Source of the DNA: Anthoceros angustus
Lineage: Eukaryota > Plantae > Anthocerotophyta
Assembly: GCA_010909165.1 (NCBI GenBank)
Contig: MU008156.1
Coordinates: 434,001 to 498,000 of the forward strand
Length of the DNA stretch: 64,000 nucleotides
Reading direction: 5' to 3'
Shown: one piece after another, positions 1 through 64,000 of the stretch
How the letters are laid out: every line of letters begins with the position of its first letter
Numbering within the stretch: position 1 is the first letter of the stretch
The notes under the pieces: generated by a model
The model's input: only the letters and a program-made list of their open reading frames with translations
The model's database searches: none
Told to the model about the DNA's origin: nothing
Translations under genes and position numbers: made by a program

Positions 1-245
1 GCTTCCCGGCATAGATATTGCGGTTGCTGCGTGTTCGGTCGTGAATGCCTCGGTATCGGCCTGACCAACCTCAGCACTTCTCGGTATCGGCAGTTTAGCA
101 GCTGAGATTCGGCATCCTTGGCCTTATCGGTCGAGCGGGCTGGTTGCTGCTGTGCATCCGTTCAGGCTCCACAACTGGACGTATGCGCGCCGTGGGGGAT
201 ATCGTCTCGCCGATTGCGTGCAATTTTTGCTCAGGAGAGTGAGGC

Positions 246-1644
246 ATGCCTCGTACTGTGGCGTGGCTGTTGCTGCGCTTGTTTCACTTGATCTTTCGGA
301 TCGTGAACTGGATCGCGCACTACGCTGATCGGTGCGCCCGCCTGCTCAGAGCTAGTCCGTCGGAATATTTGAGGAACGGGTTTAATCAGAAGAAGGGACC
401 CTGGAGTGTGGCAGTGGTGCTGGAGAGCGCGGAGGTTCTCGGCCAGGAGATAAAGATTCTGGAGCTGCTGCAGTGGTTGGCGGCTGCCAGGGTTCAGCAT
501 GTCTCGCTATATGACGTGAAAGGTAGCATTTGATCTCATTCGCACGCTGACACAGTCAACTGGCAGTCGTCTTCCTGAGGGTTTAGGGTTCTTCATTCAG
601 GTTTTTCAAAAGAATATCTGACGTTTGTCCCCGTCTAGGAGTCTTGAAGAATCTGCAGGAGGATTTTGAGAAGGCGCTGGACTGTAGCTGTGGTGAGGAT
701 CAGAAGTTGTCTTTCCACTCGCCTAGAAAGGTTAGCTACTTGATCCTTTTCTAGCTTTTGAAAGTCAAGGTTGTTAGAGGTAAGGGTGTCCCCCGCATTG
801 GGAGAACAGTCCTCGCAGCCTTGAAGCGGATTTCAGACAGTTTACATTCCCAAATCTTCTGGTCTGGAAGATCAGACAGTTTTGCTCCGACTGGAGCTCT
901 GCCTAAAGTGCTCACAACCAAAAGTTTTTTTTGTGTGTGGTATTGGTTAGTGTAGTACTTGCTTGTGTTTAACTGCTGCTTGTCTGAACTCAAATGAAAA
1001 ATCAGGCAGGGCTTGTATTTCAGCTCTCTAACCTGTCCTCTGCTTGCGCAAACAGGAGGTCATGAAAGTGGAGCTTCTCTCTCGTGAGGATGGAAGAGAG
1101 GCCATTGTGATGGCTGCCAGGCATATTTGCAGTGGCGCCTTAAAAGCCCATGCACACGGGAAGGAGTTGAAGAAAAAACTCTCAGAAGCTGATGTAGATG
1201 CAAGTTTGCTGGCAACAGGTAAAAGGAGTTTCAAAAGATGTGTCGTGATCTACTTTCCTGTGCAGCGTTGTCTCACAACAGTGCTAAACCTTCTGACAGG
1301 ATATGTAGGCCCAGAACCAGATTTGCTTCTTTCTTTCGGCACAACAAAATCCCTCCTCGGCTTTCCTCCCTGGCGGTTGCGGTTAACAGAGATAGTGTAA
1401 GGAGCTTCCCCTTGTTGGTTTCTTGAGACTTGTGTACGCTCGGAAAGATTTCTGTACCGACTGTCTACTGTCGGTCTGCCGTTTAAGAGCTGCATTGCTG
1501 GAAGGTTGACCTCCTGGTGCCACCGAAACTCATCCTAGACATGTTTTGGACAGGCACATGGGGCGGTTCAGAGACCTGACAGCACCTTTGTTCACCTCAG
1601 CCCTTGAGGAGTTCGCTCAGAAAACCCAGAGATATGGGAGATAG
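246..1644 (+). CDS. NUS1: Nogo-B receptor/NUS1-type cis-prenyltransferase subunit (dehydrodolichyl diphosphate synthase complex), 5 exons
   Basis: Exons 246-522, 639-730, 1056-1218, 1300-1396, 1554-1644 join in frame with GT-AG ends. Motifs: VSLYDVKG, GPEPDLLLSFG...LLGFPPWRLRLTEIVH, and C-terminal QRYGR* (the RxG tail typical of NgBR/Nus1/LEW1). Confidence 0.9.
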
Positions 1645-2987
1645 GTCTGCCGATACACAAGCCTGGCCTCTAAACGTAACCTCAGGCCGATGACTTTTCC
1701 AGTGAACAGGTGCGTAGAATTTTGGGTGCTGACAATGGCTTTTTCCATCTCTGAGTGTCACAAACTAAAAACTTGTTTGTTCGTTGCAGGGCACGTTTCT
1801 CAGCGAGGTGGATAACCAGGGACAATCTGTATCCATACGCCTACCAGGATTGAAAGGAAAAATTGTTTAGCCATTTGTACAATACATATGTACTATGTTT
1901 CCGCCGCTCATTACAGATTATGAGTGCCGATAATTGAGACTTCGAACTACTCGTTCGACGCTGTTGCCTACCATTTTACAGAAACCGTTGTCGCGGCAGA
2001 GCCCTATCTCCTGGCTTCCATTTTTCGCATTGCAGCCTGGGGTGGCTTCCAGGGCTGTGTTCTGAGACATTTTGCTGGAGCATTAGGCGTTTATATAACA
2101 GAGATTCTGAGGCCCAAGACTTGTCATTCTTTTAAAACTCACTGCACTTATCCTGGCATCTTGGCATCCAGTTCGTGGGATCCGAGCTTGGAACAGCCTG
2201 TCCACCTGCACCAGCATTGTGGGTGTTGGGCACCCACGGATACATTACCCCATGTAGAACAGTAGAAACCGAATCAGTGCTGAGCATGACCTGCGGGCAT
2301 GGCGACATTGACAAGGTATGGCTCCAGTGTTCCACCCTGAAAGTCGCAGAGAAGAGCGATTGTCACGACATCGGTGTGGTACTTGTAGAGCCTTTGACGG
2401 GAAGCCTCACCCATGGATCCTTGTTGCGCCGCCATGGGGTAAGCGTTGTATGTAACAGGGATGAGGCAGAGAGCATCGGACGAGCGAATCGACCCCTTCC
2501 GTGAGACATCGAAGAAGCTGTTCTGCCCTTGCCCGCGCATAGAAGCACAGAAAGTATGGCAAGACAAAAACTTCAACGTCGCTTCTTGCAATCTGGCACG
2601 AACTCATGAGCAACAACAGACACTCGGAACCTATCGTTATGATCGCATTGTTTGTCCGACTGTCTGGCGTGTGCGTGAGAGTTGTACAGCTTTTCAGGGG
2701 TAGGGCCATGAACACACATTTGTCAAGACAGAAAACAACGGATGTGCCGCAGTACTTGGGGCAACGGTAGGTCGTATTGATGTGCACTCCCTGGTCCCAG
2801 ACCGGCCTACCATAAACAGATCCACGCACATGAAACAATTCTGCATCGCACGATACAAGCTTACAGACAGGCCTCGCCAGAGCCCAGCTGACAACGCTGC
2901 CGCTGCTGTTGCTGTCAGGATTCCAGCAGCAGTTTGAGGATGTTTACCAACTACCGTTCACGTCTCGGTTGCAAGCAAGCTTCATAG

Positions 2988-3086
2988 CTCCGTGCTGCAT
3001 TGGAATTCCACTGTGGTCGCTGTCGTGATGGACACAGTGTGTCCATCACGACAGCGACCACTGTGGAATTCCAATGCAACACGGAG
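2988..3086. repeat. Near-perfect inverted repeat (48-bp arms, 3-nt loop)
   Basis: Arm 2988-3035 is the reverse complement of arm 3039-3086 with 2 mismatches; loop AGT. Confidence 0.95.
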
Positions 3087-3596
3087 TCAGCGGAGTTTGT
3101 CAGTCAGTCTTAAAAAGTGGCCACGGAGACAAACAGATGGTGCCTTTGCTTAATCAAGCTTGCACTGGAACGAATTGATCATCACGGTATATAAATCAAC
3201 ATTCGTAAATGGTTCAGAATTTGATATCTGCTAGACTCTTCCACAACTTCTGAGGATACAGTACCAATAGAGGGTGATGGTGCTGAATTCGCCTGTTGGG
3301 AAGCTCCTGAGTAATCTCTTCTCGCAAAATTCCATGGTGGTTTCATTCCGACTAATATATGCTTAGTGAGGCTGCGAGCTATGATGTGGAAATTCGGAAC
3401 AGTCCGCTGAGTCGTGTGAGTGGTTGCTACCCTTGTTGTTGTTACCGTCCTAAGCAGCTGTGAAATCTCCATCTCTGTCAGCATATCATGTCGGTTGTTG
3501 AAGAAGTGGAGCAAGTATATGTTAATGTGCGGCCAGTCTGACCTACATAAACCTTCCAGCTCGATGATTGATTTCTCTACACTTGTCTACAACAGG

Positions 3597-5754
3597 ATGA
3601 AGAGCTCTAGTATGAGGCTAGCACTGGCCTTGATGCATGCCGTCGCACACCTCCTTGTCAGCTCTGGCCGAGTGTGTGGCGATCCCATCCCCGCGCCGGA
3701 GCTGGAAAAGTGTCATCCAGGAGCAGTCGACTACCCACATCTGCACATACCCATAGAATGTTGCCCAGTGCTACCGACCAGGCCCGTTGTGGAGTTCTCC
3801 TTTGCCAGCCTAGAAAATTGGCCCATGAGAGTGCGTCCGCCTGCACACAAGCTCGACCCGGCTGCATCTGCCCGCCTGAATCGAGCCTACCAGCTCATGA
3901 AGAGCCTGCCCGACGACGACCCCCGCTCCCTGGTGCAGCAGCAGAGGATGCACTGCGCCTACTGCTCCAGCTCCTTCCCCAGCCCCTGGAACACCTCCGA
4001 GTCTTTGCAGGTACGTTGCTCTGCAGTTACATACATCTCAGTGGTCATGTTGTCTGGAGACTGGCATGGGATCATGCATCCATTGACATCAATCCCGAGG
4101 AGGACTTGCTGATCGATCTTGTTCAAAAACAGATTCACTGGTCATGGCTGCTGCTGCCCTGGCACCGCTGGTTCCTCTACTTCCATGAGAGGATTCTCGC
4201 TTCGCTGCTGGAAGACCGCACCTTTGCTCTGCCCTTCTGGAACTGGGACAACCAGAGAATCGATGTGCAGACAGACGAAAATGGTCAGTTACAGTACATG
4301 CCCGGCACCTTCCCCTTAGCCTACTGCGAGGAGGAGTTTCTAGGCAATGTCGAAAGAACCAAACAGCGACTACCTCCTGCTCGGGTGGATTTGAGCTTCA
4401 ACCCCTTACGGAACGGAGGAGAGCCACCCAATGCTTCCATCGAGCAGCCACGCCAGAGCAACCTGAACATCATGCATCAGGTATGTGTTCTCACAGGCAT
4501 GCCAGGAGCCATCAACTGAAGTCCTCTTGATTTCAACAAAATCGTTTCTCACCTGAGTGATGTGCCCTGCCAGGTGATGGTAAGCGCAGGCACGACACCT
4601 CCCCTGTTCGAGGGACAACCCTACCGGTACGGGGACAGCCAAGAGCCTTCCCTAACCTCCTTCCTATTCGGGACCTTGGAAGGCGGGCCTCATGGCAACA
4701 TTCATATCTGGATCGGCGACGAGAACACACCGGACTACGCTCTCATGGGAAACGTGGGGGTTTCGGGAGCAGATCCTGCCTTCTACATCCACCATGCCAA
4801 TGTTGACCGCCTGTGGGAGGTACTGGTGGTCCTCTGCATGATCCCTGACTCACGAAATTGCCCTTATCGGACCCCATGACACTGATGCTTCCAAGAGCAG
4901 GTGTGGAAAACCATTCCTGGCGGATGGAGACACAACAGTGGCGACCCTGACTGGCTCAACTCCCAGTTCGTCTTCTATGACGAGAACGCCGACCTGGTAT
5001 GCCAGACCTAACACGCGCGCCTGCACACCACACCACCGCTGCAGAATCAAGAACAAAAAAGATCCTCTGATGAAAATCCCTGCTCCCATCTGCAGGTAAG
5101 AGTGCGCATCGCTGATGGTTTGGACATCGCGCAGCTGCGATACCGTTACGAATCCGTGCAGGATGGTGACAACGAGTGGATGACATACAACGCGCCGAGT
5201 TGCTCCAGTTTGTCGGAATTGGAACTTCCCTCCTGGCTGTCAAAGCTTCCCAACACGACGCAGAGCGTGGTGGTGGTGGGAGACGCGCCCGTCACGATCG
5301 CCATCGCCAGGCCGCAGCCTTCAGGTGGGATCTGCAGAGAGCCGGGGCGAAAGTGGTTAAGTGGTGACCGACTGAGAGGTCAGTGGTTAAGTGTTGACCG
5401 GCTGAGAGTTATGTTTGATCCGGATGACCCACAGGAGGCGCGTGTGAGGAGGTTCTGGTGTTGGACGGAGTGAGAGCGGAGTGGAGGCAGCCGGTGCACC
5501 TCGAGGTTTACCTGATGCTGTCGGGGAAGCCATCCACCGTTTGCGCCGAGCTTGCCGGTATCCTAACCAGCCCGGCTTACCACGGTCAGGGGCGCGCCTT
5601 CGGGCTGCGTCTCGCCATCGGCAACAAGCTCCGCCAGTTGCGAGCGGCCGGTCTACGGCGCCTGGCCGTCACGCTCCAGGCTGGGCCACAGCATCCCGCA
5701 TCCCGGCCCATCACGATCGACAGCGTCCGCATTGAATTGGTGCCAGCCTCGTAG
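3597..5754 (+). CDS. PPO: Polyphenol oxidase (type-III copper, catechol oxidase/tyrosinase family) with N-terminal signal peptide, 6 exons (PPO-1)
   Basis: Exons 3597 (or ATG 3612)-4010, 4133-4480, 4574-4819, 4901-4996, 5096-5324, 5435-5754. CuA: MHCAYC...IHWSWLLLPWHRWFLYFHERIL. CuB: EGGPHGNIHIWIG...DPAFYIHHANVDRLWE. DWL domain: [23 protein letters not shown]. Confidence 0.93.
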
Positions 5755-6173
5755 CGTCGCCTGTCGCCTTAGTACATAATTAGTGTGTAGCGTGCACGAT
5801 GAGACGCCAACACAAGACTCGTGTGTGGAACGTAACGTAACGCTGGTCTCGAACGATTTTGCGAAACGCGAATTTTGATTCGCGACTCTGTTGCTCCCGC
5901 CACCGGGAATTTGGAACATCGGTGTCAGACTGACCGCTTCCAATTATGTGCTGCTCCTTGAGGATGGGGGATGGGTTGGAAATTCTTCCCAGAGCGTGTG
6001 GCAACTCCGCGCATCTCTTGTTCTTGCATCTGTGTCGGTGAAGGTAAAGCGGACTGCAAGATTGCGGGGTTTCCAGCCCGCTATTTAGGAGGTGTTGTGT
6101 GCCATGGAGGTTCTGTGACGGCTTCTGGCCTCGGTTTGGTTGTGGTTTTCATTCCTTCTGCGGAGGCGGTGCG

Positions 6174-7407
6174 ATGGAGGTGGAAAACGCGTATTACTTG
6201 AGGTGCAGGAAAGACGCACAATGCAAGTGCAGGATGTGTGAGGAAAGCATTGATGCTACCAAGGACCTGAGGTCTGCCAGCCAGCGGCTGTTCCAGCCTG
6301 TCTCCAGTCAACCTAGTGAAGCTGACAGCGTGTCTGGCCTGGAGCAAGGTCCCTCCAAGGTTAAGGTGGGAGCTGGTAAGGCGGTGAGCAAGGAGCGTGT
6401 AGCAACAGTGGAGGAGGAGGAAGTGCACTCATCCATGACCGGAGAGAGGATAGAGTTGGAGAGAGGGGCCAAGTTTGAGGAGACAAGGCAGAGTGTGAGA
6501 AAGCCTTCGAAGCGGGGTTCTGCGTTTTGGAACCGTTTGCAGGGATTGTGGCCTGTTGGATTGCTGGTACTGGTGATTGTCTTGGAGCTCTCCTGGCCGT
6601 GGGCTACAATGGCAGCCTTAGCGCAGCAGCTTAGTGCAGATTTTGTAATGCATCTTGGTGAACAGTCACGAATTAGGGCAAATGTTGCAGACCGCCTCAA
6701 GGTTGTGGAACGGCAGCTTTCCCTGGCTGTCCCTGAAGAAATTGTTGTCAATTGCACGGGAGGTGAATCGAACTGGGAGCTGATTGATGTATGTTATGTT
6801 CCTTGTTGGATTTCGAGCTCTTCGTCATATTTCCTCGCTGACCTCTGTCCGATAGTGAGTTTTCTTAATTGCTACTGGATGAATTGCAGAGCGGAAGTTT
6901 GGTCCATTCTACCTGCGAGCTGTTTTCTTCAACAGCCGAAAAGGTTGCTGTTTGGGGTTACCCTCTCCAGACAGCCGGTCTCTTAGGCCGCTCGATTGTG
7001 GACCGTTCCTTCTACGTTCTGTCAGGACGTGTGCTGGAGGTATGGTGCTCCACACCTTGGTTTTCCATCCTGCCTTATGTCATGCCTGCTGTATCCCATG
7101 GGGTCATCACAATACGAGCTTAATAACATGGTTCATTTGCTGACAGTGGCAAGAGGGAAGGATGGAGTATGTACTCCACGGTGAAGGTGATAGATGGATG
7201 CATTCAAGGTGGGCTGCATCTGCCATTCACCTGGATCCTAACACATGGCTGCTGGAGTATCGTCCTTTCGTCTTTTCTGGTCGTTTTGATGCGCTGCTGC
7301 ATCGGCTGCAATTCCTATCTCCATCAGCACAGGCGAAACTGAAAGAGGTGAAAAATGTAGCAGCCCGTTTAGCCTCTGGGCAGGCTCCTCGACTTCTTCC
7401 CAGGTAG
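6174..7407 (+). CDS. Conserved plant membrane protein, probably ERG2/sigma1-receptor-like ('C-8 sterol isomerase-like') family, 3 exons
   Basis: Exons ~6174-6788, 6889-7039, 7147-7407. N-terminal YYLRCRKDAQCKCRMCEESIDATKDL Cys motif, one hydrophobic helix (LWPVGLLVLVIVLELSW), C-terminal LDPNTWLLEY. Family assignment is from recall, not a search. Confidence 0.6.
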
Positions 7408-8337
7408 CCATCCAGGCAAGACCTGGGCCTTTCTTGCAGGACATGTACAGACGTTTACAACGTAAAAACCTATTATTCCGATTTCTTCAGCTGTAGTACT
7501 TTTTGGATCAATATGAGGCACTTTATTCAATAAATAGACATGGGATGGAACCTATCTACCATAGAACAGTATGGTAGTACCGGAGTAAGGATGGAGGAGT
7601 GATCCTCCGCTCACCCATACTCCATACCCAGGCTCCATACCTTGCGTTACGATGGAGCAGTTATGTTGCATGCAAATAATGGAGAAACATAGACCAATGC
7701 GGAACCTAGAGTTTATTGAAGAAAAAGAGATGGAAATCCCATCTACCCTGAGACAAAGGGGACTATTTTGGTACACCCATTTCAAGTAATGGAGTATGTA
7801 CAACATTATGCCATCCATTTTTCAGCTATCAATATTTTCATATATATATATTAGGCTATCTGGACATTTTCCGAATTCATATTTTCGTGCCATTATGACT
7901 TATTTCCAGCAGCTGATATTATGGAATACCTGTTTTTGGATTTATCGATGGCCGTTTTTCAGTTTTTATATTTTGTTATTTGGGCTTGATTTTCATATTT
8001 GCCTTAATCCATACATTTATCAACTTAAGTTTGGACTATGTTTTAGGCTCCTAGTCTTCATTAAGAGAGAGTTAGGGTTAGCTACTTAGCTCATTAAATA
8101 GCTGATTTTCATCCCTATTTCATAGTGAGTGGGAGTGATAAAATACATTATATATTAGGGCACTATTCATTAGGGCTTTATTAAATCCTAGAATTAATAT
8201 TATTTAATTCTGGTTAGAGGTAGTTATAATATTTGGTTATTTAGTTATTTAGTTACAATAACTTATAACCAACTCATATAAATATTATGTACTTTCTATC
8301 ATGAGAATGAATGCATAAGATCCTTTGGACAAGTCCT

Positions 8338-8660
8338 TGATTCTTGATTGCGGGGCCTGGTCTTCTCGGGCCTGGTACCCTCGTGTGGGTTGTTCCATGA
8401 TTCTCGATCGCGGGACCTACTTCCCCTGGGCCTAGTTGTTCCCTGATTCTCGATGGCAGGATCTAGTCCCCCTGGGCCTAGTTGTTCCCTAATTCTCCAT
8501 GGCGGAACCTAGTCCCCCTAGGGCCCCCCTAGGCCTAGTTGTTCCATGTTTCTCGATTACGGGACCTAGTCCCTGGGCCTGGTGCCCTCCTATGGGTTGT
8601 TACCCGATTCTCAATCGCGGAGCCTAGTCCCCTTGGGCCTGGTAACCTCCTATGGGTTAT
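8338..8660. repeat. Degenerate tandem array of ~46-60 bp GC-rich units
   Basis: About 6 units of the form TGATTCTCGAT..CGGGACCTAGTCCCC.TGGGCCT(A/G)GT. Confidence 0.8.
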
Positions 8661-11645
8661 TTCTCTTTAGCTCGGGGTAAATGGGATTTCCCATCTCCCT
8701 CCTATGGTCCCCTTGGGCCTGGTGCCCTCCTATGGGTTCTTCCCCTTTATCTCGGGTAAATGAGATTTCTCATCTCCCTCTTATGGGTTGCTTCCTTTAT
8801 TTCCCGTCTCCCTCTTATGGGTTGCTCCAGGCTCAGACAGGTGCGTGCAACAAGGTGCTGCCATGGCTCGTCTCAAGGTGCCCAGGATTACTGGAAAAAA
8901 AACCGGGAGGAGGTTGTCCCGCGAGGTATGCATTTGCATTCATATGAGCACTTCCTCAACAGACAACCAAGCAAAACAAATCTAATACGCAAGTATAGGT
9001 GCAAACCAATAACAATAGGAGAGAGTAGATCACACGTCGTGACACAAACACACTCTCCCCACGAGAACAACACACATCGCTCTCGGAGTCATAGCTTTGG
9101 CCTCCTCACAACACTCTTGCATTGCATATCGAGAGGATAAGCTATCATACGAGCTTGTCCTCTGTGAAAGGGTCTATATATACTAACCCTTGGCATCTGC
9201 ATATGCCAGAAATATCCTAAGAATATACCATAATATGCCTAGGCAAGTAATACATACCTTATCCACTTAGCTATTGCTAATCATGTTTGATTCACAATAA
9301 TTAATGCTTAATTAACATAAACATTTTAGATTAATTAATAGTGATTACTTACTTACATTTAAGTAATTATATTAATTAATGCTAATCAAACACTAAACCC
9401 AAGTGCGAGATTAGCGTCCACGGCATGACAAGGTTGTCATCACGCCCCGGCGGGCCTAGTGCCCATAGTCGCCACACTTCCTCTCAATACCGATGTGCCC
9501 GCAGCAAGTTCACCAGGCATCCGGAAAAAAAGAACGAAGGAGCACTCTTGACCAGTTGCCGTGCACTCGCAGCCTTTGTTTGTGGAGACATCACCTGTCC
9601 GGCGCACACGTCCTAGGCCCCCTGCACCAGCTACTATTGTCATCCTTCTATCCTCATTTGAGAGTCAAGGTAAGGAGGAAGAGGAGGAGAAAGGATATGA
9701 TGACTTCCACACAAGTTCAGAACGCTCCGTAGATCAAGGTGAGAGAGCCAGGGTCTTGACGTAGTCGATGTCATGCTGAGGGCACTATCCTATGGTTGAT
9801 GCTGAGCAGCTTTGGATATCCAAGTCAATGAGGGCAGGACAACCTGTGTTCTTGCTTGGCCAGGTAATTAGGGAAGCTGAGGTCCTGAGGAAGAATTGCG
9901 CGCACAAGCACCATTGTCTGCAGCATGTGGCATCGCCATACACACAGCATGAGCAGGCGCCCTTGCTGAAGTCTGCTTCCAAAATGCGCCTTCTAATATC
10001 CTCCTTACTGACCAAGGGTCTGCACATGTTGTCTACTAGATTTGATATGCCTGCACATGGCCAAAAAGCAAGGCAACTAACGGGTCTAGATGGATTTGGG
10101 CATGGCGGAACCTAGTCCCCTAGGCCCCTAGGCCTAGTTGTTCCATGTTTCTCGATTACGGGACCTAGTCACAGGCCTGCCCTCCTATGGGTTGTTACCC
10201 GATTCTCAATCGAGCCTAGTCCCCTTGGGCTGGTAACCTCCTATGGGTTATTTCTCTTTAGCTCGGGGTAAATGGGGTTCCCATCTCCCTCCTATGGTCC
10301 CCTTGGGCTGGTGCCCTCCTATGGGTTCTTCCTTTATCTCGGGGTAAATGAGATTTCTCATCTCCCTCTTATGGGTTGCTTCCTTTATTTCCGTCTCCCT
10401 CTTGTGGGTTGCTCCAGCTCGACAGTGCGTGCAACAAGGTCTTGCCATGGCTCGTCTCAAGGTGCCAGGATTCTTGGAAAAAAAAACCGGAGGAGGTTGT
10501 CCCTGAGGTATGCATTTGCATTCATGAGCACTTCCTCAACGGACAACCAAGCAAAACAAATCTAATACATAGTATAGGTGCAAACCAATAACAATAGGAG
10601 AGAGTAGATCACACGTCGTGACACAAACACACTCTCCCCACGAGAACAACACACATCGCTCTCGGAGTCATAGCTTTGGCCTCCTCACAACACTCTTGCA
10701 TTGCATATCGAGAGGATAAGCTATCATACGAGCTTGTCCTCTGTGAAAGGGTCTATATATACTAACCCTTGGCATCTGCATATGCCAGAAATATCCTAAG
10801 AATATACCATAATATGCCTAGGCAAGTAATACACTTCTGCTTATCCACTTAGCTATTGCTAATCATGTTTGATTCACAATAATTAATGCTTAATTAACAT
10901 AAACATTTTAGATTAATTAATAGTGATTACTTACTTACATTTAAGTAATTATATTAATTAATGCTAATCAAACACTAAACCCAAGTGCAGAGATTAGCGT
11001 CACACGGCATGACAAGGTTGTCATCGCCGACGCCGCGCCGAGGCGGGCCTAGTGCCCATAGTCGCCACACTTCCTCTCAATACCGATGTGCCCGCAGCAA
11101 GTTCACCAGGCATCCGGAAAAAAAGAACGAAGGAGCACTCTTGACCAGTTGCCGTGCACTCGCAACCTTTGTTTGTGGAGACATCACGTCCGCTCCTAGG
11201 CCCCTGCACTACTATTGTCATCCTTCTATCCTCATTTGAGAGTCAAGGTAAGGAGGAAGAGGAGGAGAAAGGATATGATGACTTCCACAAGTTGAGCTCC
11301 GTAGATCAAGGTGAGAGAGCGTGGTCTTGGCGTAGTCGATGTCATGCTGAGGGCACTATCCTATGGTTGATGCTGAGCAGCTTTGGATATCCAAGTCAAT
11401 GAGGGCAGGACAACCTGTGTTCTTGCTTGGCGTGGTGGGCGAGGTCCCGAGGAAGAATTGCGCGCACAAGCACCATTGTCTGCAGCATGTGGCATCGCCA
11501 TACACACAGCAGCGCCTTGCTGTCGCTTCCAAAATCGCCTTCTAATATCCATCACCAAGGGTGCACATGTTGTCTACTAGATTTGATATGCCTGCACATG
11601 GCCAAAAAGCAAGGCAACTAACGGGTCTAGATGGATTTGGGCATG
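8498..11645. repeat. Head-to-tail tandem duplication of a ~1.6 kb non-genic, probably TE-derived segment (8498-10100 and 10101-11645)
   Basis: Both copies start CATGGCGGAACCTAGTCCCC and end CTAGATGGATTTGGG(CATG). The second copy differs mainly by small deletions. A minus-strand KNTGCPALI...QHD stretch weakly resembles a MULE/FAR1 zinc finger. Confidence 0.9.
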
Positions 11646-12190
11646 ACTGGATGAGGTGTAAGGATCTATTGCTAACCATGTCTAATCAATGTATTTATGG
11701 GCTTGTTTTCCAAGTGTATTCCCATGAAACAAGGGAACAATGCTCGAGAAAAAGGGAATGAGCAGGAAAAAGGTAAGTTGGACAGAAATTGATTTTCCTT
11801 CAATGAACTGAGATGAGAACTCCCCCTTTTTGTTCTCAAATATATATGAAATCAACTGACTAACCTAATTTTACTGTCATGTTTATGCAGCTGATACTAC
11901 TACTAACACACCCTGGCCAACATGCGATAAAGGAGTAACGACAAATCCTGTAATTGACAACATGAGATTATATAAACCTGCCCTGCTCCCACCTAGGAAT
12001 GCTCTTTGAATCAACTCCCCAATCAATAGTCAAGTCTATTGTTTGCCACAAACATTCTAGAATCCTTTTTCCTTCTCCCCTTTGGAATAAGGGGACCCCC
12101 TTCTCGAGCCAATTTCTTTTGTTTTATTGTGAATTTTCATGAAATAAATTTATTATATATAATTAGTATATATTATGAGTGTACGGCACT

Positions 12191-12195
<5 letters not shown>

Positions 12196-12221
<26 letters not shown>
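12196..12221. repeat. (TA)n microsatellite
   Basis: About 13 TA units read directly. Confidence 0.95.
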
Positions 12222-12226
<5 letters not shown>

Positions 12227-12557
12227 CCTTTGAAGATTGTGTTTAGATGATGGTTCATGTGGATCTAATGAGACTCTTTTTTTGGAGGGGATTCTCTCTA
12301 AAAAGAAACTCGTTTGAATGACTCAACTGATGAAACTAATTCGACATAACCAACAACTGAATGAAACTGATGAATTTGACTTCGGCAACAAATGAATCCG
12401 AATTACTTCGACATAGCCAACGAATGAACAGACGTGGATATGACATAGCCAACAAATGAATTTGACTTGGATCAATCAAACAAAGCAGGCTATGGACCTG
12501 AATCAATCTTATATAGGCAACAAATGAATCCGACGTGGGGCAAACAAACAACGTTGC

Positions 12558-12611
12558 AACACACAACCTTCTAATCTAGAGTCAGACACGCTACCATTGC
12601 GCCGCATATTC
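12558..12611 (-). pseudogene. Truncated tRNA-Trp-derived pseudogene (anticodon reads CTA)
   Basis: Minus strand reads GGCGCAATGGTAGCGTGTCTGACTCTAGATTAGAAGGTTGTGTGTT, matching the D-arm, anticodon arm and start of the T-arm of plant tRNA-Trp(CCA). The rest of the T-loop and the 3' acceptor strand are absent. Confidence 0.8.
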
Positions 12612-13633
12612 CGCACACATGGCACTCTCCAAGATTGATTGAAAGCAATTACATTTCATAGCATTTTGGATCCATTTACAAATATTATATGAATTTAAAT
12701 CAATTTTTTGATAGATAGAAAAAGTAAGAAGGAAAGTCCATTGGACATTGCTTAGTGATGGTTCATATGAATTTGATGTGACTATACAAAATTTGGCCTA
12801 TTGGCATAATATGGATAATTGTAATTCTCTATGAGTTCCTACTAGTTCTAACTCTATATGATTTCATGAGAGTAGTTCACCCATATTCATATGTTCACAA
12901 AAATAGTTTAATTATCCTAATTCTTCATAATTATTTGAACCTATGTATATTGTAAAAGAAGTATTGATTCATCGCATGCATTAGTATGAGACTAAGGTGA
13001 TAAAAATTGTGAAGCTTATCTCAAAATGCACATGAGTTGTATATTTTTATAGTATATAGATCAGGTATCTATATTCCACTTAATTTAGAAGATCCCGGAG
13101 AATTTACAATATTGGAGATAACATAATGGTTACATATCTAGCATTATCCATATATAAGTAGTTTTAGATTATTACATGAAAGTATTATTTTACATGAACA
13201 TAATACATGATATATCTCCTCAAGAGTCTTCCTTTTTGCATTGAACCCTTCAACCTTGAACCCTTGATTCTCAGTTTTTTGCGTTGTATTGTTTTCCTCA
13301 TGAAAGTGGAATAAGAACTCCTCTTGGTAAAGCATATTATAGTCTTTTTGTTTGAGGTTGAGCAATTCTAGTATAAACTGTGGAACACGTTCTAGAGATT
13401 TTTGAAAGATGCGTAGTCCGTACCGGTTTATTCGGCTGGATTCACGGTACATTGGAACCCATGCCGCATGACGTGAGCAAACGCAGGCTCATATAACTAA
13501 AGAGCAGGATGCCGTAGTCCTTTGGCATCAAGCCCACTCCCTCCACCGAATTCCCTTGCCATGCTATCTCCTGACAACTGATTTTTCCGAGTTCGGATGC
13601 ACCTCTTCTTCAGGTTCATTTGATTTCACAGCA

Positions 13634-16600
13634 ATGAAGCGCCAAGTGCAGCCGAGAGAATTTCATGGCACCTTGTCATATTTGCTGGTGCTGCTGGTGC
13701 TGCAGCTGGGGGTGGCGTCTCTGCATCTTGGCAACGTCCACGGACTGTCTCAAGACGGTCAAACGCTTCTCAAGTTTCTGGCAGCAGTGGGTGACGTGTC
13801 TAAACTGCTGGCGGATTGGACTGACTCGGATGGAACTCCCTGCAATTGGACGGGTGTGACATGCAATGAAGCCGGGGATGTGGTATCCCTTTTTCTTCGT
13901 GATTTCAGTCTGGAGGGGAGTATTTCAGACAACATTGCAGATCTCTCCCATCTGATGACGCTGCAGCTGTCCCACAACAACCTCTCAGGTGCTTCAAAAG
14001 CCCTTGCTGCCCTTGCTGTCAATGAATCTCTGGCTACAGCTGATGGCGTTTCCTGCCGGACCACAGGCGCGATTCCAGCATCGATCGGCCGGCTTTTAAT
14101 GTTGGAGGAATTGGATTTGAGCCGTAATTTGCTGACTGGGAGGATCCCGTCGGAGCTTTCCAATTGCAGAAAGCTGGTCACGCTCAAGCTGCAGACCAAT
14201 AAACTCTCAGGCAGAATCGACGATTTGGGGCTGTGCAACATCTCCTCCCTACAGACAGTAAGTCTGGCTTCCAATGCTTTGGCGGGCTCGATTCCCGACA
14301 TCCAAGGCTGCACGAATCTGAGGAGTCTGGAACTGGCATACAACTCACTCTCAGGTTGCTTCTTGGAGCTGGTGTTCTCTGTTCTTGCTTTAAGTAGATT
14401 TGCCAGGTTTCCGTTTGAACAATGTCCAGTGCCTAAAGGAGTTCTCTTTGACGAGGCAAATGTACAGGACCAATTCCCAAGTCGATAGGCCAGCTTGCTA
14501 GTTTGGAGGAGCTGGATTTGAGTGGCAATAAGTTGGCAGGAAATATTCCTTCAGAGCTTGCTCATTGCACAAGTCTGGTCAAGCTCAAGATGGTTCAAAA
14601 TAGTTTAGTGGGTAAGCAAGCTGATGCACATGTCGCTCCCTTCGAACCGACAGTACGATGTATGAACTCGTGAGCTTGTTGCACCTGCAGGCGAAATTCC
14701 TGGATCACTGGGCCGGCTTCAATTGTTGGAGGTGCTGATGTTCAGCAACAATTTCCTTACTGGAAGCATTCCTGCAGAGCTTGGAAACTGCTCAAACCTG
14801 TACCAGTTCGAGGCAAATGTGAACAAACTTTCAGGTGAGTGTCAGAAGACTTCACCACATGAATGCATCACATGCGAGTCGCGCACTGGGAATGTTAACC
14901 GCATGTGACATTAATTTTTCATGAACCGGGAGCTTAGCTGTCACGAAACCGGTCAATGTTGATGAACCCGTTCTGACCGAGGGCCACACACACAGGTCCT
15001 CTCCCTCCACAACTGGGCAACCTGCCTAAGCTTGGTGTCTTCTCTGTTCGAGACAATCTTTTGAACGGCAGCATCCCTCCAGAGATTGGCAACCTGACAA
15101 AGTTGCTTTATGTGGGCTTGTCACAAAATAGTTTCACAGGTTCGGCAACGTCCCTTGTGCAGGATATGTTTCGAGTGCAGCCTATTGACTGGTATAATCT
15201 CAGTCAAATGCTGACACAATTCGGCTCAACATTGCAACAGGCCCAATCCCTCCAACTATTGGGAAGCTGTCTTTGCTCTTGACGTTGAGCATTCACGAGA
15301 CGCTGATAAATGGGAGCATACCTCAAGAGGTGGGAAATCTCAAGCAGTTAATCTATCTCCTAATCCAGGGAAACCAGTTGACAGGTACTGGCTGATGGCC
15401 TTTCTCCCTCTCCTTCCACTTGCCAATGTGTCTCATCTGAGCTGATCGGTGCGCATGCACACGCCCCCATGCCCACAGGCACCATTCCTGCATCCCTTGG
15501 AGACTGCACTGAGCTGCAGTACTTCAACGTCTCCAACAACCACCTCTCAGGTACATACAAGTCCCAGTCTCGATACCTGTGCATTTGTCTTGATTAGTTG
15601 CTGCCCAACCGTCTCTTGTGATAAGCGTACCAGCCTTACGACGTATGTGTTGCAGGTCCGATACCCTCAACCATGGACAACCTTATACACCTCACCAAAG
15701 TGGACATCTCCAACAACAATCTGACGGGCACCGTGCCCAGAGCATTTCGCGAAGGCCCAAATTTCCTTGCTGTGGGAAACCCCTATTTAATTGTCTTGCC
15801 TCCGTCCGAGAACGATTTCACTCTCACTCGAAGGTTTCCTGCCCGACATCCCAAGCATTACAGAATCAATCGGGAATTGCACTGGATGCGTAGATGCCGG
15901 TACTCACCTTTTGTGTCCTTCTGTGGCAGGCTGAGCCAGGGCGCACTGCTGGGGATCCTCGTTCCAGCTGCCGCTTTCGTGCTTGCGGTTCTTGCTGTCT
16001 TTGTGCTGAGGATGGTCCGCAACAAGCAGCTCTCAAGCCTTGTGCTGCCGTCATCATACGACGGCGACGACAAAGAGGCCCTGAACCTCAAGGCAGATCT
16101 CGGGCTCGAGACTCACGTTGGCAGCTCCAGGAACCACCATGCAGTGACATTCGCGGCGGGGCTTCCCAGCTCGCGGATTGTGGGTGCCGTGGATTTTGCG
16201 TCCTCGGAAGATGCGGTGATCGGGCGAGGGGGTTGCGGGACCGTGTACAAGGCGATGATGCCCGTGACGGGAGAAGTGGTGGCTATCAAGAAGATTGGCA
16301 ACTCTCCCCTGTACAGGACTGGGAATGGGCATGGCGACACCTCGCACAGCCGCCACATCTCCTTGTACGTGAGCTACTGCAACGAGATCAATTCTGCAGG
16401 CAAAGTCCGGCACAAGAACCTCGTCAAGGTGCTGGGGTTCTGCTGGAACGAGGACTGGAACTACATTGTGTATGAGTTCATACCTAACGGCAGCCTGAAG
16501 GATGCTCTGCACGAATTCAAGGCCACTCCCACGCCGCCACTGGACTGGAATGCAAGGTAACATGAGACTCAGAAACTCTAGAGACAGAGTTTACAATTGT

Positions 16601-17347
16601 CCACGGATTCTTCACCTCATGATGATCTGCTCTGCAGGTACAAAATTGCTCTTGGCACTGCTCAAGGACTGGCCTACCTGCATCATGACTGTGTGCCACA
16701 GATCATCCATCGTGATATCAAGTCCTCCAACATCCTCTTGGACGAGGACCTGGAGCCGCATCTCACAGACTTCGGGATTGCTAAGCTTGTGGATCGCTCG
16801 GACCCTGCAAACAGCCTGTCCACCTTCACCAGCATTGTAGGCACGCACGGCTATATCGCCCCAGGTGTGTAAAAGCTTGCATCGGTTCACTTCCCTACCG
16901 ATATTCCTCTTGGGCAATGCTGGTAATGACATGCGCATATGGTGGCGTTGAACAGAGTATGCGTACACTCTCAAAGTCACAGAGAAGAGCGATGTATACA
17001 GCTTCGGTGTGGTTCTTCTAGAGCTATTGACAGGGAAATCCCCGCTTGATCCTTGTTTCTTAGACATGGGGCTAAGCATGCCCACATGGATGAGGAAGAT
17101 CGTCAACACCGGCCTAGCAAATCGGCCCCTTACCAGCTCCGCGATAGATGGTATTCTGGACGTCATCATGGACGAAGGGCTTAGGATGCAGACGTACATT
17201 CTGGAAGAAGAGATTGACTTGCACAGAGCGGAAATGGCTGCAGTTCTGGAGATCGCTCTTCTCTGCACCGAAGACGCCCCTGGAAAACGACCTACGATGC
17301 GGGAAATAGAAGGCAAGTTACAAGCCTTCCGCCGCGGCTTGGTATGA
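13634..17347 (+). CDS. LRR receptor-like Ser/Thr kinase (multi-exon, RD-type)
   Basis: Signal peptide, LRRNT cap ([13 protein letters not shown]), LxxLxLxxNxLxGxIP repeats split by introns at SG/TG positions, and [20 protein letters not shown]. Kinase motifs: [57 protein letters not shown]. Confidence 0.93.
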
Positions 17348-19084
17348 AGAGGGTGATTTTGTCAACTTGTGCATACAGCAGTAGTAGTTCTGTGTGTAGC
17401 ACAAAAGGCAAGCTTGTGATCCCAAACAGAAAGAAGTGTTCGAAGTCACTGTCCTCATGTGCACTCTCATCAGCTGCAAGGCGGCTTCCTTTTTTCAAGG
17501 GTGTGTATATGACCTGCAGGAGAACCTCATAGCCATACAATATCTCAAGCACGCGCATCAGACACATTTAAAAAATACGACAAACTGCTATCCGCAACAA
17601 GCATGGAGAGGTCACGGACCACCACCAGGCACAGTGTCACACATCTTCAACAATCATGAGGCACGGAGCCCAACTGGATCCGACAGGGAGAAACTCTGAA
17701 GCAACTCACCTAACGTTTTAAGTCACCACATCTTTGCTGTAAGGGAGTCCGCAAAAACCTGTCAATTGAGCTGCTTATTGCGACCTGCCACTGTTAGCAT
17801 AAAACAAATCAAAGACAGGAGCGTGTAAAATAGACCACAGACAAAAAACAGTTGCAAAAGTGCAATAAGCTTCTCACATGAGACACTTCTCACCAGCCTT
17901 TGCTGCTGTCCCAGATCCCAACTCACAAGACTCCCACTCTCCTGCTCTCTTCGAGTGCTCCCAATCTGGTAAAAAAAGGAAACCCTGACGACTTGACAGT
18001 TTGGAGCACCCAGATGAACATATAATCAGGCATTAGCTGGCTGCTAAACTGCTATGACGTTTCGTAATGGCCATGAATGCATATAAAATGCTGGCATGAT
18101 CCAAGCAATGCTCTTGAAAGTATTCCCACCCTCCTTCTAAAGCGATCCAAGCAGTGATGCCATGGATGCTCAGGCCAGGACTCTAGGGGATGAGCACTTG
18201 AGCGTGAAGGAGTGAGAGCCAGCAATTACACAAAAGCAATGATTTATGATAAACGGAGAAGGTCTTAAATACAGTGATGCCCGAGCAGTTATAACCTACT
18301 CACCTTCATGCCAGCCTACCATAACTGGTTAAACCGTTGGGATAAATCAGGGTAAACTTTACAGTTCCATCACCTTGTCCCGACAATGCATTGTGGAATC
18401 CGATCTCATGCGAACGTGCATCATACGGAGCTGGGTCCAGGCTTCCAGCATCAAGGAGAGCAGGACTCCCCTATCCAATCAAGTGCAGAAGCCTTGGATT
18501 GTACGACGATTGCCCTTGGAAAGCAAGAGCAGACGAAAAAGGAGGCAGACGAAGAAGGCAGCTTCGAGGCAGTGAAGACGGTCAGATTCCCACTAACGAT
18601 CTATCTTTCGTCCTCGTCTATCCCGCTACAGTCACACGGCGATGACGAAATCAGTCACACGGCGATGAAGATAGTGCTATATTTTGAGCTGAGGACATTG
18701 GCATAAAAAAATGCAGATGCAGTAGTGGGTCGTGCACTCCCATGGCGGTGTGGCTATGGATTGCACTCGTTATTGTGCTAAGCCTTGCAATTGGTGTGCT
18801 AAAGTACAATCGGCGGCTGCACTGGTGAAAGCTCAACTTGCCACCAGGGCGTGAGGGGATTCCGGATAGTGTGAAGTTACATTTAAGGTTCTGGAGTGAG
18901 GCGGTTGAGATCTGACTTGTAACCGTTCACTCAATAATCACTCTTAATTAATTAATTAGGTTACTTATTAACCTACGTTAGGATCTACATCATGGCCATG
19001 TGCCAGGCTCCAATACTCCCCCTCATCTCGGCTTAGGGTATGCTCCGAGATGTTATTGATAGTGTGATGAAAACAAAACTTGTA

Positions 19085-19265
19085 CTCCCCCTTTGATGTA
19101 GATCATACACTTCCTATCAGCCCAAGAGCTAAAATGTGTTGCTCTTGTAAGGCTTTTGCAAGGCCTTTGGCAAAAAAATCAGCTATGTTCTCATAGGTGT
19201 GGACATAATCCAGTTTGATTTGTTTGCTTCCTACCACCTCACGCATAAAGTGGTGCTGAATTTCT
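19085..19265 (-). mobile_element. Ty1/copia retrotransposon relic (RNase H C-terminus plus polypurine tract)
   Basis: Minus strand translates IQHHFMREVVGSKQIKLDYVHTYENIADFFAKGL...* and is followed by AAAGGGGGAG. Confidence 0.75.
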
Positions 19266-19595
19266 TAACATCTTTAAAGCATCTAAAGCGTCTATAACCT
19301 CATACTATGCCTTAGGCGCAGTTACAATTTGGGTTGTCTCTCTCACAAGTCTCGATACCACGCGAAGAGTGCACTGCAGCAATCGATCGAATCCTTGCAC
19401 TGATTAGGCCTTGGCGGCAGTTACTGGTCCATGTAAGCGGCGTGGGCGAGAATCATCATCATACTAACTACTGTCCTCCGATCGCATTACGTGCATAAGA
19501 AGAAGAATCAAGCCGCTCCTTCCTCCTGGTAGCGCTTCGAGTTCCACCTTTCCTTCGTTCCCAAGTCCCAATCGCTGCAACTTCCAACTTCCACC

Positions 19596-20219
19596 ATGAC
19601 CACTTTCAAGCATATGTGGGTCGGAGCCTCCGTCCTGGCCACGCTAGTGGCATGCGTGCTGGCTCAGAATGGCCGCGCTGGTGGTAAGGGCGGGGCCCTC
19701 CTCCTTCCCGATGCCCTCACGGAGCCGCCGAGAAGCGTCTTCTTCCCCTTCTGGGTGCAGGCTTACAACCAGACCGGACAGCAGAGCCTGGTGACGACGG
19801 TGCAGCCGGTGGGACCGAACGGGTTCGGACAAATCGCCGTGTTGGAGGCGCCCGTGACCAAGTCGTCGGAACCCAACTCCACCGTGATCGCAGACGTTCG
19901 TGGTGTCCTCTTCTTCGTTAGTCAGGAGTTCCCCGGTATCGAGTTGACGGTGACGGTGACGTTCAGAAACAACATCGGCGTCCCGGCAAACAGCAGCATC
20001 AACTTCCAGGGATTTAGACCTTACCCGGAAGTCTTTCTGGAGGCGTACAACTTGTCCGCGGTGGGAGGAACTGGCGCTTTCGCCTGTGCTCAAGGAGTCC
20101 TGACCCAGTCTGTCTCCTTCGCCAACCAAACTCTCATCACCCTTCGTAGCATCGCCTACATCGTCGTCGGCTGTGGCTTCAACCCCACCAACGCCTTCTA
20201 CCTCTTCTCCTCCTCATAG
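19596..20219 (+). CDS. DIR: Dirigent-like secreted protein (DIR-1), intronless, 207 aa
   Basis: Signal peptide; FGQIAVLEAPVT..SEPNSTVIADVRG, INFQG, NLSAVGGTGAFACAQG are dirigent-fold motifs; N-glycosylation sequons present. Confidence 0.8.
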   Translation: MTTFKHMWVGASVLATLVACVLAQNGRAGGKGGALLLPDALTEPPRSVFFPFWVQAYNQTGQQSLVTTVQPVGPNGFGQIAVLEAPVTKSSEPNSTVIADVRGVLFFVSQEFPGIELTVTVTFRNNIGVPANSSINFQGFRPYPEVFLEAYNLSAVGGTGAFACAQGVLTQSVSFANQTLITLRSIAYIVVGCGFNPTNAFYLFSSS

Positions 20220-21317
20220 CCATAGGCAGCGCATACAACATGCTTTTGCCTTTCATATGATATCTTGTGCCTAATGTGCCAGGCCAACCCTCGTACCGAT
20301 GTTGTGAAGTACAAGTCCTTTCCAATGTGAAGTATGATAGATTTCTTTCATGGTAGATTATACAATATTTAATAATAGTATTCATGAAGCATATCATAAT
20401 ACTTTTCCAAATTTAAATTACATATAAAATAATATAATGTTTTGAAAGATATTATACAAAAACCTAATTTTGAAAGCATCCGGTTTTTATGTGTGAATTG
20501 AGGTCGTGGATGGGAATTCCCAGTGTATGGTCCGTACGGAATTGGGCCACCCCTTCCCTATTCCCCATGGGTGTGCCTGTCGTATGTTTCATTCCATAGT
20601 GGATTTGATCCCATCTTTCATCTTCCGGCCCTTCCCATGCGCCATATGCCTGGTGTTTTTGAAGTGCGAAATTCTCTTGTTAACTGGTCGGATGTGCACA
20701 AGGTCTATCTCAGATTATTCCAACGTCTCTATCCTTGATGCAACTTCACACCTTCTTACCCTAACAATGGTACCCAACAAAGGAAAGCAAAGAAGCCGTG
20801 TTCCAGGAAGATGGCTGGGAGACCTGGCCTCCCCTTCCCTCCCCTCCCCCTCACCTCCGAGTTCCCGAACACTGCCCAACTACGCCACACAACTCTCTAG
20901 CATATGCCCAGTGATTGGATCTTCGCACCTTTCGTATTCCCGCCCTTTACATGCTCCATGATGCCCATTGATTGGATCTTCGCACCATATGCCCGCTCTT
21001 TACATGCGCCATGATGCCCCGTGATTCTATCTTGGCACCTCCATCTATGTACGGAAGGAGGGACTGGAAGGTGTGGAGATGGAAACATTTTGAAGAATCT
21101 TTGCAGTGAGGAAACCTTGGCAGTAATTACTGGCCATGTTAGCGGCGTGTTTGGGCATCACCGTCGTACTAACTGTTCTTGGATCGCATTAGGCGTACAA
21201 GAGAAGGACTAAGCCGGTCCTTCCTCGTGCTTCCAGTTCCACCTGCCCAAGCTTCCCTTCCCAAGTTCCAACTCTCAATACTGCACCTCTAATCAAGCTC
21301 GCAGCTCAGCTCCAGGC

Positions 21318-21943
21318 ATGCCCACTTTGAAGGATCTGTGGGTGGCCGCCTCCGTCCTCGCCACACTCGGGGCACGCGTGGTGGCTCAGAATGGCGCGAG
21401 CGCTGGTACGGGCGGGCCTTCCTCCTCCCCGACGCGCTCACAGAGCCGCGACGAAGCGTGGTTGTGGAATTCTGGCCGCAGTTCTACACCCAGCCCGGAC
21501 AGGTGAGCCAGGTGCAGACGGTACGGCCGGTGGGACCGAACCAGTTCGGCCAAATCGACGCCATAGACACGCCCGTCACCAGCGCGTCGAGTCCCAACTC
21601 CACCGAGGTCGGACGCGGCAACGGTTTCCTCTTCTTCGATAGTCAGCAGTTCCCGGGTTTTGAGAACGAGGTGACGCTGACGTTCAACAACGACATCGGC
21701 TTGCCCCCCAACAGCAGCATCCACTTCGAAGGATTTGAGCCTTCCTTCACGCCCGACTACCCGGGGCCCTACAACTACACCGTGGCGGGAGGAACCGGCG
21801 CTTTCGTCTGTGCTACAGGAGCCGTAACCGAGAATTTGTTCTCCTCGAACGCCAATGTCACCACCCTTCATGACATCGCCAACATCACCGTCGGCTGCGG
21901 CTTCAACAAGAACAACGCCTTCTACCTCTTCTTCTCCTCATAG
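21318..21943 (+). CDS. DIR: Dirigent-like secreted protein (DIR-2); apparent 1-nt frameshift at ~21415
   Basis: Paralog of DIR-1. The signal peptide from ATG 21318 joins the dirigent frame only if one G is restored in a G-run (GGG CC versus GGG GCC in DIR-1). Confidence 0.75.
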
Positions 21944-23129
21944 CTTGTGTCTTCCGAATCATATCATGTACTCTAGTGCTGTTCATATATTGATTATATA
22001 AAAGGTGATGTGGATTCAAAGAGCATAAGGTGGATGTCAAGATGGACGCATGCATTTGAATGAAATCCTGAGTCACCAAGGCCATCTGCGTGGTGATATC
22101 CTTGTCCGACTCTCAAGCACGCTTGGCTGGCATCGTCTGTAACAGTAGCGGAGATACCCACACTATGCATTGCTGACAGCTTACAAACAAATTTGCGGGA
22201 TCTCCTTTCGGCCCCCACGGATTCCGCAGCAGAATGCGTTGGATGGGAGCCTGGAAGAGATGGTGAGGCATCCTGATATGGCTGCCAGGTACGTTTGGGA
22301 TCGGGATTCTGTGGTGGGCAGGGACCTCACAGCAGATGCATGGACATACTTCAAGCTACATAGGGTGACGGGGAGGTGCTTTGAGATTGAGAGCCTCCCC
22401 ATGTGCGTGTGCAAAACACATTCCATAAAACCTTAACCGTTTCACAATGCAGACCTTAAATGGTGGAGACAAGTGAGTCTTGAGTACAGACATGGGCAGC
22501 ATAGACAGTCGATCAGAGCTGAAATCTCAAGAACACTATGAGACAAATTAACCGCAAGAAACCCATGGAATTTGTCGTGCCCAACGAAAGACGCGAATAT
22601 GGGAAACCGCGAATCTGCACGGGATATGGAAGGTGTGAGGATCCAATCAGTGGCGCATGGAAAGGGCCGGAAAATGGAAGGAGGTACGGAAGAATTTGAA
22701 GGGAAACAGGCACGGACTACAACATATCAGTGCCTCTCTAGATATGAAGGTCGCTTTACCGACTGTGTGCACCTAACAGCGGGGTGTAGTGTGTAGTACC
22801 TTGTCAAAAAAAGCAGTCTGGAAAGTATCGGGACTGTTGAGAGAAACGCTCTGAATTCCCTCCGTCGTCCCACCTCAGGCTCCATGGTTTCGATGTCCTG
22901 CTGTGTCGGTGCCACCGGCCAGGCTGGCGGCCGTTGCGTTTTGGGCATCAGCATTGTGCGTCCTGTCTTTCAGTTGCATCAGGTGTACATACATGAATAC
23001 ATTCAAAGAGGAACGCAAACCACTCCTTCCTCGTGTTTCCGTTTCCACCTTCCCTTTCCAATTCCCATTTGCTGCAAATTCCGACTTCCAACTGCACCCT
23101 TCAACGGGGCTCGCAGCTCACCAGAAAGC

Positions 23130-23760
23130 ATGGCCGCGTTGAAGCATTTGTGGGTAGCAGCCTCCGTTCTGGCCACGCTAGTGGCATGCGTCCTGGCTGG
23201 TCACAATGGCGGCAATAGCGCGGGCGCGGCCGCCTTACTAACCGCCCTCCGCGGCGACGCGCTCACGGCGCAGCCGCTCAGCGTGGTCCTTCATTTCTCG
23301 CAGCAGTTTTACAGCGTGCCCGGACGGCGGAGCCAGGTGCAGACGGTGAAGCCGGTGGGATCGAACCTGTTCGCCGACATTGACACCTTCGACGCGCCCG
23401 TCACCGCCACGTCTGATCCCTTCTCCCTCGAGATCGGTCGCGCCCGCGGTAGCATCCTGTACGATAGTCAGGAGTTCCAGGGCTGGGAGAATTTGTGGAC
23501 GCTCACGTTCAACAACCATAGCGGCTTCCCCGCCAACAGCAGCATCAACTTCCAGGGATTTCAGCGCTCCACGGAGCTCTCCCCGGCCTTACAACTACTC
23601 CGTGGTGGGAGGAACTGGCGCTTTCGCCTGTGCTAAAGGAGTGGTTACCGAGTCTGTCGCCTTCTTAAATTCCACCCTCGAGACCGTTCGTGACATCGCC
23701 AACATCACCGTCGGCTGTGGCTTCCACCCGGGCAAGGCCATCCACCTCTTCGGCTTTTGA
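23130..23760 (+). CDS. DIR: Dirigent-like secreted protein (DIR-3); apparent frameshift at ~23585
   Basis: MAALKHLWVAASVLATLVACVLA signal peptide. The frame switches between INFQGFQRSTELSP and PYNYSVVGGTGAFACAKG at CCGGCCT (CCG GGG CCC in DIR-2). Confidence 0.75.
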
Positions 23761-24463
23761 AAGCTGCATCAACATTTCCAGGGCATATAAGATGCTTAAA
23801 ATTGTCTTCCCCTTCCCACTGTATCCCTTTTCTTCACATAAATAAAATGTTCCTTCAATCGAGAGGCTCCCCATGTGCGTTTGCAAAACATGTTCCTAAC
23901 CCTATCCCTCTCACAATGCGCACCCTACATGGCAGACTGACAGGAGAGTGTGATACACACATGGGCGGCATCACACATTCCATCAGAGGTGTTGTCTCAG
24001 GAAGACGAAAAGGGAATCAACCGCAAGAAACCTAAGGGATTTTTTATGCTGAAAGGAGAACTTGCTGCAAACGGAAAGTGGCTTGCATCTGTGTAAATTG
24101 GGCCAGGATAGCACTTACAGGTTGCAAGCATGGTGGCGTCCTCTATACGAAATGGTATTGCGGATCAGAGCATCACGCATCTTGCAATTGGGTTGGCCGC
24201 TCTCATCATAAGTCCCGGAACCACGCACCGCGTGCAGCACTAGCACTCGACGAATGAGGCAACCTTGGCGGCAATTGCTGACCAGCAGCCCATGTAAGCG
24301 GCGTGCTCGGGCATCACCATCATACTCTCAACGTCTTCCGGTCGGATGAGTTGTATAAGAAGGGAGCAGTAAGGCGCTCCGCCCTCGTGCTAGCGCCCCG
24401 GTCCCAACTCCCATTTGCTAGACCACAGCTTCCGACTACCAGGCTCGCATCTCACCTCCGAGC

Positions 24464-25225
24464 ATGGCCACTTTAAAGCATGTGTGGGTCCGAGCCCTGG
24501 TCCTGGCCGCGTTCGTGGCATGCGTGCTCGCTGCCCATGGCAGCCCTGGGGACGTCGACGCCACGAACGAACCGGACAAGGTGAAGGGCAAGGGCAACAG
24601 CTCGCCCAAACCGAGCAAAGGCGCTCTCCCACCGCCGACACCACCGGGCAATGGCGCCGGCTCTGAGTCGAACGTCACCGCCTTCCTCAACGCCATCAAC
24701 GGTGGCGACGCGCTGGAGGCTCAGCCGACTTCCGTGTGCGTCACCTTCTTTCAGCAGTTTTTCAACGGGGCCGAGGTGCAGACGGTGCCGCCGGTGGGAC
24801 CCAACCTCTTCGGCCGGATCGACGCCTTCGAGGTGACTGCAACCAGGACGGTGGATCCCAACTCCCTCGTTATCGGAGTCGCCCGCGGGGTCCTCCTCTA
24901 CGATAGTCAGGAGTTCCCGGGCTATGAGAACAAGTGGACGCTGGTGTTCACCGACGAGAGCGGCCTCCCGGCCAACAGCAGCATCAACTTCGAGGGATTT
25001 CAGCCTGACACGGCCGTCTTCGCGCAGCCTTACAACTACTCGGTGGTGGGAGGAACCGGCGCTTTCGCCTGTGCTAGAGGAGTCGTTACCGAGTCCACAG
25101 TCTTTGTCAATGATACTCTGGAGACCGATGCGGACGTCGCCTGCATGGTCGTCGGCTGCGGCTTCGACCGGGCCAACGCCTTCTATCTCTTCTCCTCTGG
25201 GCCAACAGATAGCGCATATACATAG
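24464..25225 (+). CDS. DIR: Dirigent-like secreted protein (DIR-4) with Pro/Gly/Lys-rich N-terminal extension, 253 aa
   Basis: Intact ORF with signal peptide, KGKGNSSPKPSKGALPPPTPPG linker, FGRIDAFE...GVARG and YSVVGGTGAFACARG. Confidence 0.82.
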   Translation: MATLKHVWVRALVLAAFVACVLAAHGSPGDVDATNEPDKVKGKGNSSPKPSKGALPPPTPPGNGAGSESNVTAFLNAINGGDALEAQPTSVCVTFFQQFFNGAEVQTVPPVGPNLFGRIDAFEVTATRTVDPNSLVIGVARGVLLYDSQEFPGYENKWTLVFTDESGLPANSSINFEGFQPDTAVFAQPYNYSVVGGTGAFACARGVVTESTVFVNDTLETDADVACMVVGCGFDRANAFYLFSSGPTDSAYT

Positions 25226-25839
25226 AATGCCCGTGTCTTGCATGTCATACCATACCAGTCGTGAAATGAGAGACCATAGATTGATAATAAGATTCAGAGG
25301 GATAAGTACGTTCGTATTTCGTAACGTTATGTTTCGAACGTTCGTCCAAAACTTGCTGAGCGATGAGCTTTAATCAGCACATGCATAGGTGAACAGGCCC
25401 GCTGGTTTTTCAAATTCATACCAGGGTCAATTTCAGTGTGAGGGAGTCACCCTTACCTGAGGCCTTTCCCCTAGGAAATTCAAGAGCTGGAAACACAACA
25501 ACGTTAATGGCATCGGGAAGCACAAAATCACGCAGACCTGGATCCTTGGAGAAGAAAGCGTCTGCTCACACTTTCCAAAACGCCACTCCTTGGGGTTTTC
25601 CAAGAAGCAGGACCTATTTGCATTGCTGACAGCTTGCAGATTAAACTTTGCAGGCTGTGCTGGCGGCCCCCACGGATTCCACACCGAATGTATAGCACGG
25701 GAGGCTGGATGGAATCTGTGGTGGGCAGGAAGCTCAAAGCAGCTGCAGACATACCTGAGTTGCCCTACCTTGAAACCCACAAATGGTGAGTTGTGGGGGA
25801 GACTTTTCCATGCTGTGGCAGTTTCCCTGCAAGCGCAAC

Positions 25840-25973
25840 ATGTGGCTTGCAGGTGGACCGCATAGATGTGGCCCAATTGGCAATGCTTAGGGTGCCAACG
25901 AGGTATGTGGCTTGCAGGTGGACCACGTAGATGTGGCCCTGTTGGCAATGCTTAGGGTGCCAACGAGGTATGT
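25840..25973. repeat. 65-bp tandem duplication
   Basis: ATGTGGCTTGCAGGTGGACC...GGGTGCCAACGAGGT occurs at 25840 and 25905. Confidence 0.9.
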
Positions 25974-26281
25974 CCTTGACGACCTCGTGATCCGGATTAC
26001 CATACATGTATGAGACAACCGACTGTGCAAAACATCCTCAACCACTCGCACACAACTGCTTTGCAACAGCGTACATCTTTTGGAGCGGTACGGTACGGCA
26101 GAGGATATCGTCCTTCAACTGGGAGCCACCAGAGATGGTTCAGCGTCTGACGTCAGATTTATTCCGCCCTCTCATCCACGACTTCACTCTGACTCCCTAC
26201 GTGCTCTACTTGACAGCTTCCTTTCCCAAGCATATAAGAAAGCGAAAGTAGCATCAGTTTCTGAGTCTACCGCTTTCATCG

Positions 26282-28352
26282 ATGGCGTTCTGGATCCCAT
26301 GGCTTGCTCTCGCCATACTCGGCTTGGCCCTTGTTTGCGACTTTTGGAGAAGGAGAAGGGGGCCTCGGCTGCATTTGCCTCCAAGTCCTCCTGGCATTCC
26401 CGTACTGGGGAACCTGACCATATTCTCTGCCAGTTCCAAGGTGCCGCACCAGCATCTGGCGCTCCTTGCCAGGAGATATACTCCGCTCATGTTCCTGAAG
26501 CTGGGATCTGCCCCTTGCATCGTGGTGTCGTCGGCGGAGGTTGCCAGGATTGTTCTGAAAGATCAGGACCACATTTTTGCTTCCCGCCCACCATCTTCAG
26601 TAACTAAGATCCTGATGTACGGCACCAAAGGCATGGCATTTGCTCCATTCGGAGAGCATTGGCGGCTGGCAAGGTACGCAAGGTTGATCAAACTTTCATC
26701 AGAGTAATTGTACATCATGGTGTCTTCGCTTGTTTTGGGTTGGTTAGCAGTGCGAATTGCACGTTCGACGCAGGAAAATCACAGCAATGGAGCTTATGAC
26801 TCAGGAAAAAGTACCCCGCGTGCGAAACGCAGAAACATCAGCCTTGCTTGCCGCCTTTTACAGTCTTGCAAGTGGCAACAAAGGGGCCCCGGTCAGGACG
26901 CGCGTCTTCTTCAGCATGCTTTCGTTCAACGTGATCACACAACTATGTTTCAGCAAGCGTTTCTTTACTTTCGAAGGAGGGCCTGCATCTGCGACCAGTG
27001 CATCAGAGAAGCCTGACTCCAATGACGTGAGCTAACTACCCTTCCAGATTGCGAGAATGCGGATGGCATCGATCATTTCACATACTATATCAGTGCCTTG
27101 GATAACTCTGGGGGAGAAATCGTCTATTTATTCTTCAGGAACATCAGGCAAGGGAATCCATAGAACTGATTAGGGAGTTCTTCGAGCTTCTCCAAGTGCA
27201 GCTCATAGGGGACTACATTCCGTACCTGTCTTTCCTGGACAGGCATATCAAGAACAGGATGATCAGGATCAGCACGCGATTTGACAACTTTCTGAACGAA
27301 ATCTTGGCAGATCACAGGAAGCACCCTGAGGAAAAAAACCCCGACTTCCTCGATGTTCTGCTCAGGCTTCCAGCGGAAGATGCGTCCACGAGTATCGATG
27401 AAACATCCTGCAAATCCCTCTGCATGGTACTGCGCACTGTCTGGAACCTCCTTCACCATGCATGTCTGACATTCGTACAGACCTACGTATACACGAAAGT
27501 AGTTCTGAGCTCCATCCTTGCTTGCTTGCTTGCCAACAGGATATGCTGCTGGCCGCGACTGAGAGCACGGCCAATATTCTGGAATGGACCATTGCAGAGA
27601 TAATCCGGCATCCTGAGGTGGCATCAAAGCTTCAGGCCGAAATGGACTCTGTGGTGGGGAAGGAGCGGCTGGTGACAGATGCGGACATCCCCAAGCTGCC
27701 ATACTTCCAAGCTACGGTGAAAGAGGTATTCCGGATGCACCCTGCCGGAGCTTTCCTAATCCCCCACATGTCCACTGAGCAGACCACGGTGATGGGGTAT
27801 GACATCCCCGCCAACACCATAGTGTTTGTGAACGTCTGGGCTATCGGCCGAGACCCTGATGCATGGGACGAGCCCGAACAGTTCCGCCCCGAGAGATTCC
27901 TTGAGAGGTGATGTACTGAATCCATCTTCCCCGCCTTGAGCACTTCCGTTCAAGATTGTCTAAAATTATAGCAAGGGCTGGTACTGAGCACTGAGCTAAT
28001 GTCTGTGATTCGGAAAAGGATTTCTTGCTTACTGATCCGTTGTTGACTCATCTGGGCTGGTTGGTGAAATGCCTGCAGGCCTGATATCGATGTTAAAGGA
28101 CAACACTTCCAACTGCTGCCGTTCGGGGCCGGACGACGACGGTGCCCAGGCACTGTTGTGGGTCTCAACCAAGTGCATCATGTTGCGGCCAGACTGATTC
28201 AAGCTTTTGAATGGTCCCCTCCCCCAGGCATGAAACCTCTGGATGTGGACATTGAGGAAATATCCGGCCTCTCACTCGTCCGAGCCCATCCACTGGAAGC
28301 TGTTCCAACTCCCAGGCTTTCGGCTCACCTCTACCAGACACCGTTTCTTTAA
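26282..28352 (+). CDS. CYP: Cytochrome P450, CYP71 clan, 5 exons
   Basis: Exons 26282-26673, 26774-27026, 27139-27426, 27540-27907, 28079-28352. Membrane anchor, LPPSPPGIPVLGNL hinge, WRLARK, I-helix LAATESTA, KEVFR, PERF, and heme motif PFGAGRRRCPG. The C-helix region looks ~3 aa shorter than typical. Confidence 0.93.
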
Positions 28353-29672
28353 AACTGCAGGGCCCTCGGAGCTCTTGGCTGTTAGGTTGTTGGTATATGG
28401 TAAAAGAAACACCGTACTTCAGGTCACCAGTATTGCAGATAAATGACACTCCAATCTACACTACCCTGTTATAGAAGAAACTTTAAAATATACATACTTT
28501 AATCTGTTTATATAGCTAATCTCATATGATCCTAGACTTTATTTTTAATAGATTTATATAAAAATAATATTCATAAATTATCAGAACTATCTTATAATAG
28601 AATTTATATCTTATACTGTTAAATAATATAGGGTTAAATAACATATAAATTATATGATTAAAATATTAAAAGTATTTAAAAATGTCTTCCGATCTCCAAA
28701 CGATATGATGATCATTCTGTTCAGATGCAATGAACCAAATGAAGATCATTATTTTCAGATTCAATGAACTATATGATGATCATTATATTCATATCCAATG
28801 AATGGTTTTCTTTACATTTCTAACAAATAGGATATCGCTTCAATCTTTTAGTATGTTTTCACCATATACTAGTGCTGTCTTAACTCATCCTCTCTAATAA
28901 GAAAACAAAATCATTCCAACTTCTTCACCACACATGTTTTAGAATGTCCATTGCAAATCAACAATTATAGGCTAAATATTCTCAAGCAATCCCAAGGTTG
29001 CACAAGATACTATGTTATATATAATAACAATAAGATATTACTATCAAACAGTGGGACTAAACAGCAAGCAACAAAGTTTAAAGTTCACCCCGATGAACAC
29101 AGTTCACTTTCACTTCTGATAAGCATATTCAATTGCACTCTTATACAAGTCCTTCACATCTTGTGAGTTGAACCTCCATCTACAATAAGATCCTGCAGAA
29201 TATCCAAATTTATGAGCATATTCTCTCACAGAATTTATGAATATCTTCTCTTTCACAAATATAAAATTTATTACGTATAATATCTCTTTATTATTAAATA
29301 AATAAATAAATATTTTATCACTAACCTTGTCTAAAGAAACCAATTGATGGAGGTGGGCGCGTGTGGATCTGGGCTTTATTTTGTGGACTTGCTTAAAACG
29401 GAAAGAGAAGCGTCCACGATTCGATTACACACGTGTGGTGACGTAGAATGAGATAAATATTCGCCTGATGTTTTGGGGAAATGAAGCAAGAACTGGTTTA
29501 CCCGGGAAGTGTCCCGGGATTAGAAAGCGGCAGGCAAGGGCGGCGGGAGCTTCCGGGGCCAGCAGCGCAGGCAGTGGTCGGGAAGGATCTGGCAGCTGGG
29601 AATGGAGCCGCCAGGAGCCGGGGGGCAGAGCTGGAGCAAACGTAGTATAATTGCAGGCCCATTTCCTCGGCT

Positions 29673-29987
29673 ATGGCATTGAGTTCCCAGCTCCAGCAAC
29701 AACAGCAACAGCAACAGCAGCGCGGCTTGAGCTCGTTCCAGCAGCGCAGGTTGCAAGCCCCGAGGCCCTCCAGGCTCTCCAGGCTCCCGCCCCCGCAGCG
29801 CCACTTCGATCTGGGCGCTGCCTTGCTCACCAATCTCCTGCTCCTCCTCGGCCTGCTCTGCCTCACGCTCCTGCCCGCCGCGCTCTTCCTGACCAAAGGC
29901 AATCCTGGCCGGGACCTCGACCGCCCGACCCTCCTCCGCTTTCTTTGCCCGGCCCCGCAAGCAGGGGCAGACCATGGCTGGGACTGA
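29673..29987 (+). other. 104-aa upstream ORF (polyQ plus hydrophobic helix) overlapping the pirin-1 start codon out of frame
   Basis: ATG 29673 to TGA 29987, 14-nt overlap with the pirin ATG at 29974. The homologous frame persists before pirin-2. Confidence 0.4.
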
Positions 29988-31471
29988 GTCCAGCGTCGCC
30001 GGCTCTGGGGCCGGCGTGCCCTTCGCCAAGCCGCGCTCTGTGGCCAGGAAGCTGCGGTCTGTGGAGCAGGCGGAAGGCGTGGGCGCCACAGTCAGGCGCA
30101 GCATTGGCAGGTGAGTTGGGTGCCCGGAAGCTTTTCAGATGCCGTCATTTCTGGGTTGTGGTTGATGGGTTGTGGTGGGCTGTTCGCAGGCCTGAGGTGA
30201 AGCAGTTGGATCCGTTTCTCATGCTCGACTATGTTACCAGTAAGAAGAGGAAGGAGGAAGGGTGTCAAATTGTGAATTGGGAAGTTCAGTGTGTGGTGTG
30301 CTTGCCTGGAACTTGACACCTTGTTTCTGGCAGTTTCTCTTCCTGCGGGCTTTCCGGACCATCCGCATCGGGGTATGTATGGCTGTACGTTGTAGTTGTT
30401 TTCTGTGGTGCTGGTACTTCGAATTGGTGGCCTCCTTCTCACAGCTTCCTGGGAAATTGCAGGATTTGAGACAGTCACTTATGTGTTAGAGGTATGGAGT
30501 CTCTAGACTGCGAATGATGTTGGTGACAGTGGTAATTGCTTCCGTGGCCCAGCTGAAATGTTTACCTTTTCGAAATCGTAATCTTCGCAGGGTGCTGTTA
30601 CGCATGAAGACTTTGCAGGCCACAAGGGTACCATCAAGGCTGGTGACTTGCAGGTATGTCCATTTCATGGACTTGCCGTATGGAAGCATCTTGACGGATG
30701 AGCAGGTTGAGAAAGAAGAAAATGTTGTATTGCAGCAATTTTCATCTCAGTCCGGACACACCTGGTGTGTTGCAGTGGATGACAGCAGGAAGAGGCATCG
30801 TCCATTCCGAAATGCCCGCCACAACTGGGGTCCAGCGTGCTCTGCAGCTTTGGGTTAATTTACCTTCAAAAGACAAGATGTACGTTCTCCTTTCCCCTGT
30901 GCTGGAGCAGGCAAATATGCTTCTTCTGGTGTCTAAAATGTGATAAAAAACTGTCAAAACGGGTTGCTCCAGGATCGAGCCTGCCTACCAGGAACTGGAA
31001 TCTAAGGATGTCCGAGAAGCAGAGAAAGATGGTGTGAAGGTCAGGGTAATCGCAGGGGTGTCTCTGGGTGTGAAATCACAGGTGTACACTCGGACTCCAA
31101 CCATGTTTCTGGATTTCACTTTACAGCCTGGAGCAACGGTACATCAGCCCATTCCTGCTGGCTGGAACGCCTTCTCCTACACCCTGGAAGGGCAGACGAC
31201 GTTCGGATGTTCGTCGGATGTAACCACGGTGGATGCTCACTACACGGTACTCTTCAGCATGGGAGATGGTCTTGTCATCTCCAACCAGTCTGACAAGCCC
31301 AGTCGGTTTCTGCTGATAGCTGGACAGCCCTTGAACGAGCCTATCGTGCAGTACGGTCCATTCGTGATGAACACGCAGCAGCAGATCTTTGAGGCTATCC
31401 AAGATTTCCAGAATCACCGAAATGGCTTTGAGAGGGCACGGACATGGGTGTCGGATGCTGTCAGGGGTTGA
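29974..31471 (+). CDS. PRN: Pirin-like cupin protein (PIR-1), 7 exons
   Basis: [68 protein letters not shown]; the His/His/His/Glu metal ligands are intact. Confidence 0.93.
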
Positions 31472-31542
31472 TGTGGTTTCTCACTCTTCTGCAGCATTAT
31501 TTAGATAGACAAGGAAGGGAAGAACTTTGTGGGGTGTGTGAT

Positions 31543-31724
31543 GAGACTGGCTGAGGGTAAGATCCTTACCATGTAAAGTAATAGGTGTGTGAGACTTTCT
31601 GAGGGTAAGATCCTTGCCATGTAAAGGAGCAGGTGTGTGAGACTTTCTGAGGGTAAGATCGTTACCATGTAGAGCAGCAGGTGTGTGAGACTTTCTGAGG
31701 GGAAGTCTTTCCGTGTAAAGTAGC
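31543..31724. repeat. 48-bp tandem repeat, ~3.8 copies
   Basis: Units start at 31543, 31591, 31639 and 31687 (GAGACTTTCTGAGGGTAAGATCCTT.CCATGTAAAG.AGCAGGTGTGT). Confidence 0.92.
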
Positions 31725-32010
31725 GATTTTAACCCTAAAGGGCGAAGCCTGTTTTCTGGGTTTTGGGCTGAATTTCAATAATTTAGGCATTATCTAAACG
31801 CAAGAAAATCGGGTGACCTTGTTTTCACTCCCTCAACTACCATCATGCCCACAATTACCATCATGCAGAGTTGCATTGGCTCATCCGTTTCTTAGAAAGA
31901 CAGGATCTCATACGCACCTTCCTCAAATTTCCAAAGCGCTGTGGCACTCCATGCTCACGGTGAGACGGGAGAGCATTTCACTCGGAACAAATTGTCTGTT
32001 GGTTCTTCAC

Positions 32011-33025
32011 GAACAGCAGGCAAGGGAATTCGTAGAAGTGATACGAGAGATCTTCGAGCTTCTCCAAGTGCATCTCATAGGGGACTACATTCCGTACCTG
32101 TCTTTCCTGGACAGGCATACCAAGAACAGGATGATCAGGATCAGGATCAGCAACCGATTCTACAACTTCCTAACCAGATCAGCAAGCGATTCTACAACTT
32201 CCTAAGCAAAGTCTTGGTAGATCACAAACAACACCCTAAGGAAAAGAAACCCAACTTCCTCGATGTTCTTCTCAAGCTTCCAGCGGAAGATGGGTCCACG
32301 AGTATAGATGAAACATTCTGCTCGTGGACTAGCCCGTGAAACAAAGCCCTCTGCACGGTATTGACCACTGCCTGGAACCCCCTTTACCATCACTGACATG
32401 CATCCAGACCGAATGCACGAAACTACTGAGCTCCATTCTTCCTTTCTTGCAAGCAGGATATACTGCTGGCCGCGACTGAGAGCACAGCCAATATTCTGGA
32501 ATGGACCATTTCAGAAATAATCCGGCATCCTGAGGTGGCATCAAAGCTTCAGTCCGAAATGGACTCTGTGGTGGGAACGGAGCGGCTGGTACAGATGCGG
32601 ACATCCCCAAGCTGCCATACTTCCAGGCTATGATGAAAGAGGTACTCCGGGTGCACTCTCCCGGAGCTTTCTTGGTCCCCCACATGTCCACTGAGCAGAC
32701 CACGGTGATGGGGTATGGCATCCCTCCCAACACCACAGTGTTTGTCAACGTCTGGGCTATTGGCCGAGACCCTGATGCATGGGACGAGCCCGAACAGTTC
32801 CGCCCCGAGAGGTTCCTTGATAGGTCATTATACTGAACCCATTTTTCCTGCCTCCAGCACCTCCGATCAAGATTGTTTAGAATGACACAGAGGGCTGCTT
32901 CTGCTGTGCTGATGTCTGTGATCTTGACAAGGATTCTTGCTACTGAACCCTTGTTGACCCTGGATGCATCTGGGCTTGTTGTTGAAGTACATGCAGGCCT
33001 GATATCGATGTTAAAAGCAGTTCCA
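32011..33025 (+). pseudogene. Truncated duplicate of the adjacent P450 (exon 3 to start of exon 5)
   Basis: Close match to 27139-28100. The acceptor AG is mutated to AC (32010), with an internal short duplication, frameshifts, and loss of exons 1-2 and the heme motif. Confidence 0.9.
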
Positions 33026-33554
33026 AACTGAGAATGGGATAAAATGAAACAAGTAGTAATTGCCTGCGAAGTGTCCCTGGGCCTGGATTATTAGAACGTG
33101 GCAGGAAAGGGGGGCGGGAGCTTCCGGGGCCAGCCGGGCACACGAAACGCCCAGTGGTAGGGAAGGATCCGGCAGCTGTGAAATGGAGCTGCCAGGAGGT
33201 GAGGGGACCCGCAGGAGATGCAGTATAAGAGCAGCCCCATTTTTTTGGGCCATCGCACTGACTTCCAGCAATAGCATCAACAGGAACAGCAACAACAGCC
33301 TCAACAGCAACAGCAACAGCAACAGCAGCGCAGGTTGAGCTCGTTCTAGCAGCGCAGGTTGCAGGCTCCGAGGCCATCCAGGCTGACCAGGCTCCCGCCC
33401 GTGGAGCGCCACTTTGATCTGAGCGCTGTCCTGCTCACCAATCTCCTGCCTCATGCTCCTAAGCAAAGCCAATTTCTTGGCCGGGTACTCGACCGCTCGG
33501 CTCACGCGACCCTCCTCCGCCTTCTTGACCCGGCCCCGCAGGCAGGGACTGACC

Positions 33555-35026
33555 ATGGCTGGGACTGAGTCCAGCGTGCCCTTCGCCAAGCCGCGCTCGG
33601 TGGCCAGGAAGCTGCGGTCTGTGGAGCAGGCGGAAGGCGTGGGCGCCACAGTCAGGCGCAGCATTGGCAGGTGAGTTGGGTGTGGAAGCTTCTCTGATGC
33701 CGTGGTTCTGGGTTGGCGTGTTGGGTTGTGGATGATGGATTGTGGTGGGCTGTTTGCAGGCCTGAGGTGAAGCAGCTGGATCCGTTTCTCATGCTCGACT
33801 ATGCTAGCAGTAAGAAGAAGAAGAAGAATGTTGTGGAATTGTGAGTTGGAAACTGAGTGTTTTGGGTTGTCTGAAACTTGATGCCTTGTTTCTGGCAGTT
33901 TCTCCTCCTGCGGGCTTTCCGGACCATCCACATCGGGGTATGTATGTCTGTCCGTTGTCGTTGTTTTCTTTGGTGCTGCTGCCTCGGGTTGTTGGCCTCC
34001 GTCTCACAGCTTCCTCGGAAATTGCAGGATTTGAGACCGTCACTTATGTGTTAGAGGTATGGCGTCTCTGCAAATTATGTTTGTAAAAGTGGTGTTTGGC
34101 TATGTTGTGCAGCTGAAAGATTTAGCTCTCGAAATCGTTATCTTTGCAGGGTGCTGTTACGCATGAAGATTTTGCAGGCCACAAGGGTACCATCAGAGCT
34201 GGTGACTTGCAGGTAAGTCCATTCCATGGGCCTGCCTTACGGAAGATATCTTGAAGGATGAGCACATTTTAGAACGAAAAAGATGTTGGAATGCAGCAAT
34301 TTTCATCGTAGTTCGGACTCCCCTGGTGTGTTGCAGTGGATGACAGCAGGAAGAGGCATCGTCCATTCTGAAATGCCTGCCACAAATGGGGTCCAACGTG
34401 CTCTGCAGCTTTGGGTTAACTTACCTTCAAAAGACAAGATGTACGTTCTCCCTTCCCCTGTGCTGGAGCAGTCAAGTATGCTTCTTCTGGTGACCAGTGA
34501 TAAAACTGCCAAAACGGGTTATTGCAGGATCGAGCCTGCATACCAGGAACTGGAATCTAAGGATATTAGAGAAGCAGAGAAAGATGGTGTGAAAGTCAGG
34601 GTAATCGCAGGAGAATCTCTGGGCGTGAAATCACAGGTGTACACTCGGACTCCGACCATGTTTCTGGATTTCACCTTACAGCCTGGAGCTACGGTACATC
34701 AGCCCATTCCTGCTGGCTGGAACGCCTTCTCCTACACCTTGGAAGGCCAGACGACATTCGGAAGTTCGCCGGATGTAACCACAGTGGATGCTCATTACAC
34801 CGTACTCTTCAACATGGGAGATGGCCTTGTCATCTCAAACCGGGCGGACAAGCCCAGTCGGTTTCTGCTCATAGCTGGACAACCCTTGAACGAACCTGTT
34901 GCGCAGTACGGTCCATTCGTGATGAACACGCAGCAGGAGATACTTGAGGCCATCCAGGATTACCAGAACCACCGAAATGGCTTTGAGAGGGCACGGACAT
35001 GGGTATCGGACGCAGTCAGGGGCTAA
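33555..35026 (+). CDS. PRN: Pirin-like cupin protein (PIR-2), 7 exons
   Basis: Close paralog of PIR-1 with the same intron positions and intact HPHRG and HSE motifs; ends WVSDAVRG*. Confidence 0.92.
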
Positions 35027-36079
35027 TGTCGTTTGTCTTTCTTCTATCCCACTGCTAGGCAAACAAGAAGGTAAGAAACTATCTCATTCTTAAGTAGACA
35101 AGAAAGTGTGAAACTTTGTCAGACGGAGGACACTTTCTGAGTGGAAAAGATCCTTACCATGTACAGGAGGACTTTGGTGTACAAGTGGAAATGATAGGAC
35201 ACTGTCTCTTGTGTGTGTGATAGGAGACGAAACAGGGAATGTTCTCACACCAGGGAATGTTCACTCCAGTGAGTCCCTAGGTAACATGGCCCCAGATGAC
35301 AGTCTGTGCAGCTGTATCCTGATGCAGTCCTGAGCTACTTCCAGTGCAGCATTGCAACAGCACCAAGGATCAAAACTGTACCCTTAAAAATGGCCTATAT
35401 AGTTCCCAAAATGGCCCTGTTGGAGGGTTCGAGGAATATTCTTGAGTAGCAGGGCTCCATCTATCAATAATGCCAGAAGTGAGAATTTCACCACACGACC
35501 TGATCCGGGAGCTGCAACAGCAAGTATATAATGCGACTGTGCAGAAATCAAATTCTCCTGCAACATCTATCTCACAGTCCAAACCTGGAGATGCGTACGA
35601 CAATTGTTTCCGGCAAGACGTCAAGATGTGAAAACTGGGCTGCGGAGCAATCTTTCCAATCTTGCAGACTGACAATCTTGCGATCCCACAACATCGCAAA
35701 CTCTCATCAATCTCGCAACGGTACCACTCAATCCTCCACTTCTGACTCGCAAGTATTGGTAAAGTGACCCACACTGTAGGATGCAGCAAAGGCGGCACTG
35801 CTTGTTCAGTCCCCCGGTTCATCTGTGGTGGGGCGATTCTCAAATGTATATCACACGTCATCTGCGAGAGAAGGAAGGGAAGGAGGCTTAGCAGTTCAGC
35901 TGGCAGCGACAAATCGTGGACGCTGCCGGATACGGATGAGGCTAGGCGCCTGGGAAGTGGCAGAGCCAGTTGTCAGGATTCCACGTACTCCGGCACCTGA
36001 TAAATCTGCGCAGCTGCGGGAAGCACGCACATAGACCACTTGGAGCCTGGCATCGTCCATGAGCGTGTGTGTTGGTGCC

Positions 36080-38264
36080 ATGATGGAGGCGGTGGTGGGC
36101 CTGGTTGTGGCTAGTCTGCTGCTGCTGCTGCTGGCCATGGCTCCTGCGGCCTGCGGTCTTCCTGTGCCCCCGCCGGACCTGGAGAATTGTCACACCGATT
36201 CTACTTTCCTTCCATCCACCTGCTGCAGGAAATCGAGTGCTGCCCTGTCCTGCCCACGCGCCCGTGAAGGATTTCTCGTGGGACAGTCTGGAGGGATGGC
36301 GGATGCGGGAGCGGCTGGCGGCGCACCAGCTGAGTCCGCAGGACACCGCCCGCCTCAATCGAGCTTACCAGCTCATGAGCAGCCTTCCGGACGACGATCC
36401 TCGGTCCCTCAAGCATCATGCCAACCTCCATTGCGCCTACTCCAACAGATGTTGTTTATGCGCAGCGCGGTTGATTTGTTGTTGAATGGGAATACTGTTC
36501 CTTATTGTTGATGTCTCTGTAACACATGGACAGATTCACTGGTCATGGCTGTTGATGCCCTGGCATTGATGGTTCCTGTTCTTCCACGAAAGGATTTTGG
36601 CGACGCTGCTAGGCGACCGCACCTTTGCTCTTCCCTTTTGGAATTGGGACAACCAGGATCTCACGCTAAGGCTGGGTGAGGACGGCGAGCTGGAGTATCT
36701 GCCTGGCATGATCCTAAAGCTTACGTGAAACAACCGTTTCTGAGCAACTGTAGAATAACTGTGAAGAGGCTGCCTCCCAGCCTAGTAGACCTCCGGTTTA
36801 ACGAGTTCGCACACCCGGAGCAGGTTACCAAGCCTCTCAACCTTCCGCCTGACGCCCTTCGCCTCTCCAACTCAACATCATGCATCAGGCAAGAGATGCG
36901 CCGTTTTGAAAGAGTGGATGAATTCATTTGGTTATCTGGTGATGTGAGTGGACACGTTGTCAACCTTGGACATGAGAAGGATGTCGGCAGTCTTGAACCT
37001 GGCATGCCCATTGTCCAGGTGATGGTGAGTGGAAGCGGAACAGCAAGTTTGTTCTTGGGCGAACCATACTTTTATGGGGATCCCGTGGAGCCATTTCCTC
37101 AATTTACATCCCTATTTGGGACCTGGAAACTGGCCCTCACTCCGACGTTCACGTCTCCACAGGCAATGAGTCCAGGCCCGACTATGCCGAGATGGGCAAC
37201 ATCGGCATGTCTGCTTCGGATCCTATTTTCTGCATTCACCATGCCAACATTGACCGCCTTTGGGAGGTATTCAGCTCAAGTTTCAGTCTTTCGACTGTGT
37301 GTTCATGAATGCAGCCATTCTCTCGTCCATCCATCCCTTCCTTCATTCTTTTTCCCCTCCATGTTGAGGAATGTTGACTGGTGCATCTATGTAGTACACT
37401 CTGTTTGCAGCTTGAATCTCCCTTGCAATGCTGGTGAAGGTGTGGAAAAGCATCCCGGAAGGATGGAGAACCGACTTCACGGACCCTGACTTTCTCGACA
37501 CAGAGTTCGACTGCTACGATGAGAATGCTGATTTGGCAAGCTGGTTACAATCTGCATTCCCCTCGCAAATTCCTCAGTCAGGCTAGGTCAAATTGTAACA
37601 GCAACAGTGTGAAACAAAGAGAAAGAAATGGGGACGACTGCTTGGATTCACTACTGAGTCACATCTGCAGGTGAGGGTGCGTGTGGAAGACTCACTGGAT
37701 CTTCTCAAGATGCGCACCAGCTACCAGGCGATGGACGACGGTGACGATCAGTGGATCAGGTACAACGCGACCGTATGCTCCACCCTGTCCCCTCAAGAGC
37801 ACACAGGATGTGGTGGTGGCGGTGGACGGAGAGCCCACCGAGCTGGCCGTGCCCAGACCGGCCCCCAGGCCAGGGGAGTGGGAGGAGGTGCTGGTCCTGG
37901 ACGGCATGCGGGCTGATGTTTTATCACCCACCTTGTACCCAGAGATTCTTGCCTTCACAACCAGGTTGCTGCTGTGATTTCTAGGTGTCTGTAGCAGATT
38001 TGTGAATCGCGATCAAGAACGCTGTTCCTGTTGGATGGAGACTCTCGTGATGGCGAGGAGCCGATCCTGGGTATGTTGGGGCCTGGAAGGAACGAGACTC
38101 CACGGTGTGGAAAGCCGACACGCCCAACTGCTGCAGTTTGAAGCCTATGCCTAAGCTGAGGGAGAAGTTGCGGTCGGGGCCGGGGCGGTGGTCAGGAGTC
38201 CTGCAAGCTCTGCGCAGGTGACCGAAGTGTTGTTTGTAACGTTGGGAAGCATGAGGAACACTCC
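36080..38264 (+). pseudogene. PPO pseudogene A (3' end inverted in place)
   Basis: Frameshifts, deletion of the exon 1 3' end and donor, CGA>TGA stop after the CuA PWH, a deletion in exon 5, and inversion of the last coding segment (37915-38264). Confidence 0.88.
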
Positions 38265-38267
38265 CCT

Positions 38268-38790
38268 ATGAAGATTTTGCAGGCCACAACGGTACCATCA
38301 ATGAAGCATTTTGAAAGATGAGCAGATTAAGGAGAAACTGTTGAGTGCAGCAATTTCCATCTTAGGCTGTGTTGCAGTGATTTCAGCAGTAACAGGCATG
38401 GTGGCATGGTGGCATGGTCCATTCTGAAATGCCTGCCACAAATGGGGTCCATCGTGCCCTGCACCTTTGGGTTAACATAATCACCCAAGATGTACGTTCT
38501 CCTTGCCCTGTGCTAGAGCAGGCTGTCAAAACAGGTTGTTGCAGAATCGAGCCTCCTACCTAGAACTGGAATCTAATGATATTCGAGGAGCAGAGAAAGA
38601 TTGTGTGAAAGTCAGAGTAATCGCAGGATCACCTTACAGCCTGGAGCAACGGTGCATCAGCCCATTCCTGCTGGCTGGAACGCCTTCTCCTACACCTTGG
38701 AACGGGAGACGACATTCGTCGGATGCAACCACGGTGGATGCTCAATTACACCGTACTCTTCAACATGGGAGACGGCCTTGTCATCTCCAG
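38268..38790 (+). pseudogene. 5'-truncated pirin fragment
   Basis: Degenerate matches to pirin exons 5-7 ([33 protein letters not shown]). Confidence 0.85.
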
Positions 38791-39605
38791 TGAACACCGG
38801 TGAGTCCCCAGATAACATGGCCCCAGATGACAGTCTGTGCAGCTGTATCCTGATGCAGTCCTGAGCTACTTCCAGTGCAGCATTGCAACAGCACCAAGGA
38901 TCAAAACTGTACCCTTAAAAATGGCCTATATAGTTCCCAAAATGGCCCTGTTGGAGGGTTCGAGGAATATTCTTGAGTAGCAGGGCTCCATCTATCAATA
39001 ATGCCAGAAGTGAGAATTTCACCACACGACCTGATCCGGAGCTGCAACAGCAAGTATATAATGCGACTGTGCAGAAATCAAATTCTCCTGCAACATCTAT
39101 CTCACAGTCCAAACCTGGAGATGCGTACGACAATTGTTTCCGGCAAGACGTCAAGATGTGAAAACTGGGCTGCGGAGCAATCTTCCAATCTTGCAGACTG
39201 ACAATCTTGCGATCCCACAACATCGCAAACTCTCATCAATCTCGCAACGGTACCACTCAATCCTCCACTTCTGACTCACCAAGTATTGGTAAAGTGACCC
39301 ACACTGTAGGATGCAGCAAAGGCGGCACTGCTTGTTCAGTCCCCAGTTCATCTGTGGTGGGGCGATTCTCAAATGTATATCACACGTCATCTGCGAGAGA
39401 AGGAAGGAAGGAGGCTTAGCAGTTCAGCTGGCAGCGACAAATCGTGGACGCTGCCGGATACGGATGAGGCTAGGCGCCTGGGAAGTGGCAGAGCCAGTTG
39501 TCAGGATTCCACGTACTCCGGCACCTGATAAATCTGCGCAGCTGCGGGAAGCACGCACATAGACCACTTGGAGCCTGGCATCGTCCATGAGCGTGTGTTG
39601 GTGCC

Positions 39606-41787
39606 ATGATGATGGGCGGTGGTGGGCCTGGTTGTGGCTAGTCTGCTGCTGCTGCTGCTGGCCATGGCTCCTGCGGCCTGCGGTCTTCCTGTGCCCCGCC
39701 GGACCTGGAGAATTGTCACACCGATTCTACTTTCCTTCCATCCACCTGCTGCAGGAAATCGAGTGCTGCCCTGTCCTGCCCACGCGCCCCGTGAAGGATT
39801 TCTCGTGGGACAGTCTGGAGGGATGGCGGATGCGGGAGCGGCTGGCGGCGCACCAGCTGAGTCCGCAGGACACCGCCCGCCTCAATCGAGCTTACCAGCT
39901 CATGAGCAGCCTTCCGGACGACGATCCTCGGTCCCTCAAGCATCATGCCAACCTCCATTGCGCCTACTCCAACAGATGTTGTTTATGCGCAGCGCGGTTG
40001 ATTTGTTGTTGAATGGGAATACTGTTCCTTATTGTTGATGTCTCTGTAACACATGGACAGATTCACTGGTCATGGCTGTTGATGCCCTGGCATTGATGGT
40101 TCCTGTTCTTCCACGAAAGGATTTTGGCGACGCTGCTAGGCGACCGCACCTTTGCTCTTCCCTTTGGAATTGGGACAACCAGGATCTCACGCTAAGGCTG
40201 GGTGAGGACGGCGAGCTGGAGTATCTGCCTGGCATGATCCTAAAGCTTACGTGAAACAACCGTTTCTGAGCAACTGTAGAATAACTGTGAAGAGGCTGCC
40301 TCCCAGCCTAGTAGACCTCCAGTTTAACGAGTTCGCACACCCGGAGCAGGTTACCAAGCCTCTCAACCTTCCGCCTGACGCCTTCGCCTCCAACTCAACA
40401 TCATGCATCAGGCAAGAGATGCGCCGTTTTGAAAGAGTGGATGAATTCATTTGGTTATCTGGTGATGTGAGTGGACACGTTGTCAACCTTGGACATGAGA
40501 AGGATGTCGGCAGTCTTGAACCTGGCATGCCCATTGTCCAGGTGATGGTGAGTGGAAGCGGAACAGCAAGTTTGTTCTTGGGCGAACCATACTTTTATGG
40601 GGATCCCGTGGAGCCATTTCCTCAATTTACATCCCTATTTGGGACCCTGGAAACTGGCCTCACTCCGACGTTCACGTCTCCACAGGCAATGAGTCCAGGC
40701 CCGACTATGCCGAGATGGGCAACATCGGCATGTCTGCTTCGGATCCTATTTTCTGCATTCACCATGCCAACATTGACCGCCTTTGGGAGGTATTCAGCTC
40801 AAGTTTCAGTCTTTCGACTGTGTGTTCATGAATGCAGCCATTCTCTCGTCCATCCATCCCTTCCTTCATTCTTTTTCCCCTCCATGTTGAGGAATGTTGA
40901 CTGGTGCATCTATGTAGTACACTCTGTTTGCAGCTTGAATCTCCCTTGCAATGCTGGTGAAGGTGTGGAAAAGCATCCCGGAAGGATGGAGAACCGACTT
41001 CACGGACCCTGACTTTCTCGACACAGAGTTCGACTGCTACGATGAGAATGCTGATTTGGCAAGCTGGTTACAATCTGCATTCCCTGCAAATTCCTCAGTC
41101 AGGCTAGGTCAAATTGTAACAGCAACAGTGTGAAACAAAGAGAAAGAAATGGGGACGACTGCTTGGATTCACTACTGAGTCACATCTGCAGGTGAGGGTG
41201 CGTGTGGAAGACTCACTGGATCTTCTCAAGATGCGCACCAGCTACCAGGCGATGGACGACGGTGACGATCAGTGGATCAGGTACAACGCGACCGTATGCT
41301 CCACCCTGTCCCCTCAAGAGCACACAGGATGTGGTGGTGGCGGTGGACGGAGAGCCCACCGAGCTGGCTGTGCCCAGACCGGCCCCAGGCCAGGGGAGTG
41401 GGAGGAGGTGCTGGTCCTGGACGGCATGCGGGCTGATGTTTTATCACCCACCTTGTACCCAGAGATTCTTGCCTTCACAACCAGGTTGCTGCTGTGATTT
41501 CTAGGTGTCTGTAGCAGGATTTGTGAATCGCGATCAAGAACGCTGTTCCTGTTGGATGGAGACTCTCGTGATGGCGAGGAGCCGATCCTGGGTATGTTGG
41601 GGGCCTGGAAGGAACGAGACTCCCACGGTGTGGAAAGCCGACACGCCCAACTGCTGCAGTTTGAAGCCTATGCCTAAGCTGAGGGAGAAGTTGCGGTCGG
41701 GGCCGGGGCGGTGGTCAGGAGTCCTGCAAGCTCTGCGCAGGTGACCGAAGTGTTGTTTGTAACGTTGGGAAGCATGAGGAACACTCC
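39606..41787 (+). pseudogene. PPO pseudogene B, near-identical tandem copy of A (~3.53 kb offset)
   Basis: Shares the deletion, the TGA stop and the inversion (41435-41787) with copy A; differs mostly by 1-nt indels. Confidence 0.88.
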
Positions 41788-41789
41788 CC

Positions 41790-42320
41790 TATGAAGATTT
41801 TGCAGGCCACAACGGTACCATCAATGAAGCATTTTGAAAGATGAGCAGATTAAGGAGAAACTGTTGGAGTGCAGCAATTTCCATCTTAGGCTGTGTTGCA
41901 GTGGATTTCAGCAGTAACAGGCATGGTGGCATGGTGGCATGGTCCATTCTGAAATGCCTGCCGCAAATGGGGTCCATCGTGCCCTGCACCTTTGGGTTAA
42001 CATAATCACCCAAGATGTACGTTCTCCTTGCCCTGTGCTAGAGCAGGCTGTCAAAACGGGTTGTTGCAGAATCGAGCCTCCCTACCTAGAACTGGAATCT
42101 AATGATATTCGAGGAGCAGAGAAAGATTGTGTGAAAGTCAGAGTAATCGCAGGATCACCTTACAGCCTGGAGCAACGGTGCATCAGCCCATTCCTGCTGG
42201 CTGGAACGCCTTCTCCTACACCTTGGAACGGGAGACGACATTCGTCGGATGCAACCACGGTGGATGCTCAATTACACCGTACTCTTCAACATGGGAGACG
42301 GCCTTGTCATCTCCAGTGAA
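41790..42320 (+). pseudogene. 5'-truncated pirin fragment (copy of 38268-38790)
   Basis: MVHSEMPAANGVHRALHLWVN and [14 protein letters not shown] are readable in broken frames. Confidence 0.85.
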
Positions 42321-43148
42321 CACCGGTGAGTCCCCAGATAACATGGCCCCAGATGACAGTCTGTGCAGCTTCGTCCTGAAATTCCTGATGCAGTCCTGCG
42401 AGTGCAGCATTGCAACAGCACCAAGGCTCCAAAATGGTGCTCTAAGAATGACCTACATGGTTGCCAACATGGCCCCGTTGGAGGAATTGTCTTCAGCAGC
42501 AGGGCTCCATGTCGGTAACGCCAAAAGGAGTCAAATTCAACACACGTCCTGATCTGGGAGCTGCAACAGCAACCACATGATGCCATTCTACGCTGTAATT
42601 AATTTCTCCTTCAAAATCTATGTCATAACGACATTTGCTTCCGGTCTGTTGCAATTGCACATGCGCCTTTCAAGACCTGACGGTGGGAAAACTGGCTTGC
42701 GGACCAAATCTTTCCAATCTTGCAATCTCCCAACTTTGCAAACTCTTGCAATCCCTCAATCTCGCAATCCTAAATCGTAAATCCTAAATCCTCCGCTTGT
42801 CATTCGGAACTCTTGGTAAAGTGAGCGGACAGTTTAGGACGTGTGTGCAGCCGCCCGATCTCAGCACAGGCGACACTGCCTGTTCAGTCTGTCAGTTCAT
42901 CTGTTGTCGGGCAATAGTCAATTGTGCATCACACGTCATCTGCAGCGGCGCAGCTGGCAGTGAGGAATCGGGTCGTCGCTTCCGGATACAGATGAGGCAG
43001 GCGCTTGGGAAAAGGCAGAGCCAGTTGTGAGGATTCCACGTACCAGCCTCCGGCACGTCATAAATTTGCGCAGCTGCGGGAAGCATGCACTTTCAGCACT
43101 TGGAACTTGGAGGCATCGTCCATAAGTGTGTTCTGTGTGGGTGCCGTG

Positions 43149-45367
43149 ATGGAGGCGGTGGTGGGCCTGGTTGTAGCTAGCCTGCTCCTGGCCATGGCTC
43201 CCACGGCCTGTGGCCTGCCTGTGCCCGCGCCGGATCTGAAGAACTGTCACACCGCTTCTGCTTATTTTCCTTCCATCCACCTGCTGCAGGAAATCGAGTG
43301 CTGCCCCGTCCTGCCCTCGCGCCCCGTGAAGAATTTCTCGTGGAACAGTCTGGAGGGATGGCCGCTGCGGGTGCGGCCGCCGGCCCACCAGCTCAGCCCG
43401 CAGGACAGCGCTCGCCTCAATCGAGCTTACCAGCTCATGAGCAGCCTCCCGGACGACGATCCTCGCTCCCTCAAGCAGCAGGCCAACCTCCATTGCGCCT
43501 ACTGCGCTGGCGCGTTTCCCAGCCCTTGGAATAGCAGCATCTCGCTTCAGGTACCCGACTCGGCTCGCCTGTAAAGAATCTCATTGCGAGTCCAACACAA
43601 GTTGTTTATGCGCCGTCAGTCTTTGTTGATGTTGGTTGTTGTTGGTGTTGAGCATTTTTACACGAGATTGATGTGTGTGTAACGCATGGACAGATTCACT
43701 GGTCATGGCTGTTGATGCCCTGGCATCGATGGTTCTTGTTCTTCCACGAAAGGATCTTGGCGACGCTGCTAGGGGACCGCACCTTTGCTCTTCCCTTCTG
43801 GAATTGGGACAACCAGGATCTCACGCTCAGGCTCGGTGCGGACGGCGAGCTGGAGTATCTGCCTGGCATGATCCCTAAAGCTTACCTGAAACAACCCTTT
43901 CTGAGCAACTGTAGGAGGACTGTGAAGAGGCTGCCTCCCAGCCTGGTAGACCTCCGGTTTAACGTGTTCAGGCACCCAGAGCAGGTTACGAAGCCTCTCA
44001 ACCTGCCTCCTGACGCCCTTCGCCGCTCCAATCTCAACATCATGCATCAGGCAAGAGATGCCTCCTTTTTGAAAGAGAGGATTCTTTTAGTTATCGTATC
44101 TTGGTGATGTCCGTCGCCACAGTGTCATCCTTATGACAAGATAGTCGACAATCTTGAACCTGACATGCCTACTGTCCAGGTGATGGTGAGTGGAAGCGGG
44201 ACAGCAAGTTTGTTCTTGGGCCAAGCATACCGGCATGGGGATCCCGTGGAGCCATTTCCTCAACCTAGATCCCGATTTGGGACCCTGGAAACTGGACCTC
44301 ACTCCAACGTTCACGTCTCCACAGGCAACGAGTCCACGCCTGACTATGCTGAGATGGGCAACATCGGCATTTCGGCTCGGGATCCTATTTTCTACACTCA
44401 CCATGGCAACATTGACCGCCTTTGGGAGGTATTCAGCTCAAGTTTCAGTCGTTCGACTGGTTGTTCATGAATACAGTCATTCTCTCGTTCATCTATCCCT
44501 TCATTCATCCATTCTGCCCTCCATGTTGAGGGGTGTTGAGATCTGGTCCATCTTTGTAGTACAATCTGTTTGCAGCTTGAATCTCCCTTGCAATGCTGGT
44601 GAAGGTGTGGAAAAGCATCCCGGGAGGATCGAGAATCGACTTCACGGACCCTGACTTTCTCGACACAGAGTTCGTCTTCTACGACGAGAATGCTGATTTG
44701 GTACGAATTTCTCAGCCAGGCTAGGTTAAATTGTGACAGCAACTTTGTGAAAGATGGAGAGAAATCGAGACGACTGCGTGGATTCACCAGTTGGTCACAC
44801 CTGCAGGTGAGGGTGCGTGTGGGAGACTCACTGGATCTTCTCAAGATGGGCATCACCTACCAGCCGATGGACGAAGGTGACAACGAGTGGATCAGTTACA
44901 ACGCAACCGCATGCTCGACCCTGCCCCCTGCAGAAGCGGAGGCTTGGGTGTCCGGGCTCTCCAAGAGCACGCAGGATGTGGTGGTGGCGGTGGACGGAGA
45001 GCTCACCGAGCTGGCCGTGCCCAGACCGGCCCCCAAGCCAGGGGAGTGGGAGGAGGTGCTGGTCCTGGACGGCATGCGGGCTAACTGGGCTCAGCCCGCA
45101 CACTTGGAGGTGTTCCTCATGCTTCCCAACGTCACAAACAACACTTCGGCCACCTGCGCAGAGCTTGCAGGACTCCTCACCACCGCCCCTTACTTCGGCC
45201 CCGACCGCAACTTCTCCCTCAGCTTAGGTATAGGCTCCAAACTGCAGGAGTTGGGCGTGTCGGATTTCCTCTCCGTGGGAGTTTCGCTCCTTCCAGGCCC
45301 CCAACATACCCAGGAACGGCCCCTCACAATCGCCAGCGTCTCCATCCAGCTGGAACAGCCTTCTTGA
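43149..45367 (+). CDS. PPO: Polyphenol oxidase PPO-C, intact, 5 exons, signal peptide
   Basis: Exons 43149-43550, 43694-44050 (GC donor), 44180-44428, 44605-44700, 44807-45367. Motifs [49 protein letters not shown]. Confidence 0.92.
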
Positions 45368-45442
45368 TCATGAGTCACAAAACCCTGCTCCACATGCCTA
45401 GAAAGCACAGCAGCAGCCTGGTTGTGAAGGCCGTGTTCTTTT

Positions 45443-46251
45443 ATGAAGATTTTGCAGATCACAACGGTACCATCAAAAGCTGGTGGCGTTGTAAGTCGAC
45501 AGCTTGAATCATTTTGAAGGATGAGCTGATTCAGAAAGGTGAACGGTTGGAATGAAGCCATCTTCACCTTAGTTTGGACACACCTGGTGTATTCCAGTGG
45601 ATGACAGCAGTAAGAGGCCTGGTCCATTCTGAAAATCCGGCATGCCTGCCGCAAATGGGGTTCATCGTGCTCTGCAGTTCAACAGACAAGATGTACGTTC
45701 TCCTTTGCCCTGTGCTAGAGCGGGCATTGAAGTATGCTTCCTCTGGCTTCTGGTGACTAGGAAGTAAACTGGTTTAGGGTTAGAGGGTGGTTTAGGGTTT
45801 AGAGTTTTGGGTGTGAAATCACAGGTGTATACGACTCGCACGCGGACTCCAACCATGTTTCTGCATTTCACCTAATAGCCTGGAGCAACGGCGCAGCAGC
45901 CCATTCCTGCTGGGCTGGCTGGAACGCCTTCTCCTACACCTTGGAAGGGCAGACGACATTCGGAAGCTCGTAGGATGTACCCACGGTGCATGCTCATTAC
46001 AGCGTACTCTTCAACATGGGAGATGGCCTTCTCATCTCCAACCGGTCGGACAAGCCGAGACGGTTTCTGCGCATAGCTGGACAACCCTTGAACGAGCCTG
46101 TTGCAGAGTTCGGTCCAGTCATGATGAACACGCAGGAGATATTAGAGGCTATCCAAGATATGTAAGATATTTGAGGCTATCCAAGATCACCAAAACCACC
46201 GAAATGGCTTGAGAGGGCACGGACATAGGTATCGGATGCAATCAGAGGTTG
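45443..46251 (+). pseudogene. Pirin pseudogene fragment containing telomere-like filler
   Basis: Degenerate pirin exons 5-7 with stop codons; TTTAGGG-like units at 45772-45808. Confidence 0.85.
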
Positions 46252-46791
46252 GTGTAGTTTGTCACTTTTCTGTCCTATTGTTAAGGTCTACAAGAAAGAA
46301 AAAAGTTGTCAGACGCGAGAGATTTTTTGAGAGGGAAAGATCCTAACTTTGCGCATAAAGCAGGACTCTATGCAAGATAGGTACAAGCCTACAAGACTGG
46401 ATGCATAACGTGGGTTGTTGGTTGTTCGGTCACTTACCAGCTGCCTTGCGCGACAATTTAGGATGTGGCCCTGGCCAAGCTCAGCAAAGGCGGCACTGCC
46501 TGCTGAGTCTGCTAGTTCATCTGTCTGGGGACGATAGTCAGAATATGTCACACGTCATCTGCGAGAGAATCAAGGGAGGATTAGCAGCTCATTCTAGCAG
46601 CGAGGAGTCGGGTCGTTGCCTTCCGAATGAGATGATGAAATGAGACAGGCGCTCGGGAAGTGGCAGAGCCAGTTGTTACGATTCCATGAACGGCCCATAC
46701 GCGACATCAGCACATGATAAATCTACGAGGAAGCACGCACCTTGAGCACTCGGAGGCATCGTCCATGAGTTGGTTGTGCGTGGGGACCGTG

Positions 46792-49691
46792 ATGGAGTCG
46801 TTGGCGGGCCTGGTTGTGGCTAGCCTGCTGCTGCTGCTGGCCATGGCTCCCGCGGGCTGTGGCTTGCCTGTGCCCGCGCCGGATCTGAGGAAGTGTCACA
46901 CCGCTTCCGCTTATTTCCCTTCCATCCACCTGCTGCAGAAAATCGAGTGCTGCCCCGTCCTGCCCACGCGCCCCGTGAAGGATTTCTCGTGGGACAGTCT
47001 GGAGGGATGGCCGACGCGGGTGCGGCCCCCGGCCCACAGGCTGAGCCCGCGGGACAGCGCTCGCCTCAATCGAGCTTACCAGCTCATGAGCAGCCTCCCG
47101 GACGACGATCCTCGCTCCCTCAAGCAGCAGGCTAACCTCCATTGCGCCTACTGCGCTGGCGCGTTTCCCACCCCTTGGAATAGCAGCATCTCGCTTCAGG
47201 TACCCGACTCGAACGAATTTCAATGCGACTCCAACACAAGTCGTTTATGCGCAGTCGTCTTCTTGTTCAATCCAGAAAATGTTCCAAGTTGTCGTTGTTG
47301 AGCATTGTTGTTGTTGTTGAGCCTTGAACTTTGCCTTGCCAAACCCAAAGCGTGTAAAAATCTACAATCTATGTTGTAGTTGTTATTGTCGCTGTTGTTG
47401 TTCAACATCGAACATTGCACAACATGGATGTTCATGGAACGCATTGACAGATTCACTGGTCATGGCTGTTGATGCCCTGGCATCGATGGTTCTTGTTCTT
47501 CCACGAAAGGATTTTGGCGTCGCTGCTAGGGGACCGCACCTTTGCTCTCCCCTTTTGGAATTGGGACAACCAGGATCCCACGCTCAGGCTGGGTGAGGAC
47601 GGCGAGCTGGAGTTTCTGCCTGGCATGATCCCTAAAGCCTACGTGAAACAACCGTTTCTGAGAAACTGTAGCAGGACTGTGAAGAGGCAGCCTCCCAGCC
47701 TAGTAGACCTCCGGTTTAACGTGTTCGTGCATCCGGAGCAGGTTACGAATCCTCTCAACCTGCCTCCTGACGCCCTTCGCCTCTCCAATCTCAACATCAT
47801 GCATCAGGCAAGAGATGCTTCCTTTTTGAAAGAGAGGATTCATTTGCTTGTCTGGTGATGTGCGTGGACAGAATTGAGAAGAATATCGGCAATCTTGAAC
47901 CTGACATGCCTACTGTCCAGGTGATGGTGAGTGGGAGCGGGACAGCGAGTTTGTTCTTGGGCCGAGCATACCGGTATGGGGATCCGGTGGAGCCATTTCC
48001 TCAGTTGACATCCCGATTTGGGACCCTGGAAATCGGCCCTCACTCCAACGTTCACGTCTCCACCGGCAACGAGTCCACGCCTGACTACGCTGAGATGGGC
48101 AACATCGGCATTTCGGCTCGGGACCCTACTTTCTACATTCACCATGGCAACATCGACCGCCTTTGGGAGGTATTCAGCTCAACTTTGAGTCATTCGATAG
48201 TTTGTTCATGAAAGCCGAGCTTCGTTCCTCCATTCCTTCATTCCTTCCTCCATGTTGACATATGGTGCAACTATTGAGTACGTTATGTTCGCCTGAATTT
48301 CCCTTGCAATGCTCGTGAAGGTGTGGAAAAGCATTCCGGGAGGATCGAGAACCGACTTCACGGACCCTGACTTTCTCGACACAGAGTTCGTCTTCTACGA
48401 TGAGAATGCTGATTTGGTAAGCTGGTTACAATCTGCATTTCACCTAATAGCCTGGAGCAACGGCGCAGCAGCCCATTCCTGCTGGGCTGGCTGGAACGCC
48501 TCCTACACCTTGAAGGGCAGACGACATTCGGAAGCTCGTAGGATGTACCCACGGTGCATGCTCATTACAGCGTACTCTTCAACATGGGAGATGGCCTTCT
48601 CATCTCCAACCGGTCGGACAAGCCGAGACGGTTTCTGCGCATAGCTGGACAACCCTTGAACGAGCCTGTTGCAGAGTTCGGTCCAGTCATGATGAACACG
48701 CAGGAGATATTAGAGGCTATCCAAGATATGTAAGATATTTGAGGCTATCCAAGATCACCAAAACCACCGAAATGGCTTGAGAGGGCACGGACATAGGTAT
48801 CGGATGCAATCAGAGGTTGGTGTAGTTTGTCACTTTTCTGTCCTATTGTTAAGGTCTACAAGAAAGAAAAAGTTGTCAGACGCGAGAGATTTTGAGAGGA
48901 AAGATCTAACTTTGCGCATAAAGCAGGACTCTATGCAAGATAGGTACAAGCCTACAAGACTGGATGCATAACGTGGGTTGTTGGTTGTTCGGTCACTTAC
49001 CAGCTGCCTTGCGCGACAATTTAGGATGTGGCCCTGGCCAAGCTCAGCAAAGGCGGCACTGCCTGCTGAGTCTGCTAGTTCATCTGTCTGGGGACGACTG
49101 CTTGGATTCACCACTGAGTCACACCTGCAGGTGAGGGTGCGTGTGGAAGACTCACTGGATCTTCTCAAAATGCGCACCAGCTACCAGGCGATGGACGACG
49201 GTGACGATCAGTGGATCAGATACAACGCGACCGTATGCTCCACCCTGTCCCCTGCAGAGGCGGAAGCTTGGGTGTCCGGGCTCTCCAAGAGCACGAGGAA
49301 TGTGGTGGTGGAGGTGGACGGAGAGCCCACCGAGCTGGCCGTGCCCAGGCCGGCCCCCAGGCCAGGGGAGTGGGAGGAGGTGCTGGTCCTGGACGGCATG
49401 CGGGCTAACTGGACTCAGCCCGCGCACTTGGAGGTGTTCCTCATGCTTCCCAACGTCACACACAACACTTCGGCCACCTGCGCAGAGCTTGCCGGCCTCC
49501 TGACCACCGCCCCTTACTTCGGCCCCGACCGAAACTTCTCCTTCAGCTTGGGCATCGGTTCAAAACTGCAGCAGCTGGGCGTGTCGGATTTCCACACCGT
49601 AGGCATCTCGCTCCTTCCAGGCCCCCAACACACCCAGGATCAGCCCTTCACCATCGCCAGCGTCTCCATCCAACAGGAACAGACTTTTTGA
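46792..49691 (+). CDS. PPO: Polyphenol oxidase PPO-D, coding exons intact, enlarged intron 4
   Basis: Exons 46792-47199, 47451-47807 (GC donor), 47921-48169, 48321-48416, 49131-49691. All Cu-ligand motifs are present; intron 4 carries a ~666-bp copy of upstream DNA. Confidence 0.88.
48432..49097 (+). repeat. Copy of 45860-46534 (pirin relic plus PPO-D upstream DNA) inside PPO-D intron 4
   Basis: Near-identical sequence; junctions carry the microhomologies TCTGCATT and TGGGGACGA. Confidence 0.9.
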
Positions 49692-50595
49692 TCACGATTC
49701 ACAGATCCCTTCTAAGGATATCTAGAAAGCACAAGAATCTCGGGGAAGGTGGGTGACAAATGTCGATGTTCCCCTTCGCAGATTCTTCAGGCTATTTTCT
49801 CATCCAGACTCATCCTTTCAGCTGTTTGTATCATTTGAATTGGGAATCCGCATGGGAAGACACCACGTGAAAAGTCTGTGTGATGTCATCGAGGGAGGGG
49901 GGCGCAGTGTGGAATCGGTGAATAACGAAGCTGGAATGAGATCGCTTACAGAGGATTCATATGGTGTCATCCACGGGATAAGGAAGTTGGATGTAGATCG
50001 CTTACGGAAGCCTCACATCCAAGGGAAGACTAGGGAGCTTTATATAGATATGTCAAAGTTTCCATCGGGGGTTTCAACTGGTGTAACCCCGTAGGGCAGT
50101 AACATCTCGTAGCCCGCACGCTCACGCTGCCGGGACAAGGCAGGATGTTGCTCACAGTAGCCTAGGCTGTGAAGCTGAGGAGCTGAGGATGGGTAACACC
50201 CCCAATCCGAACACTGATTAGTGCGACGTACGGTTCACTAGGAGTTCTATGAACTCAATTAGGATGTCACCCCTTGAGGTGAAAACATTGTTGGATAATA
50301 TCACCCCTTGAAGGGGGGACAAGGGAACACTGCTGGAAAAAAGCTGGAATTGACCTGATTAGGTGTTTGTAAAAAAGAGGGAAGATGCTTGGGAGAGTGG
50401 TATTAGGATTTGAAGGTGAAGCTCCGTCATGTTACAAAGCGCACAATGAACAGTAGAAACCAAGCCCGCACAGGTGAACAAGAAGCGCTTATATCTTTAC
50501 AGATCCTACAGCACAAAAAATGAGAAACGCCTATGTCGCCTACTTTGCTCCTGATAGCGTCATCTTACAGCAACGTGTGGCTCGGAGAGGAATGC

Positions 50596-51874
50596 TCACT
50601 TTTGTGCGAATGTCTGCGACCAGGAGAAAAATACAACGATACATAAGCTCAGCACTGCACGAAAGAAAGATGCCCAGACCATGCTGAAGAAAAAGAGGCA
50701 GTATGCTTACGGCAAAGATTGTGGCATGGCCAGGGTCGGCAAGGTGGGCGAACAGGTTGTCAATGGGGCCAGTTCCGGTGTAAATGGCCTGGAACCAGGC
50801 TCCGATGACAGCCAACATGGCCAGTCTGCCGTTCTTGATCTCCTTGGTCCTCAGCTCCTTGATCTTCTCAGGAGAGCCGGCGCCCCAGCCGAAGGGGTCG
50901 AACCAGAAGCCACCGGGGTAGCCGACGTCTGTACCTGTGAGCTTGTTGTTGGGGAAGACGGGGTCCACATTCACGGATCCCGGCTTGATGATGTCCGCCC
51001 ATCTACGGCCCTCGGCCCAGCCCAACAGGATGAGCTCTACCACGAAGAGGGTGGTAGGGTCGGCGAAGTACTCCGCCTCGCCGGCAGTGTACCACGACGG
51101 GGTGTTGAGGATTCCGATCTTGGTCAGCAGCTCGGGGATGAAGATCCCGGCGGCTCCCAGCATCGCCCAGCGGGAGTGCACGATCTCGGCTTGCACGAAC
51201 CACTTCAGCAGCTCGGGGTCAGACCCTGCCACAAGGAAACAGTCCCACGGCTGTATGAGATTCCATCCCCTAAAAACCATGCTTCCTAGACCGGGTTGTG
51301 AAGATGGGCAAACTCGGATACTCACCTAGGCCGAGGGGGTCGAATCCGAAGTCGGCGGGGAGGCTGTGCACAGCAAACCCACAAAAAAGCATGAGACCCA
51401 GCACACAGGCATTCGGATTGCAGAACCCAAACCTGACACAGCAAATGCGCACCTGCCATCGAGCCACTCGGGGGCAGTGCTGCCGGGGAACCAGAGCGGC
51501 CTCTCGGGGGCGGCAGCGCGAACGGCGAACGAGGCCTTGGCCGACGAGGCGGCGACCTTGGTCTGACGCAGAGCCCGGCCAGAGAGGAAGGAGGCCTTCA
51601 CGGCGCCCACGTTCTGCACATTCTTCTGTGCGCTGCCAGGCCAGGCGCCCAATCGCCCAACAAAGTCAGCCACATTCCCAACCGCCCAACAAAGTCGGCC
51701 ACATTCTCCAACAACACTGCATTGCGCAAATTTCACACACTGCATTCCACTCCGGGGGCTGCATTTCCCCGGGCAGGAAGCTCAGGGGCAGGGCACGACG
51801 GGAACCACAAACCTGGTGGAAGGGGCCGCAGCGACGGCTGCCACTCTGGAGGAGGCACAGACAGCGGCCGCCAT
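50596..51874 (-). CDS. LHCA2: Photosystem I light-harvesting chlorophyll a/b protein Lhca2, 5 exons
   Basis: Exons 51874-51813, 51632-51453, 51363-51326, 51225-50711, 50613-50596. [80 protein letters not shown]. Confidence 0.96.
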
Positions 51875-54859
51875 GTTTGCGGACAGGAGTGAAGGCTGTG
51901 CCTCTGGACAGGCTCCCCGGCGGGCTGGAGGAGGGTGGCAGGCAGACTGCAGATGAGCGCGGACCAGCAGCGATGCAGCAATGCTCCTTGTCGCGGGCGG
52001 GAGAGAGGGGAAAGGCTGGCCCGGGGCCAATGGACACTTGCACAATCGGCTTGGCGACCAATCAGGTGCCTCACCATCCTATCTGCCTTTGTTATCCAGG
52101 CCCCGTTATTTTCACACCGGGCTTGTGCCTCTAAACTACAGGCCCATTGGCTGGCCATGGATATCTTTCCTCTGGACTCCACAAAACATCCGCTACCTCG
52201 TAATAAGCTCTCCTTCTTTCCATCTAACCTTAGCCCAATGGCTTAAACTCGTTAACTTATTACGGAATCTTCTTTCAATCTCTGCTTGCATAAGAGTCAT
52301 ATTTTTTTTATTTAAGATCAGAAAGGGAATAAACTAGACAACCCTACCTAGATGTTCTTCCATACCATTGACTCCAGTCTTCATCCCAAGTGTTTAAAAA
52401 CTAATTCTATTTTAAATATAGGATTATATTAGCAAGTGACCAGAACCATGAGATTCAAAATGGCCGACATTCGGTTCCGCCGTCACTCAAGCTTGAGGTA
52501 GTTCGATTGTTAGAGCTTAATAAAATTAGATTGAACCATATGCCAAAAAAGCTCAATATTGTTATAGAAGAAGAAGAAGAAGAAGAATTTTAAGGACGGA
52601 TTTCCGTCATGGGACTTGGTACTTAACAACTTATACCATGGTGTGCCTAAGCTACTTGCACCAAGGGCATCCACTCCCTTTAGGCACCCCATCTAAGTAC
52701 CGATATAAGCTCAGGATGCTTAATCACTACGTTCTTATATATGTGTGTCCATTTGGCCTAAGCCATTTGGACACACATATAGCCTTAGCCTAGCAACACT
52801 TCGTTGGACCATGACGTCCTTGGCCGTCACATCTACTCATGCATCTGTTGAGGTTGATAGATTTAGTTACCTCACCCATACAAGTTAAAGCTCAGGTTGC
52901 TAAGGTAACATTTTAAAATTAAGCAACCCAAGTTGCAATGGTGGCCGTCACATCTACTTGTTCTGTTGTGATCGGTGAGAGAGGTAGATTGTGGGATATT
53001 ATTATGTACTTTTAGAGTCTCAAAATTGGAAAACGTGTAGAGCTTTGAGGCTTGAGCAAAGCCATGTAAATCATGACACCCTAAGGATAACTACCATTAT
53101 AGCCTATGATGGTTGCGGCATATATATGATTATTGAACTCGGAAAAATAGTAAAGTGATGGTGTGATATCTATCGGCCAACTTGCAAGCTTAGTAGGATG
53201 TGAAGACCTAGAGGTCCTAATACCGACTTGGCGATATTATAGTCTAATCTTCAATAGTTTAAACACAATAGAAAGTACCAATTAGAATATTTAGAAGGCT
53301 TCTGGCCTGGCCCGTTTTGTAACTTCTCTCGTATCTACTCTTGTTTGAGCTTCTAGCCGATGCTGTGGAGGCTTATTCTTGATCAGTTCTTGTATAAGAG
53401 TTATATTTTGCGATCTCAGATCAGAGAAGAAACCAGCTAAAGATACCCATGTGTTCCTCAAAAGGCAGTTCTTTACAATCCTCCACGTAAGCAAGCATGT
53501 AGGTCGTAATGAAAGAACTTATACAATTCTAGAAAATACCTAGTTCAATTCTAGATATAAGAATACATTAGGAAGCACCCAAACAAAGGGATTCAAAACA
53601 AGGCTTGCTCATATTGATTAGGTCAAATATATAGTAGGGCTTATAACTCATATGCACAATTTTGAATCACCTACAACACCTGTCCATGTGAACTCAAATC
53701 CAAACCCTCATTTGAAGCATACGACTTGATAGCTCATTGCTTTACCATTAGCAACATTCTCTTGACCATAATGTCCTTAAGATAGCTTGGTGGGACAAGT
53801 GATGACATCTTTTGAGGCTGATAAACTTTGACACCTCACCATTAAAACTTTAAGCTGCTGTTGAAGCCTTACAAAGGTGAGGTATTGAAGCTGGTAGCCC
53901 AAGTTGTAATGGTGGCGGCTGCCACATCCACGCCTTCAATCATCATGGGTAAGGGAGAAGGATAGTGGGAAGTGGAGTGACTTGAACAAAGCCATAGAAA
54001 TCATAGCACCTTGAGGATGACCACCATTATAGTCCCATGATGATTGGGGCATATGATGACACCTTTGAAAAATGGTGACGTGCTATATGAAACTCGGAAT
54101 ATTTGATAATTTTAAAAATAAAAATAAAATAATGATTGCCTATCAATGATGGTTGTATATATATGATTCTTACATTCTCTTTATATTTGTACATGATTAT
54201 TATGTTTTACTCCTTGTTTATAATGTCAAGCAAATAGATACAAATTAATTTAGACTTTTTTGGTTTTCCATCATTATCATGTTCACATATTGTTTATGTT
54301 AATGTCTATTTCAAACAATAAATGTCTGTAATAATAATTCATGATTATTCAACTTGATATACACTCTCTAGAACTCTTGAATCTAAAGTGATAATGCATG
54401 TATAAAGTGTGTATAAGCTGTATTATGCTAGTGAAACCTAAGTCATTTGTGCTATGAGAACTAAAAGTTCCAAACTTGTTATTGTTAAGCTTTGATAGCT
54501 TTTATGACTAAAGCATCCGTTTTGTAAGTGGTTTAGTCAGCATAATGATGTTTACGTTTTAATATATATTAATATTTTTGAACTATTTATAATAATATTT
54601 CATGATATTCCATTGGATGTACAATCTCTACATTTCTTAAATCTAAAGTGATCAAGTGTGTATGAATGTGAAATCCAAGTCCCTTATGCTATCTATAATA
54701 AAAGTTGTAAATACTGTATTATAAGACTCTGATAGCTCATATGGGAACACAACTTCAAAAAGCAAAGAAAAAGAGGTGGTCTTGAGTTCACTTTCAAGTA
54801 GAGCGTCAGGTCTTTGTCTTGAGATCAATTCCTAAGGAGAGTGTAAGTCCTTTATCATT

Positions 54860-55160
54860 TTCCTCGTCTACCTTATTTCTTCGTTCATAAAGTGAAAGGT
54901 CTAGGGCCTCTTACCTTATTTCTTCGTTCAAATTAAATCATATGTCATTTTCCTCTTCCACCTTATTTATTCGTTCAAAAAGCGGAAGATCCTAGGCCTC
55001 TTCCAACTTGTTTCTTCATTCAACAAGCGAAAGGTCATGAGAGGTCTTGAGAATTACAATTCTAGGGGGGAAGAGAGGGGGAAGCACGGGGGCTCGATTC
55101 CTCTTCCACCTTATTTCTTGGTCTAGAAAGCAGAAGGTCTTGACCTTATTTTTTCTTTTG
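54860..55160. repeat. Loose array of a CCTTATTTCTTCGTTCA-like motif
   Basis: Copies near 54871, 54914, 54961, 55006, 55109 and 55144. Confidence 0.65.
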
Positions 55161-56135
55161 GACTTCTAGTTTTTCTCTCACGTGATTCCTTATTTCTCAT
55201 TTTGGGCTTGTGGCTCAGCACACACCCACTCTCTGACTGTTTTTCTTGTTCTATTGTTTAATTAAATTTGATTTTGAATATCTATGATATAAATATCTTT
55301 GATTAAATTTAAATTTAAATATCTTTGATTAATTTAAATTTAAATATTTTTAATATAAATATCTATATTTATATCAGCAAATTTACCATAAAAAGTTGTA
55401 TCAGAATTACAAGAAAAAATTTAAAAGTCCCCTAAGAACCGATGACCCTCGTGAGACATGGGAGTACAATAATATGACGATTAATAGGCAAGCTTATAGT
55501 AGTCGTGGTGATTTATTCCCTGTTTCTCTAATTTAAACCCAAACTCTTGTAATTCATATTACAATAATTGTAGTGTGTTATAAGTAACCTCATGATTAAT
55601 AACCTCATAGCCACATTTTAGGGGCAAGAGAGATGTTTTGATTTTCTCGGAATATAGTGTTATATTTCATTGTGCCCTTCACGGACTTTTTGTTCACTGT
55701 TTTGGTGGAAATGGGATCATGCATCTCTAGTTATTACATGATGGTCACCCCTTTATATATTTGATTAGTTTATAGTGTAATTCTTGGAAAAAAAATCTAG
55801 TTATTTTACTAGGAAGCATTATCCTTTATTCTATTACTACCTAAATGGACCATGCGGATGTGACATGGTTCATTTACAACATATCGAATGTTGTAGGCTT
55901 ACAACATGTTATTTATAATAACGGTTACAATGTATTCTTGCATATATACATATGTGATACTTAGAAACGTTTGAATACCACATTCAAAACTTTATGTGTA
56001 ACTAGCGCTAGTTGACCATCCACCTACCATATAATATAAGGATTAAACATATGCTAACTACAAATAGGTGTGACTCTAGCTATCTCACCAATAACAGAAC
56101 TGCCATCCAATATCTCTATGTAACTGCATTATTGT

Positions 56136-57300
56136 GAAAGTGTACTTATGTCATTTGTTTCTGGGTGACATCATGGTGAGTTTGACTAGAACGTACTTAG
56201 TTACCTAGGTGCTAGCTGTCTCCTAACAGCCTATAGTTGGTGTAGGCCAGAACGTACCTAGTTACGTCGTCTGTCTCCTAACAACCTATGGTTGGTGTGG
56301 GCCAAGAGTGTACCCATGCCGGACACTATGGTTGGTGTAAGCCACAGTGTACTTATGCCAATTAAGAGTCCATACATTCTTGTGTACCCGAAATTACGTA
56401 ACGGGCCACACCAAGAGCCCAAAACAAGAAAACGGCCTAGGAAGTCCAAGGGCAAGCTGGTTTCCCTAGGGAAAGACGTGCAATGTGCAACAAACTTTGT
56501 ATCAATCAATCAACCAAAAAGGAATCACGTCACAGAACGGGCCACAAGCCCAAAGTGAGAAACAGGGAATGCCACCGATGAGTGTTGTGAGAGTACCTAT
56601 GCCGCCTGACAGCATGGTTGGTGTAGCCCACAGTGCACTTATGCCACCTGCACACATCATGACCGATGAGTGTAGTGAGGACACTGACATAGAGAGCGTA
56701 GTGAGAGTGTACGTGTGCCACTGACTGTCACGCCACCGACCATCATCTTGACTTCCTCGCTCATGAGTGTAGTTAGAGTGTGCTGATGTCATTGTAGTCG
56801 TCTGGACCAGTGAATCTACATTGTGAAAGTGTGTATATGCATCTAACTTGTTTAGTTGCTTCATCCACTTTAGCATTCTCTTATTTTTAGAAAACATAAA
56901 TAATTAAAAAAGGCTAACTTGTCAGTGTAGTGAGAATGTACCTTTTCCATAGTGAAAATGTGTATATGCATCTAACTTGTTTAGTTGCTCCCTCCAATTT
57001 GGTAGTTTCATATTTTGTTTAAATTAGGACACATCATGACACATGTAGGGAGAGTGTACCAATGTCGTTCCAAGGCCATCAAAGAGCATCTTGGTACTTT
57101 GTGGTGAGAGGGTACTTATGTCATCCCACTATGTACATGTTTCACTCACTTTGTAGTAGAGTGTACCTAGATGCCATGTCACTATGTGTCTCACCAGTCG
57201 TGACCAAAACGGTACCTCAGTACATCCACTGAACATAAAAGAGTGTATTCATGTCATCCCACTATCTCACTTATTCCGTAGTAAGAGTGTACCTATGCCT
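56136..57300. repeat. Dispersed same-strand motif array (consensus ~GAGTGTAC(C/T)TATG(C/T)C), likely TE subterminal or satellite relic
   Basis: More than 10 degenerate copies, e.g. near 56304, 56343, 56587, 56701, 57050, 57104 and 57280. Confidence 0.6.
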
Positions 57301-58136
57301 CACCAACCCTCACCACAACGGGACCACTGTACACCCCCGTGACATTGCATAGTTGTTCAAGCCCTACTCCTGACATCGCTCGGGTCACCAGACTGTCCCC
57401 TAAATAACGTTGATGGCAGGGTTGCCAGCTTTGCATAGCTGTTTAACCTTCACCCCTGTCATCCTTCCTGTTTCCAGGCTGTCACTCTAACCCTAGTGGC
57501 ACAGCCGCCTAACTCTGCACCACCCTAATCCTAGTGGCACAGCCGCCTAGCTTTGCTGCCACCCTAACCCTAGCTCTACGACTATATAACTGGGTGCGAG
57601 TTCTTCCTATTGCACAGTTCTCATTCTCGTTCTCGTGGTCATACATTTCCTCTGCCTAGTTTTCTAAGGTTCTTCCGCTGTTCTTGTTCTCATGGTCACG
57701 TGTTTTCGTTGCCTAGATTTCTAGGTTGACATTCCCATCCGCAGGTTCGCAATGGAAGCAGCGCGTGTCGTTCTTCAAGTCAGTGAGGCGGTCATTGTTT
57801 GTGAGGAACATCTTCCGCCCACACCAATATGTTCGCCACCACCGGGTTTCATCTTGCGGCTCGTTGAAGTTTGGCGAAGATGTTCATGCCGTCCACTTCA
57901 TTGATCAGCTACTTAGCATAGTTGGTGTTGGAAGAGGATGTTACTCACATACGAAGGCCGCGTACTTGAAACGTCACGCGCTGCGTCTATTGCCAACTAG
58001 CTTGTGGGAGATGAAGTAGATAGACTCTGGTGTTGTATGCTTTACATTGTGGAGACATTTCATAATTGAGGTGTGGTGCAGCAACCGCTTCCGTTTCCTC
58101 TTTTCCGTTCTCTCGTTTCGTTTACTCTGCTTTGTC

Positions 58137-58335
58137 GCCTCCTGCCGATCCATACGCTCTGTGCTTTCTCGTCTCCTGCCGATCCATACGCTCTGTGCTT
58201 TCTCGTCTCATGCCGATCCGTACGCGCTGTGTTTTCTCGTCTTCTGCCGATCCTTTCGCGTTGTGTTTCCTCGTCTCTTGCCGATCCACAAACGCTGTAG
58301 TTTCTCCCCTTTTGCCGATCAACACGCGCTTGACA
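58137..58335. repeat. 34-bp tandem repeat, ~6 copies
   Basis: Units at 58137, 58171, 58205, 58239, 58273 and 58307 (GTCTCCTGCCGATCCATACGCTCTGTGCTTTCTC). It explains several spurious ORFs in the track. Confidence 0.9.
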
Positions 58336-58749
58336 ATAGATCCACAAACGCTGTGGTTTCTCCTCTGTTGACGATGAACACGCGGAGAAACTACAGCGTG
58401 TTGATCGTCACAGTGCCCCCGCTAGCTGTGTTTAGCAGGGGACGCCCGACATGGTCTGGGATATCGAAGCCGAGGTAGAGGACGTGACGCAATCGAGCAA
58501 CCGGACAGCAGCGTTGTGAGCAAGGCATTGGCGGAAGCAGGCCCCGGTGTTCTCAACCTGTTGTTGTGATTCGCGGGAAGAGTTTTTACTGTGATCAGCG
58601 TTGTGGGCTACGTAAGGCTGAAATGGTGCTTACGTTTGTCAGCCGTTTGCGTCTGACACGGTGTTTTTAGGGTTTGTCTGCAAGGAGCCAGGAAGCGCTC
58701 GCGTCTCTCCCTGGCAAGCCAGAATCAGGATTAGGATTGGGAATTCTGG

Positions 58750-59416
58750 ATGGCGGTGTACCGGAGTGGGATTCTGGATGTGAGGATTTTTAACACTGAT
58801 CGCCAATCTGGCAATTTTCTGGTGAGGTGGAATATGGAGAATTGGGGGGGATCTGAGCTGCGAGTTGATGACGCTGTGGAGCTAATTCCGACTGATCATT
58901 GTATGTGTTTGTCTGAGGATCCGTATTCTGAGTGGCTGCATTGGCCCCAGGCCTCTTTCCCCTTTTCTGAGGAGGTGCTGGAGTATTTCAGCAAGCTGGA
59001 TGTCAACAAGGTTCCGGAGATGCTGCGTAGACAGCTGCTCGTGCTGCGGGAGGCATGTTTGGGTATGCTGGTTTTGTCCACCACCTTCTTGCAGATGGCT
59101 GCAGCTGCAGAGATGTGTCTGGCGGATACGGATATCGGAGGGATGATGAGAAGGATGCTGTGTGGGGTGGATTGAGTTGGAGACTGTCTGCACGCCCAGC
59201 CTGGCCAAGCTCGAGGTTCATCTATACCTGAAGTCTGCGAACTGGGAAGGGGATGGGGACTGCCCATCTGCTCCGAAAGATGATCCTGTCACGGACCAGA
59301 CGGAAATGAGTTTGTCTCAGACCAGAGCCTTCCTGCATTGCACAAATCTGACTGACCTGGAGTCACACCGGGCGGTAGTGACAGTGGCAGCAGGGCTTCT
59401 TGTTCTTGCTCACTAG
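58750..59416 (+). pseudogene. Truncated phosphatidylinositol 4-kinase gamma (type II PI4K) pseudogene
   Basis: GILDVRIFNTDRQSGNFLV, ELIPTDHCMCL, EDPYSEWLHWPQASFPFSEE, LREACLGMLVL. Catalytic DRH and IDHG are altered, the N-terminal half is missing, and the frame breaks at ~59170. Confidence 0.8.
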
Positions 59417-60339
59417 GCTGGGCTGCGAAGGTGTGTTCGAGTGGAGGCTGGGAAGTTGCCTGAATTTCTTGTGTGGAGGCCGAGGAGAGAAAGTGTTAGA
59501 ATCGTGAGCGTCTTTTGCAGACCGAGAGGAGCTATGGGAGGGACTGGCAGCTTGTTGCCGTAACAGCAGATTCAAAGAGCTGCAGTGGCTGTGCGAGGGG
59601 ATTCGCTGCCGTCCCTGCCAAGTTGGCGAGGGTTTCAAGACTCCGTGGCAATGTTCCGTGAGGTATGCAAAGAAAAATGTCATCTTCGTGCACAGTTTGC
59701 AGAGTTGTGATGGGTTTTTATGAAGAGATTGTCTCCATTGGCTTGCAGGGAAGCAAGCACGTTCCTCACTTTAGGAAGGAAAGATTGGAGCTTCAAAACA
59801 AGCAGCAACGCCAGCATCGCTGTGGGCCAGATATTCATGACCTTAATGGATGAGATATCTAAAGCTTTGAAGCCTCCGGCAATCAGCCCATCGACAGTTT
59901 TGGTAAGGAGTTAAAGCATACACGTGAGTAGCGAAGCTTGCTATGCTGTCTGTGTCTGTATTGATCCAACACGGCAAGGTTTCGCCACTTGCAGGAAGCC
60001 CCGCTCCCTTCCTAAGAGCTGCTCTGGTAGTCGCGTCCAATTTTATTTGTTTCGTCAGGGCCCGTCCCCCGTAACATTGCATCTGACCTGCCTTGAGCTT
60101 GAGGTTGAACTGGAAGACATGCGCCCTCTCCTTGACATTATAGCAGCATGCCTACCCTGCTGGTCCGTTCGGTCATGGCTTTTCATACTATCCGAACATA
60201 GTTGTACCGGAATTCTTGTAGAAACTGTTCTCTAGTGTAGAGATGAAGCAGGCTGTTCTGCCCAGGAAGGTTGGCACTGCTGACATGGGAGCTGGAGCTT
60301 GCTACAGGTGGCTTGGCACTACTGACATGGGAGCTGGAG

Positions 60340-60800
60340 CTTGCTGCAGGTGGCTTGTAGGGATCCTCATAGGTAGTCCACGGATTGTCCACCTCCTGGT
60401 ATGTGTACACCGTGACTCGCACCAGCTGCGCATGCTCATTGTAGAAGAAAAACCTGGCATGCAGGAAGTGAGGATGGTCGTAATTCTGCCTTCCCAATCC
60501 CTGATCATCAGGGCATTTTTCACATGCTGCAGGCTGCAAGTCAGTACTAAGCTTATCACATGTTCATAATCGGTATAACAGTCTGTCGGACACGCTTAGA
60601 AAGCACAATCGGGGGAAGGTTACGCTTGGTTGTAAATGAATCTGCAAAGCTCGATCCAGCGAAAGAATTTGCAAAGTTCGATCCAGTCAAATCTTCCGTG
60701 AAGCTGTCAAGATGAAGCAGGGTCACCTTCCAGACATTCCACATCCGATCCACGTTGGCGTGGCGCACACAGAAAGCTGCGCAGATGCTACGCTGTCCTC
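60340..60800 (-). pseudogene. PPO gene relic (CuB end plus DWL domain) of a different PPO lineage
   Basis: Minus strand: AFCVRHANVDRMWNVWK, intron, then GRQNYDHPHFLHARFFFYNEHAQLVRVTV-YTYQEVDNPW. Confidence 0.75.
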
Positions 60801-61349
60801 CCTACCAATTGAAATGGACAGGGTACTGCAGGTGCGGGAGCGAGCAGAGGGCCACAGGGGCTGCGAAGCCGCTGGATTCTCCGCCAGCTACTGCGTCCAC
60901 TCGACGTAGTGCTCCGGGCCGGCGGGATGCATGAGGAGTTCCGGCCGGCTGCAGCATAGGACGCTTGCGGCAGCGGAATCGAGGTAGCCTTCCTGCAGCC
61001 CGCACACGCTGAAGTCCAGCCTGATGGGATCTGCTTGGCTCAGCCTCAACCTCATCGCTATCCAGGCGCACAGGAATGCGTCGAAGGTGCCTGAGTGATG
61101 AATGTCGTCCCAACTGAAGATGGTGGCGCCCTCCGAAGCCCTGTAAGTCGTCTTAAGCCCCGGACGGCGGAATATTCTCCTCGCTAATGCGATCCTGGCT
61201 CCCATTGTTACTATCTTCAGACGCCTATATATGTGCTGTCCTGTAGTCTTTTAGCAAATTGCAGTGATCTGTCTCCTTACAAGTTTGGGCAAATTGCAGT
61301 GACTTGTTGCAAGGAAAGATCCGCCCACACACCATCTGCGACAGAGGGA

Positions 61350-63525
61350 ATGAGGAAACGCTCCGCAGTGCCGCAGAAATTGGTGACGGATGGGAAGCTA
61401 TCGGAGGATGGGAAGCTACCGGTGTGCTGTGGTGGCTGGGTAATTCAAACCGGCGGACGATCTCCTTTCCATGTGGTCTTCGGAAGAAAAGACAACTCGT
61501 CAACCGGCGGAGCGTCGAGAAATTCGCTACAAGTAGCTCAATATGACCCAAAGACGTCCGTCGTCTCGGATCCTGTGAGTGCCTTCACCCGATCTGCATG
61601 ACAGCAAGTGGCAATGCGCTGAGATTTTAGTGGTTGTGGTACTGACCTCAATGTTTGGCAGGTGTATGTGTGCCCAACGGCTGGAGGAAGTGCACTTGCG
61701 ATAGCAGTTCATCCGAAGGGGGATGGAATCGTTTGTTCGTTTGAAGACAGCTGCAGGTGAGCCTTCTCCTCTTGTGGAATGGCATAGGAATACGGTGTCC
61801 CGACCGTGCAGATGGCTAGTGTCTGACTTCGGACTTTGTGAGGAAGGTGCAAGTGCCTGATTTTGTGGGACATTTGTTTCACAGGCTCTTTGAGATTGTG
61901 GTAGAGCGTGATGAGGTTGTGAACTCATCTGGATCAGCGGGAAAGGAGTTACCTGAGCTGAACGGTGCAGGAGCTCAAAAGCTTCTGGCCTTCAGCCCCG
62001 ATGGGTCCATGCTTGCCGCAGGGACGGAGGTAAGCTCGGCAGTGCTCTTTGTTCCTTGGCTTTTTGGCGCCATCAGTCCCAGCTAATCCGATGAAGCAAC
62101 AAAGAGATCCCATTGTCAACCTCTTGATCACTATCCCGCCTTACTGCATCTCTGCTCAATGGTTGCAGAAAGGACACCTTCGTGTTTTCAACTGGCCAAG
62201 CATGACGGTCGTACTTGATGAGCCTCACACACTCAAGCAAATACGAGACTTGGATATCAGGTTGTCAATCGACTTCAAAGTAGATCTGTGTCATGTGATT
62301 TTCAGCTGCAGATGGCCTCTCTGCAGTCACACTGACTGGTGTTCTTGTTGGCAGCATGGATTCTGCTCGAGTTGCAGTGTCAGGTGGTGGTGTTTGCCAA
62401 GTCTGGAATCTTCATTCTGCAGCAAAGGAAGGCACCTTGTCGAATGAGGTAGTTGCCAGCTTTGTGCACAAAGTTGCCATCAAACCTCTGCCATGTGGAA
62501 ACCCTTCTTTGTAGCTAATGGTCTGTGTCTTGCGTTGGCACGTATTATATTTAGGTTGCTGATATCGGAGTTTTGATGGGTTTGCAGGGCGACATGCTTG
62601 ACTGTTGTAGGTTTTCGAAAGCAGGAAAGAAGCCTTTCCTTTTCGTTGCAGTCAACCGAGGTGCATTTCAAAGTGCTCATTTGTGGTGCCGCACCGATGC
62701 TAAGATTATATTTTACGCTTGCTCTTTTTCAGACAAACTGCTAAGCTGCTGCAGCTGTGCTACATGATTTCTATTCAGGAGGCAAGGGTTACATCGGTGT
62801 GTGGGTCATCAGTGAGTGGGAAAAGTGCCTCGGGCTGAAGAAGGTTCAGCATACTTCTGTAACGTCGCTTGCTGTCACTCCGAATGGTAAACGTCTTGCT
62901 ATGTAAGTGGTGTTGCTTAGGGTTTATAGCCTTTCAGAACCGTTTGAGAACAGATTTGGGGATCGCTGCTCCAGTGGAAGTTTTCCTGACCCTTTTGCTT
63001 GTCGGGACTTTACAGTGGAGGTTTACTTGGACAAATCACGATACTTGAAGTAGTGAACATGAGCCTTGTGCACAAAGTTCAGACTGACCAGGCTGGGTCA
63101 ATCACTTTCTTGGAGTTTTCTCGGAATGGCAGGTTCGAGACCAGCTCTTCTTACTTTAACTCTATTTGCCGACCATGCGCAGCACTCATGTCATGTCAGG
63201 TTAGAGCATCTCAGCATTGCACACTATGTCATAATTCAGTTTCTCCTTGCAGGGAGCTGTTGTCTCTGGCAGCGGACTCCACCTCAGAGGTCCTTCCGAT
63301 CCATTTAGAGCGAGAATGGAAAGGTTTGTTGCATCCTTTGTATTGCTTACAGTCGGGAGCTGCTACCAATGCTGTGTCTCATTCTGACTCTTGTAACTTG
63401 TGCATCCTACAGAGTGGGAGCTCTACTCGATACTAGCTGCCTCTATCCTACTCTCTGTTGTAATTGCTTACTGGCTGTATTTAATATCCGACAACTTCTG
63501 GAATGCTCCACCGGGAAGAAGATAG
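61350..63525 (+). CDS. PHF1: SEC12-like WD40 ER membrane protein, PHF1 (phosphate transporter traffic facilitator 1)-like, multi-exon
   Basis: VCCGGWV, AIAVHPKGDGIVCS, QKLLAFSPDGSMLA, LRVFNWPSMTVVLDEP, CRFSKAGKKPFLF, REWKEWELY plus TM helix plus SDNFW, collinear with PHF1. Confidence 0.85.
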
Positions 63526-64000
63526 CAGCCATTCAGGCTTCCTGTGGAGGCCATTCTCTCTGCCCGTTAGATGGGATCCAACCCTTTGTAGACTACTATT
63601 ACGTATTTCCTTCATTGCTGCCAGAAATTGTCTGGCAGATTGATAAAAATAGTCTGTGGTTACCTCGGTATGAACCGAAAAATCAAACCTACTGCACTGT
63701 ATGCTCCAACGTTTCCAGAGCCAGTCTTGAATAATGCAAGATAGATTGCGGGATTGGTGTCATCCACGTTGTCCAACGGTGCAAACCAAAGCAGCTCCAA
63801 CCCCTTCCTCTCTAACAGGCATCGCATTCTGCTGCGAAGTGCGACGTGCGAAGTTAGAAGTATCACAATCCAGGATGTCCCTCTGATCACCTAAAGGGCG
63901 TTAGGGCCTTCAGGGTACAATTCAACAGTGAAAAGCTATGACTCTGATTTGTATCTGGCAACCTCCTCTTCGTTGGAAAGTTTGCCCATGAGCCTCCCTG

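Follow-up and report, generated by a model that had tools for sequence, protein, structure and literature searches.

Does the interval from 19.6 to 49.7 kb, in which genes for dirigent proteins (DIR), a P450, pirins and polyphenol oxidases (PPO) follow one another, encode a pathway for oxidative phenol coupling, or is it a neighborhood in which such genes have multiplied and decayed? All positions refer to the window, which is the whole 64,000-nucleotide stretch of Anthoceros angustus DNA that was analyzed. A sequence-only reading had proposed an oxidase-dirigent-P450 module, and below we examine gene content, duplication history, predicted products and expression in turn.

Gene content of the interval

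The proposal started from the observation that about 30 kb contain only four unrelated families and their pseudogenes, all on the plus strand, and this description was confirmed. Pfam recognizes all four families (dirigent, P450, pirin and PPO), the genes and relics are all on the plus strand, and no other Pfam-recognizable gene was found between the four families among the ORFs tested in 19.6-49.7 kb. Pfam matched none of nine further ORFs of at least 100 aa in the interval, of which eight are on the minus strand, nor the ORF at 33011-33931 (minus strand), and an Rfam search returned no match. The features are listed below.

3612-5754, plus strand: PPO-0, outlying canonical PPO, 545-aa model
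19596-20219, plus strand: DIR1, intact, single exon, 207 aa, signal-peptide-like N-terminus (Pfam, tblastn, hydropathy)
21318-21943, plus strand: DIR2, 1-nt deletion in a G run near 21390
23130-23754, plus strand: DIR3, pseudogene, 2-nt deletion near 23580, diverged C-terminus
24464-25225, plus strand: DIR4, intact, 253 aa, Pro/Gly/Ser/Lys-rich N-terminal extension
26282-28352, plus strand: CYP71-clan P450, intact, 524 aa, 5 exons
29974-31471, plus strand: pirin A, 306 aa, 7 exons, four metal ligands present
32011-32824, plus strand: P450 relic, 3' part, exons 3-4 only, frameshifted
33555-35026, plus strand: pirin B, 299 aa, 7 exons, intact
36083-38279, plus strand: PPO-A, pseudogene, multiple frameshifts, HCAYC region deleted, 3' part inverted
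38303-38789, plus strand: pirin relic that opens the PPO-B unit
39612-41802, plus strand: PPO-B, pseudogene with the PPO-A defects and further ones
41778-42315, plus strand: pirin relic that opens the PPO-C unit
43149-45367, plus strand: PPO-C, intact, 554 aa, 5 exons, GC-AG intron 2
45443-46298, plus strand: pirin relic that opens the PPO-D unit, C-terminal half, frameshifted
46792-49691, plus strand: PPO-D, intact, 556 aa, exon structure as PPO-C
60369-60500, minus strand: PPO scrap, 57 aa, 40% identical to PPO-C residues 343-399

Intact copies at the locus are thus DIR1, DIR4, the P450, pirins A and B, PPO-C and PPO-D, while DIR2, DIR3, PPO-A, PPO-B, the P450 relic and four pirin relics are broken, so that half of the DIR and PPO copies at the locus are dead. 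The four dirigent loci that had been counted are all present, but DIR2 and DIR3 each carry a frame-breaking indel; the PPO array likewise consists of two intact genes and two heavily frameshifted pseudogenes. An LRR receptor-kinase gene is found just upstream of the locus at 13.5-17.3 kb, and a photosystem I antenna-type (chlorophyll a/b-binding) gene at 50.5-51.3 kb adjoins the array.

With DIR, P450, pirin and PPO within 30 kb, the locus shows one mark of a plant biosynthetic gene cluster, the physical adjacency of at least three non-homologous metabolic families. It resembles the operational plant gene clusters of the plantiSMASH style, which comprise at least three non-homologous enzyme or accessory families in approximately 30 kb with tandem duplicates included, although the likeness is one of gene content only and the pirin member looks housekeeping. 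The 'lignan' class of such cluster calling is keyed on the Dirigent domain, and we know of no validated DIR and PPO cluster with which the locus could be compared. Were genes placed at random, four non-homologous families with plausible phenolic roles and nothing else in between would hardly be expected, and this counts against a reading of the locus as a product of gene birth and death.

Duplication history and linkage in relatives

Self-comparison of the window shows that 27117-28097 matches 31989-33015 (81% identical DNA) and that 29479-31490 matches 33042-35045 (82%), showing a single duplication of a unit made up of the P450 3' end and a pirin. Among themselves the PPO units have identities of 75-93% (92.8% for PPO-B against PPO-A), and pirin-homologous DNA precedes each of them. 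A second unit, consisting of pirin and PPO, was thus duplicated to give four copies, with the pirin decayed in all four and the PPO in two of the four. The dirigents were duplicated in tandem, and two of their four copies are now broken. The high gene count is thus explained by segmental duplication of these two units, and since a pirin relic heads every PPO unit only three independent juxtapositions of unrelated families have to be accounted for. Sequence has also been copied within the array, where 45860-46534 recurs over 675 bp, with 98.7% identity, in intron 4 of PPO-D (48417-49130).

On these grounds we regard the locus as probably a birth-and-death neighborhood of phenol-oxidation and defense-type genes in a compact genome, inflated by local segmental duplication, and not a demonstrated co-regulated pathway cluster. 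In bryophytes tandem arrays are the rule for both families; the share of array members in Marchantia is 66% for PPOs and at least 35 of 52 for DIRs (PMC7010833), and Anthoceros has 39-41 PPOs (PMC13240065). The Marchantia polymorpha arrays (PMC7010833, PMC13240065) are like the locus in that they belong to large, fast-turnover PPO and DIR families, mostly in local tandem arrays with pseudogenes, many members of which are secreted to the cell wall, and in that a role in phenolic coupling is suspected only. The locus differs from them in carrying PPO and DIR in one block with a P450 and pirins; moreover its PPOs belong to the canonical long-form minority, of which an Anthoceros genome has 10-12, and its DIRs belong to an isolated clade.

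The many tandem duplicates and pseudogenes, together with the receptor-kinase gene just upstream, would also suit a stress or defense island, in which separate processes (PPO wound browning, DIR wall reinforcement, P450 detoxification and pirin signaling) are kept together in a duplication-prone, stress-responsive chromatin domain with no common pathway. PPO and DIR are classical stress-induced families (PMC7010833). The antenna-type gene adjoining the array speaks against such a domain, as does the expression described below, and we find it quite improbable.

Conserved linkage in relatives, which had been named as a check of the proposal, was found in part. DIR4 and the P450 are on one contig in a close relative (organism D), their adjacency is probably kept in organism C too, and P450 and pirin orthologues are present in organisms B, C and D. 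The kept link between DIR4 and the P450 favors a module, but these genomes are approximately 93% identical, so that collinearity is expected anyway and the linkage says little. In SRR33208241, from a relative that is more distant, contig L001 bears the pirin together with GH3 and PPR genes and no PPO or P450, and contig L004 has only a distant DIR and no PPO or P450; neither the pirin nor the DIR is taken here to be an orthologue of its counterparts in the window.

Predicted products of the four families

The family assignments of the sequence-only reading (dirigent, CYP71-clan P450, pirin and PPO) are correct. The Pfam Dirigent model (PF03018, cut-off 29.1 bits) recognizes the ORFs at 19596-20219 (58.6 bits), 21338-21943 (50.5 bits) and 24464-25225 (57.3 bits), and the DIR3 ORF at 22884-23636 falls just under the cut-off with 28.8 bits because its frameshift truncates the domain. 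Because of the deletion in DIR2, its signal peptide and mature domain are read in different frames; the indel is in a G run, and this copy is either a pseudogene or an assembly error. DIR4 is 75% identical to its sole close database relative, from Adiantum nelumboides, and a profile search of 1.84 billion proteins gave only six matches at E<=1e-10, among them the fern sequence that the profile itself contains and a spurious repeat protein. By these comparisons the window dirigents form an isolated, divergent clade.

PsDRR206 (4REV), AtDIR6 (5LAL) and the pterocarpan synthases (6OOC, 6OOD) are of the same Pfam family, and the window DIRs align with solved dirigents over the beta-barrel core, including the GGTG.F...RG segment, although with E values of only about 1e-3. 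All window copies have 'GAF' opposite the 'GDF' of AtDIR6 and DRR206, and DIR4 and the fern relative alone retain the Arg of the 'ARG' segment, which is Gln in DIR1, Thr in DIR2 and Lys in DIR3. Gasper et al. 2016 are said to have described the roles of this pocket Asp and Arg ('GDF...ARG') in AtDIR6, the Asp reportedly being needed in pinoresinol-forming DIRs. The residues of the pinoresinol-forming DIR-a type were thus not found in the window DIRs on alignment to 5LAL and 4REV, and the Ala in place of Asp implies that the clade is not of that type. As members of this divergent clade, DIR1 and DIR4 are predicted to be beta-barrel proteins that are secreted.

The P450 has exons at 26282-26673, 26774-27026, 27139-27426, 27540-27907 and 28079-28352, with the Pfam domain at 26282-26707 and 27462-27911. 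It contains EVFR (ExxR), PERF and the heme loop FGAGRRRCPG, and the hinge reads PPSPPG in place of the canonical PPGP. The best matches in the PDB are CYP73A, CYP93C and CYP76AH, which places the protein in the CYP71 clan (A-type). A canonical I-helix (A/G)Gx(D/E)T(T/S) was not found in it, the segment reading AATEST with Gly changed to Ala and the distal Thr to Ser. The I-helix of CYP73 is AAIETT, and the Ala alone is therefore not unusual. In CYP81Q1 the distal Thr is replaced by Ala for methylenedioxy-bridge formation (PMC13591195). The enzyme is predicted to be ER-anchored and active on the cytosolic face.

As had been claimed, there are two pirin genes, both intact and with Pirin and Pirin_C domains (Pfam matches at 31034-31471 and 34283-35026), in addition to the relics before every PPO. 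Both models show HPHRG and VHSEMP, which hold the His, His, His and Glu metal ligands, and they share 55-58% of their residues with pirins from across the land plants. Pirin B is 94% identical to pirin A in amino acids with a dN/dS of 0.11, and hydropathy revealed no hydrophobic N-terminus or signal peptide in either. Lacking a signal peptide and being under such strong constraint they look like bystanders at the locus, and would be metal-cupins of the cytosol or nucleus whose general role is conserved.

Tyrosinase, PPO1_DWL and PPO1_KFDV matches are found in the units at 43.0-45.4 and 46.7-49.7 kb and also at 3.7-4.5 kb. The PPO-C and PPO-D models show HCAYC, IHWSW, PWHR, PHSNVH and THHGN, with the six copper-site His and the thioether Cys, and among solved structures they match grape, walnut and apple PPO and aurone synthase best, so that by sequence the window PPOs are canonical long-form plant PPOs. 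With a dN/dS of 0.36 between them, PPO-C and PPO-D are still subject to purifying selection. A plastid transit peptide with a thylakoid twin-arginine signal was not found in the PPOs, which instead have short hydrophobic, signal-peptide-like N-termini. Signal peptides had been claimed for all PPOs and DIRs; by eye and hydropathy, the only means used here, the N-termini of both families do look the part, but that of DIR2 is out of frame. PPO-C and PPO-D may be latent catechol oxidases, either secreted or vacuolar, that are shielded by their C-terminal domain and convert o-diphenols to o-quinones.

PPOs recruited to specialized metabolism include aureusidin/aurone synthase, the (+)-larreatricin hydroxylase of Larrea and an aurone-forming PPO of Marchantia (cited in PMC7010833 and PMC13240065). 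Like those of the window they are long-form type-3 copper oxidases with DWL and KFDV; aureusidin synthase is vacuolar, i.e. non-plastidial, and the Larrea enzyme acts in a lignan pathway. The window PPOs differ in the residue that we take to be the gate, which by our own reading of the motif is Ile in PPO-C and PPO-D and Val in PPO-0 instead of Phe. Hornworts are without flavonoids (PMC13240065), and this excludes aurone chemistry for the window PPOs.

Expression and the candidate coupling chemistry

Expression was followed in RNA run X2, the sole informative run of the same organism, which comes from the same sample as the DNA run of the assembly and represents one condition. Pirin A was abundant (word depth 98-280), with three GT-AG joints confirmed and a transcript contig beginning at approximately 29515. 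The P450 was transcribed and spliced at a low level (word depth 2-6, two introns confirmed), the fraction of sampled words present was 0.04 for PPO-C against 0.53 for the P450, and the 3' end of DIR4 had a depth of 0. The co-expression that the module called for was therefore not seen, the locus genes being discordant in this single sample, and with pirin A high while its neighbors are weak or absent the common chromatin state of a stress island is not evident either. In a relative with many RNA runs the best P450-holding and the best PPO-holding runs, among the runs listed, do not overlap, which is weak evidence in the same direction. Specialized clusters are often silent in standard tissue, and a single RNA sample therefore leaves room for co-induction.

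A true metabolic module would work as follows: caffeate-type o-diphenols are oxidized by secreted PPO-C and PPO-D, the quinone or quinone methide is captured by DIR1 and DIR4, which steer its coupling, and the P450 makes or tailors substrate or product, leading to hornwort lignan-like compounds of the megacerotonic and anthocerotonic acid type, with the pirin optional. It would fit the adjacency of three to four non-homologous families with no other genes between, the signal-peptide-like N-termini on both DIRs and PPOs, and the selection on the intact copies. PPO and DIR families are both abundant in the Marchantia cell-wall proteome (PMC8792609), so that the two do co-occur in a bryophyte wall. 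Hornworts make abundant lignans by a biosynthesis that is unsolved (PMC13240065) and in which DIRs are suspected (PMC13240065, PMC12774947), and they accumulate lignans together with rosmarinic-acid relatives for which the coupling enzyme is not known (PMC13240065, PMC12774947). Against the module stand the discordant expression, the segmental duplication, the broken half of the DIR and PPO copies, the housekeeping-like pirins, the Ala of the DIR clade and linkage kept only at approximately 93% nucleotide identity. In addition we know of no dirigent system with a PPO as oxidant. As a pathway module the locus is thus unsupported by the tests, and we consider this explanation unlikely, if still worth keeping in view. 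Its specific form, in which a secreted hornwort PPO and not a laccase or peroxidase supplies the oxidized phenol, a lineage-specific DIR clade steers it to caffeate-derived lignans such as megacerotonic acid, and the P450 tailors substrate or product, is in our opinion a long shot; on that view the genome would have multiplied its DIR and PPO cassettes more than once because the two act jointly.

Under the birth-and-death reading the locus genes are taken to act independently unless otherwise demonstrated, and DIR together with PPO in the cell wall may be the one functional link worth testing. The locus is then a testable candidate for phenol-coupling chemistry, not a demonstrated gene cluster, and offers a short candidate list for hornwort lignan coupling: two intact DIRs, two to three intact PPOs predicted to be secreted, and one transcribed P450. 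If DIR and PPO cooperate, this would be the first dirigent working with a type-3 copper oxidase and would help to explain the large size of both families in bryophytes. If they do not, the locus would clearly illustrate that segmental duplication can mimic a biosynthetic cluster, and would caution against taking automated cluster calls in compact bryophyte genomes at face value.

Two further PPO sequences had been noted outside the interval. The relic near 60.5 kb is present as a scrap, but on the minus strand. The gene at 3.6 kb is present as well, but can be called intact only on condition that 5325-5434, an additional intron of 110 nt, is real and spliced; its product is 57.5% identical to PPO-C, and four intron positions are common to PPO-0 and the PPOs of the array.

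Gene families and layout of the block

A Pfam scan of long ORFs confirmed what the sequence-only reading had seen between 19.6 and 49.7 kb, namely dirigent (DIR), P450, pirin and PPO genes, all on the plus strand, and it also located the additional PPO that had been placed at 3.6 kb. The PPO relic near 60.5 kb was found too, on the minus strand. The claim that only these four families occupy the roughly 30 kb agrees with the absence of any Pfam match among nine other ORFs of at least 100 aa in the block (eight being minus-strand ORFs); the ORF at 33011-33931 on the minus strand was likewise without a Pfam match. No Rfam families were found in the window. We take the host to be probably an Anthoceros-like hornwort as a working assumption.

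Features of the window, with coordinates, strand where assigned and description
3.6-5.8 kb, plus: PPO-0, outlying PPO
8498-11645: direct tandem duplication of about 1.6 kb, 92.5% identity (self-comparison); the one ORF tested had no Pfam match
13556-17347: LRR receptor-like kinase gene (LRRNT_2, LRR repeats, kinase domain), between PPO-0 and the DIR array
19596-20219, 21338-21943 and 24464-25225, plus: dirigent domain (Pfam)
22884-23636, plus: dirigent domain, just under the Pfam threshold
26282-26707 and 27462-27911, plus: P450 domain (Pfam)
29974-31471, plus: pirin A, 306 aa, seven exons
33555-35026, plus: pirin B, 299 aa, seven exons as in pirin A
31034-31471 and 34283-35026, plus: Pirin and Pirin_C domains (Pfam)
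Pirin B itself, 38303-38789, 41778-42315 and 45443-46298, plus: pirin-homologous unit heads
3.7-4.5 kb, the 43-45.4 kb unit and the 46.7-49.7 kb unit, plus: Tyrosinase, PPO1_DWL and PPO1_KFDV domains (Pfam)
43149-45367, plus: PPO-C, 554 aa, five exons, intact
46792-49691, plus: PPO-D, 556 aa, five exons, intact
50.5-51.3 kb, minus: chlorophyll a/b-binding (Lhca-type) gene
58.7 kb: PI3/4-kinase fragment
60369-60500, minus: PPO scrap, 57 aa

The layout had been read as a coupling module, in which PPOs would oxidise o-diphenols, DIRs would steer the coupling and the P450 would tailor phenolics. Four non-homologous families with plausible phenolic roles are indeed adjacent with nothing else between them, and the DIRs and PPOs alike carry predicted secretory-type leaders. 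Both families occur in the Marchantia cell-wall proteome, with 12 PPOs and 23 DIRs (PMC8792609), and hornworts are rich in lignans for which the pathway is unknown (PMC13240065, PMC12774947). The gene combination had not been recognised as a described cluster, and our literature searches likewise found no DIR and PPO cluster, with or without a P450, and no plantiSMASH analysis of Anthoceros.

Duplication history, pirins and PPOs

It is clear from the self-comparison that the segments 27117-28097 (P450 exons 3-5) and 29479-31490 (pirin A) were copied to 31989-35045, yielding pirin B, which is intact, and the P450 relic at 32011-32824. Four tandem units come next, and since each of these starts with pirin-homologous DNA and continues with a PPO, we infer the ancestral order DIR / P450 / pirin / PPO. 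The high gene counts are due to duplication and not to repeated independent recruitment. As a consequence of this history the evidence for a cluster shrinks to three juxtapositions, which weighs against the module. Between DIR2 and DIR3, the stretch 22176-22340 weakly resembles a P450 I-helix (32% over 56 aa at E 4e-4); it may be what is left of an old P450, and hints that DIR-P450 units were formerly duplicated as well.

Three introns of pirin A are backed by RNA joints, and both pirins retain the HPHRG and VHSEMP metal ligands. Their N-termini read MAGTESS with no hydrophobic leader, and a dN/dS of 0.11 separates the two copies. A homologue search returned thousands of generic land-plant pirins, and the pair is equally distant (55-58% identity) from every annotated land-plant group. 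The two closest partial matches, in Logan contigs of the more distant relative SRR33208241, adjoin GH3 and PPR genes and not PPO, the pirin-bearing contig being gene-dense with an intronless PPR-E gene. A pirin that would be located in the cytosol or nucleus, is under strong constraint and follows an expression pattern of its own fits poorly into a secreted coupling module. Just 3' of the pirin A stop codon, a 48-nt unit is repeated in tandem four times (31536-31724).

The intact PPO-C and PPO-D (dN/dS 0.36) begin with a short hydrophobic stretch and retain HCAYC, each of the six copper-site histidines, and both the DWL and the KFDV region. PPO-A (36083-38279) and PPO-B (39612-41802) are pseudogenes with many frameshifts, missing the HCAYC segment and carrying part of the last exon, the final approximately 90 codons of the PPO, inverted at the 3' end (38016-38279 and 41537-41802, respectively). 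Intron 2 is GC-AG, with CAG|GCAAGA, in both PPO-C (44051-44179) and PPO-D (47808-47920), and the corresponding donor is also GC in PPO-A and PPO-B, while the older paralogue PPO-0 (3612-5754) has GT-AG. PPO-0 has four intron positions in common with the array PPOs, is 57.5% identical to PPO-C, and is in frame only with an extra 110-nt intron.

PPO-D contains a 675-bp insert (48432-49097), a copy at 98.7% identity of the pirin-relic spacer at 45860-46534. Disruption of PPO-D by this insert was considered and rejected, as it sits within intron 4. The duplication around it shows 87-89% identity and is far older, which suggests that the copy came from a recent insertion or from gene conversion. 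The position that we take to match the gate Phe of seed-plant PPOs ('GNF'), assigned by motif against the grape sequence and not by structure, is Ile in PPO-C (44340-44380) and PPO-D (48080-48120), and Val in PPO-0 (GNVGVSGADP, about 4745-4760).

Dirigents and the P450

In the assembly sequence DIR1 and DIR4 are intact (dN/dS 0.73), DIR2 has lost one nucleotide of a G run near 21390, a deletion that parts the signal peptide from the mature domain, and DIR3 lacks 2 nt near 23580. Taken together, half of the DIRs and PPOs are dead, which speaks against a working module.

The window's own proteins were absent from the protein collections, including an exact-protein look-up of DIR1, and word-indexed searches with DIR1 and DIR4 returned one protein each, from the fern Adiantum nelumboides. 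The intronless fern protein MCO5593907.1 shares 75% identity with DIR4 and is the sole close relative found for it among 5.8 billion clustered and 1.84 billion representative proteins. The fern gene lies on a 550-kb contig adjoining a long-intron DnaJ gene, and no PPO, P450 or pirin was found when looked for nearby. The likeness could reflect hornwort-fern exchange, as described for neochrome, retention of a rare family, or chimerism in the assembly.

A profile built from the window DIRs and the fern protein gave 97 matches at E<=1e-3 in the 1.84 billion representative proteins, six of them at E<=1e-10. The one match below 1e-30 was the fern protein, itself in the profile, and the next genuine ones, at about 1e-10 to 1e-13, were ordinary dirigents of angiosperms and liverworts; a 1795-aa animal protein was discarded as a spurious repeat match. 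Solved dirigent structures match at E of about 1e-3 only, and in these alignments the window DIRs have Ala opposite the 'GDF' Asp of AtDIR6 and DRR206, which we take to be required for pinoresinol formation. They are genuine dirigents of an atypical kind, and the sequence does not reveal the ligand.

The P450 model has 524 aa from five exons with GT-AG introns, two of the four being supported directly by RNA contigs, and shows a membrane anchor, the PPSPPG hinge, EVFR, PERF and FGAGRRRCPG. Since its top solved-structure matches are CYP73A, CYP93C and CYP76AH, it is assigned as an A-type, CYP71-clan enzyme; identity as CYP73 (C4H), the top PDB match, was rejected because CYP93C and CYP76AH score nearly equal. 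Its I-helix (27540-27575) reads AATEST, departing from the canonical (A/G)Gx(D/E)T(T/S) by Gly to Ala and by distal Thr to Ser. In CYP81Q1 the distal Thr is changed to Ala, for methylenedioxy-bridge formation (PMC13591195). The P450 would work in another compartment than the DIRs and PPOs, a further point against joint action.

Expression, linkage and the competing readings

Expression was read from X2, the RNA run that shares its sample with the DNA run best matching the window, with contigs aligned to 25000-30999. Assembler word depth was 98-280 over pirin A, 2-6 over the P450 and 0 over the last 225 nt of DIR4, and the fraction of sampled words present was 0.53 for the P450 gene and 0.04 for PPO-C. 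The co-expression expected of a pathway was thus not seen in this single sample; the families are not expressed together there, and pirin is unlike its neighbours. A hint in the same direction comes from the close relative organism D, where among the RNA runs listed the best for P450 (X10-13, X21-23) and for PPO (X34-37) do not overlap.

We favour, with some reservation, a neighbourhood built by duplication in which the genes act independently. PPO and DIR are large, tandem-prone bryophyte families, with 39-41 PPOs in Anthoceros (PMC13240065) and most PPOs as well as DIRs arranged in arrays in Marchantia (PMC7010833). Assuming about 15 DIR loci, 15-20 PPO loci and a 120-Mb genome, roughly 0.1 DIR-PPO pairs within 30 kb would be expected by chance, so that one pair would be unremarkable across more than 1,000 windows and two independent pairs remarkable. 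We know of no dirigent system that has a PPO as oxidant, and this absence of precedent also speaks against the module. The families and layout in the sequence-only reading stand, and its interpretation is only partly supported, with the discordant expression, the duplication and the dead copies counting against the pathway module; a real module of DIR and PPO, with or without the P450, appears unlikely to us. A stress island of genes lacking a common pathway strikes us as quite improbable. The locus provides a short and useful candidate list for hornwort phenol coupling and is not yet a discovery.

Linkage was compared in relatives. Contig L004 of SRR33208241 carries a distant DIR (34%) alone, with neither PPO nor P450, and a liverwort (Calypogeia) DIR has within 10 kb only another DIR. 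DNA contigs of the close relatives B, C and D span both the P450, where identity is about 92-93%, and pirin A. In organism D the P450 contig runs upstream through several deletions to a loose end at 25002, and because this end reads DIR4 coding sequence the DIR4-P450 adjacency is kept there, as it probably is in organism C. Such collinearity is weak evidence for selected linkage, since at this low divergence it is the default. Sequence like PPO-C was found in all three of these relatives.
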